Of a DNA stretch of 36,916 bases, positions 1 through 36,916 are shown in pieces. The notes under the pieces are model-generated. The model was not told where the DNA came from, did not search any database, and saw only the letters and a program-made list of their open reading frames with translations. The stretch is from a bacterium (GTDB taxonomy: Bacteria; JAHJDO01). Within the stretch, counting starts at the first letter, position 1; the number at the start of each line of letters is the position of its first letter. A program made the position numbers and the translations under genes. The stretch is from the NCBI GenBank assembly GCA_030631525.1, contig DAOVKY010000001.1, positions 1 to 36,916 on the forward strand, in the 5' to 3' direction.

Positions 1-120
1 AAGGCAAAGAGCCTGAAAAGAAAGCTGACGAAGGCAAAGAGCCTGAAAAGAAAGCTGACGAAGGCAAAGAGCCTGAAAAGAAAGCTGACGAAGGCAAAGA
101 GCCTGAAAAGAAAGCTGAGT
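1..120. repeat. Perfect 30-bp tandem repeat, about 3.9 copies, running into the window edge
   Basis: aaggcaaagagcctgaaaagaaagctgacg occurs at 1, 31 and 61. The fourth copy at 91 diverges only in its last 2 nt. The repeat is in-frame and coding. Confidence 0.95.
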
Positions 121-134
121 CAGACGAAGAATAG
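1..134 (+). CDS. 3' end of an upstream CDS, 5'-truncated by the window edge; putative scaffolding/head-assembly protein tail
   Basis: Frame 3 reads (GKEPEKKADE)x3, then GKEPEKKAESDEE, then TAG at 132-134. It lies directly upstream of the capsid gene. The function is inferred from position and the charged tail only. Confidence 0.5.
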   Translation, partial: GKEPEKKADEGKEPEKKADEGKEPEKKADEGKEPEKKAESDEE

Positions 135-288
135 TTCTTTTATATTTGCTGGGCAATCCCGAAAGGGATCCAACTGCTTGCCTTAAAGCGAGGTCGCTTA
201 ACAAGCGTTAAATGCAGTGGGATCTGGCGCATCAGGTAATCCTACGATTAGACAAGAATATTAACTTAACTAATTGGAGGGTTGCAAA

Positions 289-1149
289 ATGGGAACAATC
301 AATGAGTTTTATAACAAGCAGTATGAAGATAACATCCAAATGGGTGCGCAGCAGATTCTTTCAAAGTTCCGAGATAGATGCGAAGTAAAGACAGGCGTTG
401 TCGGGAAAAGTAAAGCATTCGGGTATGTCGACAAGGAAGATGCCAGAGAAAAGAATTCCCGGCATTCAAAAGTGGTGCATGATGATCCAAACAACGTTCG
501 ATGCACAGCCTACCTGAAATACAAGTATAAATCCATTATACAAGATCCAGACGACAGCTTGAAGGTAGTGGCTGATATCAAGTCAGTCTATGCCAAAACT
601 CCATTAGCTGCACTCAATAGAGCAATGGATACAGCGTTGTTACTTGCAGCACGCGGCACGAAATACACCGGAGAGAATGGCACAACTGAGGAAGCTCTCC
701 CAACTGCTTCTAAAATCGCAGTAAACACAACCGGTCAGACGCTTGCAAAGATCATAGCTACATTGGAGAAATTCAATGACGCTAATGTGCCGGAGGAAGA
801 ACCCAAATTCTTCGCTATAGGGCCCAAACAGTTAACTGATCTGCTCAACATCGAGAAATTGACAAGCGCAGATTATGCTACCTTAAAGGCACTCGTTCCG
901 GGTAAAATCGTTTCAGCATTGGGCTTCAACTTCATCTTATCTACTCTGTTGGCTAAGTCTGGAACTACCAGATACAACATTGCGTGGGCGCAGTCAGGTT
1001 TGGGATTAGCCATTGGGCAAGATATCGTTGGCAGAATAAGCGAACTGCCAGAGTATCACTATGCATGGGGTGCTTACGCTTCCATGTTCATCGGGGCTAC
1101 TAGGGTGCAGGACGTCAAGGTCGTTGAAATTGGCACAAAGGAAGGATAA
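289..1149 (+). CDS. Major capsid protein (HK97-fold, T7/BPP-1-like podovirus type)
   Basis: GGAGG at 276-280 precedes ATG 289; the track start at 274 is a TTG. The size, the position after the scaffold tail, and the pattern GKSKAFGY...D..D...ALNRAMDTALLLAA resemble T7 gp10-type coat proteins. Confidence 0.7.
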   Translation: MGTINEFYNKQYEDNIQMGAQQILSKFRDRCEVKTGVVGKSKAFGYVDKEDAREKNSRHSKVVHDDPNNVRCTAYLKYKYKSIIQDPDDSLKVVADIKSVYAKTPLAALNRAMDTALLLAARGTKYTGENGTTEEALPTASKIAVNTTGQTLAKIIATLEKFNDANVPEEEPKFFAIGPKQLTDLLNIEKLTSADYATLKALVPGKIVSALGFNFILSTLLAKSGTTRYNIAWAQSGLGLAIGQDIVGRISELPEYHYAWGAYASMFIGATRVQDVKVVEIGTKEG

Positions 1150-1211
1150 ACAATGGGTAGGCATGGTTCTATCTGTGTTTTAACGTTAACTAACAAAAAG
1201 GAGATTTAATC

Positions 1212-1979
1212 ATGGAGCAAATTCCAAACGAGGTAACAGGAAAGTTACACACTAGCGAGTTTTATGCTATGCACACTGAGCAGAAGCATGAAATCGGTAT
1301 GCGCTACAGAATGGATGACAGGGTTTTCCATTACGCAAAAGCTGGGGCTACCCTTAATTGCGATTTGGGGTGTTCGCCTTATAATCAGCAAATCGTTGCC
1401 TATACAACTATTGCGGAAGATGCAATAATTGGTGACACAAAGATTGTTATCGATGTAAAGATAACTGACGGAAATGCAGGCAACGGAGAAGTCGCAAAGG
1501 ACGCATTGTTCGGTGGCTACATTGTTATATTCCCGCATGACCAGAATGCTATCAGTAGACGGATTATTGGTAACACAGCTACAACTGGGGCTGGCGAAAT
1601 GACAATAGAGCTGGATGCTGGAATTCCTGTGGCATTGTCAGCGAACAATGACAATGCTGAATGTATGGCAAGTCCATATGCTGACGTTCGGACTGATGGC
1701 TCAACCAAAAAGTCAGTAATCGGCATTCCGATGGTAGCTGCAACTGCAGACAAGTATCTGTGGTTACAAACTTGGGGGCCATGCTGGGTCGCTCCGCAGG
1801 GCGCAGTTAGCACAGGCGAGAATGATCGTCAGGTTGTATTCAGACATGACGGATCATTGGATCAGCACGATTCTACTGATGATGCTGTTAAATTCGGTCA
1901 GCATGCTGGCTTCGTGCTTTGTAATGCCAGAGGTGATGGGCAGGGCGCTGCATTCATAATGCTGCAAATTTGTCCATAA
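1212..1979 (+). CDS. Putative capsid decoration/cement protein (virion structural protein)
   Basis: AAGGAG RBS. The gene immediately follows the capsid gene and is followed by a terminator. This is the position of the cement protein in BPP-1-like phages. No motif-level proof. Confidence 0.4.
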   Translation: MEQIPNEVTGKLHTSEFYAMHTEQKHEIGMRYRMDDRVFHYAKAGATLNCDLGCSPYNQQIVAYTTIAEDAIIGDTKIVIDVKITDGNAGNGEVAKDALFGGYIVIFPHDQNAISRRIIGNTATTGAGEMTIELDAGIPVALSANNDNAECMASPYADVRTDGSTKKSVIGIPMVAATADKYLWLQTWGPCWVAPQGAVSTGENDRQVVFRHDGSLDQHDSTDDAVKFGQHAGFVLCNARGDGQGAAFIMLQICP

Positions 1980-2000
1980 GTCGTTAAGGTTGCGGAGTTG

Positions 2001-2037
2001 AGGGGAGAATATGGGCAAAACCGTTTTCTCCCCTTTT
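2001..2037 (+). terminator. Rho-independent terminator after the capsid/decoration genes
   Basis: A 9-bp GC-rich stem pairs aggggagaa (2001-2009) with ttctcccct (2026-2034). The loop is 16 nt and is followed by a short T run. Confidence 0.55.
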
Positions 2038-2055
2038 CATTAAAAGGAGAAAACA

Positions 2056-3108
2056 ATGGCATTCACAGACAAAGATATTTGCAATCTTGCCTTATCAAAA
2101 CTGGGCCAGTATCCCTTAATCACGTCGTTAGACAATGTTGATAAAAATTCCGTATTATGCAAACAAATGTATGGGCCCGCCAGAGACGCTGTATTAAGGA
2201 CTCATCCGTTTAATTGCGCGGTTAAGAAGGCTGATCTTGGCTCTGCTAATGTGCCGCCGGTGGAATGTTATTTTGACGATGCTGTTTATAATCAGGGGAC
2301 TTATGCTCTCCGTGTGATTGTGAAGGCTGCCGCTAGTGTTGCCAATTTCCTGCGCCATTCCTATTCTTCTGATCTGGATATCTCCGGGTTGGATTCCATC
2401 AAGATTGATTTACGCTCCACGTTTGTCGGGACTACTGCAGTTCATTTTAAATTCCATAGCAAACTGTCTGGTGATTGGACGTCTCAGACAGAGACCATTT
2501 CCGTAGAGAATACGTGGGAAACAAAAACTTTTGATATTTCTTCCATTGCTCAGAACTTGCGAGAGGACGTTGACAGGCTAGAGATTACTTTTGAGGATAA
2601 GGCATCGGATTATATGGTCTACATAGACAATATGTTTGCTACGTCTGGAGTGGCTGGGGATGAGGTAGAACTGGATTATATGGAGTATTCAAGCAACGCA
2701 TCGGCTCAATCTGCCTATGTAAGCGAATTTAGCTTGTTATTGTTTGGCTGGAGCTATATGTTTGATTTGCCAAGTTCTCCATATTGCCTGCGTGTGCTTC
2801 AAGTCAATGAAGCTAAGAGCAAATACAGGCTTGAAAAAAGAAAGATATTAACGAATACAGCTACAGTTCAGCTTGAGTTTGTAGAGCAAGTGGCTGATCC
2901 AACGGACTTTGACGCTATGCTTTATGATCTGATAGCGATTAGACTTGCAGGAGCCTTGGCAATCTCGATCACTGCTTCCACGACAAAGGCTGGGGCATTG
3001 CTCAAATTATACGATTACTTTTTGGGAGATACGAGAAGGGTTGACGCAAACGAACAGACGCCCAAAGAATTAGACGACGATGGTTCATGGATAAATTCAA
3101 GAAAATAA
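2056..3108 (+). CDS. Tail tubular protein A / head-tail adaptor (T7 gp11-like) with an inserted CBM-like beta-sandwich module
   Basis: The N-terminus ICNLALSKLGQYPLITSL resembles T7 gp11 VNDILASIGEPPVSTL. The C-terminal part (WSYMFDLP...LIAIRLAGALA) continues the fold. Residues about 72-196 (nt 2269-2643) are homologous to the modules in the nozzle gene. Confidence 0.6.
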   Translation: MAFTDKDICNLALSKLGQYPLITSLDNVDKNSVLCKQMYGPARDAVLRTHPFNCAVKKADLGSANVPPVECYFDDAVYNQGTYALRVIVKAAASVANFLRHSYSSDLDISGLDSIKIDLRSTFVGTTAVHFKFHSKLSGDWTSQTETISVENTWETKTFDISSIAQNLREDVDRLEITFEDKASDYMVYIDNMFATSGVAGDEVELDYMEYSSNASAQSAYVSEFSLLLFGWSYMFDLPSSPYCLRVLQVNEAKSKYRLEKRKILTNTATVQLEFVEQVADPTDFDAMLYDLIAIRLAGALAISITASTTKAGALLKLYDYFLGDTRRVDANEQTPKELDDDGSWINSRK

Positions 3109-3130
3109 ACAAATAAGGGGGTGAGGAAGA

Positions 3131-3478
3131 ATGAAAAGAACAATGTGGTTAGTAGTTGGAGTGTTATTGCTGGTTTCCATTCTGGTCTATGCATCTGAGA
3201 TGATGGAAGTTAAACAGTATAAGTTTGCTGTAACTCCGGACGCAGAGGTCACTCAGGAATTGAGGAATGTTCGGGCAATAGAAATCTACAACGCAGGCAA
3301 GAATATCCGTGTGGCTTTTAACGATGTTACGACTGCTGACGGACAGGCATACTGGATTATTCCTGATAGCGCAGTTGGCTTTGAAAGAAACGATTTATTG
3401 CTGCAATATCTCACACTGAGATTAAAAGGGGATGGTGTAGGCGATAGTGCTACCGTCAGAGTAATTGTGTATAAATAG
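3131..3478 (+). CDS. Small protein with N-terminal signal peptide or TM helix
   Basis: GGGGGTGAGG RBS. The N-terminus MKRTMWLVVGVLLLVSILVYASE is hydrophobic. Confidence 0.6.
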   Translation: MKRTMWLVVGVLLLVSILVYASEMMEVKQYKFAVTPDAEVTQELRNVRAIEIYNAGKNIRVAFNDVTTADGQAYWIIPDSAVGFERNDLLLQYLTLRLKGDGVGDSATVRVIVYK

Positions 3479-3618
3479 GTAAACTATGATAAAAAAAAAG
3501 ATAAAGTCAAAAAAGGTTAAAAAAGAAAATCCGAAAGCGGTTTTTAATTCCTTTAGAAAAGCTGATAGAGCTGTAGTAAAAAAACACAGATTAATGGGAA
3601 GGTAGAATAATGCCTAAA

Positions 3619-4299
3619 CTATTTGGGAGTGCAGTTGATAAGATGTTTCCTGTGTTCAATGGAATGGCAATTTGGGCACAGGACTTCCAAGTTATCAAGT
3701 CTATTGTTTCGTCTATTTCTATCTTTGTGATGAATGCCAAGAATTTCTGGATGCTTATCATATCCGCATCTTTGACATTTTGTTATCCATCCTCTCCTTA
3801 CAAATGCTCTGCGAATACCATTAAGTTTCTTGACTCTGAATATCTCTCGCTGGGCAATATTATGGCAAGTATGACTACAAAACTTTGCTTTATTATTTCC
3901 TCTATATACATCAAATTTCTTTCCGCATTGTTGGCATATAATCGTTATAGAGCCAGAATAATATCCTGCTTTTTTTCTGCATGGTTTAGAGCAATACTTT
4001 GCTATCACATTTTTATTGCATTTATACGTAAATTTCTTTCCGCATTGAGTGCAAGTTCCTGTTCTCTCTTTGTTGTATTGTCTGAGATTAGCAAGTCCAT
4101 TACATCTATGGGAGCAAAATTTTGCATCTTTGCTTCTGCTTTTAGGAACATAAAAAGGTTTTTTACAATGCAAGCATATGATTTTTTCAGTATCATAAAT
4201 ATAGCGATTAGAACTATTGCGACATTTTATAGAGCAATATCTCGTTGCACGATAGCCATTGATAATTTTAGAACCGCAAGTTGGACATATTTTATTCAT
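3619..4299 (-). CDS. HNH homing endonuclease with four N-terminal CxxC...(F/Y)CSxxC zinc-ribbon repeats
   Basis: The C-terminus GIHHKDRNRRNNRLDNLEVLCPNCH is an HNH motif. The gene sits antisense between the adaptor and nozzle genes. ATG 4299 is preferred over TTG 4320. Confidence 0.85.
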   Translation of the reverse strand: MNKICPTCGSKIINGYRATRYCSIKCRNSSNRYIYDTEKIICLHCKKPFYVPKSRSKDAKFCSHRCNGLANLRQYNKERTGTCTQCGKKFTYKCNKNVIAKYCSKPCRKKAGYYSGSITIICQQCGKKFDVYRGNNKAKFCSHTCHNIAQREIFRVKKLNGIRRAFVRRGWITKCQRCGYDKHPEILGIHHKDRNRRNNRLDNLEVLCPNCHSIEHRKHLINCTPK

Positions 4300-4305
4300 G
4301 CAATA

Positions 4306-4334
4306 AGTATAACATTGCAATATCTATCTGTCAA
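4306..4334 (-). promoter_or_regulatory. Sigma70-like promoter for the antisense HNH gene
   Basis: On the minus strand: TTGACA (4334-4329), a 17-nt spacer, then TATACT (4311-4306). The ATG at 4299 begins 7 nt after the -10, so the mRNA may be leaderless. Confidence 0.5.
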
Positions 4335-4354
4335 GAGAAAAGGAGAAGTGTATC

Positions 4355-7300
4355 GTGCCACGTCAAGACCCCATTTTATCTAATTTTACGGCGGGAGAAA
4401 TTTCAAGTAGCCTCTATGGTAGAGTTGACTTGGCTAAGTATTACAATGGATGCAGACTTCTTGAGAATTATCTGATAAAGCCGCAGGGCGGTGCAGTTCG
4501 AAGGCCCGGAACTTATTACGTCGAAGATGTCAAATATCATAATCGGAAGGTGCGCTTAATTCCTTTTGAATTCTCTGATACTCAGGCATATATTCTTGAA
4601 TTCGGACATGAGTATATTCGTTTCTATATGGATGAAGGCCAGCTTCAATCTGGTTCTGCTGCGTATGAGATTGCTTCTCCCTATCAAGAAAGCGATCTAT
4701 TTGAACTTGATTATGCGCAGTCTGCCGATGTTATGTATATTGTTCATCCGGACTACGCTCCTAGAAAGCTGACACGGACTGGTCATACTGCTTGGACTTT
4801 ATCTACTCCAAGTTTCACTGCTAATCCATTCACAGGTGCGAATAAGTATCCTTCCTGTGTGGAATTCTTTGAGCAAAGGTTATTCTTCGCTAATAGCAAC
4901 GATGATCCTCAAAAAATATGGGGTTCAAAGTCTGCTGAATACGAAAATATGACTACAGGTGCCGGAGATGATGACGCTGTTGAATATACGATTGCTGCTT
5001 CAAAGGTTAATGCTATAAGGTGGCTACAGGCCAAAGATGTCTTATTGTTCGGCACAATAGGGGCAGAATGGAGATTGGGAGCTACCAGCGCAAGTGAGCC
5101 TATCACTCCGACAAATGTTTTATGCAGAAGGCAATCGACCTATGGCTCTGCGCTTGTTAAGCCGGTTACAGTCGGGCAAGCTATTCTATTCCTGCAGAGA
5201 GCAAGAAGGAAAGTTCGGGAGCTTGTTTATAGTTTTGAACAGGATACCTATCTGGCCCCTGATATGAATTTGCTTGCTGATCATATGACAAAAAGCGGCA
5301 TTGTAGATATGGCATATCAGCAAGAGCCTGATTCAATTCTCTGGTCTGTATTGAGTAATGGATATCTGGTTGGAATGACATATCAGCGGGATCAAGAGGT
5401 TGTTGGCTGGCATAGGCATATCACAAACGGAAAAGTTGAGAGTGTTGCCTGTATTCCCTCAAAGGAAGTGATCAGTGCTATTAAAGAAAGCGAAATTGAC
5501 TGGATGGAATATCCTACAGACGCATTGGCTCAAAATGCATATCCTGCTTATCCAAGAAAAGAAATAGACTATATGGAATATGCTACGAATGTGCTGGCGC
5601 AGGCGGCGTATGTGAGCGATGGTTCGGCAGTAGCTGATTGGACGACTTATGGAAGTCGGGGTATCGGAATAGGACAATTTTACGAAATTAAAGGAATACA
5701 TTATGACCCCGCAAGCGGATTTATTTATGTTGCGGATTGTCATAATGACCGCATAGTAAAAACAAAGATAGACGGCACAGGGTGGACTACGCTTGGCGGA
5801 TTTAATAAACCTATTGGAATATATTACGATTCCGCAAGTGGATTTATTTATGTTGGCAATGCAAATAGCAATAATATAGTAAAAACAAAGATAGACGGAA
5901 CAGGGTGGACTACGCTTGGCGGATTTTCAGAACCTAGAGGAATATATTACGATTCCGCAAGTGAATTTATTTATGTTATACAAGCTCATTTAATTATTAA
6001 GACAAAGATAGACGGAACAGGGTGGACTACTTACGGCTCGCAAGGCAGTGGAGTAGGACAATTTAGTTATCCTTCTGGAATACATTATGACCCTGCAAGT
6101 GGATTTATTTATGTTGCGGACTATAACAATGGTCGCATAGTAAAGACAAAGATAGACGGAACAGGGTGGACTACGCTTGGCGGATTTAATAAACCTAGAG
6201 GAATACATTATGACCCCGCAAGTGGATTTATTTATGTTGCGGACTATAGCAATGACCACATAGTAAAGACAAAGATAGACGGAACAGGGTGGACTACTTA
6301 CGGCTCGCAAGGCAGTGGAGTAGGACAATTTCATTCTCCTTTTGATATAGCCTATGACCCTGCAAGTGGATTTATTTATGTTGCGGACTATTATTATAAT
6401 GACCGCATAGTAAAAACAGACGCAGGCTGGGGAGGTTTACTTACTTTACAATCCTACTCCGAATCTATAATCAAATGGCAGGGTTCTTATTCTTTAAAAG
6501 GCGTAGCATTAATAACTGAAAGTCTCAACGACACACTCACTCGGACAGTAAGCCCAACAATAAATATGTCTGGGCAAAACAATATATTTTTAGATGTAAG
6601 AGCAAGCAGAACAGGTTCTAATTTCAAGATTGAGTTCCACGATAGTGGCGGGAATACGATAACGCATACAATAAATATAGTTGCTGCGAATACTTGGCAA
6701 ACTGAGGATATAGATATCTCTGCAGTCGCTGACGCTGATAAGGACGCTATTGATCAGATTAAAATAACGATATTAAATGCAGATGCTGAGAATATTTTCT
6801 ATCTTGACAATATTTTCACTGGTATTGATCTTAAAGCTTATTCAGCGTATCCCGCTCATGAGTATGATAGAGGAAATGGTTCTGACGGCGAAATAACGCT
6901 AGGATCAACAAAAAATATCAATACCGATGTTATTTCCTGTAGCCTTCAATGTTATTCCGAAGGCACGATAAAAACGCAAGGCACATATGCTTTAAAGATA
7001 TTGTCAGATCTGACAGGAAGTCTAAATCAAACGCTTACGAGAACGGTTAATCCTGTTATAGACTTAACGGATAAGACAGCAATTAAATTGGATATCCGGG
7101 CTTCAAGGACTGGCGAAAACTTCAAGATAGAGTTTCACGATTCAGGCGGGAATACTATCTCTCATACCATAGACATTGTCGCAGCTGATACCTTCCAAAC
7201 AGACACGATAGATATCTCAAGTGTAGCGAACGCAGACAAGGATGCTATTGATCAGATTAAGATAACAGTTCTAAATGCTGACGCATCGAATATCATCTAT

Positions 7301-9361
7301 GTAGACAATATATTTGCTGATCCTGCTGCTCTGACTTTAGACCTGATGGAGTATGCTGATGACGCTACAGCTCAGGCCGCTTATGTAAGCAGTATCAGGA
7401 CCCACGCTGACGGGATTAACTATGATGTAACGGCTCTGGGGGCTGATAGCATAACTGCTTCGGAAGCTCCTGCAGGGATTATTGCTGGAGAGATAGATCT
7501 GCTTATGAATATGCGAGGCGGTTCAACAAAATATGCTAATGTTGGGCAATACGAAACTGCGAAAGTGGCTTCTATCAACGCTAGTGTCATCACTTTAACT
7601 ACAAATATTTTAAAGATTTATGGCGAGTCTGCGAATTCAGATCTAACGGATCAGAAACTAATTGTCCAGCGAGTTCCTCAATATTCTGCGGTTACTATCA
7701 ATAATAGCGGGAAGCTGACTGCTACTGCTTGGAATGGAACAAAAGGCGGGGTTGTTGTCTTAATGTGCGCCGGCATTGTTGAAGTTAAGACAGGGGGCAG
7801 TATCGATGTTTCTGAATTAGGGTATAGAGGGGGGATAGGTTGTATTTCGGTTAACTGCACCGCATATCAGGGAGAAGGCAATAAAGGTGCTGGAAGTCAA
7901 TCCCTGCTTGCAAATGGCAACGGTGGTGGTGGTGGTTGGGGAATTAATAAAGTCTCTCCAGCAGATGAAGGAGCTGGCGGTTCAGGTGGACATATAAATG
8001 CAGGACAAAAGGGGAATGGAAGGGGTGGTGCCTATAAGGGCGGCGATGGCGGAGAAGCTGTCGGAAATGCTGATTTGAGTAAAATGTTTTTTGGTGGTGG
8101 TTCAGGTGGCGATGCACAACCTGAGCAGCCACAGAGGAATGGTGTTGCGGGTGGTGGTATTATCTATTTAATAACTGATGAAATTAAGGGGGCAGGTAAT
8201 ATATTTGCTAAAGGGAAACAAGGTCAAACGGAACAATGTTCGGGCGCTGGTGGTTCTGTTTTAGTTGAAAGGAATTTATATCAATTCACAGGCACTGTGT
8301 CTGTCGCAGGTGGTTTAGCAGGAGGCTGTGATCACTATTGTGGAAAAGCTGGCTCTGACGGCAGAAGTAAAACAGATTCAGAGGATGAAGATATAGTCGA
8401 GATACAAGGCGATTATTCATTAAAGGTTATTGCTAATCAGGATGATAGCGAGGACGGATATCTATTAAAAACCTTTGACTCTTCTTTGGATTTAAGCAAG
8501 GATAATACAATACAATTTTATACGAAATCAAACAGAGTTGGAGAGAATTTCAAACTGCAGATAAAAAGCGAGGATACGGAAGTCGTTACAGAAAAGTCAG
8601 TAAATATCCTTGTTGCTGATGAATGGCAGACTGTAGAATGGGATATTTCTGGGGTTGCAGAGAAAGATAAAAAAGATATCAAATGGCTCTATGTTGTAAT
8701 TACAAACGACGATGCTGAGAATACTTTTTACTTAGACAATATAATTGCTATAGGCGAGTATATCTCTACAGGCGAAGATCAAGTCTGGCTGGCAGTCAAG
8801 CGCACCATAAATGGGGTTGTAAAGCGATTTGTGGAGTATTTAAAGCCGCAAGCCTTTGCTAGTCTGCAGGACGCATTCTTCGTTGATTCTGGTCTGTCTT
8901 ATGATGGTTCTGCTGCGACAATTATATCAGGGTTGGATCATCTCATTGGCGAGGAAGTTGTTATTCTTGCTGATGGGCTTAAGATAGCGGCGCAAACAGT
9001 CAATGCAAGCGGGGAGATAACGCTGGAGACGGCTGCAAAGAAAGTTCATGCAGGTCTAGCTTCGCTTCCTAAGATACAAACAATGAATATAGAGGCTGGT
9101 TCTCAATTAGGGACTTCACAAGGCAAAATTAAGCGAATACACGAGGTTAAAATCAGACTGAAAGATACAGTCGGTGGTAAATTCGGTTATGACGAAAATA
9201 ACTTGGAGAGCATGTCAGGAACTGTCTTGTTTTCAGGCGATAAAATCGTGACCTTTCCTTATGGTTATGAGCGGGATTATTTCGTCATGATAACGCAGCC
9301 AGATCCTTTGCCGATGACAGTGATTGCGCTAATGCCTTCTATTGTTACAGAAGATGGATAA
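4355..9361 (+). CDS. Giant tail tubular protein B / nozzle-like protein (1,668 aa) with NHL propeller, three CBM-like modules and a Gly-rich domain inserted
   Basis: AAGGAG RBS and GTG start. The N-terminal part (about 370 aa) and the C-terminal part (about 200 aa, e.g. GKIKRIHEVKIRLKDTVGG) look like a podovirus nozzle core. It sits downstream of the gp11-like gene. The insert is described under findings. Confidence 0.65.
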   Translation: MPRQDPILSNFTAGEISSSLYGRVDLAKYYNGCRLLENYLIKPQGGAVRRPGTYYVEDVKYHNRKVRLIPFEFSDTQAYILEFGHEYIRFYMDEGQLQSGSAAYEIASPYQESDLFELDYAQSADVMYIVHPDYAPRKLTRTGHTAWTLSTPSFTANPFTGANKYPSCVEFFEQRLFFANSNDDPQKIWGSKSAEYENMTTGAGDDDAVEYTIAASKVNAIRWLQAKDVLLFGTIGAEWRLGATSASEPITPTNVLCRRQSTYGSALVKPVTVGQAILFLQRARRKVRELVYSFEQDTYLAPDMNLLADHMTKSGIVDMAYQQEPDSILWSVLSNGYLVGMTYQRDQEVVGWHRHITNGKVESVACIPSKEVISAIKESEIDWMEYPTDALAQNAYPAYPRKEIDYMEYATNVLAQAAYVSDGSAVADWTTYGSRGIGIGQFYEIKGIHYDPASGFIYVADCHNDRIVKTKIDGTGWTTLGGFNKPIGIYYDSASGFIYVGNANSNNIVKTKIDGTGWTTLGGFSEPRGIYYDSASEFIYVIQAHLIIKTKIDGTGWTTYGSQGSGVGQFSYPSGIHYDPASGFIYVADYNNGRIVKTKIDGTGWTTLGGFNKPRGIHYDPASGFIYVADYSNDHIVKTKIDGTGWTTYGSQGSGVGQFHSPFDIAYDPASGFIYVADYYYNDRIVKTDAGWGGLLTLQSYSESIIKWQGSYSLKGVALITESLNDTLTRTVSPTINMSGQNNIFLDVRASRTGSNFKIEFHDSGGNTITHTINIVAANTWQTEDIDISAVADADKDAIDQIKITILNADAENIFYLDNIFTGIDLKAYSAYPAHEYDRGNGSDGEITLGSTKNINTDVISCSLQCYSEGTIKTQGTYALKILSDLTGSLNQTLTRTVNPVIDLTDKTAIKLDIRASRTGENFKIEFHDSGGNTISHTIDIVAADTFQTDTIDISSVANADKDAIDQIKITVLNADASNIIYVDNIFADPAALTLDLMEYADDATAQAAYVSSIRTHADGINYDVTALGADSITASEAPAGIIAGEIDLLMNMRGGSTKYANVGQYETAKVASINASVITLTTNILKIYGESANSDLTDQKLIVQRVPQYSAVTINNSGKLTATAWNGTKGGVVVLMCAGIVEVKTGGSIDVSELGYRGGIGCISVNCTAYQGEGNKGAGSQSLLANGNGGGGGWGINKVSPADEGAGGSGGHINAGQKGNGRGGAYKGGDGGEAVGNADLSKMFFGGGSGGDAQPEQPQRNGVAGGGIIYLITDEIKGAGNIFAKGKQGQTEQCSGAGGSVLVERNLYQFTGTVSVAGGLAGGCDHYCGKAGSDGRSKTDSEDEDIVEIQGDYSLKVIANQDDSEDGYLLKTFDSSLDLSKDNTIQFYTKSNRVGENFKLQIKSEDTEVVTEKSVNILVADEWQTVEWDISGVAEKDKKDIKWLYVVITNDDAENTFYLDNIIAIGEYISTGEDQVWLAVKRTINGVVKRFVEYLKPQAFASLQDAFFVDSGLSYDGSAATIISGLDHLIGEEVVILADGLKIAAQTVNASGEITLETAAKKVHAGLASLPKIQTMNIEAGSQLGTSQGKIKRIHEVKIRLKDTVGGKFGYDENNLESMSGTVLFSGDKIVTFPYGYERDYFVMITQPDPLPMTVIALMPSIVTEDG
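5639..6430 (+). repeat. Six tandem coding repeats of about 117-141 bp (NHL-type propeller blades) with long exact DNA matches
   Basis: The blade consensus is WTT(Y/L)G..(F)..P.GI.YD.ASGFIYVAD..N.RIVKTKIDGTG. For example, about 62 nt at roughly 6002-6063 recur exactly at roughly 6269-6330. Confidence 0.85.
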
Positions 9362-9365
9362 ACTA

Positions 9366-9374
9366 TGGTATAAT
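9366..9374 (+). promoter_or_regulatory. Extended -10 element (TGgTATAAT) upstream of an HNH gene
   Basis: tggtataat at 9366-9374, followed by tgtttttGGAGGA and ATG 9392. The same layout occurs at 35804-35812. Confidence 0.35.
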
Positions 9375-9391
9375 GTTTTTGGAGGACTGAT

Positions 9392-10003
9392 ATGCCAACA
9401 GGAATTTACATAAGAACAAAAGAAGCAAGAGAGAATACAGGAAAAGCTAAAATGGGAAAGAAAAATCCTATGTTTGGGAAGCCGACTTGGAATAAAGGGA
9501 AAGTGGGAATTTATTCAAAAGAAACCTTAAGAAAAAACGTTGAAGCACATCTTGGTAAACACTCTGCGAATGAATTTAAAAAAGGACATAAAGCTTGGAA
9601 TAGAGGATTAAAAGGGGTTCTGAAAGCTTGGAATAAGGGAATTCCTAATCCAAATTTTCAGGGAGAAAATAATCCTAAATGGAAAGGTGGCATTACTCCT
9701 TTATACGACCGAATTAGAAAGCTACCAGAATACAAAGAATGGCGAACGTCTATTTACAAGCGAGATAACTATACCTGCCAAGAATGTGGCAGTCAAGAAA
9801 GCGGGACACTCAATGCACATCACAGTGATAAATTCTTTGCTGAATTACTTGCAGAGTTTCTGCAGGAGTATGACCAGTTCAGTCCGTATGAGGATATAGA
9901 TACGCTCTTGCGATTGGCGATGAAATGGCAGCCATTCTGGACTGCTGAGGGAATTACATATTGCGATGATTGTCATATAGAAGAACATAAGGGAAAGCGA
10001 TAA
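9392..10003 (+). CDS. HNH homing endonuclease (paralog family 'WKGGITP...DQFSPYED...CH')
   Basis: GGAGG RBS. The sequence NPKWKGGITPL...YKEWR...RDNYTCQECG...HH...LLAEFLQEYDQFSPYED..TLLRLA.KW.PFW.AEG...C..CH is shared with 19821-20516 and 35833-36516. Confidence 0.85.
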   Translation: MPTGIYIRTKEARENTGKAKMGKKNPMFGKPTWNKGKVGIYSKETLRKNVEAHLGKHSANEFKKGHKAWNRGLKGVLKAWNKGIPNPNFQGENNPKWKGGITPLYDRIRKLPEYKEWRTSIYKRDNYTCQECGSQESGTLNAHHSDKFFAELLAEFLQEYDQFSPYEDIDTLLRLAMKWQPFWTAEGITYCDDCHIEEHKGKR

Positions 10004-10441
10004 ATGGATATACACAAATTCTGTAAAATGCACATAGAAAAGCTGGATATCCCGAAAAATGAGAAGATAGATTTTTTAAAGTATTACGATTTATTTCTTG
10101 ACGGAGATAATTCGCCTTGTTTCACAGTTATGGATAATGACCTTGTAAAGGGTTGCGCGGGAATAAGAGGAATTAGTAAGGGGGTTGGAGAAGCTTGGGT
10201 TGTATTCAATCACGATTTCCTTGAAAAGCATAAAAAGGTTCTGTGCGTTAAGATTAAAAACTATATAGATTTTATTTCCGTAACATATGATTTACACAGA
10301 ATACAAGCATTAGTTGAATGCGATAATGATATACATAGGAAATTTATTAAAGTGATGGGTTTTCAATTTGAGGGCACACTCAGGGCTTATGATGAATATA
10401 AAAACGATTGGTTAATGTTTAGTATAGTGAAGGGGGTTTAA
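10004..10441 (+). CDS. Small GNAT-like (acetyltransferase-fold) protein
   Basis: The C-terminal pattern RIQALVECDNDIHRKFIKVMGFQFEGTLRAY...DWLMFSIV is typical of RimJ/RimL-like GNATs. The motif A region (RGISKGVGEAW) is atypical. Confidence 0.45.
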   Translation: MDIHKFCKMHIEKLDIPKNEKIDFLKYYDLFLDGDNSPCFTVMDNDLVKGCAGIRGISKGVGEAWVVFNHDFLEKHKKVLCVKIKNYIDFISVTYDLHRIQALVECDNDIHRKFIKVMGFQFEGTLRAYDEYKNDWLMFSIVKGV

Positions 10442-10442
10442 C

Positions 10443-10916
10443 ATGATAGGCGCAATAATAGCCATTGTCGCTGCTTTAGTCTCTGCTGGTTCCGCTGTAT
10501 ATTCTGCGCAGCAACAGCGTAAAACGGCGGCTTATAGGGCTAAATTAGCAGAGGAAGCCGGCGAGGAAGTAAAAGCAGGGACTGAATTGGATGTGGCCCG
10601 ACACAGGGAGAGAATAAAAAGACTAAGATCAACCCAAAGGGCTAAGTATGCGAAGTCTGGTGTTAAAATGGAAGGTTCGCCTCTTGAAGTGCTTGCTGAT
10701 ACTCAGGTTCAGGCTGATCTTGACGAAATGATTATCAGACATGGCGGTTATGTTACCGAGAGAGCGCATCAGCGTTCAGCTATGTGGGAGAGACGTGCTG
10801 GCAAGTCAGCTCAAACAGCGGGATATATAGGCGCAGGAACGTCGCTATTATCAGGCGCATATAGTGCCTATTCTGGTTATTCAGCCAGAAATCCTAAATT
10901 GTCAACAACAACGTAG
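10443..10916 (+). CDS. Internal virion/ejection protein (small, N-terminal TM, Gly/Ala-rich C-terminus)
   Basis: GGGGGT RBS. The N-terminus is MIGAIIAIVAALVSAGSAVYSA. It is the first of three genes at the position of T7 gp14-16. Confidence 0.5.
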   Translation: MIGAIIAIVAALVSAGSAVYSAQQQRKTAAYRAKLAEEAGEEVKAGTELDVARHRERIKRLRSTQRAKYAKSGVKMEGSPLEVLADTQVQADLDEMIIRHGGYVTERAHQRSAMWERRAGKSAQTAGYIGAGTSLLSGAYSAYSGYSARNPKLSTTT

Positions 10917-10924
10917 GTGTAATT

Positions 10925-12454
10925 ATGGGAAGAATACCGATTTATACTTCTCGGGCCACTATGAGAACGGGGCCAATTGTCAAGCCTCATCCTAAAACAG
11001 GGACAGAGGTGTCTGAGGCAATAGGTGCGTTTGCCCGGACTGTTGGCAAAGTTGGGGAGGACTGGGCTACTCAGAAAGCTTCGGTTGAGGCTCAGGCCGA
11101 GTATGCCAATAACACGCTTCTATATAAGCAGGCAGTAAATAACAATATTACAGTTCAATCCGAAGATGCGAGTATTGATCCTGACGATCTGGTTCCAAAT
11201 TATAAGAAATCAATGCAAGAAGTTTCTGGATCGTTGGTCTGGAAAAGCAAACTTGCACAGAAGCAGTTTGAGCTTAACAAAGGCAATTTTGACTTAGGGG
11301 CTGAACAGAGACTTAATGTTCTTGGTAGAAATAGATTTATCGCAAACATAAAGGCTGGGTATGAAACCTCTCGCAAGGCTGCAGTAGATAATGGGGATTT
11401 AAAAGGCGGTTTGTTAGCTCTGCAGGCGATAGAAAGTTCTTTTACTCCGGAGCAATACAAAGCTGAGAAAATAGACTTAATACACGACGTAGAATATGCT
11501 CAGGCTGGGCGTGCTTTAGCTTTGGATATAAATGCGGATTTGAAAGAGTTTAAGAATATATCCAAAGAAGAAAAAGTCAAATTGGTAAATAATGCCAAAT
11601 CTGCTGCTAGGGCAGAGGCAAATAGATTAAAAGCGGAACGCAAAGAAAATGAAAAAATATATTTTGAACAGACAAATGATACTTTTGATGAAGCATTTAG
11701 AAAAAATGAATTAACTATGCCGGAAGTAAATAATTCGATTTTACCTACCAAAGGAGAAGGTGGCAAGATTTGGTGGCGCAAAAAATTAACAACAAGTCCT
11801 GCAAGTGAATCTGATATTTCAGTAGTAAAAGATATAAGAAGAAAACGAGCCATAGGGACGCTTACTCTTGTTGATATAGATTCAAAACAAGACAAATTAA
11901 CTAGGGCTGATTATATTCGCTTTAGTAGTGAAAAAAAGAAAAGACAAAAAGAGATAATTGACGGTAAATATATTCCTAGCGTATTTGAAGAAAAATCATA
12001 TATGTTTATGGATGAATTAGATAGACTTGTAGATAATGGCACGGTAACAGACAAGGAAGCAGAGGAAGCAAAGTTGAAGTTGCCCGAACAATTATATGAT
12101 AGAGCAATGAAGGAAGGATTTACAGAAAAGCAAATTACCGATTATTCAGAATTTCTGATAGGAAGCTATTTATTAAAAGAATCACAAATCAGAAGGGATG
12201 CCTCAGCATTTAAAAAATTCATGAGCTTTATGGGTTCAAATGTTCAAGGACTTATAAGAGAATCTCGTAGAGAAAAAAGGGTAGAAGCATTACCCACAGA
12301 AGCCGACTTTCCAACTGAAGAAATAGAAGAAGAGGCGATTGAAATTAAAGATATCACTCCAGAGAATGTTGCGCATTTATCTGATTGGTTAAAGAAAAAC
12401 AAAAAACTTGTTAATGAAAAAAACATAAGATATTTATATGAACAACTTAAATGA
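10925..12454 (+). CDS. Internal virion/ejection protein (coiled-coil rich)
   Basis: 509 aa, K/E-rich and helical. Assigned by synteny with gp15-type proteins only. Confidence 0.45.
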   Translation: MGRIPIYTSRATMRTGPIVKPHPKTGTEVSEAIGAFARTVGKVGEDWATQKASVEAQAEYANNTLLYKQAVNNNITVQSEDASIDPDDLVPNYKKSMQEVSGSLVWKSKLAQKQFELNKGNFDLGAEQRLNVLGRNRFIANIKAGYETSRKAAVDNGDLKGGLLALQAIESSFTPEQYKAEKIDLIHDVEYAQAGRALALDINADLKEFKNISKEEKVKLVNNAKSAARAEANRLKAERKENEKIYFEQTNDTFDEAFRKNELTMPEVNNSILPTKGEGGKIWWRKKLTTSPASESDISVVKDIRRKRAIGTLTLVDIDSKQDKLTRADYIRFSSEKKKRQKEIIDGKYIPSVFEEKSYMFMDELDRLVDNGTVTDKEAEEAKLKLPEQLYDRAMKEGFTEKQITDYSEFLIGSYLLKESQIRRDASAFKKFMSFMGSNVQGLIRESRREKRVEALPTEADFPTEEIEEEAIEIKDITPENVAHLSDWLKKNKKLVNEKNIRYLYEQLK

Positions 12455-15400
12455 TTTAGATTTTAGCAAGGTGGATATGTCTAAACTTGAGGACGCGCCT
12501 AAAAGCGTTATGATTGACTTATCTAAACTTGAAAAGGAGCCTGAAAAGATAGAACCGAGAGAGTTACCTAAGTGGGAAGCATTAGATTTCGGTGATAGGG
12601 TTTTCAATAGGATAAGGAGTATTTCTCCACAAGTTTATGATAGAAATGTAAGAGATGCTAGAGCAATAAGAAATTTCATGGAAGAGACAAAAGAAACACT
12701 TACAAAAATGCCGGATCCAGAGTTAATATTGGAAGGAATCCCAAAAGCAGTTGCCAAAGGTTCTATATATACGCTATCAACATTAGGCACTCAAGTTGAA
12801 TGGTTTGGCGAAATGTTGGCAAATCCCTCTCTTAATGAATTAAATCCTATGACACCGGCAGAAAAAATGATGGCGAATATGAATAAAGTTGCTGGTGATT
12901 ATGTTGCTGAATATGGCAGGACAGCGGCTGAATATTGGGCGAAAAAAGCAGAAGGAATAAAGTTTACGCCTGAACTATTAGAGGCTTTGAGTGGAGACTT
13001 AAAAGATGAATTCTGGTTAAAATCAAGCGTATTGGTATCGCAAGCCATTCCTTCATTGGCAATGTCATGGGGAGTTGGAGCAACCACTGGAAGCACGATT
13101 GCGGCAGTTGCAGTATTAGGCGGATTGGAAGCGGCGCCGGAATATAAAGCCGCCAGAAAAGCAGGAAAAACAGTTGAAGAAGCCACTCTTATTGGTGCTG
13201 CTGTATGGGCTGGAGTAAGCGTATTAGAATATTATCCAATGAATTTTATTTTAGGCGGCGGCACAGGTAAGGTAATGAGTTCAATGTTTATTGCAGGATT
13301 AGCAGGAGCAGGAGAAGAAGGATTACAGGGGATATGGACAAATCTAGTAGCCAAAATAGGATATGATAAGACAAGAGAACTAATGGAAGGATTTGCGGAA
13401 AATATTATAGCAGGGGCAGGTTCTCAAGGTTTATTTGGTGGCTTTTCAGCCAGTAGAATGAATAGATTTACAGAATTAAAAAATGAGGCAGGATTAACAA
13501 AATCAGAATTAGGCATGTTGTATGAGCAGATAACCTCTCTGATTATAAAGAAAGCTCCTGAAATAGAAAATAAATTGAAAGCACTTCAAGCATTAGTTCC
13601 AGCATTAAGTATTGAGGAGATTAAAAAATTAAAATTGCCTGAGACAGAAAAAGAAATATGGCAGATGACAAGAACAGAATTAAAAGCATATAACGAGGGA
13701 AAACTAAAAATAGCAGAAAAAGAAGGAAAGGATATATTCTTTCAACAAAATTTATATCCTACTGATGAACGCACATTGGGAAGAATACATGAAGAAAGTG
13801 TTATGCGAGCGATTGAAGAAGGAGAATCTATCCCAAAAAAGGTATTGGCAGAATATCCTAAATTAAAGAAAAAAATCATAACACCGGCAAAGAAACCTGC
13901 TAAAGTTGTAAAAGAAGTTAAAGAGCCTGTTGAGACATTTACTCAAAAATTACAAAAGATAGAACAGGAATTCAAAACCGTAAGAGCTAGGACAAAAGCA
14001 GAAATAAAAGTAATTCAAACAGAAATTATTAAAGAATTAGAAACATCAAAACTTGAAGCTAAAGACAAAGCAAAGTTTATTCGGGCAATAAAGAACGTTC
14101 AAACACAACAACAGCTTATTAAGCAACTGCCTATCATACAAGAGCGTGTTGCTACATTGGAAACAAAGGCGCAGGTCAGAAAGATTAAATCGCAGATCAA
14201 GAGAACTGTTAAAGCTACAAAACCGAGAAAAGTAGCAGGGAAACCAAAAGGCAGGTTTACGCCAGAAGTTCAAGAGGTTTTGGATATTTTTAGGAATACA
14301 GTTAAATTAGGTCAAGATGCTGCAATAGAGCGTCTTAATGCCAATCTTGCGAAAGAGGGGATACCTTCTCCTATAAATGCGCTAGAGAATAAATTGCTTT
14401 CTCTTATGTCCGGACAGGCTCTAACTCCACTAGAATTGCAAGATTTATTAGGCAATATAGCAGCATTAAAAGAGGGTGGAGCTGCTATTGCTAAAATTGA
14501 AGTTGTAAAGAAACGTGAACAACGCAAAGTTGAGCGGGAAGAATCATTGAAGGATATTATCGGCACAAAAACACCAAGCATATCACGCATAAAAAAAACT
14601 GGCGATAAACTAAAGAAAACTTTCAAATCTCTTAGTCATACTGTATTGGGTTGGGATAATTTAATGAATCTGCTTGCTATTGATAATAAACTTGCACCCG
14701 GAGAAAGTCGTATAGAAAAAATAACAAAAGTGAGCCATTTAGAGACAGCAGAAAAACGAACTGTGCGCATTGCCATTGAAGATGTTACCAAAAAGGCTAT
14801 GGATAGCTTCGGATTTACTACAGAGAAGCAACTTATAAATAAATTCAGAGAAGATTCCAAGATTGAATCGTTGGGAATATTTAAAAATGCGAGAAATGAG
14901 GAAGTTAATTTTGAATTAAGCAAATCAGAAGCGCGCAAATTATGGATGGAAATGCAGGACAAAACATTGCGAGAAACATTTTTCACTGAAAAAGGCAATG
15001 CCTATACAGCTACCATGATGCAGGCAGTTTATGAATTCTTGGGCCAAGAAGATAGGGCATTTGCTATGGCTCAATTAGATTTCTACCGAGCTTTTTATAA
15101 TCAAGTTAATGAGGTATATTCAAAAGGCTATGGTATAAATCTGCCATTTAATGAATTTTATAGTCCGATAAGCAGAGAGTATAAAGACATTACGATCACA
15201 GATGAATTTTTAAAGGAAATGAATTTCAGGCGTTCAGTTACTACCGGAAGCCTGAAGAGCAGGATATCTAATGTGAGACCAATAAAACCGCAATCTGATA
15301 TAGCAGTTTTGCAAAAACATATAATTGAAATGAGCCACTTTATTGTCTGGTCTGATAAAATCAGCCAACTAAATAATATATTCACAGACAATAAGATAAA

Positions 15401-16676
15401 GGACATGATAGATAAGAAATTCGGTTCAGGGATGCAGAAATCTATAAATATCAATATAAGCAATTATACAAGAGGCGGAATTGATAATACTCAAAGATTT
15501 GGAATGTTAGATAAAATTAGAGTAAATTTTACAAGAAGCGTATTAGCTGTAAAAGCCGCATTATTTGCGAAACAAATGGTTTCTTTTATAGCTTATGCAG
15601 ATGATGTTTCTACAACTGATTTTATTGCTGGAGTGTTAGACTTCACAGCTCATCCAATGAGAAGCACAGAGATATTGAACAAATCAGAGTTAATGAAAGC
15701 TAGGGGCATGAACTTAACAAGAGATATAAAAGATGCAATGAAAAGCGAGGAATGGTCTGCATTTAAGAAAAACCCTAATTTCCTTAACTCTCTAATGTTT
15801 ATGACAAAATTAGGTGATAGGGGAGCTATCTTATTAGGTGGCTGGTCAGTCTATAAATCCGCGCTCAAGCAAGGGAAAAGCAAATCAGAGGCTATGGCAC
15901 TATTTGAAGAAAAAACATCAGCTACTCAGCAATCAGCAGACTTATCTCAATTATCACAATGGCAGACAGCTAATTCATTTCAGAAAATGTTTACAATGTT
16001 CACATCTTCACAGAATCAATATTATCGTAAAGAATATATGGCTATTAGAAATTTAATTGCAGGCAAAGTAAGTCCGGTAAAAGCGGCCAAAACTATTTTG
16101 ATTTATCATTTTCTATTGCCAATGTTATTTCAGTTAGTATCTGATTTTGGAAAATGGGATAAAGAGGAGCAATTAAGAGCCGCTATATTAGGATCCGCAA
16201 ATGGTATTTTTATAGTTAATGATATATTGAATAATATTCTACGCACAATGATTGGTTTAAAAACATATGAATTTTCAGTTGCTCCCGCCACCATAATAAA
16301 AAAGATTACATACGCATTTAAAAAACTTACAACAGACGATTTATCTAGCGAGGATGTTATTGAAGCTATGAAGGATTTTGGCGAAGTTGGCGGCTATATA
16401 TCATCATTGCCAATTAAACAGGTAAATGATTGGCTGGAAGGAGTAAAAAACATACAGGAAGGCGAAACAGGCAGAGGCGCATTAAAATTATTAGGATGGT
16501 CTCCCTATGTAATTGAAAAACAATTAGGGAAGAAAAGAATAAAGTTGCCGGCAGCACTAGAGAAAAGAAGAGAAGCGTTAATAAAGAGACAAAAAATATC
16601 AACTCGCAAAGCATCTAAAACAAAACGAAAAGCGTTAGAGGCTAGACGGAAAGCATTTTTAAAGAGGAGAAAATGA
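12438..16676 (+). CDS. Large internal virion/ejection protein (1,412 aa)
   Basis: This is the largest gene after the nozzle, at the gp16-like position. It has Gly/Ala-rich hydrophobic segments (about aa 195-340), a long K/E coiled coil, and a polybasic C-terminal tail. No catalytic motif was recognised. Confidence 0.5.
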   Translation: MNNLNDLDFSKVDMSKLEDAPKSVMIDLSKLEKEPEKIEPRELPKWEALDFGDRVFNRIRSISPQVYDRNVRDARAIRNFMEETKETLTKMPDPELILEGIPKAVAKGSIYTLSTLGTQVEWFGEMLANPSLNELNPMTPAEKMMANMNKVAGDYVAEYGRTAAEYWAKKAEGIKFTPELLEALSGDLKDEFWLKSSVLVSQAIPSLAMSWGVGATTGSTIAAVAVLGGLEAAPEYKAARKAGKTVEEATLIGAAVWAGVSVLEYYPMNFILGGGTGKVMSSMFIAGLAGAGEEGLQGIWTNLVAKIGYDKTRELMEGFAENIIAGAGSQGLFGGFSASRMNRFTELKNEAGLTKSELGMLYEQITSLIIKKAPEIENKLKALQALVPALSIEEIKKLKLPETEKEIWQMTRTELKAYNEGKLKIAEKEGKDIFFQQNLYPTDERTLGRIHEESVMRAIEEGESIPKKVLAEYPKLKKKIITPAKKPAKVVKEVKEPVETFTQKLQKIEQEFKTVRARTKAEIKVIQTEIIKELETSKLEAKDKAKFIRAIKNVQTQQQLIKQLPIIQERVATLETKAQVRKIKSQIKRTVKATKPRKVAGKPKGRFTPEVQEVLDIFRNTVKLGQDAAIERLNANLAKEGIPSPINALENKLLSLMSGQALTPLELQDLLGNIAALKEGGAAIAKIEVVKKREQRKVEREESLKDIIGTKTPSISRIKKTGDKLKKTFKSLSHTVLGWDNLMNLLAIDNKLAPGESRIEKITKVSHLETAEKRTVRIAIEDVTKKAMDSFGFTTEKQLINKFREDSKIESLGIFKNARNEEVNFELSKSEARKLWMEMQDKTLRETFFTEKGNAYTATMMQAVYEFLGQEDRAFAMAQLDFYRAFYNQVNEVYSKGYGINLPFNEFYSPISREYKDITITDEFLKEMNFRRSVTTGSLKSRISNVRPIKPQSDIAVLQKHIIEMSHFIVWSDKISQLNNIFTDNKIKDMIDKKFGSGMQKSININISNYTRGGIDNTQRFGMLDKIRVNFTRSVLAVKAALFAKQMVSFIAYADDVSTTDFIAGVLDFTAHPMRSTEILNKSELMKARGMNLTRDIKDAMKSEEWSAFKKNPNFLNSLMFMTKLGDRGAILLGGWSVYKSALKQGKSKSEAMALFEEKTSATQQSADLSQLSQWQTANSFQKMFTMFTSSQNQYYRKEYMAIRNLIAGKVSPVKAAKTILIYHFLLPMLFQLVSDFGKWDKEEQLRAAILGSANGIFIVNDILNNILRTMIGLKTYEFSVAPATIIKKITYAFKKLTTDDLSSEDVIEAMKDFGEVGGYISSLPIKQVNDWLEGVKNIQEGETGRGALKLLGWSPYVIEKQLGKKRIKLPAALEKRREALIKRQKISTRKASKTKRKALEARRKAFLKRRK

Positions 16677-16677
16677 A

Positions 16678-16851
16678 TTATTTAGTTGTTAATTTATATA
16701 GATTCCAAACAAACCAAATAACTAAACCCATGAAAATATTTCCATGTAATAAGGCTTTAAAACCATATGTATCGTGAGGACATCCGATTATGAGCAGAAC
16801 AACAAATGAAAGGATTGTTAAAAAAAGATATAGAAATTTTGACTTACTCAT
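16678..16851 (-). CDS. Possible 57-aa membrane/lipoprotein-like ORF (not in the ORF track)
   Basis: MSKSKFLYLFLTILSFVVLLIIGC... has a lipobox-like IIGC plus a second hydrophobic helix. No clear SD, and it lies in a decayed region. Confidence 0.25.
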   Translation of the reverse strand: MSKSKFLYLFLTILSFVVLLIIGCPHDTYGFKALLHGNIFMGLVIWFVWNLYKLTTK

Positions 16852-16961
16852 GTTCAAAATATACCAAACTACGGAAAGTATGTCAATATGAAAATCAACA
16901 AGATGATTGAATTAGTATTAAAACGTGATATAATAATTGATATTGATAGGAGTTAATAAAA

Positions 16962-17200
16962 ATGTCTAGATGGGATAATCCAAATTGTGGATTTCAAAAA
17001 GGTAATAAGGTTAATTTAGGCAAAACACATGTTGTGAGGATTTGCGAAATGGTAAGGGCTTATGCCAAAAGCATTATAATGAACAACGGCAAATAAGTAA
17101 TGCCATATACAGCAAACAATATCGAGCAGATAATAAAGAATATCTAAATAAATATTATAAACAATGGAAAAAGACAGTGGATACCTGCAATGGGAGATGA
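16962..17200 (+). pseudogene. Decayed HNH endonuclease remnant (frameshifted, catalytic core missing)
   Basis: Frame A (16962-17096) reads MSRWDNPNCGFQKGNKVNLGK... Another frame (17015-17200) reads CEDLRNGKGLCQKHYNEQ...YRADNKEYLNKYYKQWKK. That matches the N-terminus of 21223-21819 (KGLCKKCYDKQYNEQ...YQKDNKEYLLGYRKKYWQ). No HNH motif follows. Confidence 0.6.
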
Positions 17201-17506
17201 GTGAAGAATTTCTCTGGTAACTATATTAACGTCCTAACATCTGACCAGAAGATTGCTTTAGACAGTGCTGTTGCTGATGATCATGTGCATACCTATGAAA
17301 AACACACAGTAACGGCAGGAGAGGAAGCATCGGGGATTATAACTGTGCCTACTTACGTAACGGGCGATGATTCGTTAAGGGTGTTTTTAAATGGTATGTT
17401 GCAATGCGTAACGGATGACTATGCAGAAACAGATACAACTACAATCACTTTTGTGGCTGACAGACTGACAGAAGGGGATGTTTTGATATTGAGAGGCATA
17501 ACATGA
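17201..17506 (+). CDS. Small tail-fibre-associated structural protein
   Basis: GTG start, and an ATGA overlap with the fibre gene. The pattern LRVFLNGMLQ...DY....TTITF......GDVLIL is common in fibre N-terminal domains. Confidence 0.45.
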   Translation: MKNFSGNYINVLTSDQKIALDSAVADDHVHTYEKHTVTAGEEASGIITVPTYVTGDDSLRVFLNGMLQCVTDDYAETDTTTITFVADRLTEGDVLILRGIT

Positions 17507-19290
17507 AAAAATACATATTTTTATTTATTGTATTATTTGCATTATCTTGCAATTTACAAGCTACGCAGATAGGAACAAAGCAAATAAAGGATCAAGCAAT
17601 AACTACGGCTAAGATAGATGATGAGGCGGTAAATGATACCAAATTAGAATCTGTACTCAAAGCTAAAATTCCAAGTGCTGACGAAAAAGATGCGATGTCA
17701 GGAGCAGCTTCTCCTTCTAGCGCGAATGTGTTTGCTACTATGGATGATGTAACTACTTTAAACACAGGAGTGCAGATTATTACGCCCGGAAAGAATATGG
17801 GCAATTCTGGCACAGCTGCAAATCCCATTCTCGACATGAATGTAAACGATAGCGCAACGTCAGACACGGAGCCATGGTCAGCTGCAAAGATAACATCAGA
17901 ATTAGCCGATAAATTAGATATAGCAGATTCAACACTATTTATATGGAAAGACGGCTTACAAGACTTCACGGCAAATCAATCTCTAGGCGGGTTTAAAATA
18001 ACTACATCAGATGAACCTTCAGCAGACAGCGATTTGGCAACAAAGTATTATGTAGACCAAAACGCAGGTGATATGCTCAAGTCAACCTACGACCCAAATG
18101 ATGACGGTAAAATAGCAGAAGCTCAACTAGACCTTGACATAGCCACAATACAATTATGGAAACAAAACTGTTTTAATGCTTTCAGAATAGGCGGTTATGT
18201 AAGAATGATAGATGGACTTGCTAATGACTTTTCTACAGAAAATGAGGGCATAGATACAACTAATAGTGATACATATTTATATAATGTAGCAGGGGATTAT
18301 TATTATCAGGATGAGGGCGGGGCGGGTACTCCTGCCACTTTAGTATATTGGTCTAAATTAGAAAGTGCGGCTGATATAACTTCTCCTCAAGTTGGAGTTG
18401 GCGGAACGATGGATGGGTCTCCAACATATGCTGCTTGTAAATTCAATAATGGAATATATTGTAATGTTGCTGGTGAAGCATACCATGTCCCGAACACAGC
18501 TTCATTTTTATCAGGGAATGAATGTACACTTGAATTCTGGATAAAAACTGATTTTAATGTTGTAAATGGTGTAGCTTCTGATGCTATTCATACCATAGCA
18601 TCTTTAAATCCAGCAGGAAATGCTTTAATGAATTTTGAGTTTTCAGCAAGTGGTATTGGAATTATTAGAAGAAATGATGCCGCAGGTTGGGTAAATTGCC
18701 ATGATACTACTACTGATTGGACTGCTGGAGATTTGGTTCATCTTGCTTTTGTTTGGGATATAGCCGCAGGATTTGACGGCACAAAGACGATGGCTGTTTA
18801 TGTTAATGGAGTAGAAACCGCCAATACATCAGGCGCTCTTGGCGCATTTACTGATGATGCCACAGACTTTTATGTTTGTGATGGTTCAGCTCTTACACTA
18901 GGTCTTGATGCAATAATGGATAATATTAAAATCTGGGATTATGCAAAGATAGATTTTAGTGATAAGGATACAGAGGGTTATGCAACTGGTGGTGGCAATA
19001 TGGAGCTTTACACTGACTATTTTCAGATAGGTATTACTCCAGTAACTGTGAAGGCTTTACTCTTTGCAAATAAAACTCCAAACTCTGTAAAATTGACACG
19101 CACAGGAACAGGAAGCAGTCTCACAACTGCGAGCTTGGCTGATACTGATATCGAGAGTTCGGGATTGTACGCATATTTATACACAGCAGATGTTTCGGGA
19201 GAGAGCAGTGATACCTGTATCCGTGCAGAAATCATTTCGGATGACACAGAATGCTATATATATGGACTGAGTTTGCTCGGTCTTGAATAA
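17503..19290 (+). CDS. Tail fibre / receptor-binding protein with a LamG (concanavalin-like lectin) domain
   Basis: Fibre-type repeats IKDQAITTAKIDDEAVNDTKLES. The LamG_3-like pattern is LEFWIKTDF...LVHLAFVWD...MAVYVNGVE...DNIKIWDYA (about nt 18340-18950). The N-terminus is hydrophobic. Confidence 0.65.
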   Translation: MKKYIFLFIVLFALSCNLQATQIGTKQIKDQAITTAKIDDEAVNDTKLESVLKAKIPSADEKDAMSGAASPSSANVFATMDDVTTLNTGVQIITPGKNMGNSGTAANPILDMNVNDSATSDTEPWSAAKITSELADKLDIADSTLFIWKDGLQDFTANQSLGGFKITTSDEPSADSDLATKYYVDQNAGDMLKSTYDPNDDGKIAEAQLDLDIATIQLWKQNCFNAFRIGGYVRMIDGLANDFSTENEGIDTTNSDTYLYNVAGDYYYQDEGGAGTPATLVYWSKLESAADITSPQVGVGGTMDGSPTYAACKFNNGIYCNVAGEAYHVPNTASFLSGNECTLEFWIKTDFNVVNGVASDAIHTIASLNPAGNALMNFEFSASGIGIIRRNDAAGWVNCHDTTTDWTAGDLVHLAFVWDIAAGFDGTKTMAVYVNGVETANTSGALGAFTDDATDFYVCDGSALTLGLDAIMDNIKIWDYAKIDFSDKDTEGYATGGGNMELYTDYFQIGITPVTVKALLFANKTPNSVKLTRTGTGSSLTTASLADTDIESSGLYAYLYTADVSGESSDTCIRAEIISDDTECYIYGLSLLGLE

Positions 19291-19304
19291 CAAAAAGGAG
19301 AAGT

Positions 19305-19616
19305 ATGAAAAAACTAATACTAATAGGACTAACAGGCTTGATGTTGACAAGCTGCGCTCCTGCAAGAATGCTTTACAGAGAAATGCCAAAGGAAACTGAT
19401 AAAAGCGCAATTATAAAGCAGGGTCCTCCTTTCAAAAAGAAACCTATTGTCGGCAAAGGTTATGAAATTATTGTCTATGGTAATATAACTACCAAAGTAA
19501 CTCTTAAAGACGGCACAATAGTCGAAATCAGCACAATTCAACCCAGTATGATTGAGAGAGTGATGGGCTGGCTTTATATCGCTAAACCCAATAACGTTGA
19601 TATAGGGGGTAAATAA
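19305..19616 (+). CDS. Lipoprotein (lipobox LTSC); possible o-spanin-like or exclusion protein
   Basis: AAGGAG RBS. MKKLILIGLTGLMLTSC has a canonical lipobox. Confidence 0.6.
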   Translation: MKKLILIGLTGLMLTSCAPARMLYREMPKETDKSAIIKQGPPFKKKPIVGKGYEIIVYGNITTKVTLKDGTIVEISTIQPSMIERVMGWLYIAKPNNVDIGGK

Positions 19617-19617
19617 C

Positions 19618-19797
19618 ATGGAGAAGTCAAGTCTTGGCTTGCCGTCCGGAAGCGTCCGGGCTATTCTGGCTCTTTTGCTTACTGGTGCAGTAATTTATTT
19701 ATGTATTATCGGCAAAATCCCAGCAGAAAGACTTTTAACTATATTCGGGATGGTAACTGCATTTTATTTTGGAGCAAAGAAATCAAATAACTTGTAA
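19618..19797 (+). CDS. 59-aa two-TM protein, holin-like (not in the ORF track)
   Basis: The ATG is 1 nt after the preceding stop. The sequence MEKSSLGLPSGSVRAILALLLTGAVIYLCIIGKIPAERLLTIFGMVTAFYFGAKKSNNL has two hydrophobic helices and a basic C-terminus. Confidence 0.5.
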   Translation: MEKSSLGLPSGSVRAILALLLTGAVIYLCIIGKIPAERLLTIFGMVTAFYFGAKKSNNL

Positions 19798-19820
19798 TTT
19801 TATAATAAAAATGGTATGCT

Positions 19821-20516
19821 ATGACTATGAAGAAATTAAATTTGCCTCATTGCAGGGATTGTGGAAAACCATTATCTCATCGTAAATATAGTTTATGTCG
19901 AAGTTGTAGTCTGTCAGGTAAAAAATCTCGTTTCTATATAGACGGAAGAACTCTCCAAAAACATTATTGCAAAGATTGTGGCAAGTTATTGGCTAAGAGT
20001 TCTTATAAATCCGTTTATTGCCAAAGATGCACGCAGTTAAGTAATAAAAATCACAATTATAAAAACGGGAAACCTTATTGTAAAGAATGCGGAAAGCCAT
20101 TAACTAATTATGGTTCTGTTTATTGCCAAAGTTGTAGACAATTAGGAGAAAAAAATTCTGCATGGCAAGGCGGCATAACTCCATTAAGTGTGGCTATTAG
20201 AGCTTTGTCAGAATATAAACAATGGCATGATAATATATTTGTCCGAGATAACTATACTTGCCAAGAATGCGGCATTCATAGTGGTTGTGGCAAAGCAATT
20301 TATCTTGAAGTTCATCACAGCGAAAAATCTTTTCTTGAATTACTTCAAGAATTCCTACAAGCCTACGACCAGTTCTCTCCCTATGAAGATCAGCATACAC
20401 TTTTGAGACTTGCAACAAAATGGTTGCCGTTCTGGGATGCAGAGGGTGAGACACTTTGTAAAGATTGTCATAACTTAACTAAACAAGGAAATCTTTCAAA
20501 GAAAGGAAATATATAA
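19821..20516 (+). CDS. HNH homing endonuclease (paralog family) with three N-terminal CxxC...C..C zinc ribbons
   Basis: WQGGITPL...RDNYTCQECG...EVHH...LLQEFLQAYDQFSPYEDQHTLLRLATKWLPFWDAEGETLCKDCH. TATAAT lies at 19801-19806. Confidence 0.85.
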   Translation: MTMKKLNLPHCRDCGKPLSHRKYSLCRSCSLSGKKSRFYIDGRTLQKHYCKDCGKLLAKSSYKSVYCQRCTQLSNKNHNYKNGKPYCKECGKPLTNYGSVYCQSCRQLGEKNSAWQGGITPLSVAIRALSEYKQWHDNIFVRDNYTCQECGIHSGCGKAIYLEVHHSEKSFLELLQEFLQAYDQFSPYEDQHTLLRLATKWLPFWDAEGETLCKDCHNLTKQGNLSKKGNI

Positions 20517-20518
20517 AA

Positions 20519-20752
20519 ATGGCAGGCAAAGTAACTATCGGAGTATTGGGGGAGAGACTTGATAATCTAAAAGAGGAACTTTTTGATAAAGAAAGAGGGA
20601 TACTTCCAAGATTGGAATTAAAGTTTGATAATCATTTAAAGCATCACGAGAAAAACGCAACAAAAAGAGGCGATAAGATTTTTAAGGTTTTTACAATAAT
20701 TTTACAAGCAGTCTTAAGTGTAGGAATAATTTATTTGTTGGCAATAAAATAA
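20519..20752 (+). CDS. Small C-terminally membrane-anchored protein
   Basis: 77 aa, with a helical N-terminus and the single C-terminal TM FKVFTIILQAVLSVGIIYLLAI. Confidence 0.5.
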   Translation: MAGKVTIGVLGERLDNLKEELFDKERGILPRLELKFDNHLKHHEKNATKRGDKIFKVFTIILQAVLSVGIIYLLAIK

Positions 20753-20761
20753 AAAAACCTA

Positions 20762-21160
20762 ATGTCTAAATTTACAAAACCACTCATTGTCTCTCCGCTT
20801 CCGGATGGCAAAATGTGGAAACTCATTGAACCATTCAGTTATTATGTTGGCAAGAAATGCGATGCCTTATATGGTATTACTATAGAAGTTCCTGCTGGCT
20901 TTTTAACTGATTTTGCAAGTATCCCGAGAATTTTCTGGTCTATTCTCGGGCATCCAATGGGGAGATATGCCGCTGCTGCTGTTTTACACGACTATCTTTA
21001 TTTCAAAGGGTTATATTCTCGCAAGCGGTGTGATCAGATATTTAAAGAGGCAATGGCCGTCTTGAACGTTCCCAAACTAAAAAGAAAATTAATCTATCGA
21101 TTTGTTAGATTGTTAGGGAAATGTGCTTGGAACTGGCATAGAAGGAATTCTGCGAAATAA
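20762..21160 (+). CDS. DUF1353-like protein
   Basis: The pattern VPAGFLTDFASIPRIFW...G.....AAVLHDYLY is characteristic of DUF1353, recalled from memory. It is the last gene of the plus-strand block. Confidence 0.5.
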   Translation: MSKFTKPLIVSPLPDGKMWKLIEPFSYYVGKKCDALYGITIEVPAGFLTDFASIPRIFWSILGHPMGRYAAAAVLHDYLYFKGLYSRKRCDQIFKEAMAVLNVPKLKRKLIYRFVRLLGKCAWNWHRRNSAK

Positions 21161-21222
21161 AAAGCTCCAAAAACCGCTCAAATTTCCAATGTCTCAGTTG
21201 GTCGCTTGTAATGGGCTTGACC

Positions 21223-21819
21223 TTAACGCTTGGTTTTGGTCTCTAAGGCAGGACTTGTTGATATAATGCTATTGCTGACTTTCTTATTAACCCATTCCTC
21301 TAATGTCATCGCACCTTTTCTTATATTGCAGTTCAGATGTGCTACTCCTAAATTTTCATAGAGATTTGTTCCACCTCTTGAAAGCGGAGTCAAATGCTCT
21401 AGCGAACTATCCGCAAACTCCACAGGTTTGAAGCACAGGACGCAGGTTAGTGTGCCATATTTCTTGATATTGTCCTCGTAGACTCGCTGAACAACTTCCT
21501 TTGTTAAGCCCTTTTCTAATGTTCTGCGATTATGTTTATGAGCTTTTGCAACTGCTTTTCCTGCGGGTGTCTGCCAATATTTTTTCCTATATCCCAAAAG
21601 ATATTCCTTATTGTCTTTCTGATATAGCTTTGCTCTTATAGCAGGGTGTTTTTTATTATCTTTAAGATATTGCTTTCTTTCTGTTTTATGCCCTTTGCAA
21701 TATTGTTCATTGTATTGCTTGTCATAGCATTTTTTACACAACCCTTTTGCAAAATGTTTGTTGTTGCAATTTTCTATACCACACAGTCTTAATGGTCTTT
21801 CATAGACTCCTGTAGGCAT
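21223..21819 (-). CDS. HNH endonuclease (second family)
   Basis: The N-terminus is C..NC......GLCKKCY. The HNH core is SLEHLTPLSRGGTNLYENLGVAHLNCNIRKG. Confidence 0.85.
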   Translation of the reverse strand: MPTGVYERPLRLCGIENCNNKHFAKGLCKKCYDKQYNEQYCKGHKTERKQYLKDNKKHPAIRAKLYQKDNKEYLLGYRKKYWQTPAGKAVAKAHKHNRRTLEKGLTKEVVQRVYEDNIKKYGTLTCVLCFKPVEFADSSLEHLTPLSRGGTNLYENLGVAHLNCNIRKGAMTLEEWVNKKVSNSIISTSPALETKTKR

Positions 21820-21840
21820 ATCTTCTCCAATATCCTCTCT

Positions 21841-22011
21841 TTATCGTCTATTGCGTCTATCGTAACACTCCTGACAAATATATCCCTGATTATCCGGCAA
21901 TCTGCGCAATGTCATATTTCCAAATTTTCTACATACTGCGCAGCCATGCTGTCCTCTCCGGCTGAGTTTATGTTTGCGCTCCCGGTCAGCCTGCAGTTCG
22001 CTCTTTTTCAT
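21841..22011 (-). CDS. 56-aa zinc-ribbon protein (not in the ORF track)
   Basis: AGGAGA lies just upstream of the ATG. MKKSELQADRERKHKLSRRGQHGCAVCRKFG...YICQECYDRRNRR has a CxxC...CxxC pair. Confidence 0.4.
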   Translation of the reverse strand: MKKSELQADRERKHKLSRRGQHGCAVCRKFGNMTLRRLPDNQGYICQECYDRRNRR

Positions 22012-22016
22012 TTCTC

Positions 22017-22205
22017 CTATCCATTTGGTTTTACTATGTGTATGTCAGGCTCTATTATTTTGGGGGGCTTGTAGTCATACACTATCCTGATGGCCTCTGT
22101 AAGCAGAAACAGACATAATCTTTTGTCTGCTATGGGGCCATATACCATAACTTTATTCGTCTCTTCTAAAGTAATTTCGAGGGTTGGTTTTATTCCTTTT
22201 GGCAT
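22017..22205 (-). CDS. Hypothetical protein (62 aa)
   Basis: The internal start M21 is preceded by AAGGAG with an 8-nt spacer. The longer track ORF has no RBS. Confidence 0.5.
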   Translation of the reverse strand: MPKGIKPTLEITLEETNKVMVYGPIADKRLCLFLLTEAIRIVYDYKPPKIIEPDIHIVKPNG

Positions 22206-22311
22206 ACTCAATACTCCTTTCAAAATTAGAGGGCAAGCACGCCACAACAAAGGATGACGGCACATAGCCTAATCTGTTCATAAGCGTAGCATGCATTTGC
22301 CCTCTGGTTAT

Positions 22312-22587
22312 TCATTTCTCCTTATTAGTAATAGTAAATTCCATTCCTTCTATATCCTGTTGTGTTTTAAATAATTCAAAGGCTATTAAAACCAACAGTT
22401 CTTTCTCTGTTAAATTATTTAATTCTTCTTGAAATTCTCCGTTCGTAGTTGCTTTCATAGTTCTAAATGTTTTCATATTTTCATCTCCTCTGTTATTTTT
22501 AACCGAATAGGGAATTATAAAACTACCTATTAGTAATAATATTGCTATCCCATAAACAATAATATTTAATGATATTATCTTCCGCAT
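22312..22587 (-). CDS. Hypothetical small membrane protein
   Basis: The N-terminal TM is IISLNIIVYGIAILLLIGSFII. An alternative start is M38, which has AGGAG upstream. Confidence 0.45.
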   Translation of the reverse strand: MRKIISLNIIVYGIAILLLIGSFIIPYSVKNNRGDENMKTFRTMKATTNGEFQEELNNLTEKELLVLIAFELFKTQQDIEGMEFTITNKEK

Positions 22588-22589
22588 TA

Positions 22590-23345
22590 TTACTTCTCTC
22601 CACTTGCTAAGTCCGTCAATATCTTCCCTATAATCGGTGTCTCATTTTTATGCTTTGCAGCTTCAATCTTCCCGGCTTCTCTCCAGACTGAGTCCAGATA
22701 ATATTCCCATGCCTGACCGGTCCCTTTTAGTTTCACGCACCTGTTAAGAACTCCCTCATATTGAGCCTGTGTCAAAACCTTTACAGCTTTTTCAATGGTA
22801 TTTTTGAGCGTGTGCGATACTTCTTTCGGTATCCTGTTTTTGTTCTTATGAGTTTTTTGGAAAAACAATTCATAATATTTGGCTGTTTTCTCCTGTGAGC
22901 TTTGCTTTGGTTCTTCTTTTTTCTTAGGCGGTGTGTCAGGTTCCGGCAATTTCCTTTGTTTCTCTCTAAATCTCTGTTGTCTCAAACTGTTTTGCTCTCT
23001 GATTCTTTCGAGTCCTTCAACGTTCTGATGCTTTTGCCAATTGGTTATTTTCATGATTCCATTATTATCACATCTGACCAGCCCAAATTTCTTTAAAACA
23101 TTCAAAGCTAATTGTATCGCATCTAGGGGACGGTTAAATAGAGAGGAGAGCATTTCGTCTGTGTAAGGGGTATCCTTATCAAAAAACACATAACCGTTTA
23201 TGTTTTTTCTGCCGGCTAAAGTTAATAGTTTTACCCAGATAATTAATATCTTATCCGCTTCTGGCATGGCTTCTATCAGTTTTATTTTCTCATCATCGAA
23301 CATTCCTGTCAGAATTTTTATCCATTTTACCTCAATAATTTCCAT
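22590..23345 (-). CDS. Phage replisome organizer (DnaD-like N-terminal domain)
   Basis: WIKILTGMFDDEKIKLIEAMPEADKILIIWVKLLTLAGRKNINGYVF matches the Phage_rep_org_N signature as I remember it. Confidence 0.65.
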   Translation of the reverse strand: MEIIEVKWIKILTGMFDDEKIKLIEAMPEADKILIIWVKLLTLAGRKNINGYVFFDKDTPYTDEMLSSLFNRPLDAIQLALNVLKKFGLVRCDNNGIMKITNWQKHQNVEGLERIREQNSLRQQRFREKQRKLPEPDTPPKKKEEPKQSSQEKTAKYYELFFQKTHKNKNRIPKEVSHTLKNTIEKAVKVLTQAQYEGVLNRCVKLKGTGQAWEYYLDSVWREAGKIEAAKHKNETPIIGKILTDLASGEK

Positions 23346-23517
23346 TATCTGCTCCCGATAAAGATACTCCCCACTCGGTCAGGCATGAGCAAACCTCGCT
23401 TTGCAGCGATAGATGGCCGATTAATCGGAACCCACTCGGCGGGGAGCTAATTTTAAATTTTAGTAGTTTACCCATGTTCGATATCATCCTCTCAAAAAAA
23501 GTTATTGTCAATGTTTT

Positions 23518-24756
23518 TCAAAAATCAAATATTCCCTGCGCCAATCTACGATCTTTTATCTTGATATATTTCTTCGAAATTTCTATGGCAACATAGCGTC
23601 TATGTATTAGTCTTGTTACTTTCGCTACTGTGCCAGATCCCATGAACGGGTCCAGACAAATTCCCTGCTTCCAGCCTGCAGAACATTTACAGTCAGTCCA
23701 GCCGATTGTCTCTGCTTGGTATTGCCCACAACGTTCTCTCTTTCCTCGTTGGTTGCTCTCACCGGGAATGCCAACTTTCTGATAAGTATATGGCTCATCT
23801 CTCTTGGTTTTCTTTGTGATCCTCACTCTTGCCTTCCCGCATTTCTTGCAGATCCATTCAGGACAGGCGCATTTTATCATCGGTGCGACTAGCTTCTCAG
23901 GAAATGTGGCGAAGTGAGCGGCGCTGAATGGCTGTGTTGCTATTTCCCAGACATCTCCGGGATTCTTTCCTTTTTCAAAATCGACCAAACATTTATTATC
24001 CCTAAAATATCCACTATGTTTTTCTATATTTTGTTTATCTTGGCCCGGAACTCGGGACCATTTTCTTTTGTTTAGTCTTGGTCTGTTTATTCCTGAATGG
24101 AGAGTTTGTCCGGGCGCACCAGCACTATATTTGTGATGGTCGCTTATCCCTCTTTGCAATCTTTCTAAGCTCGCAAGTTTGTGAGGCTCTCTCACCGCGT
24201 CAAGGTCGAACCAGTATTTCTTATTCTTTACCAGCATGAATACAGGCTCGTAGCCATTAGCGAATCTATCCTTTACTGAGCTTGGCATGTGATTCGGCTT
24301 TACCCATTTGATATCATTGCGCAGGATCCAGCCCTGATCATCTATCATTCTCAAGATGAGGCGATAGTTTTGGAGAGCAAGGCATTTTGGTTGAATTCCT
24401 GCTCCTGATTTACCGACTTTTGTTTGGCCTTCTCTCAATCCGCCGGCATTATAATCTCCACCAGAACCGCCGCTTCCGCCATAACTATCCCCATGATTCC
24501 AAAATAACACGCCTGTTTTCTTTAGCACTCGTTTAAGCTCTTGAGTGATTTGCAAGAGGTGCCGGAGATATAATTCCAACGTTGGCTCAAGTCCAAGCTG
24601 GCCATACCAAGCATCAGACCATTTAACTCTTGTCTCATCTCCATAATCTCGGAGTCCCCAATAAGGGCAGGAAGTTATAATTGTGTCTACGCATTCATCA
24701 GGAAATGTTCTCAGGACATCAAGCGCATGTCCCTGATAGATATGATTAAGTTTCAT
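23518..24756 (-). CDS. Beta-class N4/N6 amino DNA methyltransferase (orphan) with a Zn-ribbon insertion
   Basis: Motif IV region IITSCPYWGLRDYG is near the N-terminus. Motif I DPFMGSGT is near the C-terminus. The central part holds CPEWICKKCG...CKC. Confidence 0.8.
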   Translation of the reverse strand: MKLNHIYQGHALDVLRTFPDECVDTIITSCPYWGLRDYGDETRVKWSDAWYGQLGLEPTLELYLRHLLQITQELKRVLKKTGVLFWNHGDSYGGSGGSGGDYNAGGLREGQTKVGKSGAGIQPKCLALQNYRLILRMIDDQGWILRNDIKWVKPNHMPSSVKDRFANGYEPVFMLVKNKKYWFDLDAVREPHKLASLERLQRGISDHHKYSAGAPGQTLHSGINRPRLNKRKWSRVPGQDKQNIEKHSGYFRDNKCLVDFEKGKNPGDVWEIATQPFSAAHFATFPEKLVAPMIKCACPEWICKKCGKARVRITKKTKRDEPYTYQKVGIPGESNQRGKRERCGQYQAETIGWTDCKCSAGWKQGICLDPFMGSGTVAKVTRLIHRRYVAIEISKKYIKIKDRRLAQGIFDF

Positions 24757-24762
24757 TTATTC

Positions 24763-25236
24763 TTATCCACGCGGATATCTCCTATTCGGCTCTATATAAT
24801 CCATTCCTAAACGATTAAAGAAATCTCTTTCTTCCGGGCAGTTTAGCTTTTCCTCTCCTCTCCAAAGGTAGCCATCTCTCTGTTTCAAACCTACCTGTCT
24901 GGTTTTAATTCCCATGATCCATTTATTAAATTGCCACGGGCCCGTCCGGATTAAAAAGATATTGCCCCAATTATCTTTGTTGGCCCAGAAAATATCTATC
25001 TTTTGATAGTCAAATATAATCTTTGAATACTTAGACGGGAATTTCCCTTTGATATACTCTTGAGCATCCATAATAATTTTTAATCCAAACAAATCTTGGG
25101 GTATAGCGCAGATCTCTATGTCTTTAACGTCTCGCTTACCTCTGCGCACAGATCCAGCTATCTCTACTCTTGAACAGAATGGCTGGATGTGTCCTATAAA
25201 GGCATTTGCTACTTCTTTGGCAAATTCCAGCTGCAT
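24763..25236 (-). CDS. Minimal Pol-beta/Pol X-like nucleotidyltransferase (palm plus thumb only)
   Basis: AGSVRRGKRDVKDIEI is a GS-x-RRGK...D-x-D/E type NTase motif. The C-terminus ERDFFNRLGMDYIEPNRR resembles the Pol X thumb end (E..iF..lGl.yi.P..R). Confidence 0.55.
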   Translation of the reverse strand: MQLEFAKEVANAFIGHIQPFCSRVEIAGSVRRGKRDVKDIEICAIPQDLFGLKIIMDAQEYIKGKFPSKYSKIIFDYQKIDIFWANKDNWGNIFLIRTGPWQFNKWIMGIKTRQVGLKQRDGYLWRGEEKLNCPEERDFFNRLGMDYIEPNRRYPRG

Positions 25237-25245
25237 TTATGCTCC

Positions 25246-25443
25246 TCAGTTAACCGAAATATTTTCTTTCTCTGAGGTTATGCGAATTGACAGCGTATAG
25301 CCTTCGATGCGAATGGTCTGTCTATGCGCTGTCCCTAAAGCTACAATCAGTTTTTGTTCAGCCTCTTTGTAATCATCAATCGCATCTGTTTTGACTTCCT
25401 TTAGTCTCAAGAAATCCTGCGCTGCCTTTCCTACCTCGTTCAA
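25246..25443 (-). CDS. Hypothetical protein (start uncertain)
   Basis: The 65-aa frame begins at a TTG with no SD. A strong RBS+ATG at 25489 is in another frame (see finding). Confidence 0.35.
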   Translation of the reverse strand: MNEVGKAAQDFLRLKEVKTDAIDDYKEAEQKLIVALGTAHRQTIRIEGYTLSIRITSEKENISVN

Positions 25444-25523
25444 CTTCGACTTTAATATCTAGTTTTTCCTGCTTTGGCTTTCTTCCCATGATACTCTCCT
25501 TTTGGTTAGTTTAGTTAGTTTAC

Positions 25524-26186
25524 TTAGATTCTTCTTTTCATAATTTTTTTACAAACAAATCTGACGCCCGGTATCTTCCTCGCTCCTTTTTCTGTCCGAG
25601 CTATTCCATTAAGCATTGTCATATTTATTTGCAAATATTCTCTTGGCACCTGCGATCCATCTTCTATCTCTGCATGCCATATTTCTTGAATGACTGAGCC
25701 GTTAGCTCTGTCTATTTTTGGCGCGACAATTGGGGCATCAACACGCACATCTTCCGCTTGCTCCTGCAGTTCTTCTGCTTTGGCTGTTTTACCCTTAGCA
25801 TCCCATTTCTTTGCTCTTGCTTCGAGGATTTTGCGTTTGCGATCTTCCTCTGCTTTTGCTTTAAGTTCCAGCTTCCTTTGTTCTTCTATGCGTTTTTTCT
25901 CCATTTCATCGTCATAGGCAATCATTTTGTCTTTAACTATTTGCTCAGCATTTAAGACAGGTTCCAAATATTCCTTTCTTTTATTACCGGCTTCCTTATA
26001 TGTCCGATAAGCTGAGTCAACTATGGGATCAAAAGCATCCTTTATTCGTTTCTGTAGAGTCTTATCCGCTACCAGAAACTTATCTGCCTTTTCGTATTGC
26101 TCTTGATTCGCTATTGTGATGGCCTCTGCCTGCGTGGTGATGTCCTTTGTTTCCTTCTCGATTACGGCTACTGCTTTTTCTTCCAT
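25524..26186 (-). CDS. Coiled-coil protein of the recombination module (Gp157/DUF1351-like)
   Basis: AAGGAGAAG RBS. It has a K/E-rich central coiled coil and a C-terminus ...VPREYL......IPGVRF, as in proteins commonly found next to phage RecT. Confidence 0.35.
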   Translation of the reverse strand: MEEKAVAVIEKETKDITTQAEAITIANQEQYEKADKFLVADKTLQKRIKDAFDPIVDSAYRTYKEAGNKRKEYLEPVLNAEQIVKDKMIAYDDEMEKKRIEEQRKLELKAKAEEDRKRKILEARAKKWDAKGKTAKAEELQEQAEDVRVDAPIVAPKIDRANGSVIQEIWHAEIEDGSQVPREYLQINMTMLNGIARTEKGARKIPGVRFVCKKIMKRRI

Positions 26187-26189
26187 GAT

Positions 26190-26333
26190 TCACTTCTCCT
26201 TTTTGTTGGTTATTAATTCAATTACATCTAAGCTATTACAGAACTTGTTTTCTGTGATAATTTTCCACCCATAAGCCATTTTGAATATTCTAATTTTTCG
26301 ACTCTCAGGATTGATTAGAATTTTCTTTTCCAT
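26190..26333 (-). CDS. 47-aa hypothetical protein (not in the ORF track)
   Basis: GGGGGTGAAGG lies immediately upstream of the ATG. Its stop lies 3 nt upstream of the next start codon (intergenic gap 26187-26189). Confidence 0.4.
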   Translation of the reverse strand: MEKKILINPESRKIRIFKMAYGWKIITENKFCNSLDVIELITNKKEK

Positions 26334-26336
26334 CCT

Positions 26337-26534
26337 TCACCCCCTTTGCTTTGGATTGGTTTCTATTGCTTTAAAAAACATTCCACGCCGAGCCATCCTA
26401 GATAACGTATTAAACGTCATTCCTCTAATCAACCCCTGTGTAATGCTATTATTAAAATATACAAATCTGCCAGCTTCCAACTCCTTCGTTAATCCTATCA
26501 TCATTAATCTTCTACCTTTCTTATATTTATTCAT
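26337..26534 (-). CDS. Hypothetical protein
   Basis: GGGGTGGA RBS; tightly packed in the operon. Confidence 0.5.
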   Translation of the reverse strand: MNKYKKGRRLMMIGLTKELEAGRFVYFNNSITQGLIRGMTFNTLSRMARRGMFFKAIETNPKQRG

Positions 26535-26757
26535 GTTTCCACCCCAATTTTAAATCGTCTACATCAGTTAAAGCACTTGTATAATCCTTAAACTTTTTCC
26601 AGTTTCCTGCACAGTTATAAACTACACGAACACAATTAGAACTCAGGGAATATTCTCCAATTTCTTTTACTATTCCATTCTCCCATCTAGTTTCGCCATA
26701 GTGTTCTGGTTGATAATGAACCTTATCACCGACTTTTAACTTTGAAATATCAATCAT
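26527..26757 (-). CDS. Hypothetical protein
   Basis: AAGGAGAA RBS; 76 aa. Confidence 0.55.
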   Translation of the reverse strand: MIDISKLKVGDKVHYQPEHYGETRWENGIVKEIGEYSLSSNCVRVVYNCAGNWKKFKDYTSALTDVDDLKLGWKHE

Positions 26758-26772
26758 GCTTTCTCCTTTACG

Positions 26773-27024
26773 TTATCTATAATCATCAAATATTTCTAAA
26801 TAAAAATATCCCAATCTTTCGTCATATCCCAAAATAACTTCTTTCTCAATTTCGTTAACAAATTTCCCTAATTCCTCTAGCGTAGCGAATTTTATCAGCC
26901 ATTCGTCTATATATGGATTTGAATTATTTGGATACATAGTATTTTTAATAGAGATGCGAACAGCATCCTTGCATGGTTTTTCCTTATCTGTAAAATCAGA
27001 CAGTCTTGATATTAAAAATTCCAT
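26773..27024 (-). CDS. Hypothetical protein
   Basis: AAGGAG RBS; 83 aa, acidic. Confidence 0.55.
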   Translation of the reverse strand: MEFLISRLSDFTDKEKPCKDAVRISIKNTMYPNNSNPYIDEWLIKFATLEELGKFVNEIEKEVILGYDERLGYFYLEIFDDYR

Positions 27025-27031
27025 ATTCTCC

Positions 27032-27631
27032 TTATAAGTTATTGATCTTTTTCCAATTCACGATGTTGAGACAGGCAAGAAACACGCTAAAATCAGATTT
27101 CTCTTTGTATTCCTGCATCCGGTATGTTCCTTTCTCTAACAACTGAACTACTAATCTGCGCTTGATTTTGCCCTCTCTTATCTTGCCCTCGTTGTGTGCT
27201 TCCATATAGGCTGCGGTTTGCAATGCTATTGTTTTGGGAAGCGTAGTGCCTGACTTGATATCAATCAGCGTTTTAATACCATCTATCCGGCCAATCCTGT
27301 CATAAGTCCCCGCGTAACGATATATCTTTGAATAGACAATTTGCTCTGAACTCTCAAGTATAAATCCTGTATCTTTTTCCCACTTAAGCCAAGCATGTAG
27401 ATAAGGTTTTAATGCTGGATCAAGACTGCCCATATCTAAGTCGTTTATATCGTGAAGGTGGCATGCTGTATGGACAGCCTTTCCAAATTCCTGCGCTCTC
27501 TTTAACACATCGGGATTGGCTTTGCTGAAGTCGCTCAATCCCGCTTCTTCAATGCTGTTAGTAACGCCCGGAATTACCCTGCCTGTATCGGTATCCGTGT
27601 AGATGTGAGTTTCTGGATCGCAAATTATCAT
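27032..27631 (-). CDS. PD-(D/E)XK exonuclease (YqaJ/Cas4-like recombination exonuclease)
   Basis: GTYDRIG...LIDIKSG is a D...(D/E)xK motif, and QTAAY is a QxxxY motif. The ATG at 27631 overlaps the recT stop (ATGA). The track's N-terminal extension overlaps recT. Confidence 0.7.
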   Translation of the reverse strand: MIICDPETHIYTDTDTGRVIPGVTNSIEEAGLSDFSKANPDVLKRAQEFGKAVHTACHLHDINDLDMGSLDPALKPYLHAWLKWEKDTGFILESSEQIVYSKIYRYAGTYDRIGRIDGIKTLIDIKSGTTLPKTIALQTAAYMEAHNEGKIREGKIKRRLVVQLLEKGTYRMQEYKEKSDFSVFLACLNIVNWKKINNL

Positions 27632-28722
27632 CCTTCTGATCCCGGTTCTCTTTCTTCTCCACCATCCTTCTTTGCCTGTAGCATTTCCTGTATTATCGCC
27701 GCGCCCTCTTTGATTGTCTTGATCTGGTTGGCGTGTTCGCATCCGTTAGCACCTAAGACTTCATAATAAACCTTATCCCCGACTGTTGCTTTTATATTTT
27801 CGAAGTCTTTTATCATCTCAGCAAAGGCACTATCAGGCTTTTTCTTTGACATATCTTTTTCTGACTCGATCTCTGGCGCACCTGATTTCTTTCCCTTTTT
27901 CCCGGATGCCTTTGGTTTGTCTTTTTTCTCAGGCTCAGGCTTCGGTTCTGGTTCTGGCTCTGGCTTATCTGATAGGGATTTGGGTTGTTCAACCTCTGGC
28001 TTTCCTACCACTTCTGCAGACCTCATGATATCTATCGGCACGTCGTAGTCTTTATCTACCGCGTCTCTGAACTCTGCTGATACCGGCAACCATTTTGAAT
28101 GCCTGCGGAATACTGTTTTCTTTGCCATCTCATTCCAATCTGTAACCCATGGCCCCTTTGTAGCAGCTTGCGATCTCTTGCGTATGGCTTCTACCTCTTG
28201 GATATTCATTACCTCATAGCTGGTGGACCCGTCTTTGAGCTTTACAAATGAATATGCCGCTATAACGTTACCTTTTTTATCAATGGCAGGCCTGTGTTCT
28301 AGGTTTCCATTAGTCCCGAATGAATATGCAAAGAAGTCATTCTCGCATACCACGTCAGCGTGTATGTCCGCAATCTCCCCGCTTCTGCGGGCCAGCGCAA
28401 CCAGTCCTTTGTAATCAATAATCAGTGTGCAGATAGTTTTATTTGTCTTTTTACTGCGGTATGGTATAAGGTGCGCTCTACGTCCATCTGGTTCAAGTCC
28501 TAGTTCTGAGCAACTCATAAGACACTCTGTTAAACTTTCCTTTGAGCAAGCAAGCAGCTGGGGTGTCTTATTAAAGGCCGTTAATGCTACCCTCAAAAAT
28601 CTATCTACTGTTAGATGCTTAGGCAGTGCCAGAGCAAATTGTTTCTTTGCCGCACCCGATGTCACCAGATCCTTAATGTTGTTTGGATCTACTTCGTAGT
28701 CTTTTCCGTTCTCGTTTGTCAT
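27628..28722 (-). CDS. recT: RecT-family single-strand annealing protein with a C-terminal extension
   Basis: The core LPKHLTVDRFLRVALTAFNKTPQLLACSKESL...ELGLEPDG..AHLIPY...IIDYKGL..LARRSGEI is RecT-like. It is followed by a KPEPEPEPKPEPEKK linker and an extra domain of about 70 aa. Confidence 0.8.
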   Translation of the reverse strand: MTNENGKDYEVDPNNIKDLVTSGAAKKQFALALPKHLTVDRFLRVALTAFNKTPQLLACSKESLTECLMSCSELGLEPDGRRAHLIPYRSKKTNKTICTLIIDYKGLVALARRSGEIADIHADVVCENDFFAYSFGTNGNLEHRPAIDKKGNVIAAYSFVKLKDGSTSYEVMNIQEVEAIRKRSQAATKGPWVTDWNEMAKKTVFRRHSKWLPVSAEFRDAVDKDYDVPIDIMRSAEVVGKPEVEQPKSLSDKPEPEPEPKPEPEKKDKPKASGKKGKKSGAPEIESEKDMSKKKPDSAFAEMIKDFENIKATVGDKVYYEVLGANGCEHANQIKTIKEGAAIIQEMLQAKKDGGEEREPGSEG

Positions 28723-28835
28723 GATTAGTTCTCCTCTGTTTGATTGATAATATGCCAGTCGATTCTCTCCAGAAGCTCTTGCTCCTCTCTTAGAGAATAT
28801 TCCTCGTATCTGTCATCTTCCACTTAGTCTCTCCT

Positions 28836-29069
28836 TTATGTATCCACTTCTGCAGTATCATATGCAAACTTAGGTCTTTTTTTATTAATAAACATATGAA
28901 GCATGTCTAACTTTGCAATAGCCGATACCTGCATAAGTGCTCTTGGAGAATTTATTTCTACCGAAGCGGGTCCACAATCTAGGACATGTTTATAATCTCT
29001 TGTAACTTCCTTGATAGCAGCTATTATTTTTTCCTCTGTGATATAACTTCTCTTAACTTCCTTTACCAT
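28836..29069 (-). CDS. Hypothetical protein
   Basis: GGGGGTGAG RBS; 77 aa. Confidence 0.55.
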   Translation of the reverse strand: MVKEVKRSYITEEKIIAAIKEVTRDYKHVLDCGPASVEINSPRALMQVSAIAKLDMLHMFINKKRPKFAYDTAEVDT

Positions 29070-29092
29070 TCTATTCTCACCCCCTCTGTTAT

Positions 29093-29257
29093 TTATAGAT
29101 CCTTTTTCATCTCTGTAATTTTATCAGCAAAGTAATTGACTCGCTTTTTCATTTTCGCAGTGTTGTCTTTAGGATCATGCGCTAAAATCCACTCCGTTTT
29201 TAGAAAAGATTCCACTGCCTTAAGCAGTTTATCTCTTGCTTCGTTTTGCGATTTCAT
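29093..29257 (-). CDS. 54-aa hypothetical protein (not in the ORF track)
   Basis: AAGGGGGTGAAGC lies directly upstream of the ATG at 29257. It overlaps the 3' end of the upstream gene by 29 nt. Confidence 0.4.
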   Translation of the reverse strand: MKSQNEARDKLLKAVESFLKTEWILAHDPKDNTAKMKKRVNYFADKITEMKKDL

Positions 29258-29744
29258 GCTTCACCCCCTTTTTCTTTTCTGCTTCATCAAAAACAATATA
29301 ATCAAATTTCTTTCCGTTTAGATCCTGTTTTTGTTTGTTGGTGCATTTCCAACAGTCGCAGTTCTCAAAGCTGCCTGCTTTCTTTAGGCGTGGGCACTTG
29401 TTTCTCTCCTCTATCATGCAAGGGATCAGTCTGTTTTTATAAAAGATATGCGGGTTATCCATTATTGCCTGCACGATCTTGGCTTTTGATAGGCCTAAGT
29501 GTTTTAACCATTTGACGCACCAGCCGGCATGCCCATTGTTTTTATGTGTAGGCTCATCAACGTAGACCTTAACCTCTTTGATATCTTTATGCTTGCGCCA
29601 TGCTCTCATATCCCATAAACCTGTTGTTTTTAAATACTTCAGGCAGTATTCTTCGTTGTAATGGTCAAGCTCTGCCCGGCTGTTGTTGTCCGGACAGGCT
29701 TCGATTGATTTTTCTTCGAACAGATCTAACTGATCCATTTTCAT
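29229..29744 (-). CDS. Hypothetical Cys-rich protein
   Basis: ATG 29744 forms an ATGA overlap with the upstream stop. An alternative ATG is at 29738. The sequence has several Cys/His clusters (CPRLKKAGSFENCDCWKC). Confidence 0.55.
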   Translation of the reverse strand: MKMDQLDLFEEKSIEACPDNNSRAELDHYNEEYCLKYLKTTGLWDMRAWRKHKDIKEVKVYVDEPTHKNNGHAGWCVKWLKHLGLSKAKIVQAIMDNPHIFYKNRLIPCMIEERNKCPRLKKAGSFENCDCWKCTNKQKQDLNGKKFDYIVFDEAEKKKGVKHEIAKRSKR

Positions 29745-29935
29745 ATCCCCTCTATAAAACAATCATCGCAGATGATAATAAGTTCTTTCTGGGTCCTCCC
29801 GCAAATTGCGCAGGTATGCCTTTCCTTTTCCTCTTTCTCTTTCTTCTCATGCCATGCTGCCAAAAACATCGCTACAATGGGGCTTAAGAATGCTAGGATT
29901 GCGCAGATAAATATTATTATGGCTAGGGTTTTCAT
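29741..29935 (-). CDS. Small TM plus zinc-ribbon protein
   Basis: The N-terminal TM is LAIIIFICAILAFLSPIVAMFLAAW. The C-terminal part is CAICG...CDDC. Confidence 0.5.
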   Translation of the reverse strand: MKTLAIIIFICAILAFLSPIVAMFLAAWHEKKEKEEKERHTCAICGRTQKELIIICDDCFIEGI

Positions 29936-30210
29936 TATATTTCCTGTTCTACTGAAAACTCAACCCACCAATGTGTTGTGGCTTTTAGAGTCTTGTCTGC
30001 AGATTTCTTTTGCTCTCCACTTTTTATGATAGTGTGCTTTATCCCTGCTTTTGCTAAATCTCTACTAATACTACGTTCCAAAGTTCCGCCGCCTTTTCCA
30101 TGCTGATAAAAATATGCTTTGCGTGCTATAAAATTACCATCCTCTGTTTTGCTCACGCTATCAGCAATTATGATATCTTTTATTCGCGCTACACTTATTC
30201 CGTTAGCCAT
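29935..30210 (-). CDS. Hypothetical protein
   Basis: AAGGAGAA RBS; 91 aa. Confidence 0.55.
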   Translation of the reverse strand: MANGISVARIKDIIIADSVSKTEDGNFIARKAYFYQHGKGGGTLERSISRDLAKAGIKHTIIKSGEQKKSADKTLKATTHWWVEFSVEQEI

Positions 30211-30211
30211 G

Positions 30212-30682
30212 TTATTTCTCCTTTTTTTTAAAGATCTGTTTTAGCTTCTGTTTGTGCTTTATGTGTATTTGTTTACCATTTTCCCATTGTATAATGGTTT
30301 GCACGCTCACATTTAATTCAGACGCAAGTTTCTCTTGAGTCCATTTTTTTGTTTCTCTCAGTTCTCTCACAAAAATTTGTTTTAATTTGCGGTCATATCT
30401 TCCGCGAAAATAGTCTGGCAATCTTATCTTCTTTTCATTCTTAATTATTTTATAAACTTCGTTACTGCCCAAAACCTCAGCACGATACCATTCATTGCGG
30501 ATACGATGTTTTCTTGCTGCATAATGGATTTTGCTTTCCAGTTCTTTATCTCCTTCAAAGAGCTTGCGTATTTTTAATTCCTCATAGTGCGCTGTTTGTA
30601 AATGGTCATAACGACCTGCAATGTTTTCAGTCCAGCCTATTTTAATCGGTTTATTCTCTCCGGCTTGAATAAAGTAAATCAT
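30212..30682 (-). CDS. T5orf172 (GIY-YIG superfamily) domain protein fused to a C-terminal XRE-type HTH
   Basis: YFIQAGENKPIKIGWTENIAGRYDHLQTAH...E..IH......R.RNEWY is the T5orf172 pattern. WTQEKLASELNVSVQTIIQWENGK is an HTH. ATG 30682 overlaps the stop of the upstream HTH gene (ATGA). Confidence 0.65.
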   Translation of the reverse strand: MIYFIQAGENKPIKIGWTENIAGRYDHLQTAHYEELKIRKLFEGDKELESKIHYAARKHRIRNEWYRAEVLGSNEVYKIIKNEKKIRLPDYFRGRYDRKLKQIFVRELRETKKWTQEKLASELNVSVQTIIQWENGKQIHIKHKQKLKQIFKKKEK

Positions 30683-30840
30683 TTCTTCCCTAATATTTTT
30701 TCGAGTTTTTTTAGAAATATCCGATGAGGTTTTGTTTTGCCTGTTTCCCAACGATGAACTGACATCATAGATACTCCAACTTTTGAGGCTACATCTTCTA
30801 ATGTCCAGCCTCTTTTCTCACGCAATTTCTTAATATCCAT
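30679..30840 (-). CDS. 53-aa Cro/CI-type (XRE) HTH regulator (not in the ORF track)
   Basis: AAGGAGAG RBS. The sequence is MDIKKLREKRGWTLEDVASKVGVSMMSVHRWETGKTKPHRIFLKKLEKILGKK. It explains the spurious N-terminal extension of track ORF 30212-30751. Confidence 0.7.
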   Translation of the reverse strand: MDIKKLREKRGWTLEDVASKVGVSMMSVHRWETGKTKPHRIFLKKLEKILGKK

Positions 30841-30920
30841 ATTCTCTCCTTATCCGTAATAATTATTATCGTTGTTTGTTGCCGCTACGACTAGTATTAC
30901 AATCAACAATATTAAAGTTA

Positions 30921-31097
30921 TCATTGTTCATTAAAGATAGATTTTACCCTCTCCAAGCGGATGGCAATTTTTGCCATGCAGTCTGAACTACCTATAAGCA
31001 GTTTATAAGCATAGTCAGGCTCTGCCTTAACCTTATCTAAGGTCATATTGCCTATCCAGCGGTTATACTGCCTTAATTGCCTTATTGAGTCTCTCAT
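30921..31097 (-). CDS. 58-aa first gene of the early leftward operon, unknown function
   Basis: AAGGAG with a 6-nt spacer precedes ATG 31097. The upstream ATGs of the track ORF lie inside or at the promoter. Confidence 0.5.
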   Translation of the reverse strand: MRDSIRQLRQYNRWIGNMTLDKVKAEPDYAYKLLIGSSDCMAKIAIRLERVKSIFNEQ

Positions 31098-31137
31098 GGT
31101 TTGCTCCTTTTTTTGTTTTAGTTTACCCATGTTTTCC

Positions 31138-31165
31138 ATTATAACAATGGTTATACACCTGTCAA
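31138..31165 (-). promoter_or_regulatory. Consensus sigma70 early leftward promoter
   Basis: On the minus strand: TTGACA (31165-31160), a 16-nt spacer, then TATAAT (31143-31138). Confidence 0.65.
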
Positions 31166-31373
31166 GCGCAAAATGCAAGAAAAATAAAAATACTTTATCA
31201 AATCGCTATGCTACGCCTGTGCAAAAAAAATAAAAAAAATTCGCAGAAAAACTTGACAAATAATGCCAATTGACACTTTTTACCCCTCTACCTGCTGACG
31301 CCTATCAAACACATCTCAAAAAAAACGTCATTTTTACGCAATAAAGTCAAGTCCTATTATAAAAGTGGGATAA

Positions 31374-31487
31374 CTCTGGATCATTCTGGATAGTTTTGGA
31401 CTATTCTGGATTAAATTTTCCAGCAAAATCCACCCCTAATTTTATTGACATTTTGCCCTGTGGATAACCTGTGGAAAGTGTGGATAT
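31374..31487. promoter_or_regulatory. DnaA-box cluster / candidate replication origin element
   Basis: TGTGGATAA (31459-31467) is a perfect complement of TTATCCACA. TGTGGAAAG (31470-31478) and TGTGGATAT (31479-31487) are co-oriented with it. They are preceded by four 10-bp-phased T(C/T)TGGA(T/C) repeats at 31374-31411. Confidence 0.55.
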
Positions 31488-31500
31488 CAAAAACAGCCCC

Positions 31501-31592
31501 AGCGTTACTCTAGCGTTACGTCAGCGTTACGCACCTTTTTTCAAACCGTTTTCCCTCAGCCCCGTAACGTTACTTTAAACGTTATGTAACGC
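31501..31592. repeat. Iteron-like AGCGTTAC repeats (three direct at 11-bp phase, plus inverted copies)
   Basis: AGCGTTAC occurs at 31501, 31512 and 31523. The palindrome GTAACGTTAC is at 31564-31573, and an inverted GTAACGC is at 31586-31592. Nearby, TAGATTAAGA occurs twice (31595, 31607). Confidence 0.7.
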
Positions 31593-31696
31593 AGTAGATT
31601 AAGAGTTAGATTAAGAAGAGAAAGAGATTACTTAATTAAGGGACCTCAATATTTTTCACAAAAATCTCTTAATTTTTCTCAATAAAAATATACTTA

Positions 31697-31726
31697 TTGA
31701 CAAATTATATTTCTTTCTGATATTCT
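31697..31726 (+). promoter_or_regulatory. Putative rightward (packaging/late) promoter
   Basis: TTGACA (31697-31702), an 18-nt spacer, then TATTCT (31721-31726). The terS ATG begins 7 nt after the -10. Confidence 0.45.
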
Positions 31727-31732
31727 TTGTTT

Positions 31733-32197
31733 ATGCCTGCCAAAAAGAAGCTGAGTGAGAAAATTAAAAAGTTCGGCCGAGAATATCTTATCGATTTTAA
31801 TGGAGCTAAGGCATATATCCGGGCTGGTTATAGTAAAAAGGGCGCAAAACAATCTGCATCTAAATTACTACTGACGAATACTGACCTTCAGGCTTATCTT
31901 GCTGACTTAATTAATACTCAGACTCAGGATGACGAGATATCTGTCAAAGAAATTATCCGAAAATTAAAAATTGTCGTGGATCGCTGTATGCAGGAGATTG
32001 AAGTTAGAGATAAGAAAGGCAACCCGACAGGAGAATGGCAATTTGACTCTGCCGGTGCGAATAGAAGTCTGGAATTGCTCGGGAAACATTTGGCAATGTT
32101 CACTGATAAATTTAATATGACTAATGACGATCTACATATTACTGTTGAGTTACAAAATGCAGGACAGGCGAAGTGTCCTGATGAAGTGATTCAGTAG
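31733..32197 (+). CDS. terS: Terminase small subunit
   Basis: KKFGREYLIDFNGAKAYIRAGYSKKGAKQSASKLLLTNTDLQAYL matches the Terminase_2 signature (EYL.d.Na..A...AGYS...A......LL). It lies directly upstream of terL. Confidence 0.75.
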   Translation: MPAKKKLSEKIKKFGREYLIDFNGAKAYIRAGYSKKGAKQSASKLLLTNTDLQAYLADLINTQTQDDEISVKEIIRKLKIVVDRCMQEIEVRDKKGNPTGEWQFDSAGANRSLELLGKHLAMFTDKFNMTNDDLHITVELQNAGQAKCPDEVIQ

Positions 32198-32258
32198 GTA
32201 GCAACGTCCTAGCCTGAGCGAGACTTTGCGAATTTGGGCGTAACATGGGGGTAAGAAA

Positions 32259-33698
32259 TTGGAAATTGGCTTCAAATTAACCACGAAACAGACAGAAGCG
32301 TGGATTCCGCTCTTTTCGTTAAAAGATGTTGACGTGCTTTATGGTGGAGCTAAAGGCGGCGGAAAGTCCTATCTTTTATGTCTCTGGGCGTGGTTATGGG
32401 TTAGAAAACTCATAAAAATCTTACAAATTCCTATGTTAAAAAATCCCATTCCTCTTGGTTTTATAGGCCGTAAGAGAGGCGTGGATTTTTCCAAGACAAC
32501 GCTTGAAACTTGGAAGAAAATCATACCTCAAGACGGATATTACATCCGGGAGCAAGATAAAGAAATCGTTATTGAGGGGCGGGCCAAAATTCTATTTGGG
32601 GGTTTGGATGATCGGGAGAATATCAATAAATTTAACTCTGCAGAGCTGGCTTTCTTTGCTATTGATCAGGCTGAGGAGACAGAGAGAAGCGATATTGGTG
32701 TGATTGAGGCGTCAATAAGGCTAATATATAACAAAATTCAGCCGCCATATAAGTCTCTTTACACTGCTAATCCTGCGGAGTGCTGGCTCAAGAATGACTT
32801 CGTAAAAGGCGAGAGGGCTGGTGCGATATTCGTGCCTGCGCTTCCTGCGGACAATGAGCATCTGCCTGATAACTACATTGAGCGGTTAGAGAAGTCCTTC
32901 TCCTATGACCAAGTGCTTCTGCAGGCCTACAGGGATGGGAACTGGGAAGTTATGATGTCCTCATACGCGGTGATTCCGTCTAAATACATGGATGAACTGC
33001 AGGGATATAATCATCATCCGGAAAAAGACAGGTTCTGTGTTGTGTGTGATCCTGCGACCGGCGGGGATGAATGTGTGATTTACGTGTTTGAGCATTACAA
33101 AATCCGAGATATGAAGATATTACATACAGACGACACAATGATAATCGTGGGCGAAATGATGATAATGGGCAATCAATATGGTGCTGAGGTGTTCGGTGTT
33201 GACGTGATAGGCATAGGCAAAGGCGTATATGATAGACTGGTGGAGCTAATAATAAAGCCAATCAGGGCAGCAGAAAAGGGAAGAACGAGAGAGGCTGATA
33301 ACTTTCCATTTGAGGGTGCGATTGCTACCAAAAAGGTGGTGGATATCCATTCTTCTCGGACATCTTCGGACCCAGAGCGATGGGGCAATCTCCGTGATGA
33401 GATATGGTGGAAGGCTCGGGAACTTATCATTGACCATAAGGTTGCATATCCTCAAGATGAGGAGCTAAGAAGGCAGCTGTGCGCTGTGAGATATAAGACA
33501 ATCAGTAGTGACGGAAAGGTTAAACTTGAGCTAAAAGAGGATACTAAAAAGAGGCTGGGGCGCAGTCCTGACAGGGCTGATGCCTATGTGTATGGTCTGT
33601 GGACAATGCAGCAAGTTAAGTCGGCAAGTAAAGAGTTGTATGGCCGGCAAAAGCAAAGTTCGTATAATTCGGATTATGACGTGCTTGGATATAAATAA
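32259..33698 (+). CDS. terL: Terminase large subunit
   Basis: Walker A is LYGGAKGGGKSY, and the C-terminal part is nuclease-like. There is no in-frame ATG upstream of the Walker A, so the start is TTG 32259 with a GGGGGT RBS. Confidence 0.8.
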   Translation: MEIGFKLTTKQTEAWIPLFSLKDVDVLYGGAKGGGKSYLLCLWAWLWVRKLIKILQIPMLKNPIPLGFIGRKRGVDFSKTTLETWKKIIPQDGYYIREQDKEIVIEGRAKILFGGLDDRENINKFNSAELAFFAIDQAEETERSDIGVIEASIRLIYNKIQPPYKSLYTANPAECWLKNDFVKGERAGAIFVPALPADNEHLPDNYIERLEKSFSYDQVLLQAYRDGNWEVMMSSYAVIPSKYMDELQGYNHHPEKDRFCVVCDPATGGDECVIYVFEHYKIRDMKILHTDDTMIIVGEMMIMGNQYGAEVFGVDVIGIGKGVYDRLVELIIKPIRAAEKGRTREADNFPFEGAIATKKVVDIHSSRTSSDPERWGNLRDEIWWKARELIIDHKVAYPQDEELRRQLCAVRYKTISSDGKVKLELKEDTKKRLGRSPDRADAYVYGLWTMQQVKSASKELYGRQKQSSYNSDYDVLGYK

Positions 33699-33752
33699 TG
33701 ATTGACAAAGAGAAATAATGTTTGATAGACTTTATAAAAAGAGGGGCAAATT

Positions 33753-34130
33753 ATGAGTGGTTCAAAAGGTGGAGGTGGAGGCGGTTCAACCATTTCAAGG
33801 ATTTTAAATCCAATATCAATGGTAAGTCCAAATGTAGCGTCAGTGATTAATCCGGTAATGTCATATCTAACTACTCCCAAAAAAGAATGGAAAAGCACAA
33901 CAATGGGCAGATGGTTTACAACTCCATCGACTAAAATGCCAGAGTCTAAAGGCAGCGGTTCTGCGCAGGCAGTGGCAGACGCAGCGTCAGAAAAGTCCAT
34001 GATGGCGGCCAAAGAGGCAGAAAAGAAACGATTAAGGGCTGCTGCGGGGAGAAGTTCTCTTATTAAAACGTCTGGTAGGGGTGTTCTTGAGCCTGCAACT
34101 ACTAAGAAAAAGAAATTGTTAGGAGAATAA
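33753..34130 (+). CDS. Small Gly-run/basic protein between terL and portal
   Basis: GAGGGG RBS. The sequence runs MSGSKGGGGGGS... and has a C-terminus GRSSLIKTSGRGVLE...KKKKLLGE, which resembles small virion proteins of podoviruses. Function unknown. Confidence 0.5.
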   Translation: MSGSKGGGGGGSTISRILNPISMVSPNVASVINPVMSYLTTPKKEWKSTTMGRWFTTPSTKMPESKGSGSAQAVADAASEKSMMAAKEAEKKRLRAAAGRSSLIKTSGRGVLEPATTKKKKLLGE

Positions 34131-34137
34131 AACTGTT

Positions 34138-35811
34138 ATGGCGGTAGATCCTAAACAGCTTATTGATCGTTTAGCAAGTATGAAGTCTAAGCGTTCAATG
34201 TGGACTTCGCTTTGGGATGATATTATCAAGTATGTTACTCCTCGTCAGACGCTTTCTTCCGGTATTGCTGCAGCAGGCAGTAGCAAAATGTCAGAGGTCT
34301 ACGACGGAACTGCTATCAATGGCAACACGATCCTCGCTTCTGGTCTCTATGGCTTCTTATGCCCGCCTCATAGCAAGTGGTTTGCTTTTAAGGCTAAGGA
34401 TCCCGCTGTAAATGAAACCTACGATGTGCGTCAATGGCTGTTATCTGCAACGGACAGAATGCACGAAGAACTTGCAGAGAGTAATTTTGGGCTTGAGGTG
34501 TTCTCGTTGTTTCTGGCTCTCAGTAGCATTGGCACGCCTTGCATGTATGAGGAAGCCGGAGAGAGAACTACGCTTAATTTTAGCACCAAGCATATCTCAG
34601 AATTCTATATCGCAGAGAATAAGGACGGACTGGTTGATACAGTGTTTAGGGAGTTCTCATATACGTGCAGACAGGCAGTTCAGCATTTCGGAATAGAGAA
34701 TGTGGGCGAAAAAGTCAGGAAATCGTATGGAGCGAATAAATACGAGGAGTCCTTCAAATTTCTGCATGCTGTATATCCGAGAGAGGACTACGACAGTTCA
34801 AAGCGAGATAGTGTCAATATGCCTTTTGCTTCGGTGTATGTGGGTATAGAGGATAAGGAAGTCATCAGCGAGTCTGGTTATAAGGAATTTCCGTTTATGG
34901 TTCCACGCTGGATGAAAGCAAGTGGCGAGATATATGGCAGATCTCCGAGTTCAAGTGGTTTGGCTGATATTAAAATGCTGAATCAGATGTCATATACAAT
35001 CATCCGGAGAGGTCAAAAGGAAGTGGACCCACCTGTTAATGCGCCTGCTTACATGGAAGGACGGATCAATCAGAAGCCGAGAGGGGTTAATTATTACAAA
35101 GAGGGGGCGAAGGACAGAGTTGAAGAAGTAAAATCAGGAGGCAATTTCTCTATTGGCATGGAGTTGGAAAATCAGCGCAGAGAGTTCATCAATAGAGTTT
35201 ATTTTGTAGACTTGTTTCTGGCTTTGACTATGGCAACAAAGACAATGACAATCCCCGAAGTTCAGGAAAGGCTTCAAGAAAAGCTGATTGTTCTCGCACC
35301 TATTCTCGGGCGCCTGCAGTCAGAATTGTTTGATCCATTGCTTTATCGCTCATTTGAGCTTTGCAAGAGGGCTGGTGTATTTGGAGAAATTGACGGAGAC
35401 GAAAATCTCGTTGACGCTCCGGAGGCATTACAGGGTCAAGAATTAGAGATTGAATATACCTCAAAGCTGGCTAGAGCTATGAAGCTGACAGAGGTTAGTT
35501 CGTTTAATGCTGCAATGGAGTCTATTGCTCCGTTGGTGCAGGTGGATCAGAACGTGGTTGATAACTTTGACATAGACGATATTGCGCGGGGTATTATGGA
35601 AAGACACGGAGTTCCTGCAACATGGATACGAGATTGGCAAATAGTAAAGGATATGAGGCAAGCGAGACAAGAGGAATTGCAAAACGCAGCAATGGCGGAG
35701 AAAGTGGGGCAGGCAGCGGATATTGCTCAAAAATTAAGCGGAGAAGTAAAACCGACATCAGTTTTAAAAGGAATGGAAGACGCTGGTGTAACAGCGGAAA
35801 GTGTGCTATAA
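34138..35811 (+). CDS. Portal (head-to-tail connector) protein
   Basis: 557 aa and located after terL. The N-terminus LWDDIIKYVTPRQ and the overall pattern are typical of podovirus connector proteins. Confidence 0.75.
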   Translation: MAVDPKQLIDRLASMKSKRSMWTSLWDDIIKYVTPRQTLSSGIAAAGSSKMSEVYDGTAINGNTILASGLYGFLCPPHSKWFAFKAKDPAVNETYDVRQWLLSATDRMHEELAESNFGLEVFSLFLALSSIGTPCMYEEAGERTTLNFSTKHISEFYIAENKDGLVDTVFREFSYTCRQAVQHFGIENVGEKVRKSYGANKYEESFKFLHAVYPREDYDSSKRDSVNMPFASVYVGIEDKEVISESGYKEFPFMVPRWMKASGEIYGRSPSSSGLADIKMLNQMSYTIIRRGQKEVDPPVNAPAYMEGRINQKPRGVNYYKEGAKDRVEEVKSGGNFSIGMELENQRREFINRVYFVDLFLALTMATKTMTIPEVQERLQEKLIVLAPILGRLQSELFDPLLYRSFELCKRAGVFGEIDGDENLVDAPEALQGQELEIEYTSKLARAMKLTEVSSFNAAMESIAPLVQVDQNVVDNFDIDDIARGIMERHGVPATWIRDWQIVKDMRQARQEELQNAAMAEKVGQAADIAQKLSGEVKPTSVLKGMEDAGVTAESVL

Positions 35812-35812
35812 T
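35804..35812 (+). promoter_or_regulatory. Extended -10 element (TGcTATAAT) upstream of an HNH gene, overlapping the portal stop
   Basis: tgctataat at 35804-35812 is followed by gttttcAGGAGA and GTG 35833. Compare 9366-9394. Confidence 0.35.
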
Positions 35813-35832
35813 GTTTTCAGGAGAATAGATAA

Positions 35833-36516
35833 GTGAAAACCTTTTGTCAATTCTGCAATAAGGAATTTAATATAAGACCATCGAGATTAGGGAAGTTTTG
35901 TTCTAAAGTTTGCTACGATATGAGCCAAAGCAAAAAAGAAATTGTAATCTGTAAAAATTGTAACAAGAAAATTCCAATTAAGTCGTCTCGCAAGAAGCTG
36001 AAACAATTTAAGTTCTGTTCAAGACAATGTCAAAGAGAATGGATATATAAGGCAAGCGTTAAAGTATGTTCTGTTTGTAAAAAGAAATTTCATAGTAAGT
36101 GGCAATATTGCTCAAAAGAATGCCGAATAATAGCCAAAAGAGGCAAGAATAATCCAATGTGGAATGGCGGTATTACTCCAATAGGGAAATTATTAAGAGA
36201 TAGTTCAAAATATAGAGAATGGGTTGAAGCGATTTTCCAGAGAGATAATTGGACTTGTCAAGACTGCGGTAGAAAAAGGAAAGCTGGGGATAGAGTAATT
36301 TTAGAAGCACATCATTGCGATAAGACTTTTGCCGAATTACTCGCAGAATTCCTGCAAGAATACAATCAATTCAGTCCATTTGAAGACCAAGACACACTCT
36401 TACGGTTAGCAACAAAGTGGTTGCCGTTCTGGGATGCAGAAGGTGAAACACTTTGCAAAAGATGTCATTATAAAACCAATTCTTATGGTATTACAATTAA
36501 AAACAGAAAGGGGTAA
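35833..36516 (+). CDS. HNH homing endonuclease (paralog family) with three N-terminal CxxC...FCSxxC zinc ribbons
   Basis: GTG start with AGGAG upstream. The sequence is NPMWNGGITPI...RDNWTCQDCG...EAHH...LLAEFLQEYNQFSPFEDQDTLLRLATKWLPFWDAEGETLCKRCH. Confidence 0.85.
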   Translation: MKTFCQFCNKEFNIRPSRLGKFCSKVCYDMSQSKKEIVICKNCNKKIPIKSSRKKLKQFKFCSRQCQREWIYKASVKVCSVCKKKFHSKWQYCSKECRIIAKRGKNNPMWNGGITPIGKLLRDSSKYREWVEAIFQRDNWTCQDCGRKRKAGDRVILEAHHCDKTFAELLAEFLQEYNQFSPFEDQDTLLRLATKWLPFWDAEGETLCKRCHYKTNSYGITIKNRKG

Positions 36517-36519
36517 AAA

Positions 36520-36663
36520 ATGGGTTACAATCAAGCTGGAAAGCGAGATGGAAGTGGTCCCGCAAAAGGTTCATATCAACGAAGTAAAACAGGCAATAAG
36601 GGCAGAAGAGTATTATCTGGGCAGAAATGTCCCAAATCGCTATTGCGACAAAGACCAAAATGA
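36520..36663 (+). CDS. Possible 47-aa very basic protein
   Basis: AAAGGGGT RBS, 6 nt before the ATG. The sequence is MGYNQAGKRDGSGPAKGSYQRSKTGNKGRRVLSGQKCPKSLLRQRPK. It competes with track ORF 36434-36670 in another frame. Confidence 0.3.
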   Translation: MGYNQAGKRDGSGPAKGSYQRSKTGNKGRRVLSGQKCPKSLLRQRPK

Positions 36664-36750
36664 CAATTAACAATAAAGCCTCATGGATTAACGATTATCC
36701 GTTACACTTTGTCCGAGTGCTTGCGGTCTATGAGGCTTTAAGTATATATA

Positions 36751-36916
36751 ATGACTGATAAAGAAAAAGCATTGGCGCAAGATTATAAGCATACATTCGG
36801 CAGTGAACATGGAAAGCGGGTTTATGCTGATTTAATGGTTGAATGCCATATGGATAGTCCTGTGCATAATGTGGGCAATGTTAATGAGACTTTTATCTTT
36901 GGCGGTATGCGTTCAG
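36751..36916 (+). CDS. Bbp19-like small head-module protein, 3'-truncated by the window edge
   Basis: MTDKEKALAQDYKHTFGSEHGKRVYADLMVECHM resembles the F.t.eG..VL.DL...c pattern of Bbp19-family proteins found after portal genes in BPP-1-like phages (recalled from memory). No SD is visible. Confidence 0.45.
   Translation, partial: MTDKEKALAQDYKHTFGSEHGKRVYADLMVECHMDSPVHNVGNVNETFIFGGMRS

Follow-up and report, generated by a model that had tools for sequence, protein, structure and literature searches.

Free-standing HNH homing endonucleases have been reviewed for T4-like phages, including mobA-E and trans-homing by I-TevIII (PMC2988022; PMC2790892), and homing of T4 mobE proceeds with co-conversion (PMC2790892). 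Homing endonuclease genes account for 11% of T4 coding sequence, and Mob-type proteins carry an N-terminal HNH-3 domain followed by a C-terminal zinc finger (PMC10448857). Homing endonuclease genes have further been found to cluster beside essential phage genes, to bound exchange tracts and to share a repetitive zinc-finger architecture (Barth, Dunham and Seed 2023; PMC10448857), with vibriophage ICP1 carrying IPA-HNH and T5orf172 types, the latter also counted as homing endonuclease genes (PMC10448857). In lactococcal Skunavirus, I-HmuI-like HNH genes of tested activity vary in number and position among close relatives, cluster by insertion site and are linked to homing and marker exclusion (PMC12724721). 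Packaging-type HNH proteins such as HK97 gp74, in contrast, are small, adjoin the terminase genes and are kept in all relatives.

The 36,916-nt stretch of DNA analysed here (the window) is an almost complete phage contig of an uncultured podovirus of ~38 kb, whose structural module resembles that of pelagiphage HTVC010P, and is reproduced at 99.9-100% identity by the independent assemblies L049, L050 and L064. Megablast with 20 kb of the window gave no match among GenBank phages, a contig scan based on the gp16-like protein yielded no relative, the 145-aa GNAT protein had no exact counterpart in a protein look-up, and IMG/VR contained distant relatives only (portal identity <=39%).

An earlier note on this DNA had described five intact HNH genes and one wreck in about 9% of the window, placed at junctions between conserved genes, and this census holds: all five open reading frames (ORFs), here HNH-A to HNH-E, were recovered, each between conserved genes, together with one frameshifted 5' remnant (Table 1). 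The five genes add up to 3270 nt, or 8.9% of the window (9.5% with the remnant), and every one of them matches PHROG HNH endonuclease families (best E-values 3e-32, 1e-10, 5.5e-7, 5.8e-13 and 2.2e-19 for HNH-A to HNH-E). We consider it highly probable, at roughly 85%, that five free-standing HNH homing endonuclease genes of three families have colonised this genome and that one more copy has decayed. The pattern is one long familiar from free-standing homing endonucleases, involving no new kind of system or mechanism.

Table 1. Positions of the HNH genes, their upstream signals and associated features in the window
Feature	Position	Strand	Context and matches
HNH-A	3619..4299	-	antisense within late operon, between orf115 and nozzle gene
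TTGACA-17-(TG)TATACT	4306..4334	-	promoter-like site private to HNH-A (predicted)
Extended -10 (TGGTATAAT), then GTTTTT, then GGAGGA	9366..9386	+	upstream of HNH-B
HNH-B	9392..10003	+	between nozzle gene (4355-9361) and GNAT/internal virion protein genes; PHROG 8446, E 1e-10
Frameshifted 5' remnant of HNH-D-like gene	16962..17200	+	two frames
59-aa holin-like membrane ORF	19618..19797	+	3' two-thirds (from ~19674) within divergent HNH-C block
HNH-C	19821..20516	+	PHROG 8446, E 5.5e-7; Pfam DZR_2
HNH-D	21223..21819	-	last gene of minus-strand early block, convergent with late operon
Exonuclease and RecT genes	27032..28722	-	PHROG 298 and 148; phage-encoded recombination pair
T5orf172/MUG113 domain and helix-turn-helix protein	30212..30751	-	Pfam T5orf172, 29.5 bits against cut-off of 20; HTH_3
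TerS and TerL	31727-33698		
Extended -10 (TGCTATAAT), then GTTTTC, then AGGAGA	35804..35826	+	upstream of HNH-E
HNH-E	35833..36516	+	between portal stop codon and small basic ORF; PHROG 1271, E 2e-19
47-aa Arg/Lys/Gly-rich ORF	36520..36663	+	diverged homologue of gene directly after portal gene in HNH-E-less relatives

The three families are HNH-A, HNH-D and the group formed by HNH-B, HNH-C and HNH-E, and only HNH-A and HNH-D pass Pfam HNH cut-offs. In HNH-A, four CxxC-x(14-17)-(F/Y)CSxxC zinc ribbons precede an HNH domain of canonical form (CxxC..HH..N..CxxCH) at the C-terminus. The protein matches PHROG 1271 (E 3e-32), PF01844 (26.1 bits against a cut-off of 21.4) and HNH_3 (24.8 against 24.8), and shows no similarity to cultured-phage HNH genes in tblastn at E<=1e-5. 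Public gene callers prefer over it a 257-aa plus-strand ORF (3610-4383), which has no family match and is taken as a shadow ORF. The TTGACA-17-TATACT site that had been described upstream of this antisense copy is indeed present; with 0.02 such sites expected, it ranks within the window's top three sigma-70-like matches, and because it ends 6 nt before the ATG at 4299, the resulting mRNA would be leaderless.

HNH-D closes the minus-strand early block and is not antisense to its neighbours. It is an HNH_5-type nuclease with an N-terminal Cys knuckle (PF14279, 28.7 bits against 27.5; PF01844, 26.9 against 21.4). The remnant on the other strand displays the motif NPNxGFxKG..LGKxH and then, in the other frame, C..GLCQKHY..DNKEYL, matching HNH-D residues 18-84 weakly (34% identity, E 0.015); since it lacks a nuclease domain, it is therefore read as a 5' fragment. 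A promoter-like TTGAAT-16-(TG)ATATAAT at 16907-16934, a ribosome-binding site and an ATG are retained.

The remaining three proteins carry a "split" HNH domain, in which ~42 aa separate the HH and CxxCH motifs. In HNH-B this C-terminal domain follows NUMOD3-like repeats, whose match to PF07460 is borderline (20.4 bits, equal to the cut-off) and which are also found as precomputed PF07460 matches in several relatives of the family; in HNH-C and HNH-E it follows three zinc ribbons. Across the three, the ~100-aa nuclease domain is 63-67% identical and its 53-aa core from HH to CH 75-81%, so that a near-identical C-terminus of about 70 aa, as initially claimed, is an overstatement; the exact 23-nt match between positions 20421 and 36418 is real, with 0 expected by chance. 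Ribbon arrays had likewise been ascribed to four genes in 3-4 copies: the copy numbers stand (four in HNH-A, three each in HNH-C and HNH-E), but only three genes possess them, HNH-B having no CxxC...CxxC ribbons and HNH-D a single CX4CX9CX2C knuckle.

The three split proteins could also be catalytically dead relics that now serve only as DNA-binding proteins or regulators. None of them reaches the Pfam HNH cut-off, the two motif halves matching separately at E 0.08-1, and the region of the canonical Asn, which is not assignable in these three proteins, is replaced by the ~42-aa helical insert. However, CxxC ... HH ... CxxCH motifs are visible in all five proteins of the window, and 37 diverse members, when aligned, all conserve the Cys4 zinc site, the HH His and the CH at the end of the motif (D138, C142, C145, H161, C208 and H212 invariant, C211 nearly so). 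The family, moreover, comprises 2731 representative clusters at E<=1e-10, a size that fits selection on a functional domain, and loss of catalysis is accordingly regarded as very unlikely. In profile searches, all three match PHROG 8446 (E 1e-10, 5.5e-7 and 9e-6 for HNH-B, HNH-C and HNH-E), HNH-E additionally matches PHROG 1271, and the best solved-structure match of the nuclease domain is the GVE2 HNH endonuclease (PDB 5h0m, E 8.5e-4). Foldseek matches to HNH structures were weak (best again 5h0m, probability 0.94, E 0.17), with none at E<=0.001 for the full-length HNH-E model (AlphaFold2, pLDDT 87), a model poorly suited to global structure search because of its multi-domain, beads-on-a-string form.

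Upstream of HNH-B and HNH-E, TGnTATAATGTTTT occurs in its only two exact copies in the window (9366 and 35804), each with GGAGGA or AGGAGA after it, 12-15 nt ahead of the start codon; at HNH-E, TGCTATAAT includes the portal stop codon TAA (35809-35811). The sharing of this element, first interpreted as a portable leader, is thus real, but its portability is rejected because it is absent upstream of related HNH genes elsewhere (L052, L067 and L068), and promoter and ribosome-binding-site consensus accounts for most of the match.

Aligning relatives at these junctions, a check that had been proposed at the outset, reveals HNH-C and HNH-E to be polymorphic, each absent in three relatives. HNH-E is missing between the portal gene and the next gene in L046, L047 and L048, one of them ~95% identical to the window. 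In L046 (95.6% identity across the portal gene, 95.8% in Bbp19) the locus measures 239 nt instead of 1024 nt, and the empty site reads GTGTAAAAATGG. HNH-C is missing in L065, L066 and L061, two of which are 94-97% identical; L065 matches the window at 97.0% and 94.2% on the two flanks, with 101 nt in place of 823 nt. Around both genes, the nearest 150-250 nt stand out by a sliding identity of ~0.4-0.66, against 0.96-1.00 farther out. At HNH-E the divergent mosaic block extends from ~35620 to 36770, with identity falling to ~0.6 at 35620-35811 and 36517-36770. At HNH-C the breakpoints lie at 19673 and 20497, the latter common to L066 and L061, and the last ~20 nt of HNH-C derive from the holin-like gene, corresponding to its 3' end in HNH-less relatives. 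At the level of the alignments, these divergent flanks correspond to the classic pattern of co-conversion.

Both the existence of polymorphism and the nature of HNH-E favour mobility. A packaging HNH of the HK97 gp74 type was considered for HNH-E and rejected, as the gene follows the portal gene, away from the terminase genes, encodes a protein with three zinc ribbons and is lacking in relatives of 95% identity; its absence from L046, L047 and L048 therefore marks it as dispensable rather than terminase-associated. Divergent blocks could also arise by ordinary mosaic recombination carrying an HNH gene along, in which case the HNH genes would be passive cargo (morons) whose own nuclease activity is irrelevant to their presence or absence. 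Two neighbouring cases fit such a process, namely the non-nuclease insertion near HNH-A in L051 (described below) and the RusA gene and small ORFs that L061 carries where the window has HNH-D. Nevertheless, both polymorphic blocks are centred on the HNH gene with breakpoints within 250 nt, three nuclease families with DNA-binding arrays coexist in one 38-kb genome, and unrelated backbones have the same HNH lineage next to the same small basic ORF, so that passive carriage retains hardly any credibility against homing.

Recent mobility is supported for these two genes only; the sites of HNH-A, HNH-B and HNH-D are occupied in the nearest relatives (L051, L052 and L065) and empty only in distant ones. 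L051 has HNH-A at 94% nucleotide identity, whereas in at least eight more distant relatives tail tubular A abuts the nozzle gene, leaving the HNH-A site empty. L051 also has a 165-aa ORF inserted between tail tubular A and orf115. At the HNH-B junction, L052 holds an HNH gene with 66% aa identity in the C-terminal domain and a different N-terminus, and the site is empty in more distant relatives. L065 has HNH-D with 94% nucleotide identity in its 3' half and a diverged N-terminal half (61% aa overall), and in L061 this position is taken by an HNH_3 gene and a RusA gene. None of these HNH genes occurs in ~57 related loci outside the close lineage.

Such retention is also what would be expected if the HNH genes were domesticated for functions beneficial to the phage, such as marker exclusion of co-infecting relatives, host DNA degradation, satellite defence or packaging help. 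L052 retains an HNH gene at the nozzle/internal-virion-protein junction despite identities of just 43-82% in the proteins on either side, and L051 retains HNH-A. None of the five ORFs is disrupted, promoter-like signals accompany them, and marker exclusion by phage HNH endonucleases has been reported (PMC12724721). Yet HNH-C and HNH-E are dispensable, being absent from otherwise near-identical genomes, HNH-E does not adjoin the terminase genes, and one copy has decayed. Furthermore, marker exclusion is the homing mechanism seen from the phage's side and hence no true alternative; domestication is, on balance, considered improbable.

In a tree of the copies, HNH-E groups with P0242 and P0393 (support 98), encoded on contigs L068 and L067, neither of which has another protein in common with the window; HNH-B groups with its positional counterpart in L052, and HNH-C lies near other metagenomic copies. 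Recent within-genome duplication is thereby ruled out for HNH-B, HNH-C and HNH-E, each of which has closer kin on other contigs. The proposal of an actively spreading free-standing family consequently survives in part: the genes are free-standing and, for HNH-C and HNH-E, mobile, but a single family spreading within the genome is rejected because three families are present. The lack of intron or intein context is borne out, as Rfam shows no group I or II intron, a search of the window for introns and tRNAs found none, and the flanking ORFs are complete.

In L067 and L068, homologues of the 47-aa ORF stand directly upstream of the HNH-E-like genes, and HNH-E has only two weak tblastn matches among cultured-phage HNH genes. 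It is conceivable, though doubtful, that HNH-B, HNH-C and HNH-E represent an uncharacterised split-HNH family with a ~42-aa helical insert, abundant in the environment and near-absent from cultured phages, whose E lineage travels with, or specifically targets, the small Arg-rich ORF.

From these features we infer that the proteins act as nucleases on target sites and that homing itself takes place, along the following lines. Each protein would have two parts, an N-terminal module of variable type for DNA recognition (zinc ribbons or NUMOD3-like repeats) and a C-terminal HNH nuclease; during co-infection with a relative lacking the gene, the nuclease would cut the empty allele near the insertion point, and the break would be repaired by recombination from the gene-carrying genome, which would transfer the endonuclease gene along with 150-250 nt of flanking donor DNA. 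RecT and an exonuclease are encoded by the phage itself, a pair that could perform this repair step.

Viewed alongside described systems, the locus resembles the T4-like free-standing HNH genes in its intergenic placement between conserved essential genes, own promoter-like signals, fusion of HNH nucleases to zinc-finger/DNA-binding modules, presence/absence among close relatives and apparent co-conversion of flanks. The domain order, with the DNA-binding part at the N-terminus and HNH at the C-terminus, differs from the Mob type, and the host genome is a ~38-kb podovirus rather than a 169-kb myovirus. As in ICP1 (PMC10448857), endonuclease genes adjoin capsid, portal and tail genes and mark the edges of divergent or exchanged tracts, with beads-on-a-string zinc-finger arrays and domain shuffling between copies; the T5orf172 gene of the window may be one more homing-endonuclease-like gene, belonging to a separate family related to GIY-YIG. 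The nucleases themselves differ (split HNH, canonical HNH and HNH_5 here), and no large "island" bracketed by two endonucleases was demonstrated in the window. Variable number and position, clustering by insertion site and the link to homing and marker exclusion are shared with Skunavirus (PMC12724721), whose HNH genes belong to siphoviruses of Gram-positive hosts, while those described here are known from sequence.

Altogether, the window offers a clean, metagenome-only natural example of a small podovirus genome shaped by homing endonuclease genes, in which empty and filled alleles and the apparent co-conversion tracts are visible at base resolution. The large split-HNH family is poorly annotated, being missed by Pfam, with two copies mis-called by gene callers; if its E lineage does travel with or target the small Arg-rich ORF, the endonuclease gene and the gene it targets (or carries as cargo) would move as a mobile pair. 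Homing endonuclease gene densities like that of T4, at ~9% here, also occur in phages of ~38 kb.

All five intact HNH genes, HNH-A to HNH-E, that the earlier note had recognized are present (table below), together with the decayed copy, and they account for 8.9-9.5% of the window, in agreement with the 9% claimed. The 23-nt exact repeat likewise occurs, at a frequency above chance expectation. The remnant is decayed as described, being a two-frame 5' fragment with a weak likeness to HNH-D residues 18-84 (E 0.015) and no nuclease domain. Two claims were overstated: HNH-B, -C and -E are not near-identical, showing 63-67% identity over the domain, and zinc-ribbon arrays are carried by three genes rather than four (HNH-A with four ribbons, HNH-C and HNH-E with three each). 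ENA and Logan gene callers chose a 257-aa ORF, which is probably a shadow ORF, over HNH-A, and HNH-E was broken up or shortened to 119, 61 and 198 aa.

Positions of HNH genes and neighbouring features (window coordinates unless a contig is named)
Feature	Position	Strand	Observation
HNH-A	3619-4299	-	best PHROG HNH match E 3e-32; Pfam PF01844 and HNH_3 pass
HNH-B	9392-10003		best PHROG HNH match E 1e-10; Pfam NUMOD3 in N-terminal segment at cut-off, HNH none
HNH-C	19821-20516		best PHROG HNH match E 5.5e-7; Pfam DZR_2 zinc ribbon, HNH none
HNH-D	21223-21819	-	best PHROG HNH match E 5.8e-13; Pfam PF14279 and PF01844 pass
HNH-E	35833-36516		best PHROG HNH match E 2.2e-19; Pfam: nothing at cut-off
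HNH remnant	16962-17200	+	
257-aa ORF	3610-4383	+	entirely antisense to HNH-A; no PHROG or Pfam match
Nozzle internal DNA repeats	5677-6418		identity 72-91% (BLAST self-hits)
GNAT acetyltransferase (Pfam Acetyltransf_4)	10004-10441		first base directly after HNH-B stop codon
59-aa membrane ORF	16678-16857	-	antisense in gp16-like/fibre gap; adjoins remnant; no family match
Promoter match upstream of 59-aa ORF	16886-16858		TTGACA-17-TATATT, upstream TG; directly before the ORF
T5orf172/MUG113 + helix-turn-helix protein	30212-30751	-	early operon
Small Arg/Gly-rich ORF (46-55 aa)	36520-36663; L046 1771-1923; L067 3-143; L068 1202-1339		
165-aa ORF	L051 77-574		between tail tubular protein A and orf115; absent from window; no family match

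The backbone into which these genes are set is that of a phage, which makes up the whole of contig C114 in a fragmentary metagenome-assembled genome (1.1 Mb) and has HTVC010P-type pelagiphages as its closest cultured relatives (portal identity ~40%). The plus strand bears the head and packaging genes (small and large terminase, portal, Bbp19-like protein, major capsid protein), the tail and internal genes (tail tubular protein A, a 1668-aa nozzle, internal virion proteins headed by the GNAT acetyltransferase, a 1412-aa gp16-like protein, fibre) and a lysis-like cluster whose last gene encodes a DUF1353 protein; the minus strand bears an early block of a DnaD-like protein, a methyltransferase, two exonucleases, RecT and a T5orf172-HTH protein, the last of which may also come from a homing-endonuclease-like gene, from a different family. 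An assembly artefact is excluded, because the sequence recurs in independent ENA and Logan assemblies. A sister-sample contig (L049, 39,321 nt), 99.9% identical, reveals that ~1.06 kb (the remaining Bbp19 and the scaffold gene; L049 5729-6785) is missing at the window's 36916-to-1 junction, and since L049 apparently overlaps itself by ~1.26 kb inside the repeat-rich nozzle gene, the true genome is probably ~38 kb. The nozzle repeats are probably a break point of assemblies.

Recent turnover is demonstrated for two of the five genes, HNH-C and HNH-E. Contigs bearing on HNH-C (L065, L066 and L061) were found via the downstream DUF1353 protein, which is identical in L065 and L066 and 79% identical in L061. 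Over 19309-19673 L065 is 97.0% identical to the window, and from 20497 on 94.2%; the interval between measures 101 nt in L065 and 823 nt in the window. The divergent block comprises HNH-C and the 3' two-thirds of a 59-aa holin-like gene, its right breakpoint is exactly common to all three contigs, and the final ~20 nt of HNH-C (CAAAGAAAGGAAATATATAA) are a relic of the resident holin-like gene's 3' end.

At the HNH-E site, portal relatives fall at 98, 94, 79 and 78% identity and then lower, and the three contigs that cross the junction (L046, L047, L048) run from portal through a small basic ORF to Bbp19 with no HNH gene between; L048 also holds an 88-aa T5orf172 fragment between terminase and portal genes. 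The empty site reads ...GTG TAA AAATGG, whereas the filled site has the portal TAA, a 21-nt leader, HNH-E, TAA, AAA and the small-ORF ATG. L046, 95.6% identical to the window over the portal gene, matches at 0.96-1.00 up to ~35600, at ~0.6 from there to the insertion and poorly across the small ORF, recovering to 0.92-1.00 from ~36770. Both HNH-C and HNH-E are inserted just short of where the upstream gene ends; they give that gene a new end, and the old stop codon and the downstream gene's coupling sequence are re-used.

HNH-A to HNH-E are all missing from the ~57 loci that lie beyond the close lineage, and each of the five is therefore an addition specific to this lineage, set in a conserved backbone. 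HNH-A is present in a 94% relative (L051), where the same region has a further indel, the 165-aa ORF, that does not involve a nuclease. Tail tubular A adjoins the nozzle gene directly in at least eight relatives that are more distant. A contig with 82% gp16 aa identity (L052) has an HNH gene at the same nozzle/GNAT junction as HNH-B, whose nuclease domain clusters with HNH-B in the domain tree (support 96) and whose N-terminus is unlike it, with another mix of NUMOD3 motifs and a zinc ribbon. L065 carries HNH-D with a diverged N-terminal half, and in L061 that position is taken by an HNH_3 gene, RusA and small ORFs.

HNH-B, -C and -E fail the Pfam HNH model because a helical insert of ~42 aa splits their motif (CxxC..HH / insert / CxxCH), each half matching the model separately. 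D138, C142, C145, H161, C208 and H212 do not vary among 37 family members, and C211 hardly varies. The family profile matches the GVE2 HNH endonuclease 5h0m at E 8.5e-4, and the confident AlphaFold2 model of HNH-E (pLDDT 87) gives weak global Foldseek matches, 5h0m among them (probability 0.94, E 0.17). Metagenomes contain the family in very great number (2731 representative clusters at E<=1e-10), and cultured phage records are nearly devoid of it.

In the domain tree HNH-B, -C and -E do not group together. HNH-E joins P0242 and P0393 (72-76% identity), encoded on contigs L068 and L067, neither of which shares other proteins with the window. L067 (JGI 3300042087, 10.8 kb), from an unrelated phage, is another genome rich in homing-endonuclease-like genes. 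Three of them are interspersed among its GLUG/PKD structural genes: one is HNH-E-like, one is of NUMOD4-HNH_3-AP2 type, and one encodes a 320-aa split-HNH protein with NUMOD3 repeats. The small basic ORF (GYG.KDGS...GRNR.T.S.CRHPN) lies directly 3' of HNH-E in the window and of the portal gene in L046-L048, while in L067 and L068 the E-like gene lies directly 3' of its homologue; tblastn detected none in the more distant portal relatives L001-L042. This recurrence beside E-type genes suggests that the ORF may be their target or travelling companion.

Exact TGnTATAAT occurs seven times in the window against 2.9 expected; four copies are intergenic and correctly oriented, three preceding HNH-B, HNH-E and the remnant and the fourth being the main early promoter. 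The HNH-A promoter, TTGACA-17-(TG)TATACT ending 6 nt before the ATG, is present as proposed, beyond chance expectation, and HNH-C has TTTTATAAT. Such signals make private promoters, which T4 seg and mob genes have, plausible for all of the HNH genes. The leader shared by HNH-B and HNH-E is also real and beyond chance expectation, but its reading as a portable cassette fails, since the upstream regions of the related HNH genes of L052, L067 and L068 lack it and it is mostly consensus (TGnTATAAT plus GGAG). The promoter match just before the 59-aa membrane ORF, which may be an accessory (moron) gene, is among the window's three best.

The homing-endonuclease reading of the earlier note is largely right, and the case is ordinary in kind. 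In ICP1 and many other phages such genes adjoin essential genes, mark the boundaries of exchanged tracts and show repetitive zinc-finger arrays and domain shuffling, and they are cited as making up 11% of T4 coding sequence (PMC10448857); homing with co-conversion is documented for the free-standing T4 HNH gene mobE (PMC2790892), and site-specific HNH variability with marker exclusion for Skunavirus (PMC12724721). The window's genes fit this picture in every tested respect, and the merit of the case lies in the empty and filled alleles visible at base level and in a poorly annotated split-HNH family.

Follow-up and report, generated by a model that had tools for sequence, protein, structure and literature searches.

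A reading frame of 1,668 codons that seems to begin and end as a podovirus tail nozzle, with other domains filling most of its length, raises the questions of whether it encodes a nozzle at all, how its insert is composed, whether the insert is genuine and what a tail hub might do with it. The frame was found at 4355-9361, the coordinates given for it in an earlier note, with a GTG start and no internal stops, in a window of 36,916 nucleotides, which is the whole stretch of DNA analysed here. Nozzle, adaptor and all of their parts described below lie on the forward (+) strand. Another plus-strand frame, overlapping the nozzle start (3610-4383), was dismissed as the shadow of an HNH gene on the minus strand.

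The terminal segments (aa 4-368 and 1475-1664) were aligned in four collinear stretches to PDB 8ck1_A, the 'Tail Nozzle' of Cobetia phage Carin1 (E 1e-94). In the N-terminal part of the core (aa 1-368; 4355-5458), which is also covered by the family profile and by phrog_376, these stretches correspond to residues 10-157 and 328-537 of 8ck1_A, and in the C-terminal part (aa 1475-1668; 8777-9361), likewise covered by the profile, to residues 542-589 and 669-825. The nozzle family profile matched 8ck1 with E 1.4e-176 and the nozzle of Legionella phage LME-1 (9efk_M) with E 5e-50, while the frame itself matched phrog_376, 'tail protein', with E 2e-199. The N-terminal core is 46-51% identical to 'tail tubular protein B' of pelagiphages, and cultured relatives cover just 31-39% of the 1,668 residues. 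The gene order runs from the adaptor (2056-3108) through the nozzle to internal virion proteins (10004-10916), a synteny kept in two sister contigs, L001 and L002. Because homology to two solved nozzles and gene order agree, the identity of the terminal segments as nozzle core, as proposed in the earlier note, is well supported, and the frame is identified by homology as the tail nozzle of an uncultured aquatic Carin-1/HTVC010P-like podovirus. The core was further expected to match T7 gp12 or P22 gp10, which was not borne out at the sequence level, as a PDB profile search at E<=0.01 returned only 8ck1 and 9efk. The tails of LME-1 and Carin-1 are T7-like in structure, with a hexameric nozzle beneath a dodecameric adaptor (PMC12407071). 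A 25 kb near-identity DNA search against 50,697 phage records gave no match, and no tRNA genes were found.

Between aa 368 and 1475, a single loop of the core, here called site C, holds 1,107 inserted residues, close to the roughly 1,100 estimated before. The insert opens with two junction motifs, followed by an NHL propeller, two modules resembling carbohydrate-binding modules (CBM-like modules M1 and M2), a third junction motif, a beta-barrel joined to a Gly-rich domain, and a third module, M3; it thus comprises about five to seven domains of three or four kinds, so that 'at least 5 kinds' of binding domain, as had been stated, was an overcount. The parts listed previously do sit where they had been placed, but the list lacked the beta-barrel (aa ~1020-1115) and the three copies of the 20-aa junction motif ELDYMEY..D..AQAAYVS. 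A motif scan located two of these copies in tandem, leading out of the core (5504-5611, with copies at 5504-5542 and 5573-5611), and the third, LDLMEYADDATAQAAYVS, at 7346-7384, where an AF2 model showed a short strand and a helix at low pLDDT.

The propeller (5636-6445), which the earlier note had placed at 5639-6430, is predicted to be of the six-bladed NHL type. It scored 81.2 bits with Pfam NHL (PF01436; cut-off 20, E 2.7e-23), it consists of six sequence repeats (aa 428-694; nt 5636-6436) with blades of 39-52 aa, and it matched NHL structures of TRIM71 and TRIM2 with E 3e-22 to 1e-10, TRIM71 being the best.

The CBM-like modules M1 (6446-6823) and M2 (6944-7321) are 70% identical, M3 (8393-8749) shares 33-39% with them and a copy in the adaptor 27-31% (tblastn, E 1e-10 to 1e-55). 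Both the tandem pair and the third copy are found where first described, and an alignment of the copies reproduced the consensus string that had been quoted for them. The modelled blocks reached pLDDT 65-86 for M2 and 76-91 for M3, and Foldseek gave the module model a probability of 1.0 for several matches: 1wky, a CBM from a mannanase (rmsd 3.4 across 118 columns), CBM-like domains of agarases, CBM16 and CBM X584. Entries matched besides 1wky were 4bq2, 2zez (CBM16) and 8qx6 (CBM X584); for 2zez and 8qx6, which are stand-alone CBMs, the TM normalised to the target was 0.40-0.50. The models hence support a CBM-like or galactose-binding-like jelly-roll fold for the repeated module. 'Lectin', the term used at first, would be a reading of this fold; no threshold of a curated CBM or Pfam family was reached by any module, the best being Mann_GBD_bact (E 0.008, 16.8 bits against 27). 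Pfam searches with the modules on their own, with the Gly-rich region and with the linker region likewise gave nothing significant. The spacer between M1 and M2 (6824-6943), as read from the translation, contains GNGSDGEITLGS, which might, speculatively, resemble the G-x-G-x-DG start of the family consensus of the Gly-rich domain.

The Gly-rich stretch at 7661-8368 was confirmed in location; it makes up the last two thirds of a conserved, discrete domain (aa ~1001-1344), within which the beta-barrel subdomain and the Gly-rich domain together span 7400-8386 (aa ~1016-1344). Barrel and Gly-rich domain have stand-alone homologues in bacteria, and sequence relatives of the Gly-rich domain were found among bacterial secreted proteins, the AgmC N-domain and prasinovirus proteins (E 3e-19). 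With NF047640 (AgmC_N) it scored E 8.4e-23 and 81 bits against a cut-off of 275, by which it appears to be a remote relative and not a member. A beta-helix, as suggested in the earlier note, remained unconfirmed: the AF2 model is confident (pLDDT 91.2, pTM 0.91), but the best PDB matches in Foldseek, tailspike beta-helices, reached a TM of only ~0.19 (E 2e-4, rmsd 15-19 A), so that no close PDB fold was found by this search, and a profile of the domain against PDB sequences returned nothing. Between sister phages the glycine runs are kept, while the loops vary and bear indels; 45 of 54 glycines are invariant against 56 of 143 other residues. Adhesins of the gp38 type of T-even phages have conserved glycine-rich motifs that separate hypervariable segments. 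The present domain resembles that pattern with its invariant Gly runs and the hypervariable, indel-rich loops between them, but is larger (~230 aa plus the barrel), and gp38 structures were not among its matches in the sequence and Foldseek searches.

Upstream, the frame at 2056-3108 (350 aa) is assigned by homology to the podovirus adaptors of the tail tubular protein A or gp11-like type (PHROG 394). It matched phrog_394, a tail protein, in two stretches (E 1.3e-40), and its aa 6-69 matched 8ck1_E, 'Connector Protein' (E 0.0016). Nearly all of the 22 matching pelagiphage 'tail tubular A' records (~187 aa) aligned as two pieces, aa 7-69 and 230-349, and these adaptors match only the flanks of an insertion at aa ~70-229. 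Inside it lies the fourth module copy announced by the earlier note, MA (2269-2643; tblastn/blastp to the nozzle modules, E 3e-22 to 2e-10), and the insert is closed by a fourth junction motif, LDYMEYSSNASAQSAYVS (2680-2718; motif scan), which is also present in relatives of the adaptor. Full-length decorated relatives exist (P0150-P0156), and one more, P0157, has an additional LamG_3 between module and motif; the insertion site of the adaptor is modular too.

Decoration as such is common in this family. Most of 109 nozzle homologues carry inserts of 80-450 aa at four fixed hot spots, sites A-D (medians 82, 91 and 186 aa; maximum 1,151 aa), among them FCCH, LamG_3, F5/8C and WD40/PD40 propellers, and Vibrio phage nozzles are annotated in GenBank as 'chitin-binding type-3' or 'FCCH' proteins. 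A decorated nozzle is therefore nothing unheard of in this family. Inserts above 1,000 aa at one site occur in only three of the 109, and only those three have the order of propeller or LamG cassette, two CBM-like modules, Gly-rich domain and third module. A literature search for nozzles with inserted or carbohydrate-binding domains, 8CK1, Carin1 and AgmC found nothing pertinent. Carin-1 8ck1_A, LME-1 9efk_M and the HTVC010P-type 'tail tubular protein B' share the homologous core in both parts as well as the gene position; however, site C of Carin-1 holds ~5 residues and its site B ~170 aa, whereas the present nozzle has all 1,107 aa at C and none at A or B. Ordinary metagenomic nozzles of the family (~925 aa, E1_FCCH-annotated) and those of Vibrio phages have the same core and the same four hot spots, usually with small beta-barrel, LamG, F5/8C or propeller inserts, ~360 aa in total over three sites.

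The module is equally widespread outside nozzles. Its family profile gathered at least 1,387 clusters at 50% identity, and module-bearing proteins matched PHROGs for tail fibre, baseplate wedge and central tail fibre J as well as Pfam LamG_3, F5/8C, fn3 and Gly_rich_2. The present nozzle or adaptor core was absent from the top 147 new module-bearing representatives, hence the module is no marker of nozzles. Module and 20-aa motif belong to a large unnamed family common to fibre, baseplate and central-fibre proteins of phages; Pfam has no entry for either, and neither is given a function in the phage annotation libraries that were searched. In a tentative reading, nozzle and adaptor of this podovirus lineage would have taken up whole receptor-binding arrays of the fibre type, with the motif as a universal plug-and-play joint. 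Through it, propeller, LamG, CBM-like and Gly-rich cassettes would move in frame between virion proteins of unrelated structure (nozzle, adaptor, fibres, baseplate wedges and siphovirus central fibres) and across phage morphotypes; the motif might be a site of recombination, an element for docking or folding, or both at once.

Comparison with relatives, by which the earlier note had proposed to see whether the insert varies, showed that it does. Both sister phages, independently assembled from other samples, keep the insert scaffold, but the propeller slot is occupied by a BNR/sortilin-like propeller in one and by a LamG (LamG_3) domain in the other. In the N-terminal core, identity to the nozzle is 98% for one sister protein (P0002) and 86% for the other (P0003); it amounts to 84-91% across M1 and M2 and drops to 14-20% in the propeller slot, with the Gly-rich domain next most divergent (65-67%). 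At the DNA level, the three sister genomes are nearly identical through the last codon of the second junction motif, and identity ends and restarts at exact, in-frame cassette borders, with a conserved junction, LQSYSES, on the right side.

The explanation to which we give moderate credence is that of a hexameric nozzle bearing at site C a beta-rich array of binding type, whose fast-changing parts set specificity; given that the sister phages differ from it in the outermost domain of this slot, the hub itself is probably a swappable host-recognition device. Site C would be a permissive core loop, presumably exposed, that displays self-contained beta-rich domains, parts of the kinds that aquatic phages also use for their tail fibres, central fibres and baseplate proteins. 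With T7-like stoichiometry (six nozzles, twelve adaptors), 6 propellers, 6 Gly-rich domains and 30 CBM-like modules would surround the DNA exit. The conserved modules would provide multivalent, low-affinity attachment to surface polysaccharide, and specificity would be set by the outermost cassette together with the hypervariable loops held on the Gly-rich scaffold. New specificities would arise by in-frame recombination at conserved junction sequences, ELDYMEY..AQAAYVS at the left border and LQSYSES at the right one. A separate LamG protein, also named in the earlier note, is encoded at 17503-19290 (LamG_3, E 3.6e-12) and may be the true primary receptor-binding protein; PDB sequence searches with it and with a 509-aa frame gave nothing useful.

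An alternative by which phage and cellular reads were wrongly joined in assembly, yielding the NHL segment or the entire insert, has some points in its favour. In protein and IMG/VR searches an NHL cassette within a nozzle was found on this contig only, an IMG/VR scan with the M1-to-M3 region found no relatives, and the closest relatives of the cassette are cellular proteins: a first scan of genome contigs with the propeller sequence alone returned nothing, and an alignment-based one recovered NHL relatives in diverse uncultured lineages only (Omnitrophota, Saccharibacteria, Berkelbacteria, Thermoplasmata and others). Internal tandem repeats in the propeller DNA, 85-92% identical, are moreover hard to assemble. 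Yet both junctions are in frame and exactly at domain borders, and two independent assemblies share those borders with different cassettes between them, which makes chimerism unlikely and at the same time marks the specificity cassette; as the insert outside the slot is 65-98% identical in these assemblies, and the GC of the cassette (0.399) is close to the genome mean (0.395), we regard an artefact as exceedingly improbable.

A genuine array could still serve purposes other than host recognition. It might be a decoration for general 'stickiness' to particles, mucus, exopolymer or non-host surfaces, like the Ig-like decorations of capsids, for which the conservation of the CBM-like modules between sister phages (84-97%), as expected for a generic ligand, the presence of a separate LamG fibre-like protein and the occurrence of the NHL subfamily elsewhere in giant surface proteins from uncultured bacteria and archaea of great diversity, suggestive of generic adhesion, could be adduced. 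The array is, however, located at the DNA-exit hub and not on the capsid, its distal cassette and Gly-rich loops change fastest between near-identical phages, as is typical of host-range determinants, and the same module family is present in fibre, baseplate and central-fibre proteins, so that this view seems rather unlikely. Nor is it probable that the insert is partly enzymatic, with the Gly-rich domain as a tailspike-like depolymerase or the propeller as a lactonase or esterase clearing capsule or exopolysaccharide before the nozzle. NHL propellers can be enzymes or binders of protein or RNA. Arylesterase (E 2.7e-13) and Lactonase (E 7e-4) profiles do match the propeller, but they lie within the NHL repeats, Lactonase scores under its gathering cut-off, and neither has a stretch that passes alone. 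The best PDB matches of the Gly-rich domain are beta-helices of depolymerases or tailspikes, LKA1 gp49, phi297 gp61, P560 depolymerase and AP22 gp54 (E 2e-5 to 6e-4), and tail tubular protein A of KP32 was reported to degrade exopolysaccharide (PMC5440376); against this, TM was only 0.19 for the domain alone and 0.11-0.13 for the multi-domain model, no Pfam Beta_helix or pectate-lyase match and no conserved acidic catalytic pattern were identified, and conservation in the domain falls on glycines, which speaks for a scaffold and against a catalytic centre.

A swappable recognition hub would have a parallel in the hexameric Dit hubs of siphophages, in which inserted CBMs aid adsorption (PMC10688798, PMC7533335). 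In the 'evolved' Dit of siphophages of lactic acid bacteria, CBMs likewise sit in loops of the hub alongside dedicated receptor-binding proteins (PMC10688798, PMC7533335, PMC7291167), but fold and phage morphotype are unrelated, which makes this an analogy and not a homology, and the Dit inserts are one or two CBMs in the cited papers against a seven-part array with an exchangeable distal cassette in the nozzle. Since binding modules in hub proteins are already established for Dit, the present case extends a principle and does not found a new one; by analogy, the nozzle can be regarded as a real but extreme variant of it, the podovirus counterpart of 'evolved Dit' hubs.

Podoviruses of the HTVC010P/Carin-1-like group were isolated on major marine bacteria such as Pelagibacter, and to our knowledge their host-range determinants are poorly known. 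The analysis exposed a module family that is large but unnamed, a junction motif that is conserved, and a Gly-rich domain with a confident model and no solved relative. If the hub bears exchangeable recognition cassettes between conserved, sharply bounded junctions, host-specificity regions could be located directly in metagenomic contigs, the diversity of cassettes could be sampled with primers on the conserved flanks, and the loops of nozzle and adaptor would be candidate sites for engineered retargeting.

Residues 4-151, 161-368, 1475-1522 and 1519-1664 of the 1,668-aa product of ORF 4355-9361 (+ strand) were collinear with residues 10-157, 328-537, 542-589 and 669-825 of 8ck1_A, a solved 'Tail Nozzle' (E 1.1e-94) traced by tblastn to Cobetia phage Carin1, which bears out the earlier reading of a nozzle core at both ends of the ORF. 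A core profile retrieved 8ck1_A (E 1.4e-176) and 9efk_M (E 5e-50) from the PDB and no further matches. The second comes from the portal-tail complex of Legionella phage LME-1 (9EFK), in which, according to its paper, the adaptor is a dodecamer, the nozzle a hexamer and the fibres six trimers; the paper also reports that the structure is T7-like without sequence similarity and most alike to that of Carin-1 (PMC12407071). PHROG 376 'tail protein' was matched as well (E 2e-199), and among cultured phages the closest relatives are HTVC010P-type pelagiphage proteins named 'tail tubular protein B', which share 46-51% identity with the query but span only 31-39% of it, corresponding to the core. The protein is therefore a nozzle bearing about 1,107 inserted residues at a point where the Carin-1 nozzle has about five.

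The window is a podovirus contig of 36,916 bp, in which the nozzle gene, its reading frame without interruption, lies among genes for the capsid (274-1149, PF19821), the adaptor (2056-3108, +), internal virion proteins (10004-10916), a 1,412-aa protein (12438-16676), a LamG_3 protein (17503-19290) and the terminase (32259-33698), with a replication and recombination module on the minus strand; a portal counterpart (PF12236) was called in the sister phage contig L002. Four HNH-type endonuclease genes are present in the 37-kb genome (3619-4320, -; 9392-10003, +; 19821-20516, +; 21223-21819, -), two of which bracket the nozzle gene; of this pair, the one upstream encodes Zn-ribbon repeats and an HNH domain on the minus strand, and a + strand ORF overlapping the nozzle start (3610-4383) was rejected as its spurious shadow. 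Both stretches flanking the nozzle gene, 3478-4337 and 9363-10425, are without counterpart in L002. At the contig start (1-60) two copies of a tandem repeat encode a Lys/Glu-rich peptide (AAGGCAAAGAGCCTGAAAAGAAAGCTGACG); a terminal direct repeat is absent from the contig, and hence there is no sign of circular completeness.

The insert opens with two tandem copies of a conserved junction motif (EIDWMEYPTDALAQNAYP, EIDYMEYATNVLAQAAYVS; within aa 369-427, nt 5504-5542 and 5573-5611), followed by an NHL propeller (aa 428-694) whose six blades measure 39-52 aa each and which was recognised by Pfam NHL (81 bits, cut-off 20), TRIM71 NHL structures (E 3e-22) and tandem repeats in the DNA. The blades are 85-92% identical as DNA, with periods of 123 nt and 267 nt (5753-6418), which suggests recent duplication or homogenisation within this cassette. 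The IVKTKIDGTGW-type NHL subfamily also occurs in metagenomic proteins of 1,400-2,700 aa and in MAGs of Omnitrophota, Saccharibacteria, Berkelbacteria, Anoxymicrobiaceae, Thermoplasmata, Nanoarchaeota and Planctomycetota (loci L006-L034), a patchy distribution that crosses domains. Module M1 (aa 698-823) is separated from M2 (aa 864-989, 70% identity to M1) by a spacer of about 40 aa (aa 824-863, 6824-6943), which holds GNGSDGEITLGS; this sequence is similar to the G-x-G-x-DG pattern with which the Gly-rich domain family starts, and may be what is left of a deleted domain. A third junction motif (aa 998-1015, 7346-7384), a conserved domain of beta-barrel and Gly-rich part (aa about 1001-1344) and module M3 (aa 1347-1465, 33-39% identity to M1/M2) complete the insert. 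The observation of a propeller, three CBM-like modules and a Gly-rich part was confirmed.

Its interpretation was borne out in part, among others for the nozzle with its insert of about 1,107 aa and for the module fold. Pfam yielded no module match at threshold; when aa 860-1475 were modelled with AlphaFold2 (mean pLDDT 80.6), Foldseek matched the modules to carbohydrate-binding jelly rolls with probability 1.0 (mannanase CBM 1wky, rmsd 3.4 A over 118 columns; agarase 4bq2; CBM16 2zez; CBM X584 8qx6). The label 'beta-helix-like' remained unproven for the Gly-rich region, since the top PDB matches, tailspike beta-helices, reached a TM of just ~0.19 despite a confident model of the domain alone (pLDDT 91.2, pTM 0.91); neither structure nor sequence search of the PDB gave a close solved relative, and in the model the N-terminal barrel resembles the FCCH domain of Uba1 and other small barrels. 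The best viral structural matches of this domain (7400-8386) are prasinovirus proteins, from Bathycoccus and Ostreococcus viruses (BFVD A0A7S6NY19, A0A6H1QWC9; E 3e-19 and 2.5e-16). Its bacterial sequence relatives are secreted, stand-alone proteins of 350-620 aa encoded beside A2M and peptidase genes, and the AgmC N-domain model NF047640 matched under its cut-off (E 8e-23).

Other samples, assembled independently, yielded two proteins of this architecture, P0002 (1,712 aa) and P0003 (1,633 aa), whose N-terminal cores are 98% and 86% identical to the query, the three genomes showing 77-93% DNA identity. M1, spacer, M2 and M3 are 80-98% identical and the Gly-rich part 65-67%, whereas the propeller slot reaches just 14-20% and holds a BNR/sortilin-like propeller in P0002 and a LamG_3 domain in P0003, so that the insert proved variable among related phages. 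Window 5617-6448 has a counterpart in neither sister contig; DNA identity extends to the final codon of the second junction motif, breaks off there and restarts at CAATCCTACTCCGAATC (QSYSES). Because these borders are in-frame, domain-exact and seen in three assemblies, the slot is an exchangeable cassette and a chimera is very unlikely; we give an assembly artefact next to no credence. In the Gly-rich part, 45/54 Gly positions are invariant against 56/143 others (Fisher p 2e-8), and indels sit in the loops separating the Gly runs. T-even gp38 adhesins combine conserved glycine motifs with hypervariable segments, a pattern which, going by this description, the Gly-rich part resembles.

Among 109 nozzle homologues with recognisable core (typically 925 aa), inserts gather at four sites: A (query aa 99/104; median 82 aa, range 3-444), B (159/165; 91, 5-362), C (368/1476; 186, 5-1,151) and D (1520/1521; 0, 0-456). 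They include E1_FCCH, LamG_3, F5/8 type C and WD40/PD40 propellers, and Vibrio phage nozzles are already named 'chitin-binding type-3' or 'FCCH domain' proteins in GenBank. Hence decoration is the rule in this family; the query is extreme by size and complexity, since inserts of more than 1,000 aa at a single site are confined to it, P0002 and P0003 (next largest 470 aa). The adaptor, a 350-aa protein matching PHROG 394 in two stretches and the Carin-1 connector weakly, is decorated too: pelagiphage tail tubular A proteins (about 187 aa) match only aa 7-69 and 230-349, and its 160-aa insert comprises one module (2269-2643, +), the fourth copy proposed earlier, which matches those of the nozzle at E 2e-10 to 3e-22, and one junction motif (2680-2718, +). 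Seven metagenomic clusters have an equally decorated adaptor (350-357 aa); an eighth (P0157, 583 aa) carries an extra LamG_3 between module and motif.

Searched against 1.84 billion representatives, the four-module profile matched at least 1,387 clusters (50% identity), of which 396 reached E<=1e-30; a nozzle or adaptor core of the query type was found in 0/147 new top matches. In 41 top-ranked proteins scanned, Pfam gave Gly_rich_2 (20/41), LamG_3, fn3 and F5/8C, and PHROGs gave tail fibre, tail fibre assembly, baseplate wedge, virion structural protein and central tail fibre J. The junction motif (E-[LIV]-D-[YL]-M-E-Y-[AS]-[ST]-D-A-x-A-Q-A-A-Y-V-[ST]-S, D3 invariant), without a Pfam name, flanks the inserted arrays in the window and occurs in 95/147 module-bearing representatives, often N-terminally or as a tandem of 2-3 copies; decorated nozzles that are more distant have it too, and altogether it is present 125 times in 104 of ~300 retrieved proteins. 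It may be a linker, docking peptide or recombination joint. The insert is therefore assembled from a kit that it has in common with fibre and baseplate proteins of aquatic phages. In P0198 (1,677 aa), a siphovirus protein that resembles central tail fibre J (phrog_31, 1e-54), motif, CBM-like module and Gly-rich domain occur together; therefore the same kit decorates hub proteins of another morphotype.

With T7-like stoichiometry assumed, the hub would show 6 propellers, 6 Gly-rich domains and 30 CBM-like modules. Multivalent glycan attachment would plausibly be provided by the conserved modules, specificity by the swapped cassette and the hypervariable Gly-rich loops; the conserved junctions would supply in-frame recombination points. 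Generic environmental adhesion by the insert seems improbable to us, and somewhat more so an enzymatic role of propeller or Gly-rich domain, against which the poor tailspike beta-helix matches of the latter speak. All domain types in the array are compact and self-contained; folds of this kind are as a rule monomeric, which fits their display on a ring of six-fold or twelve-fold symmetry with no trimerisation. In function, the nearest precedent comes from siphophages, whose hexameric hub protein, the 'evolved Dit', contains CBM insertions that help adsorption (PMC10688798, PMC7533335, PMC7291167), and KP32 tail tubular protein A is a hub protein reported to act on glycans (PMC5440376). The unnamed module family, the junction motif and the Gly-rich fold without solved structure are by-products worth pursuit; the nozzle insert itself is an extreme form of an already known principle.

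Follow-up and report, generated by a model that had tools for sequence, protein, structure and literature searches.

The window, a stretch of 36,916 nucleotides, contains a non-coding region in which the promoter of the leftward early genes and that of the small terminase gene terS diverge. All motifs that a preliminary description had placed in 31179-31732 were present at their coordinates, as established by direct reading and by re-finding, and both promoters flanking the region, the leftward consensus promoter and that of terS, were confirmed (Table 1). The leftward promoter forms the left edge of the module and is overlapped by a TATAAC-N4-GTTATA palindrome. The geometry of the terS promoter is identical in loci L008, L039, L042 and L046, and, given the predicted start codon, an mRNA transcribed from it would be leaderless. 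No Rfam family matched the region, no tRNA genes were found in it, and the hairpin potential of 31490-31600, estimated by single-strand folding, is weak (z = -2.6).

Table 1. Features of the region upstream of terS, and the replisome organizer gene of the same window.
Feature	Position	Strand	Details
Replisome organizer, DnaD-like N-terminal domain	22590-23345	-	PF09681, E = 8e-46; TIGR01714, E = 1e-37
Early leftward promoter	31138-31165	-	TTGACA, 16 nt with TG, TATAAT; 12/12 consensus matches; sigma-70-type
A-tracts (31221-31250) and TTGACA hexamers (31253, 31270)	31221-31275	+	sequence read
Four 10-bp-phased T(C/T)TGGA(T/C) repeats	31374-31411	+	TRF period 10, 4.4 copies
DnaA-box trio, strong-weak-strong	31459-31487	+	TGTGGATAA, TGTGGAAAG, TGTGGATAT; starts 11 and 9 nt apart
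Iteron array A, three (C/T)AGCGTTAC	31500-31531	+	starts 31500, 31511, 31522; 11-bp phase
Iteron array B	31564-31592	+	GTAACGTTAC, TAAACGTTAT, GTAACGC; 11-bp phase; in all four lineages
Two TAGATTAAGA (31595, 31607; 12 nt apart), purine-rich run, perfect palindrome CTTAATTAAG (31631-31640)	31595-31640	+	kept in four lineages
AT-rich tract, candidate unwinding element	31600-31720	.	lowest stability in the region; overlaps the terS promoter
terS promoter	31697-31726 (entry to 31735)	+	TTGACA, 18 nt, TATTCT; 6 nt upstream of ATG 31733

The elements of the module follow each other from left to right as DnaA boxes, phased iterons and the DNA of lowest stability in the region; from the boxes it is 13 bp to array A and 77 bp to array B. 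The box at 31459 (TGTGGATAA) is perfect and is the sole perfect DnaA box of the 36.9 kb, that at 31470 (TGTGGAAAG) has two mismatches, and that at 31479 (TGTGGATAT), 20 nt from the perfect one, has a single mismatch. The T(C/T)TGGA(T/C) repeats to the left have the same orientation as the boxes and the TGGAT core in common with them; L211 has 5-6 copies, L005 one and L008 none. Either DnaA, with low affinity, or some phage protein could bind them. Array A, which reads as GTAACG on the minus strand, is represented by two copies in L005, two CGTGAC variants in L211 and one copy in L008. Array B has the opposite orientation and consists of the palindrome GTAACGTTAC (31564-31573), AACGTTAT at 31578 and GTAACGC at 31586; judging from its occurrence in the relatives, it is the conserved core of the putative origin repeats. 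The window holds 16 copies of GTAACG, compared with 5.8 ± 2.4 in shuffled sequences, and six of the 16 fall within 31503-31591. Outside coding sequence, it has no short-period arrays of this kind other than these three adjacent ones. In the AT-rich tract, the 40-mers at 31660-31720 belong to the 0.2% least stable of the whole contig, and 31670-31710 ranks fourth. The tract has a simpler identity as well, that of the terS promoter.

The two TTGACA hexamers are separated by 11 nt, the promoter scan found no usable -10 element downstream of either, and the A-tract/TTGACA segment is not kept in relatives, the distal part being unalignable with L005 and L008 (46-47% identity). Cumulative GC skew, which had been suggested as a check, does have its minimum near 31.5 kb; however, the sign switches where gene orientation switches, so the skew is uninformative and was rejected as evidence for an origin.

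The replisome organizer and the repeats of its family

The profile matches confirmed the earlier assignment of 22590-23345 to a replisome organizer; no solved structure matched the protein. All 159 homologues listed from cultured phages come from Firmicutes phages. In this group, ORF13 of TP901-1 and Rep2009 of Tuc2009 bind direct repeats in their own genes, which constitute the origin, as described in PMC8965321, and gp38 of SPP1 binds repeats that adjoin the AT-rich unwinding element of oriL, which lies within gene 38, as well as a second, distant origin, oriR (PMC6316719). The linker of most of our 67 non-redundant organizer homologues likewise codes for NVT..NVTVT-type or related (SRDSH/HETLSNG) motifs together with acidic or purine-rich repeats.

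The gene in the window departs from this pattern. It contains no GTAACG, there are no repeat arrays in or beside it, and its protein has a 10-aa gap exactly where the sister organizer of L044 (60% identical) codes SNVTVTSHNG, the linker of the latter holding GTAACGTTACAGTAACG..TAACGG and a purine-rich run that code SNVTVTSHNGTEEKRREK. Where the family has its repeats inside the organizer gene, in a low-complexity linker, the window has them between genes, 8.2 kb off, while a cognate organizer is encoded and short direct repeats of the family type are followed by purine-rich and AT-rich DNA as usual. Array B is colinear with the GTAACGTTACAGTAACG..TAACGG repeats inside the L044 gene, and the block 31595-31640 corresponds to the purine-rich repeats that come after the NVT-coding repeats in organizer genes. 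Overall, 31560-31690 aligns colinearly with the in-gene block of L044 with a score of 37, compared with 19.4 ± 2.5 for mononucleotide shuffles of this partly low-complexity DNA, and the score for L005 is 40. The alignment spans the LFFSKTQ-coding stretch, which the organizer gene of the window also keeps. A tblastn comparison of the intergenic DNA with the L044 organizer protein gave no significant match (E about 1), and the homology is seen only at the DNA level, in the colinear alignment.

The four closest organizers (P0121, P0123, P0124 and P0126) are all without the repeat block, and the contigs of P0126, which show synteny with the window, originate from samples that also yielded the L008-type module. 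The in-gene block and the intergenic module appear to have a complementary distribution. As the gene lacks the family's usual repeat block, an origin inside 22590-23345 is effectively ruled out, which agrees with the preliminary description in that the origin was placed outside the initiator gene. The AGCGTTAC/GTAACG iterons, in turn, look like organizer-family origin repeats that were moved out of the gene, and arrays A and B are presumably bound by the organizer. Since the iterons are of the organizer family, the primary initiator is probably the phage organizer, with DnaA in an accessory role.

The early genes that were scanned contained no recognisable helicase, primase or replicative polymerase, as had been stated before, and the phage yielded neither a helicase nor a helicase loader. 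When the early genes, with part of the small ORFs, were compared with Pfam and PHROG, no Rep_3-like, TrfA-like, ParA or ParB protein was matched. Genomes of the host genus encode DciA in seven of eight cases and essentially lack DnaD/DnaB_2; this host is putative, the contig having been placed in a metagenome-assembled genome by binning alone. The closest relatives of its DnaA are 88-94% identical, and the nearest named ones, at about 56% identity, are Clostridia.

Conservation of the module and competing explanations

A blastn search of 30600-32300 against cultured phages gave no match, viral contigs scanned with the TerS protein returned no relatives, and the relatives described here were obtained only via metagenome protein look-ups. 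According to the preliminary description, loss of the boxes and iterons in relatives would speak against an origin; L005, L008-L011 and L211, three further phage lineages, keep them as the core of the module. The trio has the same arrangement as in the window in L008-L011 and is replaced by an inverted cluster in L005 and L211, and in all four lineages the DnaA-box cluster, in either orientation, lies 64-90 bp from array B in otherwise unalignable DNA. A perfect box is present in this distal DNA of every lineage, with a chance expectation, estimated from base composition, of about 0.007 per lineage. The proximal non-coding DNA of the window is 87% identical to that of L005 and 74% identical to that of L008, compared with 86% and 65% for terS.

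An alternative that we regard as unlikely, yet as the most serious one, is that the region controls early and late transcription, the repeats and palindromes being operators for the 53-aa Cro-like and the T5orf172-HTH proteins and DnaA tuning the divergent promoters; an origin could coexist with such a function. DnaA does act at some cellular and lambda promoters. The position of the module between divergent early and late promoters would suit this explanation, as would the dimer-type palindromes GTAACGTTAC and CTTAATTAAG and the fact that the Cro-like HTH accompanies the module, with a homologue in L211 (41% identity) and an HTH-like ORF in L008. However, the GTAACG arrays match the family-specific origin found inside organizer genes, and none of the arrays of the region is overlapped by a promoter, all of them being 55-330 bp upstream of the terS -35 element and separated from the early promoter by 200 bp or more. 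In L039 and L040, moreover, an identical terS promoter works as the only retained part of the module, and the TATAAC-N4-GTTATA palindrome over the early promoter is a more plausible operator. The earlier suggestion that an HTH protein binds here has thus become less likely for the AGCGTTAC sites, whereas it could still hold for the TCTGGAT repeats or the CTTAATTAAG palindrome.

It is improbable that the region is a non-functional fossil, in which a piece of an organizer gene, stranded 5' of terS by a rearrangement, is decaying and the DnaA boxes are unrelated or present by chance. Such a remnant would be expected to resemble the middle of the L044 gene colinearly, as the fragment does, even over a stretch that is protein-coding in L044, and the fragment has stops in every frame. 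Against this, the fragment is more conserved than the neighbouring terS in the comparison with L008, it is kept in four lineages, one of them with a replaced terminase, and the 11 bp phase of the iterons is maintained. The family repeats have no other copy in the organizers of these phages, and the retention of a perfect DnaA box in unalignable DNA of four lineages is difficult to attribute to chance.

We give still less weight to a non-replicative role of the DnaA boxes, either in titrating DnaA against host initiation or, as proposed for the injection-stop region of T5, in tethering incoming DNA to the membrane or arresting it. The injection-stop (iss) region of T5, with its eight DnaA boxes, resembles the window in having a conserved cluster of consensus and near-consensus boxes in complex non-coding repeats of a lytic phage, and the repeat region that holds the conserved boxes of T5-like phages is believed not to act as an origin (bioRxiv 10.1101/866236). 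A trio identical to ours is also found between the tail genes of an unrelated prophage (L020-L022), hence phage DnaA boxes need not mark origins. Nevertheless, three boxes are few for titration, and the distance of the cluster from organizer-type repeats is held at 64-90 bp throughout the four lineages. The paired layout of T5 is absent: there, the boxes are 3 bp apart and situated in inverted repeats of the terminal repeat, far from origins, whereas those of the window form a tandem trio beside initiator-type repeats, and the contig showed no terminal repeat. Finally, in L127 and L128 the trio pattern occurs inside the organizer linker, where boxes and repeats adjoin. This lineage is the only one among 67 loci to have a DnaA-box cluster near an organizer-type origin, and an association of the two as a family-wide rule was therefore rejected.

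Least probable of all is a pac or cos packaging site read by the small terminase, for which the position directly 5' of terS, the membership of TerS in the Terminase_2 family (PF03592) and the example of SPP1, where pac extends over promoters and into the start of gene 1 (PMC6316719), could be cited, but L039 and L040 lack the module while their TerS is 99.2% identical to that of L041 (one amino-acid difference), and L211 has the module next to non-homologous terS and terL genes in the same phage backbone. This double dissociation shows that the module is not the packaging site: it is not inherited together with a cognate small terminase. A pac site is possible in the shared promoter or in the 5' end of terS, outside the repeat arrays.

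A composite origin and its relation to known systems

From the evidence above, ~31370-31720 is, in our estimation, probably the replication origin of the phage, of a composite type with the layout of an iteron plasmid, in which the organizer would bind the repeats and host DnaA would serve as an accessory; the region is supported as the best origin candidate in the genome. This retains the core of the preliminary description, which had proposed a host-DnaA-dependent origin, and shifts its emphasis, since the iterons appear specific to the organizer and DnaA is probably accessory. The comparisons establish the architecture of the sequence, its conservation, its homology to in-gene origins and its independence of the terminase; protein binding, unwinding and a dependence on DnaA are inferred.

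The closest counterparts are the organizer phages TP901-1, Tuc2009 and SPP1, with which the window shares a PF09681/TIGR01714 protein and short repeats in helical phase, with purine-rich or AT-rich DNA after them. GTAACG itself, the core of the repeats, is common to the window and many of the in-gene copies of the organizer family, and oriR of SPP1 shows that an organizer may bind an origin located away from its gene (PMC6316719). The window differs in that its only repeat copy is extragenic, the gene's own having been lost, and in that DnaA boxes are attached to it. SPP1 also has gp39 and gp40, and r1t-type phages a DnaC-like loader, whereas no such protein was found here, and the putative host, assigned by binning, is apparently not a Firmicute. 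In L039 and L040, a lambda-O-like initiator and a DnaC-like loader are found in place of the module.

The order of DnaA boxes, phased iterons and AT-rich DNA is that of the iteron plasmids (RK2 oriV, P1 oriR, F, pSC101 and R6K gamma). At RK2, DnaA bound to its boxes delivers the host helicase, and the plasmid Rep protein opens the DNA. The position of the DnaA site of P1 is tolerant of change (PMC5043065), which fits the orientation flips among the lineages described here. In contrast to these plasmids, the initiator of the window would be a DnaD-like organizer and not a protein of the Rep_3 or TrfA type, partition and copy-control genes were not found, and the element is a lytic-looking short-tailed phage.

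The preliminary description had also called the boxes an oriC-like array. In its outward form, the trio does conform to an oriC, with at least one DnaA box of no more than two mismatches and, as is usual, a tandem arrangement. Like the oriC basal unwinding system (PMC8287927), it consists of tandem co-oriented boxes about one helical turn apart, with the box nearest the consensus upstream and a 4-bp GC-rich spacer, GCCC. The pattern recurs identically in chromosomal DnaA-box clusters. Altogether it is found in 13 bacterial genomes from several phyla, including L024, where it lies 0.5 kb from dnaA, in the dnaA upstream region. In the mechanistic sense, however, the likeness fails. The DnaA-trio rule calls for (NAN) at least three times within 16 bp 5' of TGTGGATAA (PMC8287927); no DnaA-trios were found within this distance in the window, L008 or L005, and L211 has a minimal run of three, in a test passed by 41% of random sequences matched in composition. 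Nor is there an AT-rich unwinding element at the place where it would flank the trios, the 5' DNA being of average stability (42nd-72nd percentile), and the meltable DNA lies ~130 bp off on the 3' side, beyond the iterons. The orientation of the boxes varies between lineages, and there is no linkage to dnaA or dnaN. With DnaA-trios absent from three of the four lineages, an oriC-type unwinding module was rejected. As regards novelty, the putative composite origin is a known design in a new arrangement and not a new kind of system.

A plausible course of events at the composite origin may be outlined. Arrays A and B and the TAGATTAAGA repeats look like what has been kept of an organizer gene formerly located upstream of terS. 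The present organizer, having lost its internal copy, would bind the intergenic arrays, and the AT-rich DNA at 31600-31720, the easiest to melt, would open and receive the host helicase. The three DnaA boxes 77 bp leftward, perhaps together with the phased TCTGGAT repeats, would bind host DnaA as an accessory factor. Because the phage has no helicase or loader and the putative host has DciA and no DnaD, DnaA likely delivers the helicase: most likely it brings the host enzyme to the origin opened by the organizer, as at RK2 oriV and P1 oriR, and a direct contact between DnaA and the DnaD-like organizer is possible as well. A more far-reaching version, which we put forward tentatively and consider rather doubtful, is that an organizer-type origin left its initiator gene by excision and was joined to a cluster of host DnaA boxes, which would take over the function of the helicase and loader encoded by related phages, so that a DnaD-like protein and DnaA load the helicase in a DciA host without DnaD, as a portable Firmicute-style DnaA-DnaD module in a non-Firmicute host.

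To the best of our knowledge, the replication origins of uncultured phages have almost never been located. The present analysis suggests a simple rule for finding them: when an organizer gene is without its NVT-coding block, the block should be sought elsewhere in the genome, which here yields a candidate origin in four related lineages. These phages also offer a natural experiment in origin modularity, with one terS combined with three replication modules and one origin module combined with two terminases, and the 360-bp segment is a candidate for origin cloning and for phage-encoded-resistance use. If DnaA acts at this site, it would show how an organizer-only phage without a helicase or loader taps the helicase loading of its host, and that a DnaD-like protein can cooperate with DnaA in a DciA-type host.

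Layout of the phage genome and its divergent gap

The window is the entire contig C114 (36,916 b), which belongs to a metagenome-assembled genome of 62% completeness. It represents an almost entire short-tailed phage genome, which was assigned to its putative host by binning. No terminal repeat was found in the contig; the assembly probably broke within a 30-nt coding tandem repeat at the contig start (3.9 perfect copies, KAKEPEKKADEG), so that the genome is likely near-complete and not closed. The divergent early and late operons are separated by a gap of 548 bp, the seat of the module. Neither a helicase nor a helicase loader was found among the early genes scanned in the phage, and GC skew in the window was confounded by gene orientation.

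Features of the phage contig and of the gap between its operons (window coordinates)
Feature	Position	Period or direction	Content or source
Short-period array	31368-31411	period 10	Tandem Repeats Finder
Short-period array	31457-31486	period 11	Tandem Repeats Finder
Short-period array	31500-31531	period 11	Tandem Repeats Finder
A-tract array	31223-31240		2 copies; Tandem Repeats Finder
Early-promoter palindrome	31138-31156		TATAAC-N4-GTTATA
Late promoter and gene start	31697-31735
Least stable DNA	31600-31720		99.8th percentile
30-nt coding repeat	1-118
Late genes	terS at 31733; across contig ends to 21160	rightwards	terS, terL, T7-type portal
Early genes	31178 to 21223	leftwards	Cro-like HTH, T5orf172-HTH protein, RecT, exonuclease, methyltransferase, replisome organizer, HNH endonuclease

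Every motif listed in the preliminary description, which regarded the gap as a divergent control region with an oriC-like DnaA-box array, phased repeats and iterons, was found where it had been placed. Besides the three adjacent arrays, the A-tract is the sole short array in the gap. GTAACG occurs 16 times in the window compared with 5.8 ± 2.4 times in shuffles, six occurrences lying within 31503-31591, and the gap holds the contig's single perfect DnaA box, its neighbours being boxes with one and two mismatches. A -10 partner was looked for at the TTGACA hexamers at 31253 and 31270, and none was found for either. The palindrome TATAAC-N4-GTTATA overlaps the -10 hexamer and spacer of the consensus early promoter, and would serve the Cro-like HTH as an operator more naturally than the origin repeats. 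In the window and in the loci L008, L042, L046 and L211, the first late gene begins 6-7 nt past the -10 hexamer without a Shine-Dalgarno sequence, hence leaderless mRNAs are predicted; the early genes, unlike the first late gene, have strong Shine-Dalgarno sequences.

Conservation of the module and its likeness to organizer genes

No relatives of the window were found among cultured phages and IMG/VR, either by DNA or by TerS, and three more module-bearing lineages were recovered through protein look-ups in metagenomes. The module is carried by L005 (TerS 83% identical to that of the window), by L008-L011 and L041 (63%), and by L211, which was located with a DNA pattern from the conserved TAGATTAAGA...CTTAATTAAG core. 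The boxes and repeats are thus kept in four lineages including the window, as the preliminary description had proposed to check, while the A-tract part of the gap is not conserved. Common to all four are array B (GTAACGTTAC, AACGTTA and TAACG in 11-bp phase), two copies of AGAT(T/A)AAGA 12 nt apart, the palindrome CTTAATTAAG, the AT-rich tract, the promoter positioned for a leaderless first late gene, and a DnaA-box cluster 64-90 bp left of array B, whose orientation in the window is shared by L008 and reversed in L005 and L211. Array A is variable (CGTTAC or CGTGAC, 1-3 copies), and the phased TGGA repeats number four in the window, five to six in L211, one in L005 and none in L008. The proximal 170 bp are 87% (L005) and 74% (L008) identical to the window, compared with 86% and 65% for the adjacent terS gene; the distal half of the gap is unalignable (46-47%), and the DnaA boxes are nonetheless retained. 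Judged from these alignments, the pattern indicates selection on the motifs themselves, beyond recent common descent alone.

In L044 (TerS 51% identical), terS is immediately preceded by a same-strand organizer gene, which is 60% identical to that of the window. The linker of this gene holds GTAACGTTACAGTAACG..TAACGG and a purine-rich run, coding SNVTVTSHNGTEEKRREK; in a pairwise alignment the window organizer is gapped exactly at this point, and the window gene contains neither GTAACG nor a repeat array. Window 31560-31690 is colinear with the L044 in-gene block (score 37 versus 19.4 ± 2.5 for shuffles; 40 for the L005 equivalent), and the same alignment continues across the sequence with which organizer genes encode LFFSKTQ (TTTTTCTCAAAAACTC in both L005 and L044). 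From this colinearity, the intergenic core would seem to be a surviving middle piece of an organizer gene, oriented as in L044.

Viral contigs yielded 67 non-redundant organizer homologues, and in most of these the linker contains motifs of the NVT..NVTVT type or related ones (SRDSH/HETLSNG) ahead of low-complexity acidic or basic sequence; the DNA of those linkers comprises GTAACG-type or GTCACG-type repeats and purine-rich repeats. The TIGR01714 family note attributes this low complexity to direct repeats that can function as an origin for the phage. ORF13 of TP901-1 and Rep2009 of Tuc2009 bind direct repeats within their own genes, which are the origin (PMC8965321), and gp38 of SPP1 binds repeats beside an AT-rich unwinding element within gene 38 (oriL) and at a distant second site (oriR) (PMC6316719).

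The window organizer lacks the repeat block, as do the three full-length proteins nearest to it (P0123, P0124 and P0126); the L044 organizer (P0125) and the more distant P0133 have it. Neither a GTAACG cluster nor a DnaA-box cluster was found on the relatives' contigs encoding repeat-less organizers. Those encoding P0126 share their source samples with the L008-type terS contigs, and the two sets are very probably parts of one phage; synteny also links the P0126 contigs to window 20.7-25 kb (methyltransferase, organizer, small genes, then a convergent DUF1353 gene). Given these repeat-less organizers and the repeat-bearing L044, the repeats within the clade occupy one of two places, the organizer gene or the gap, but not both.

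DnaA boxes and a possible route to initiation

The DnaA boxes of the suggested oriC-like array stand, whereas an oriC mechanism does not: their orientation is not conserved, the DNA beside them is of average stability, and the least stable DNA is on the far side of the iterons. Moreover, the published basal unwinding rule (a DnaA box followed, across a spacer of ≤16 bp, by three or more NAN trios; PMC8287927) gave no trio run in the window, L008 or L005, and random sequence of the same composition passes it in 41%. The order of DnaA boxes, phased iterons and AT-rich tract is that of iteron-plasmid origins; there DnaA plays an accessory part, and its sites can be moved (PMC5043065).

The exact pattern of three DnaA boxes, TGTGGATAA-NN-TGTGGAAA-N-TGTGGATA (25 fixed bases), was found in 13 bacterial genomes of Clostridia, Erysipelotrichales, Gammaproteobacteria, Anaerolineae and Spirochaetes, several matches being surrounded by further DnaA boxes; in L024 it lies 0.5 kb upstream of dnaA. 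Because the pattern is common to such distant hosts, its shared binder would most simply be DnaA itself. The region upstream of dnaA in the window's own metagenome-assembled genome contains TTGTGGATAACTTATGGATAAC. In a gammaproteobacterial metagenome-assembled genome (G012:C2:831318-831345), 43.6 kb separate the box trio from dnaA, matching the known spacing of oriC and dnaA in E. coli, so that the trio may mark the oriC of that genome. An identical trio is present in an unrelated rumen Spirochaetaceae prophage (L020:9669-9696, L021:3643-3670, L022:7922-7949), where it occupies a short gap separating a small membrane-protein gene and its terminator from a tail/baseplate-like gene. Two prophage loci (L127:9900-10010, L128:10480-10580) have three contiguous DnaA boxes (TGTGGATAATGTGCATAATGTGGATAA) within the organizer linker, coding PVDNVHNVDN, directly after NVT-coding repeats and a TACTACTAC run. 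Here DnaA boxes and organizer repeats are associated for a second time, independently; as the only case among 67 loci, it led us to reject such a link as a family rule.

A mechanism may be proposed in which the DnaD-like N-domain of the organizer, a protein with PHROG matches to DnaD-like loaders, would bind arrays A and B, the AT-rich tract would then open, and DnaA on the trio would supply the host helicase, perhaps spreading onto the phased TGGAT repeats. Since DnaA of B. subtilis uses its domain I to contact the N-terminal domain of DnaD (PMC10201434), it is conceivable that the organizer touches DnaA directly. In the putative host genus (G001-G008), DciA is present in seven of eight genomes and DnaD/DnaB_2 is essentially absent, with one weak match only; the cultured-phage homologues of the organizer are all from Firmicutes phages.

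Alternative readings and independence from the terminase

Part of the region may be regulatory, perhaps alongside an origin, the candidates being the TCTGGAT repeats and the CTTAATTAAG palindrome; a Cro-like HTH is conserved together with the module. A non-replicative use of DnaA as in T5 (bioRxiv 10.1101/866236) fits the layout poorly, and conservation exceeding that of coding DNA makes a dead gene fragment unlikely. A packaging site is contradicted by a double dissociation: L039/L040 have terS without the module, and L211 has the module with non-homologous terS and terL.

The terS of L039/L040 shares 99.2% DNA identity with that of L041, with one amino-acid change and an identical promoter, and is directly preceded, on the same strand, by a lambda-O-like initiator and an IstB/DnaC-like loader. 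L211 shares its backbone with the window (RecT 75%, portal 60%, major head protein 76%, HTH 41%). The module is therefore not tied to the terminase, and by these comparisons travels with the replication/early backbone. A near-identical terS and an identical leaderless promoter occur in two architectures, unidirectional in L039/L040 and divergent behind the DnaA/iteron module in L041/L008, with the recombination joint just upstream of the -35 hexamer; at L211:3300-5217, the non-homologous terS and terL are swapped in behind the retained non-coding module. Gene neighbourhoods place a DnaB-like or DnaC-like gene upstream in further module-less terS relatives (L042, L046 and L047).

For the module as an organizer-type origin, in-gene organizer origins, an external second origin (SPP1 oriR) and DnaA boxes at plasmid origins are already known. 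What would be new is a shift of the family's origin block to a site outside the gene across a whole subclade, and its apparently fixed partnership with a DnaA-box cluster in phages without any helicase loader. New as well is a relocated origin block outside Firmicutes phages, the host being assigned by binning.
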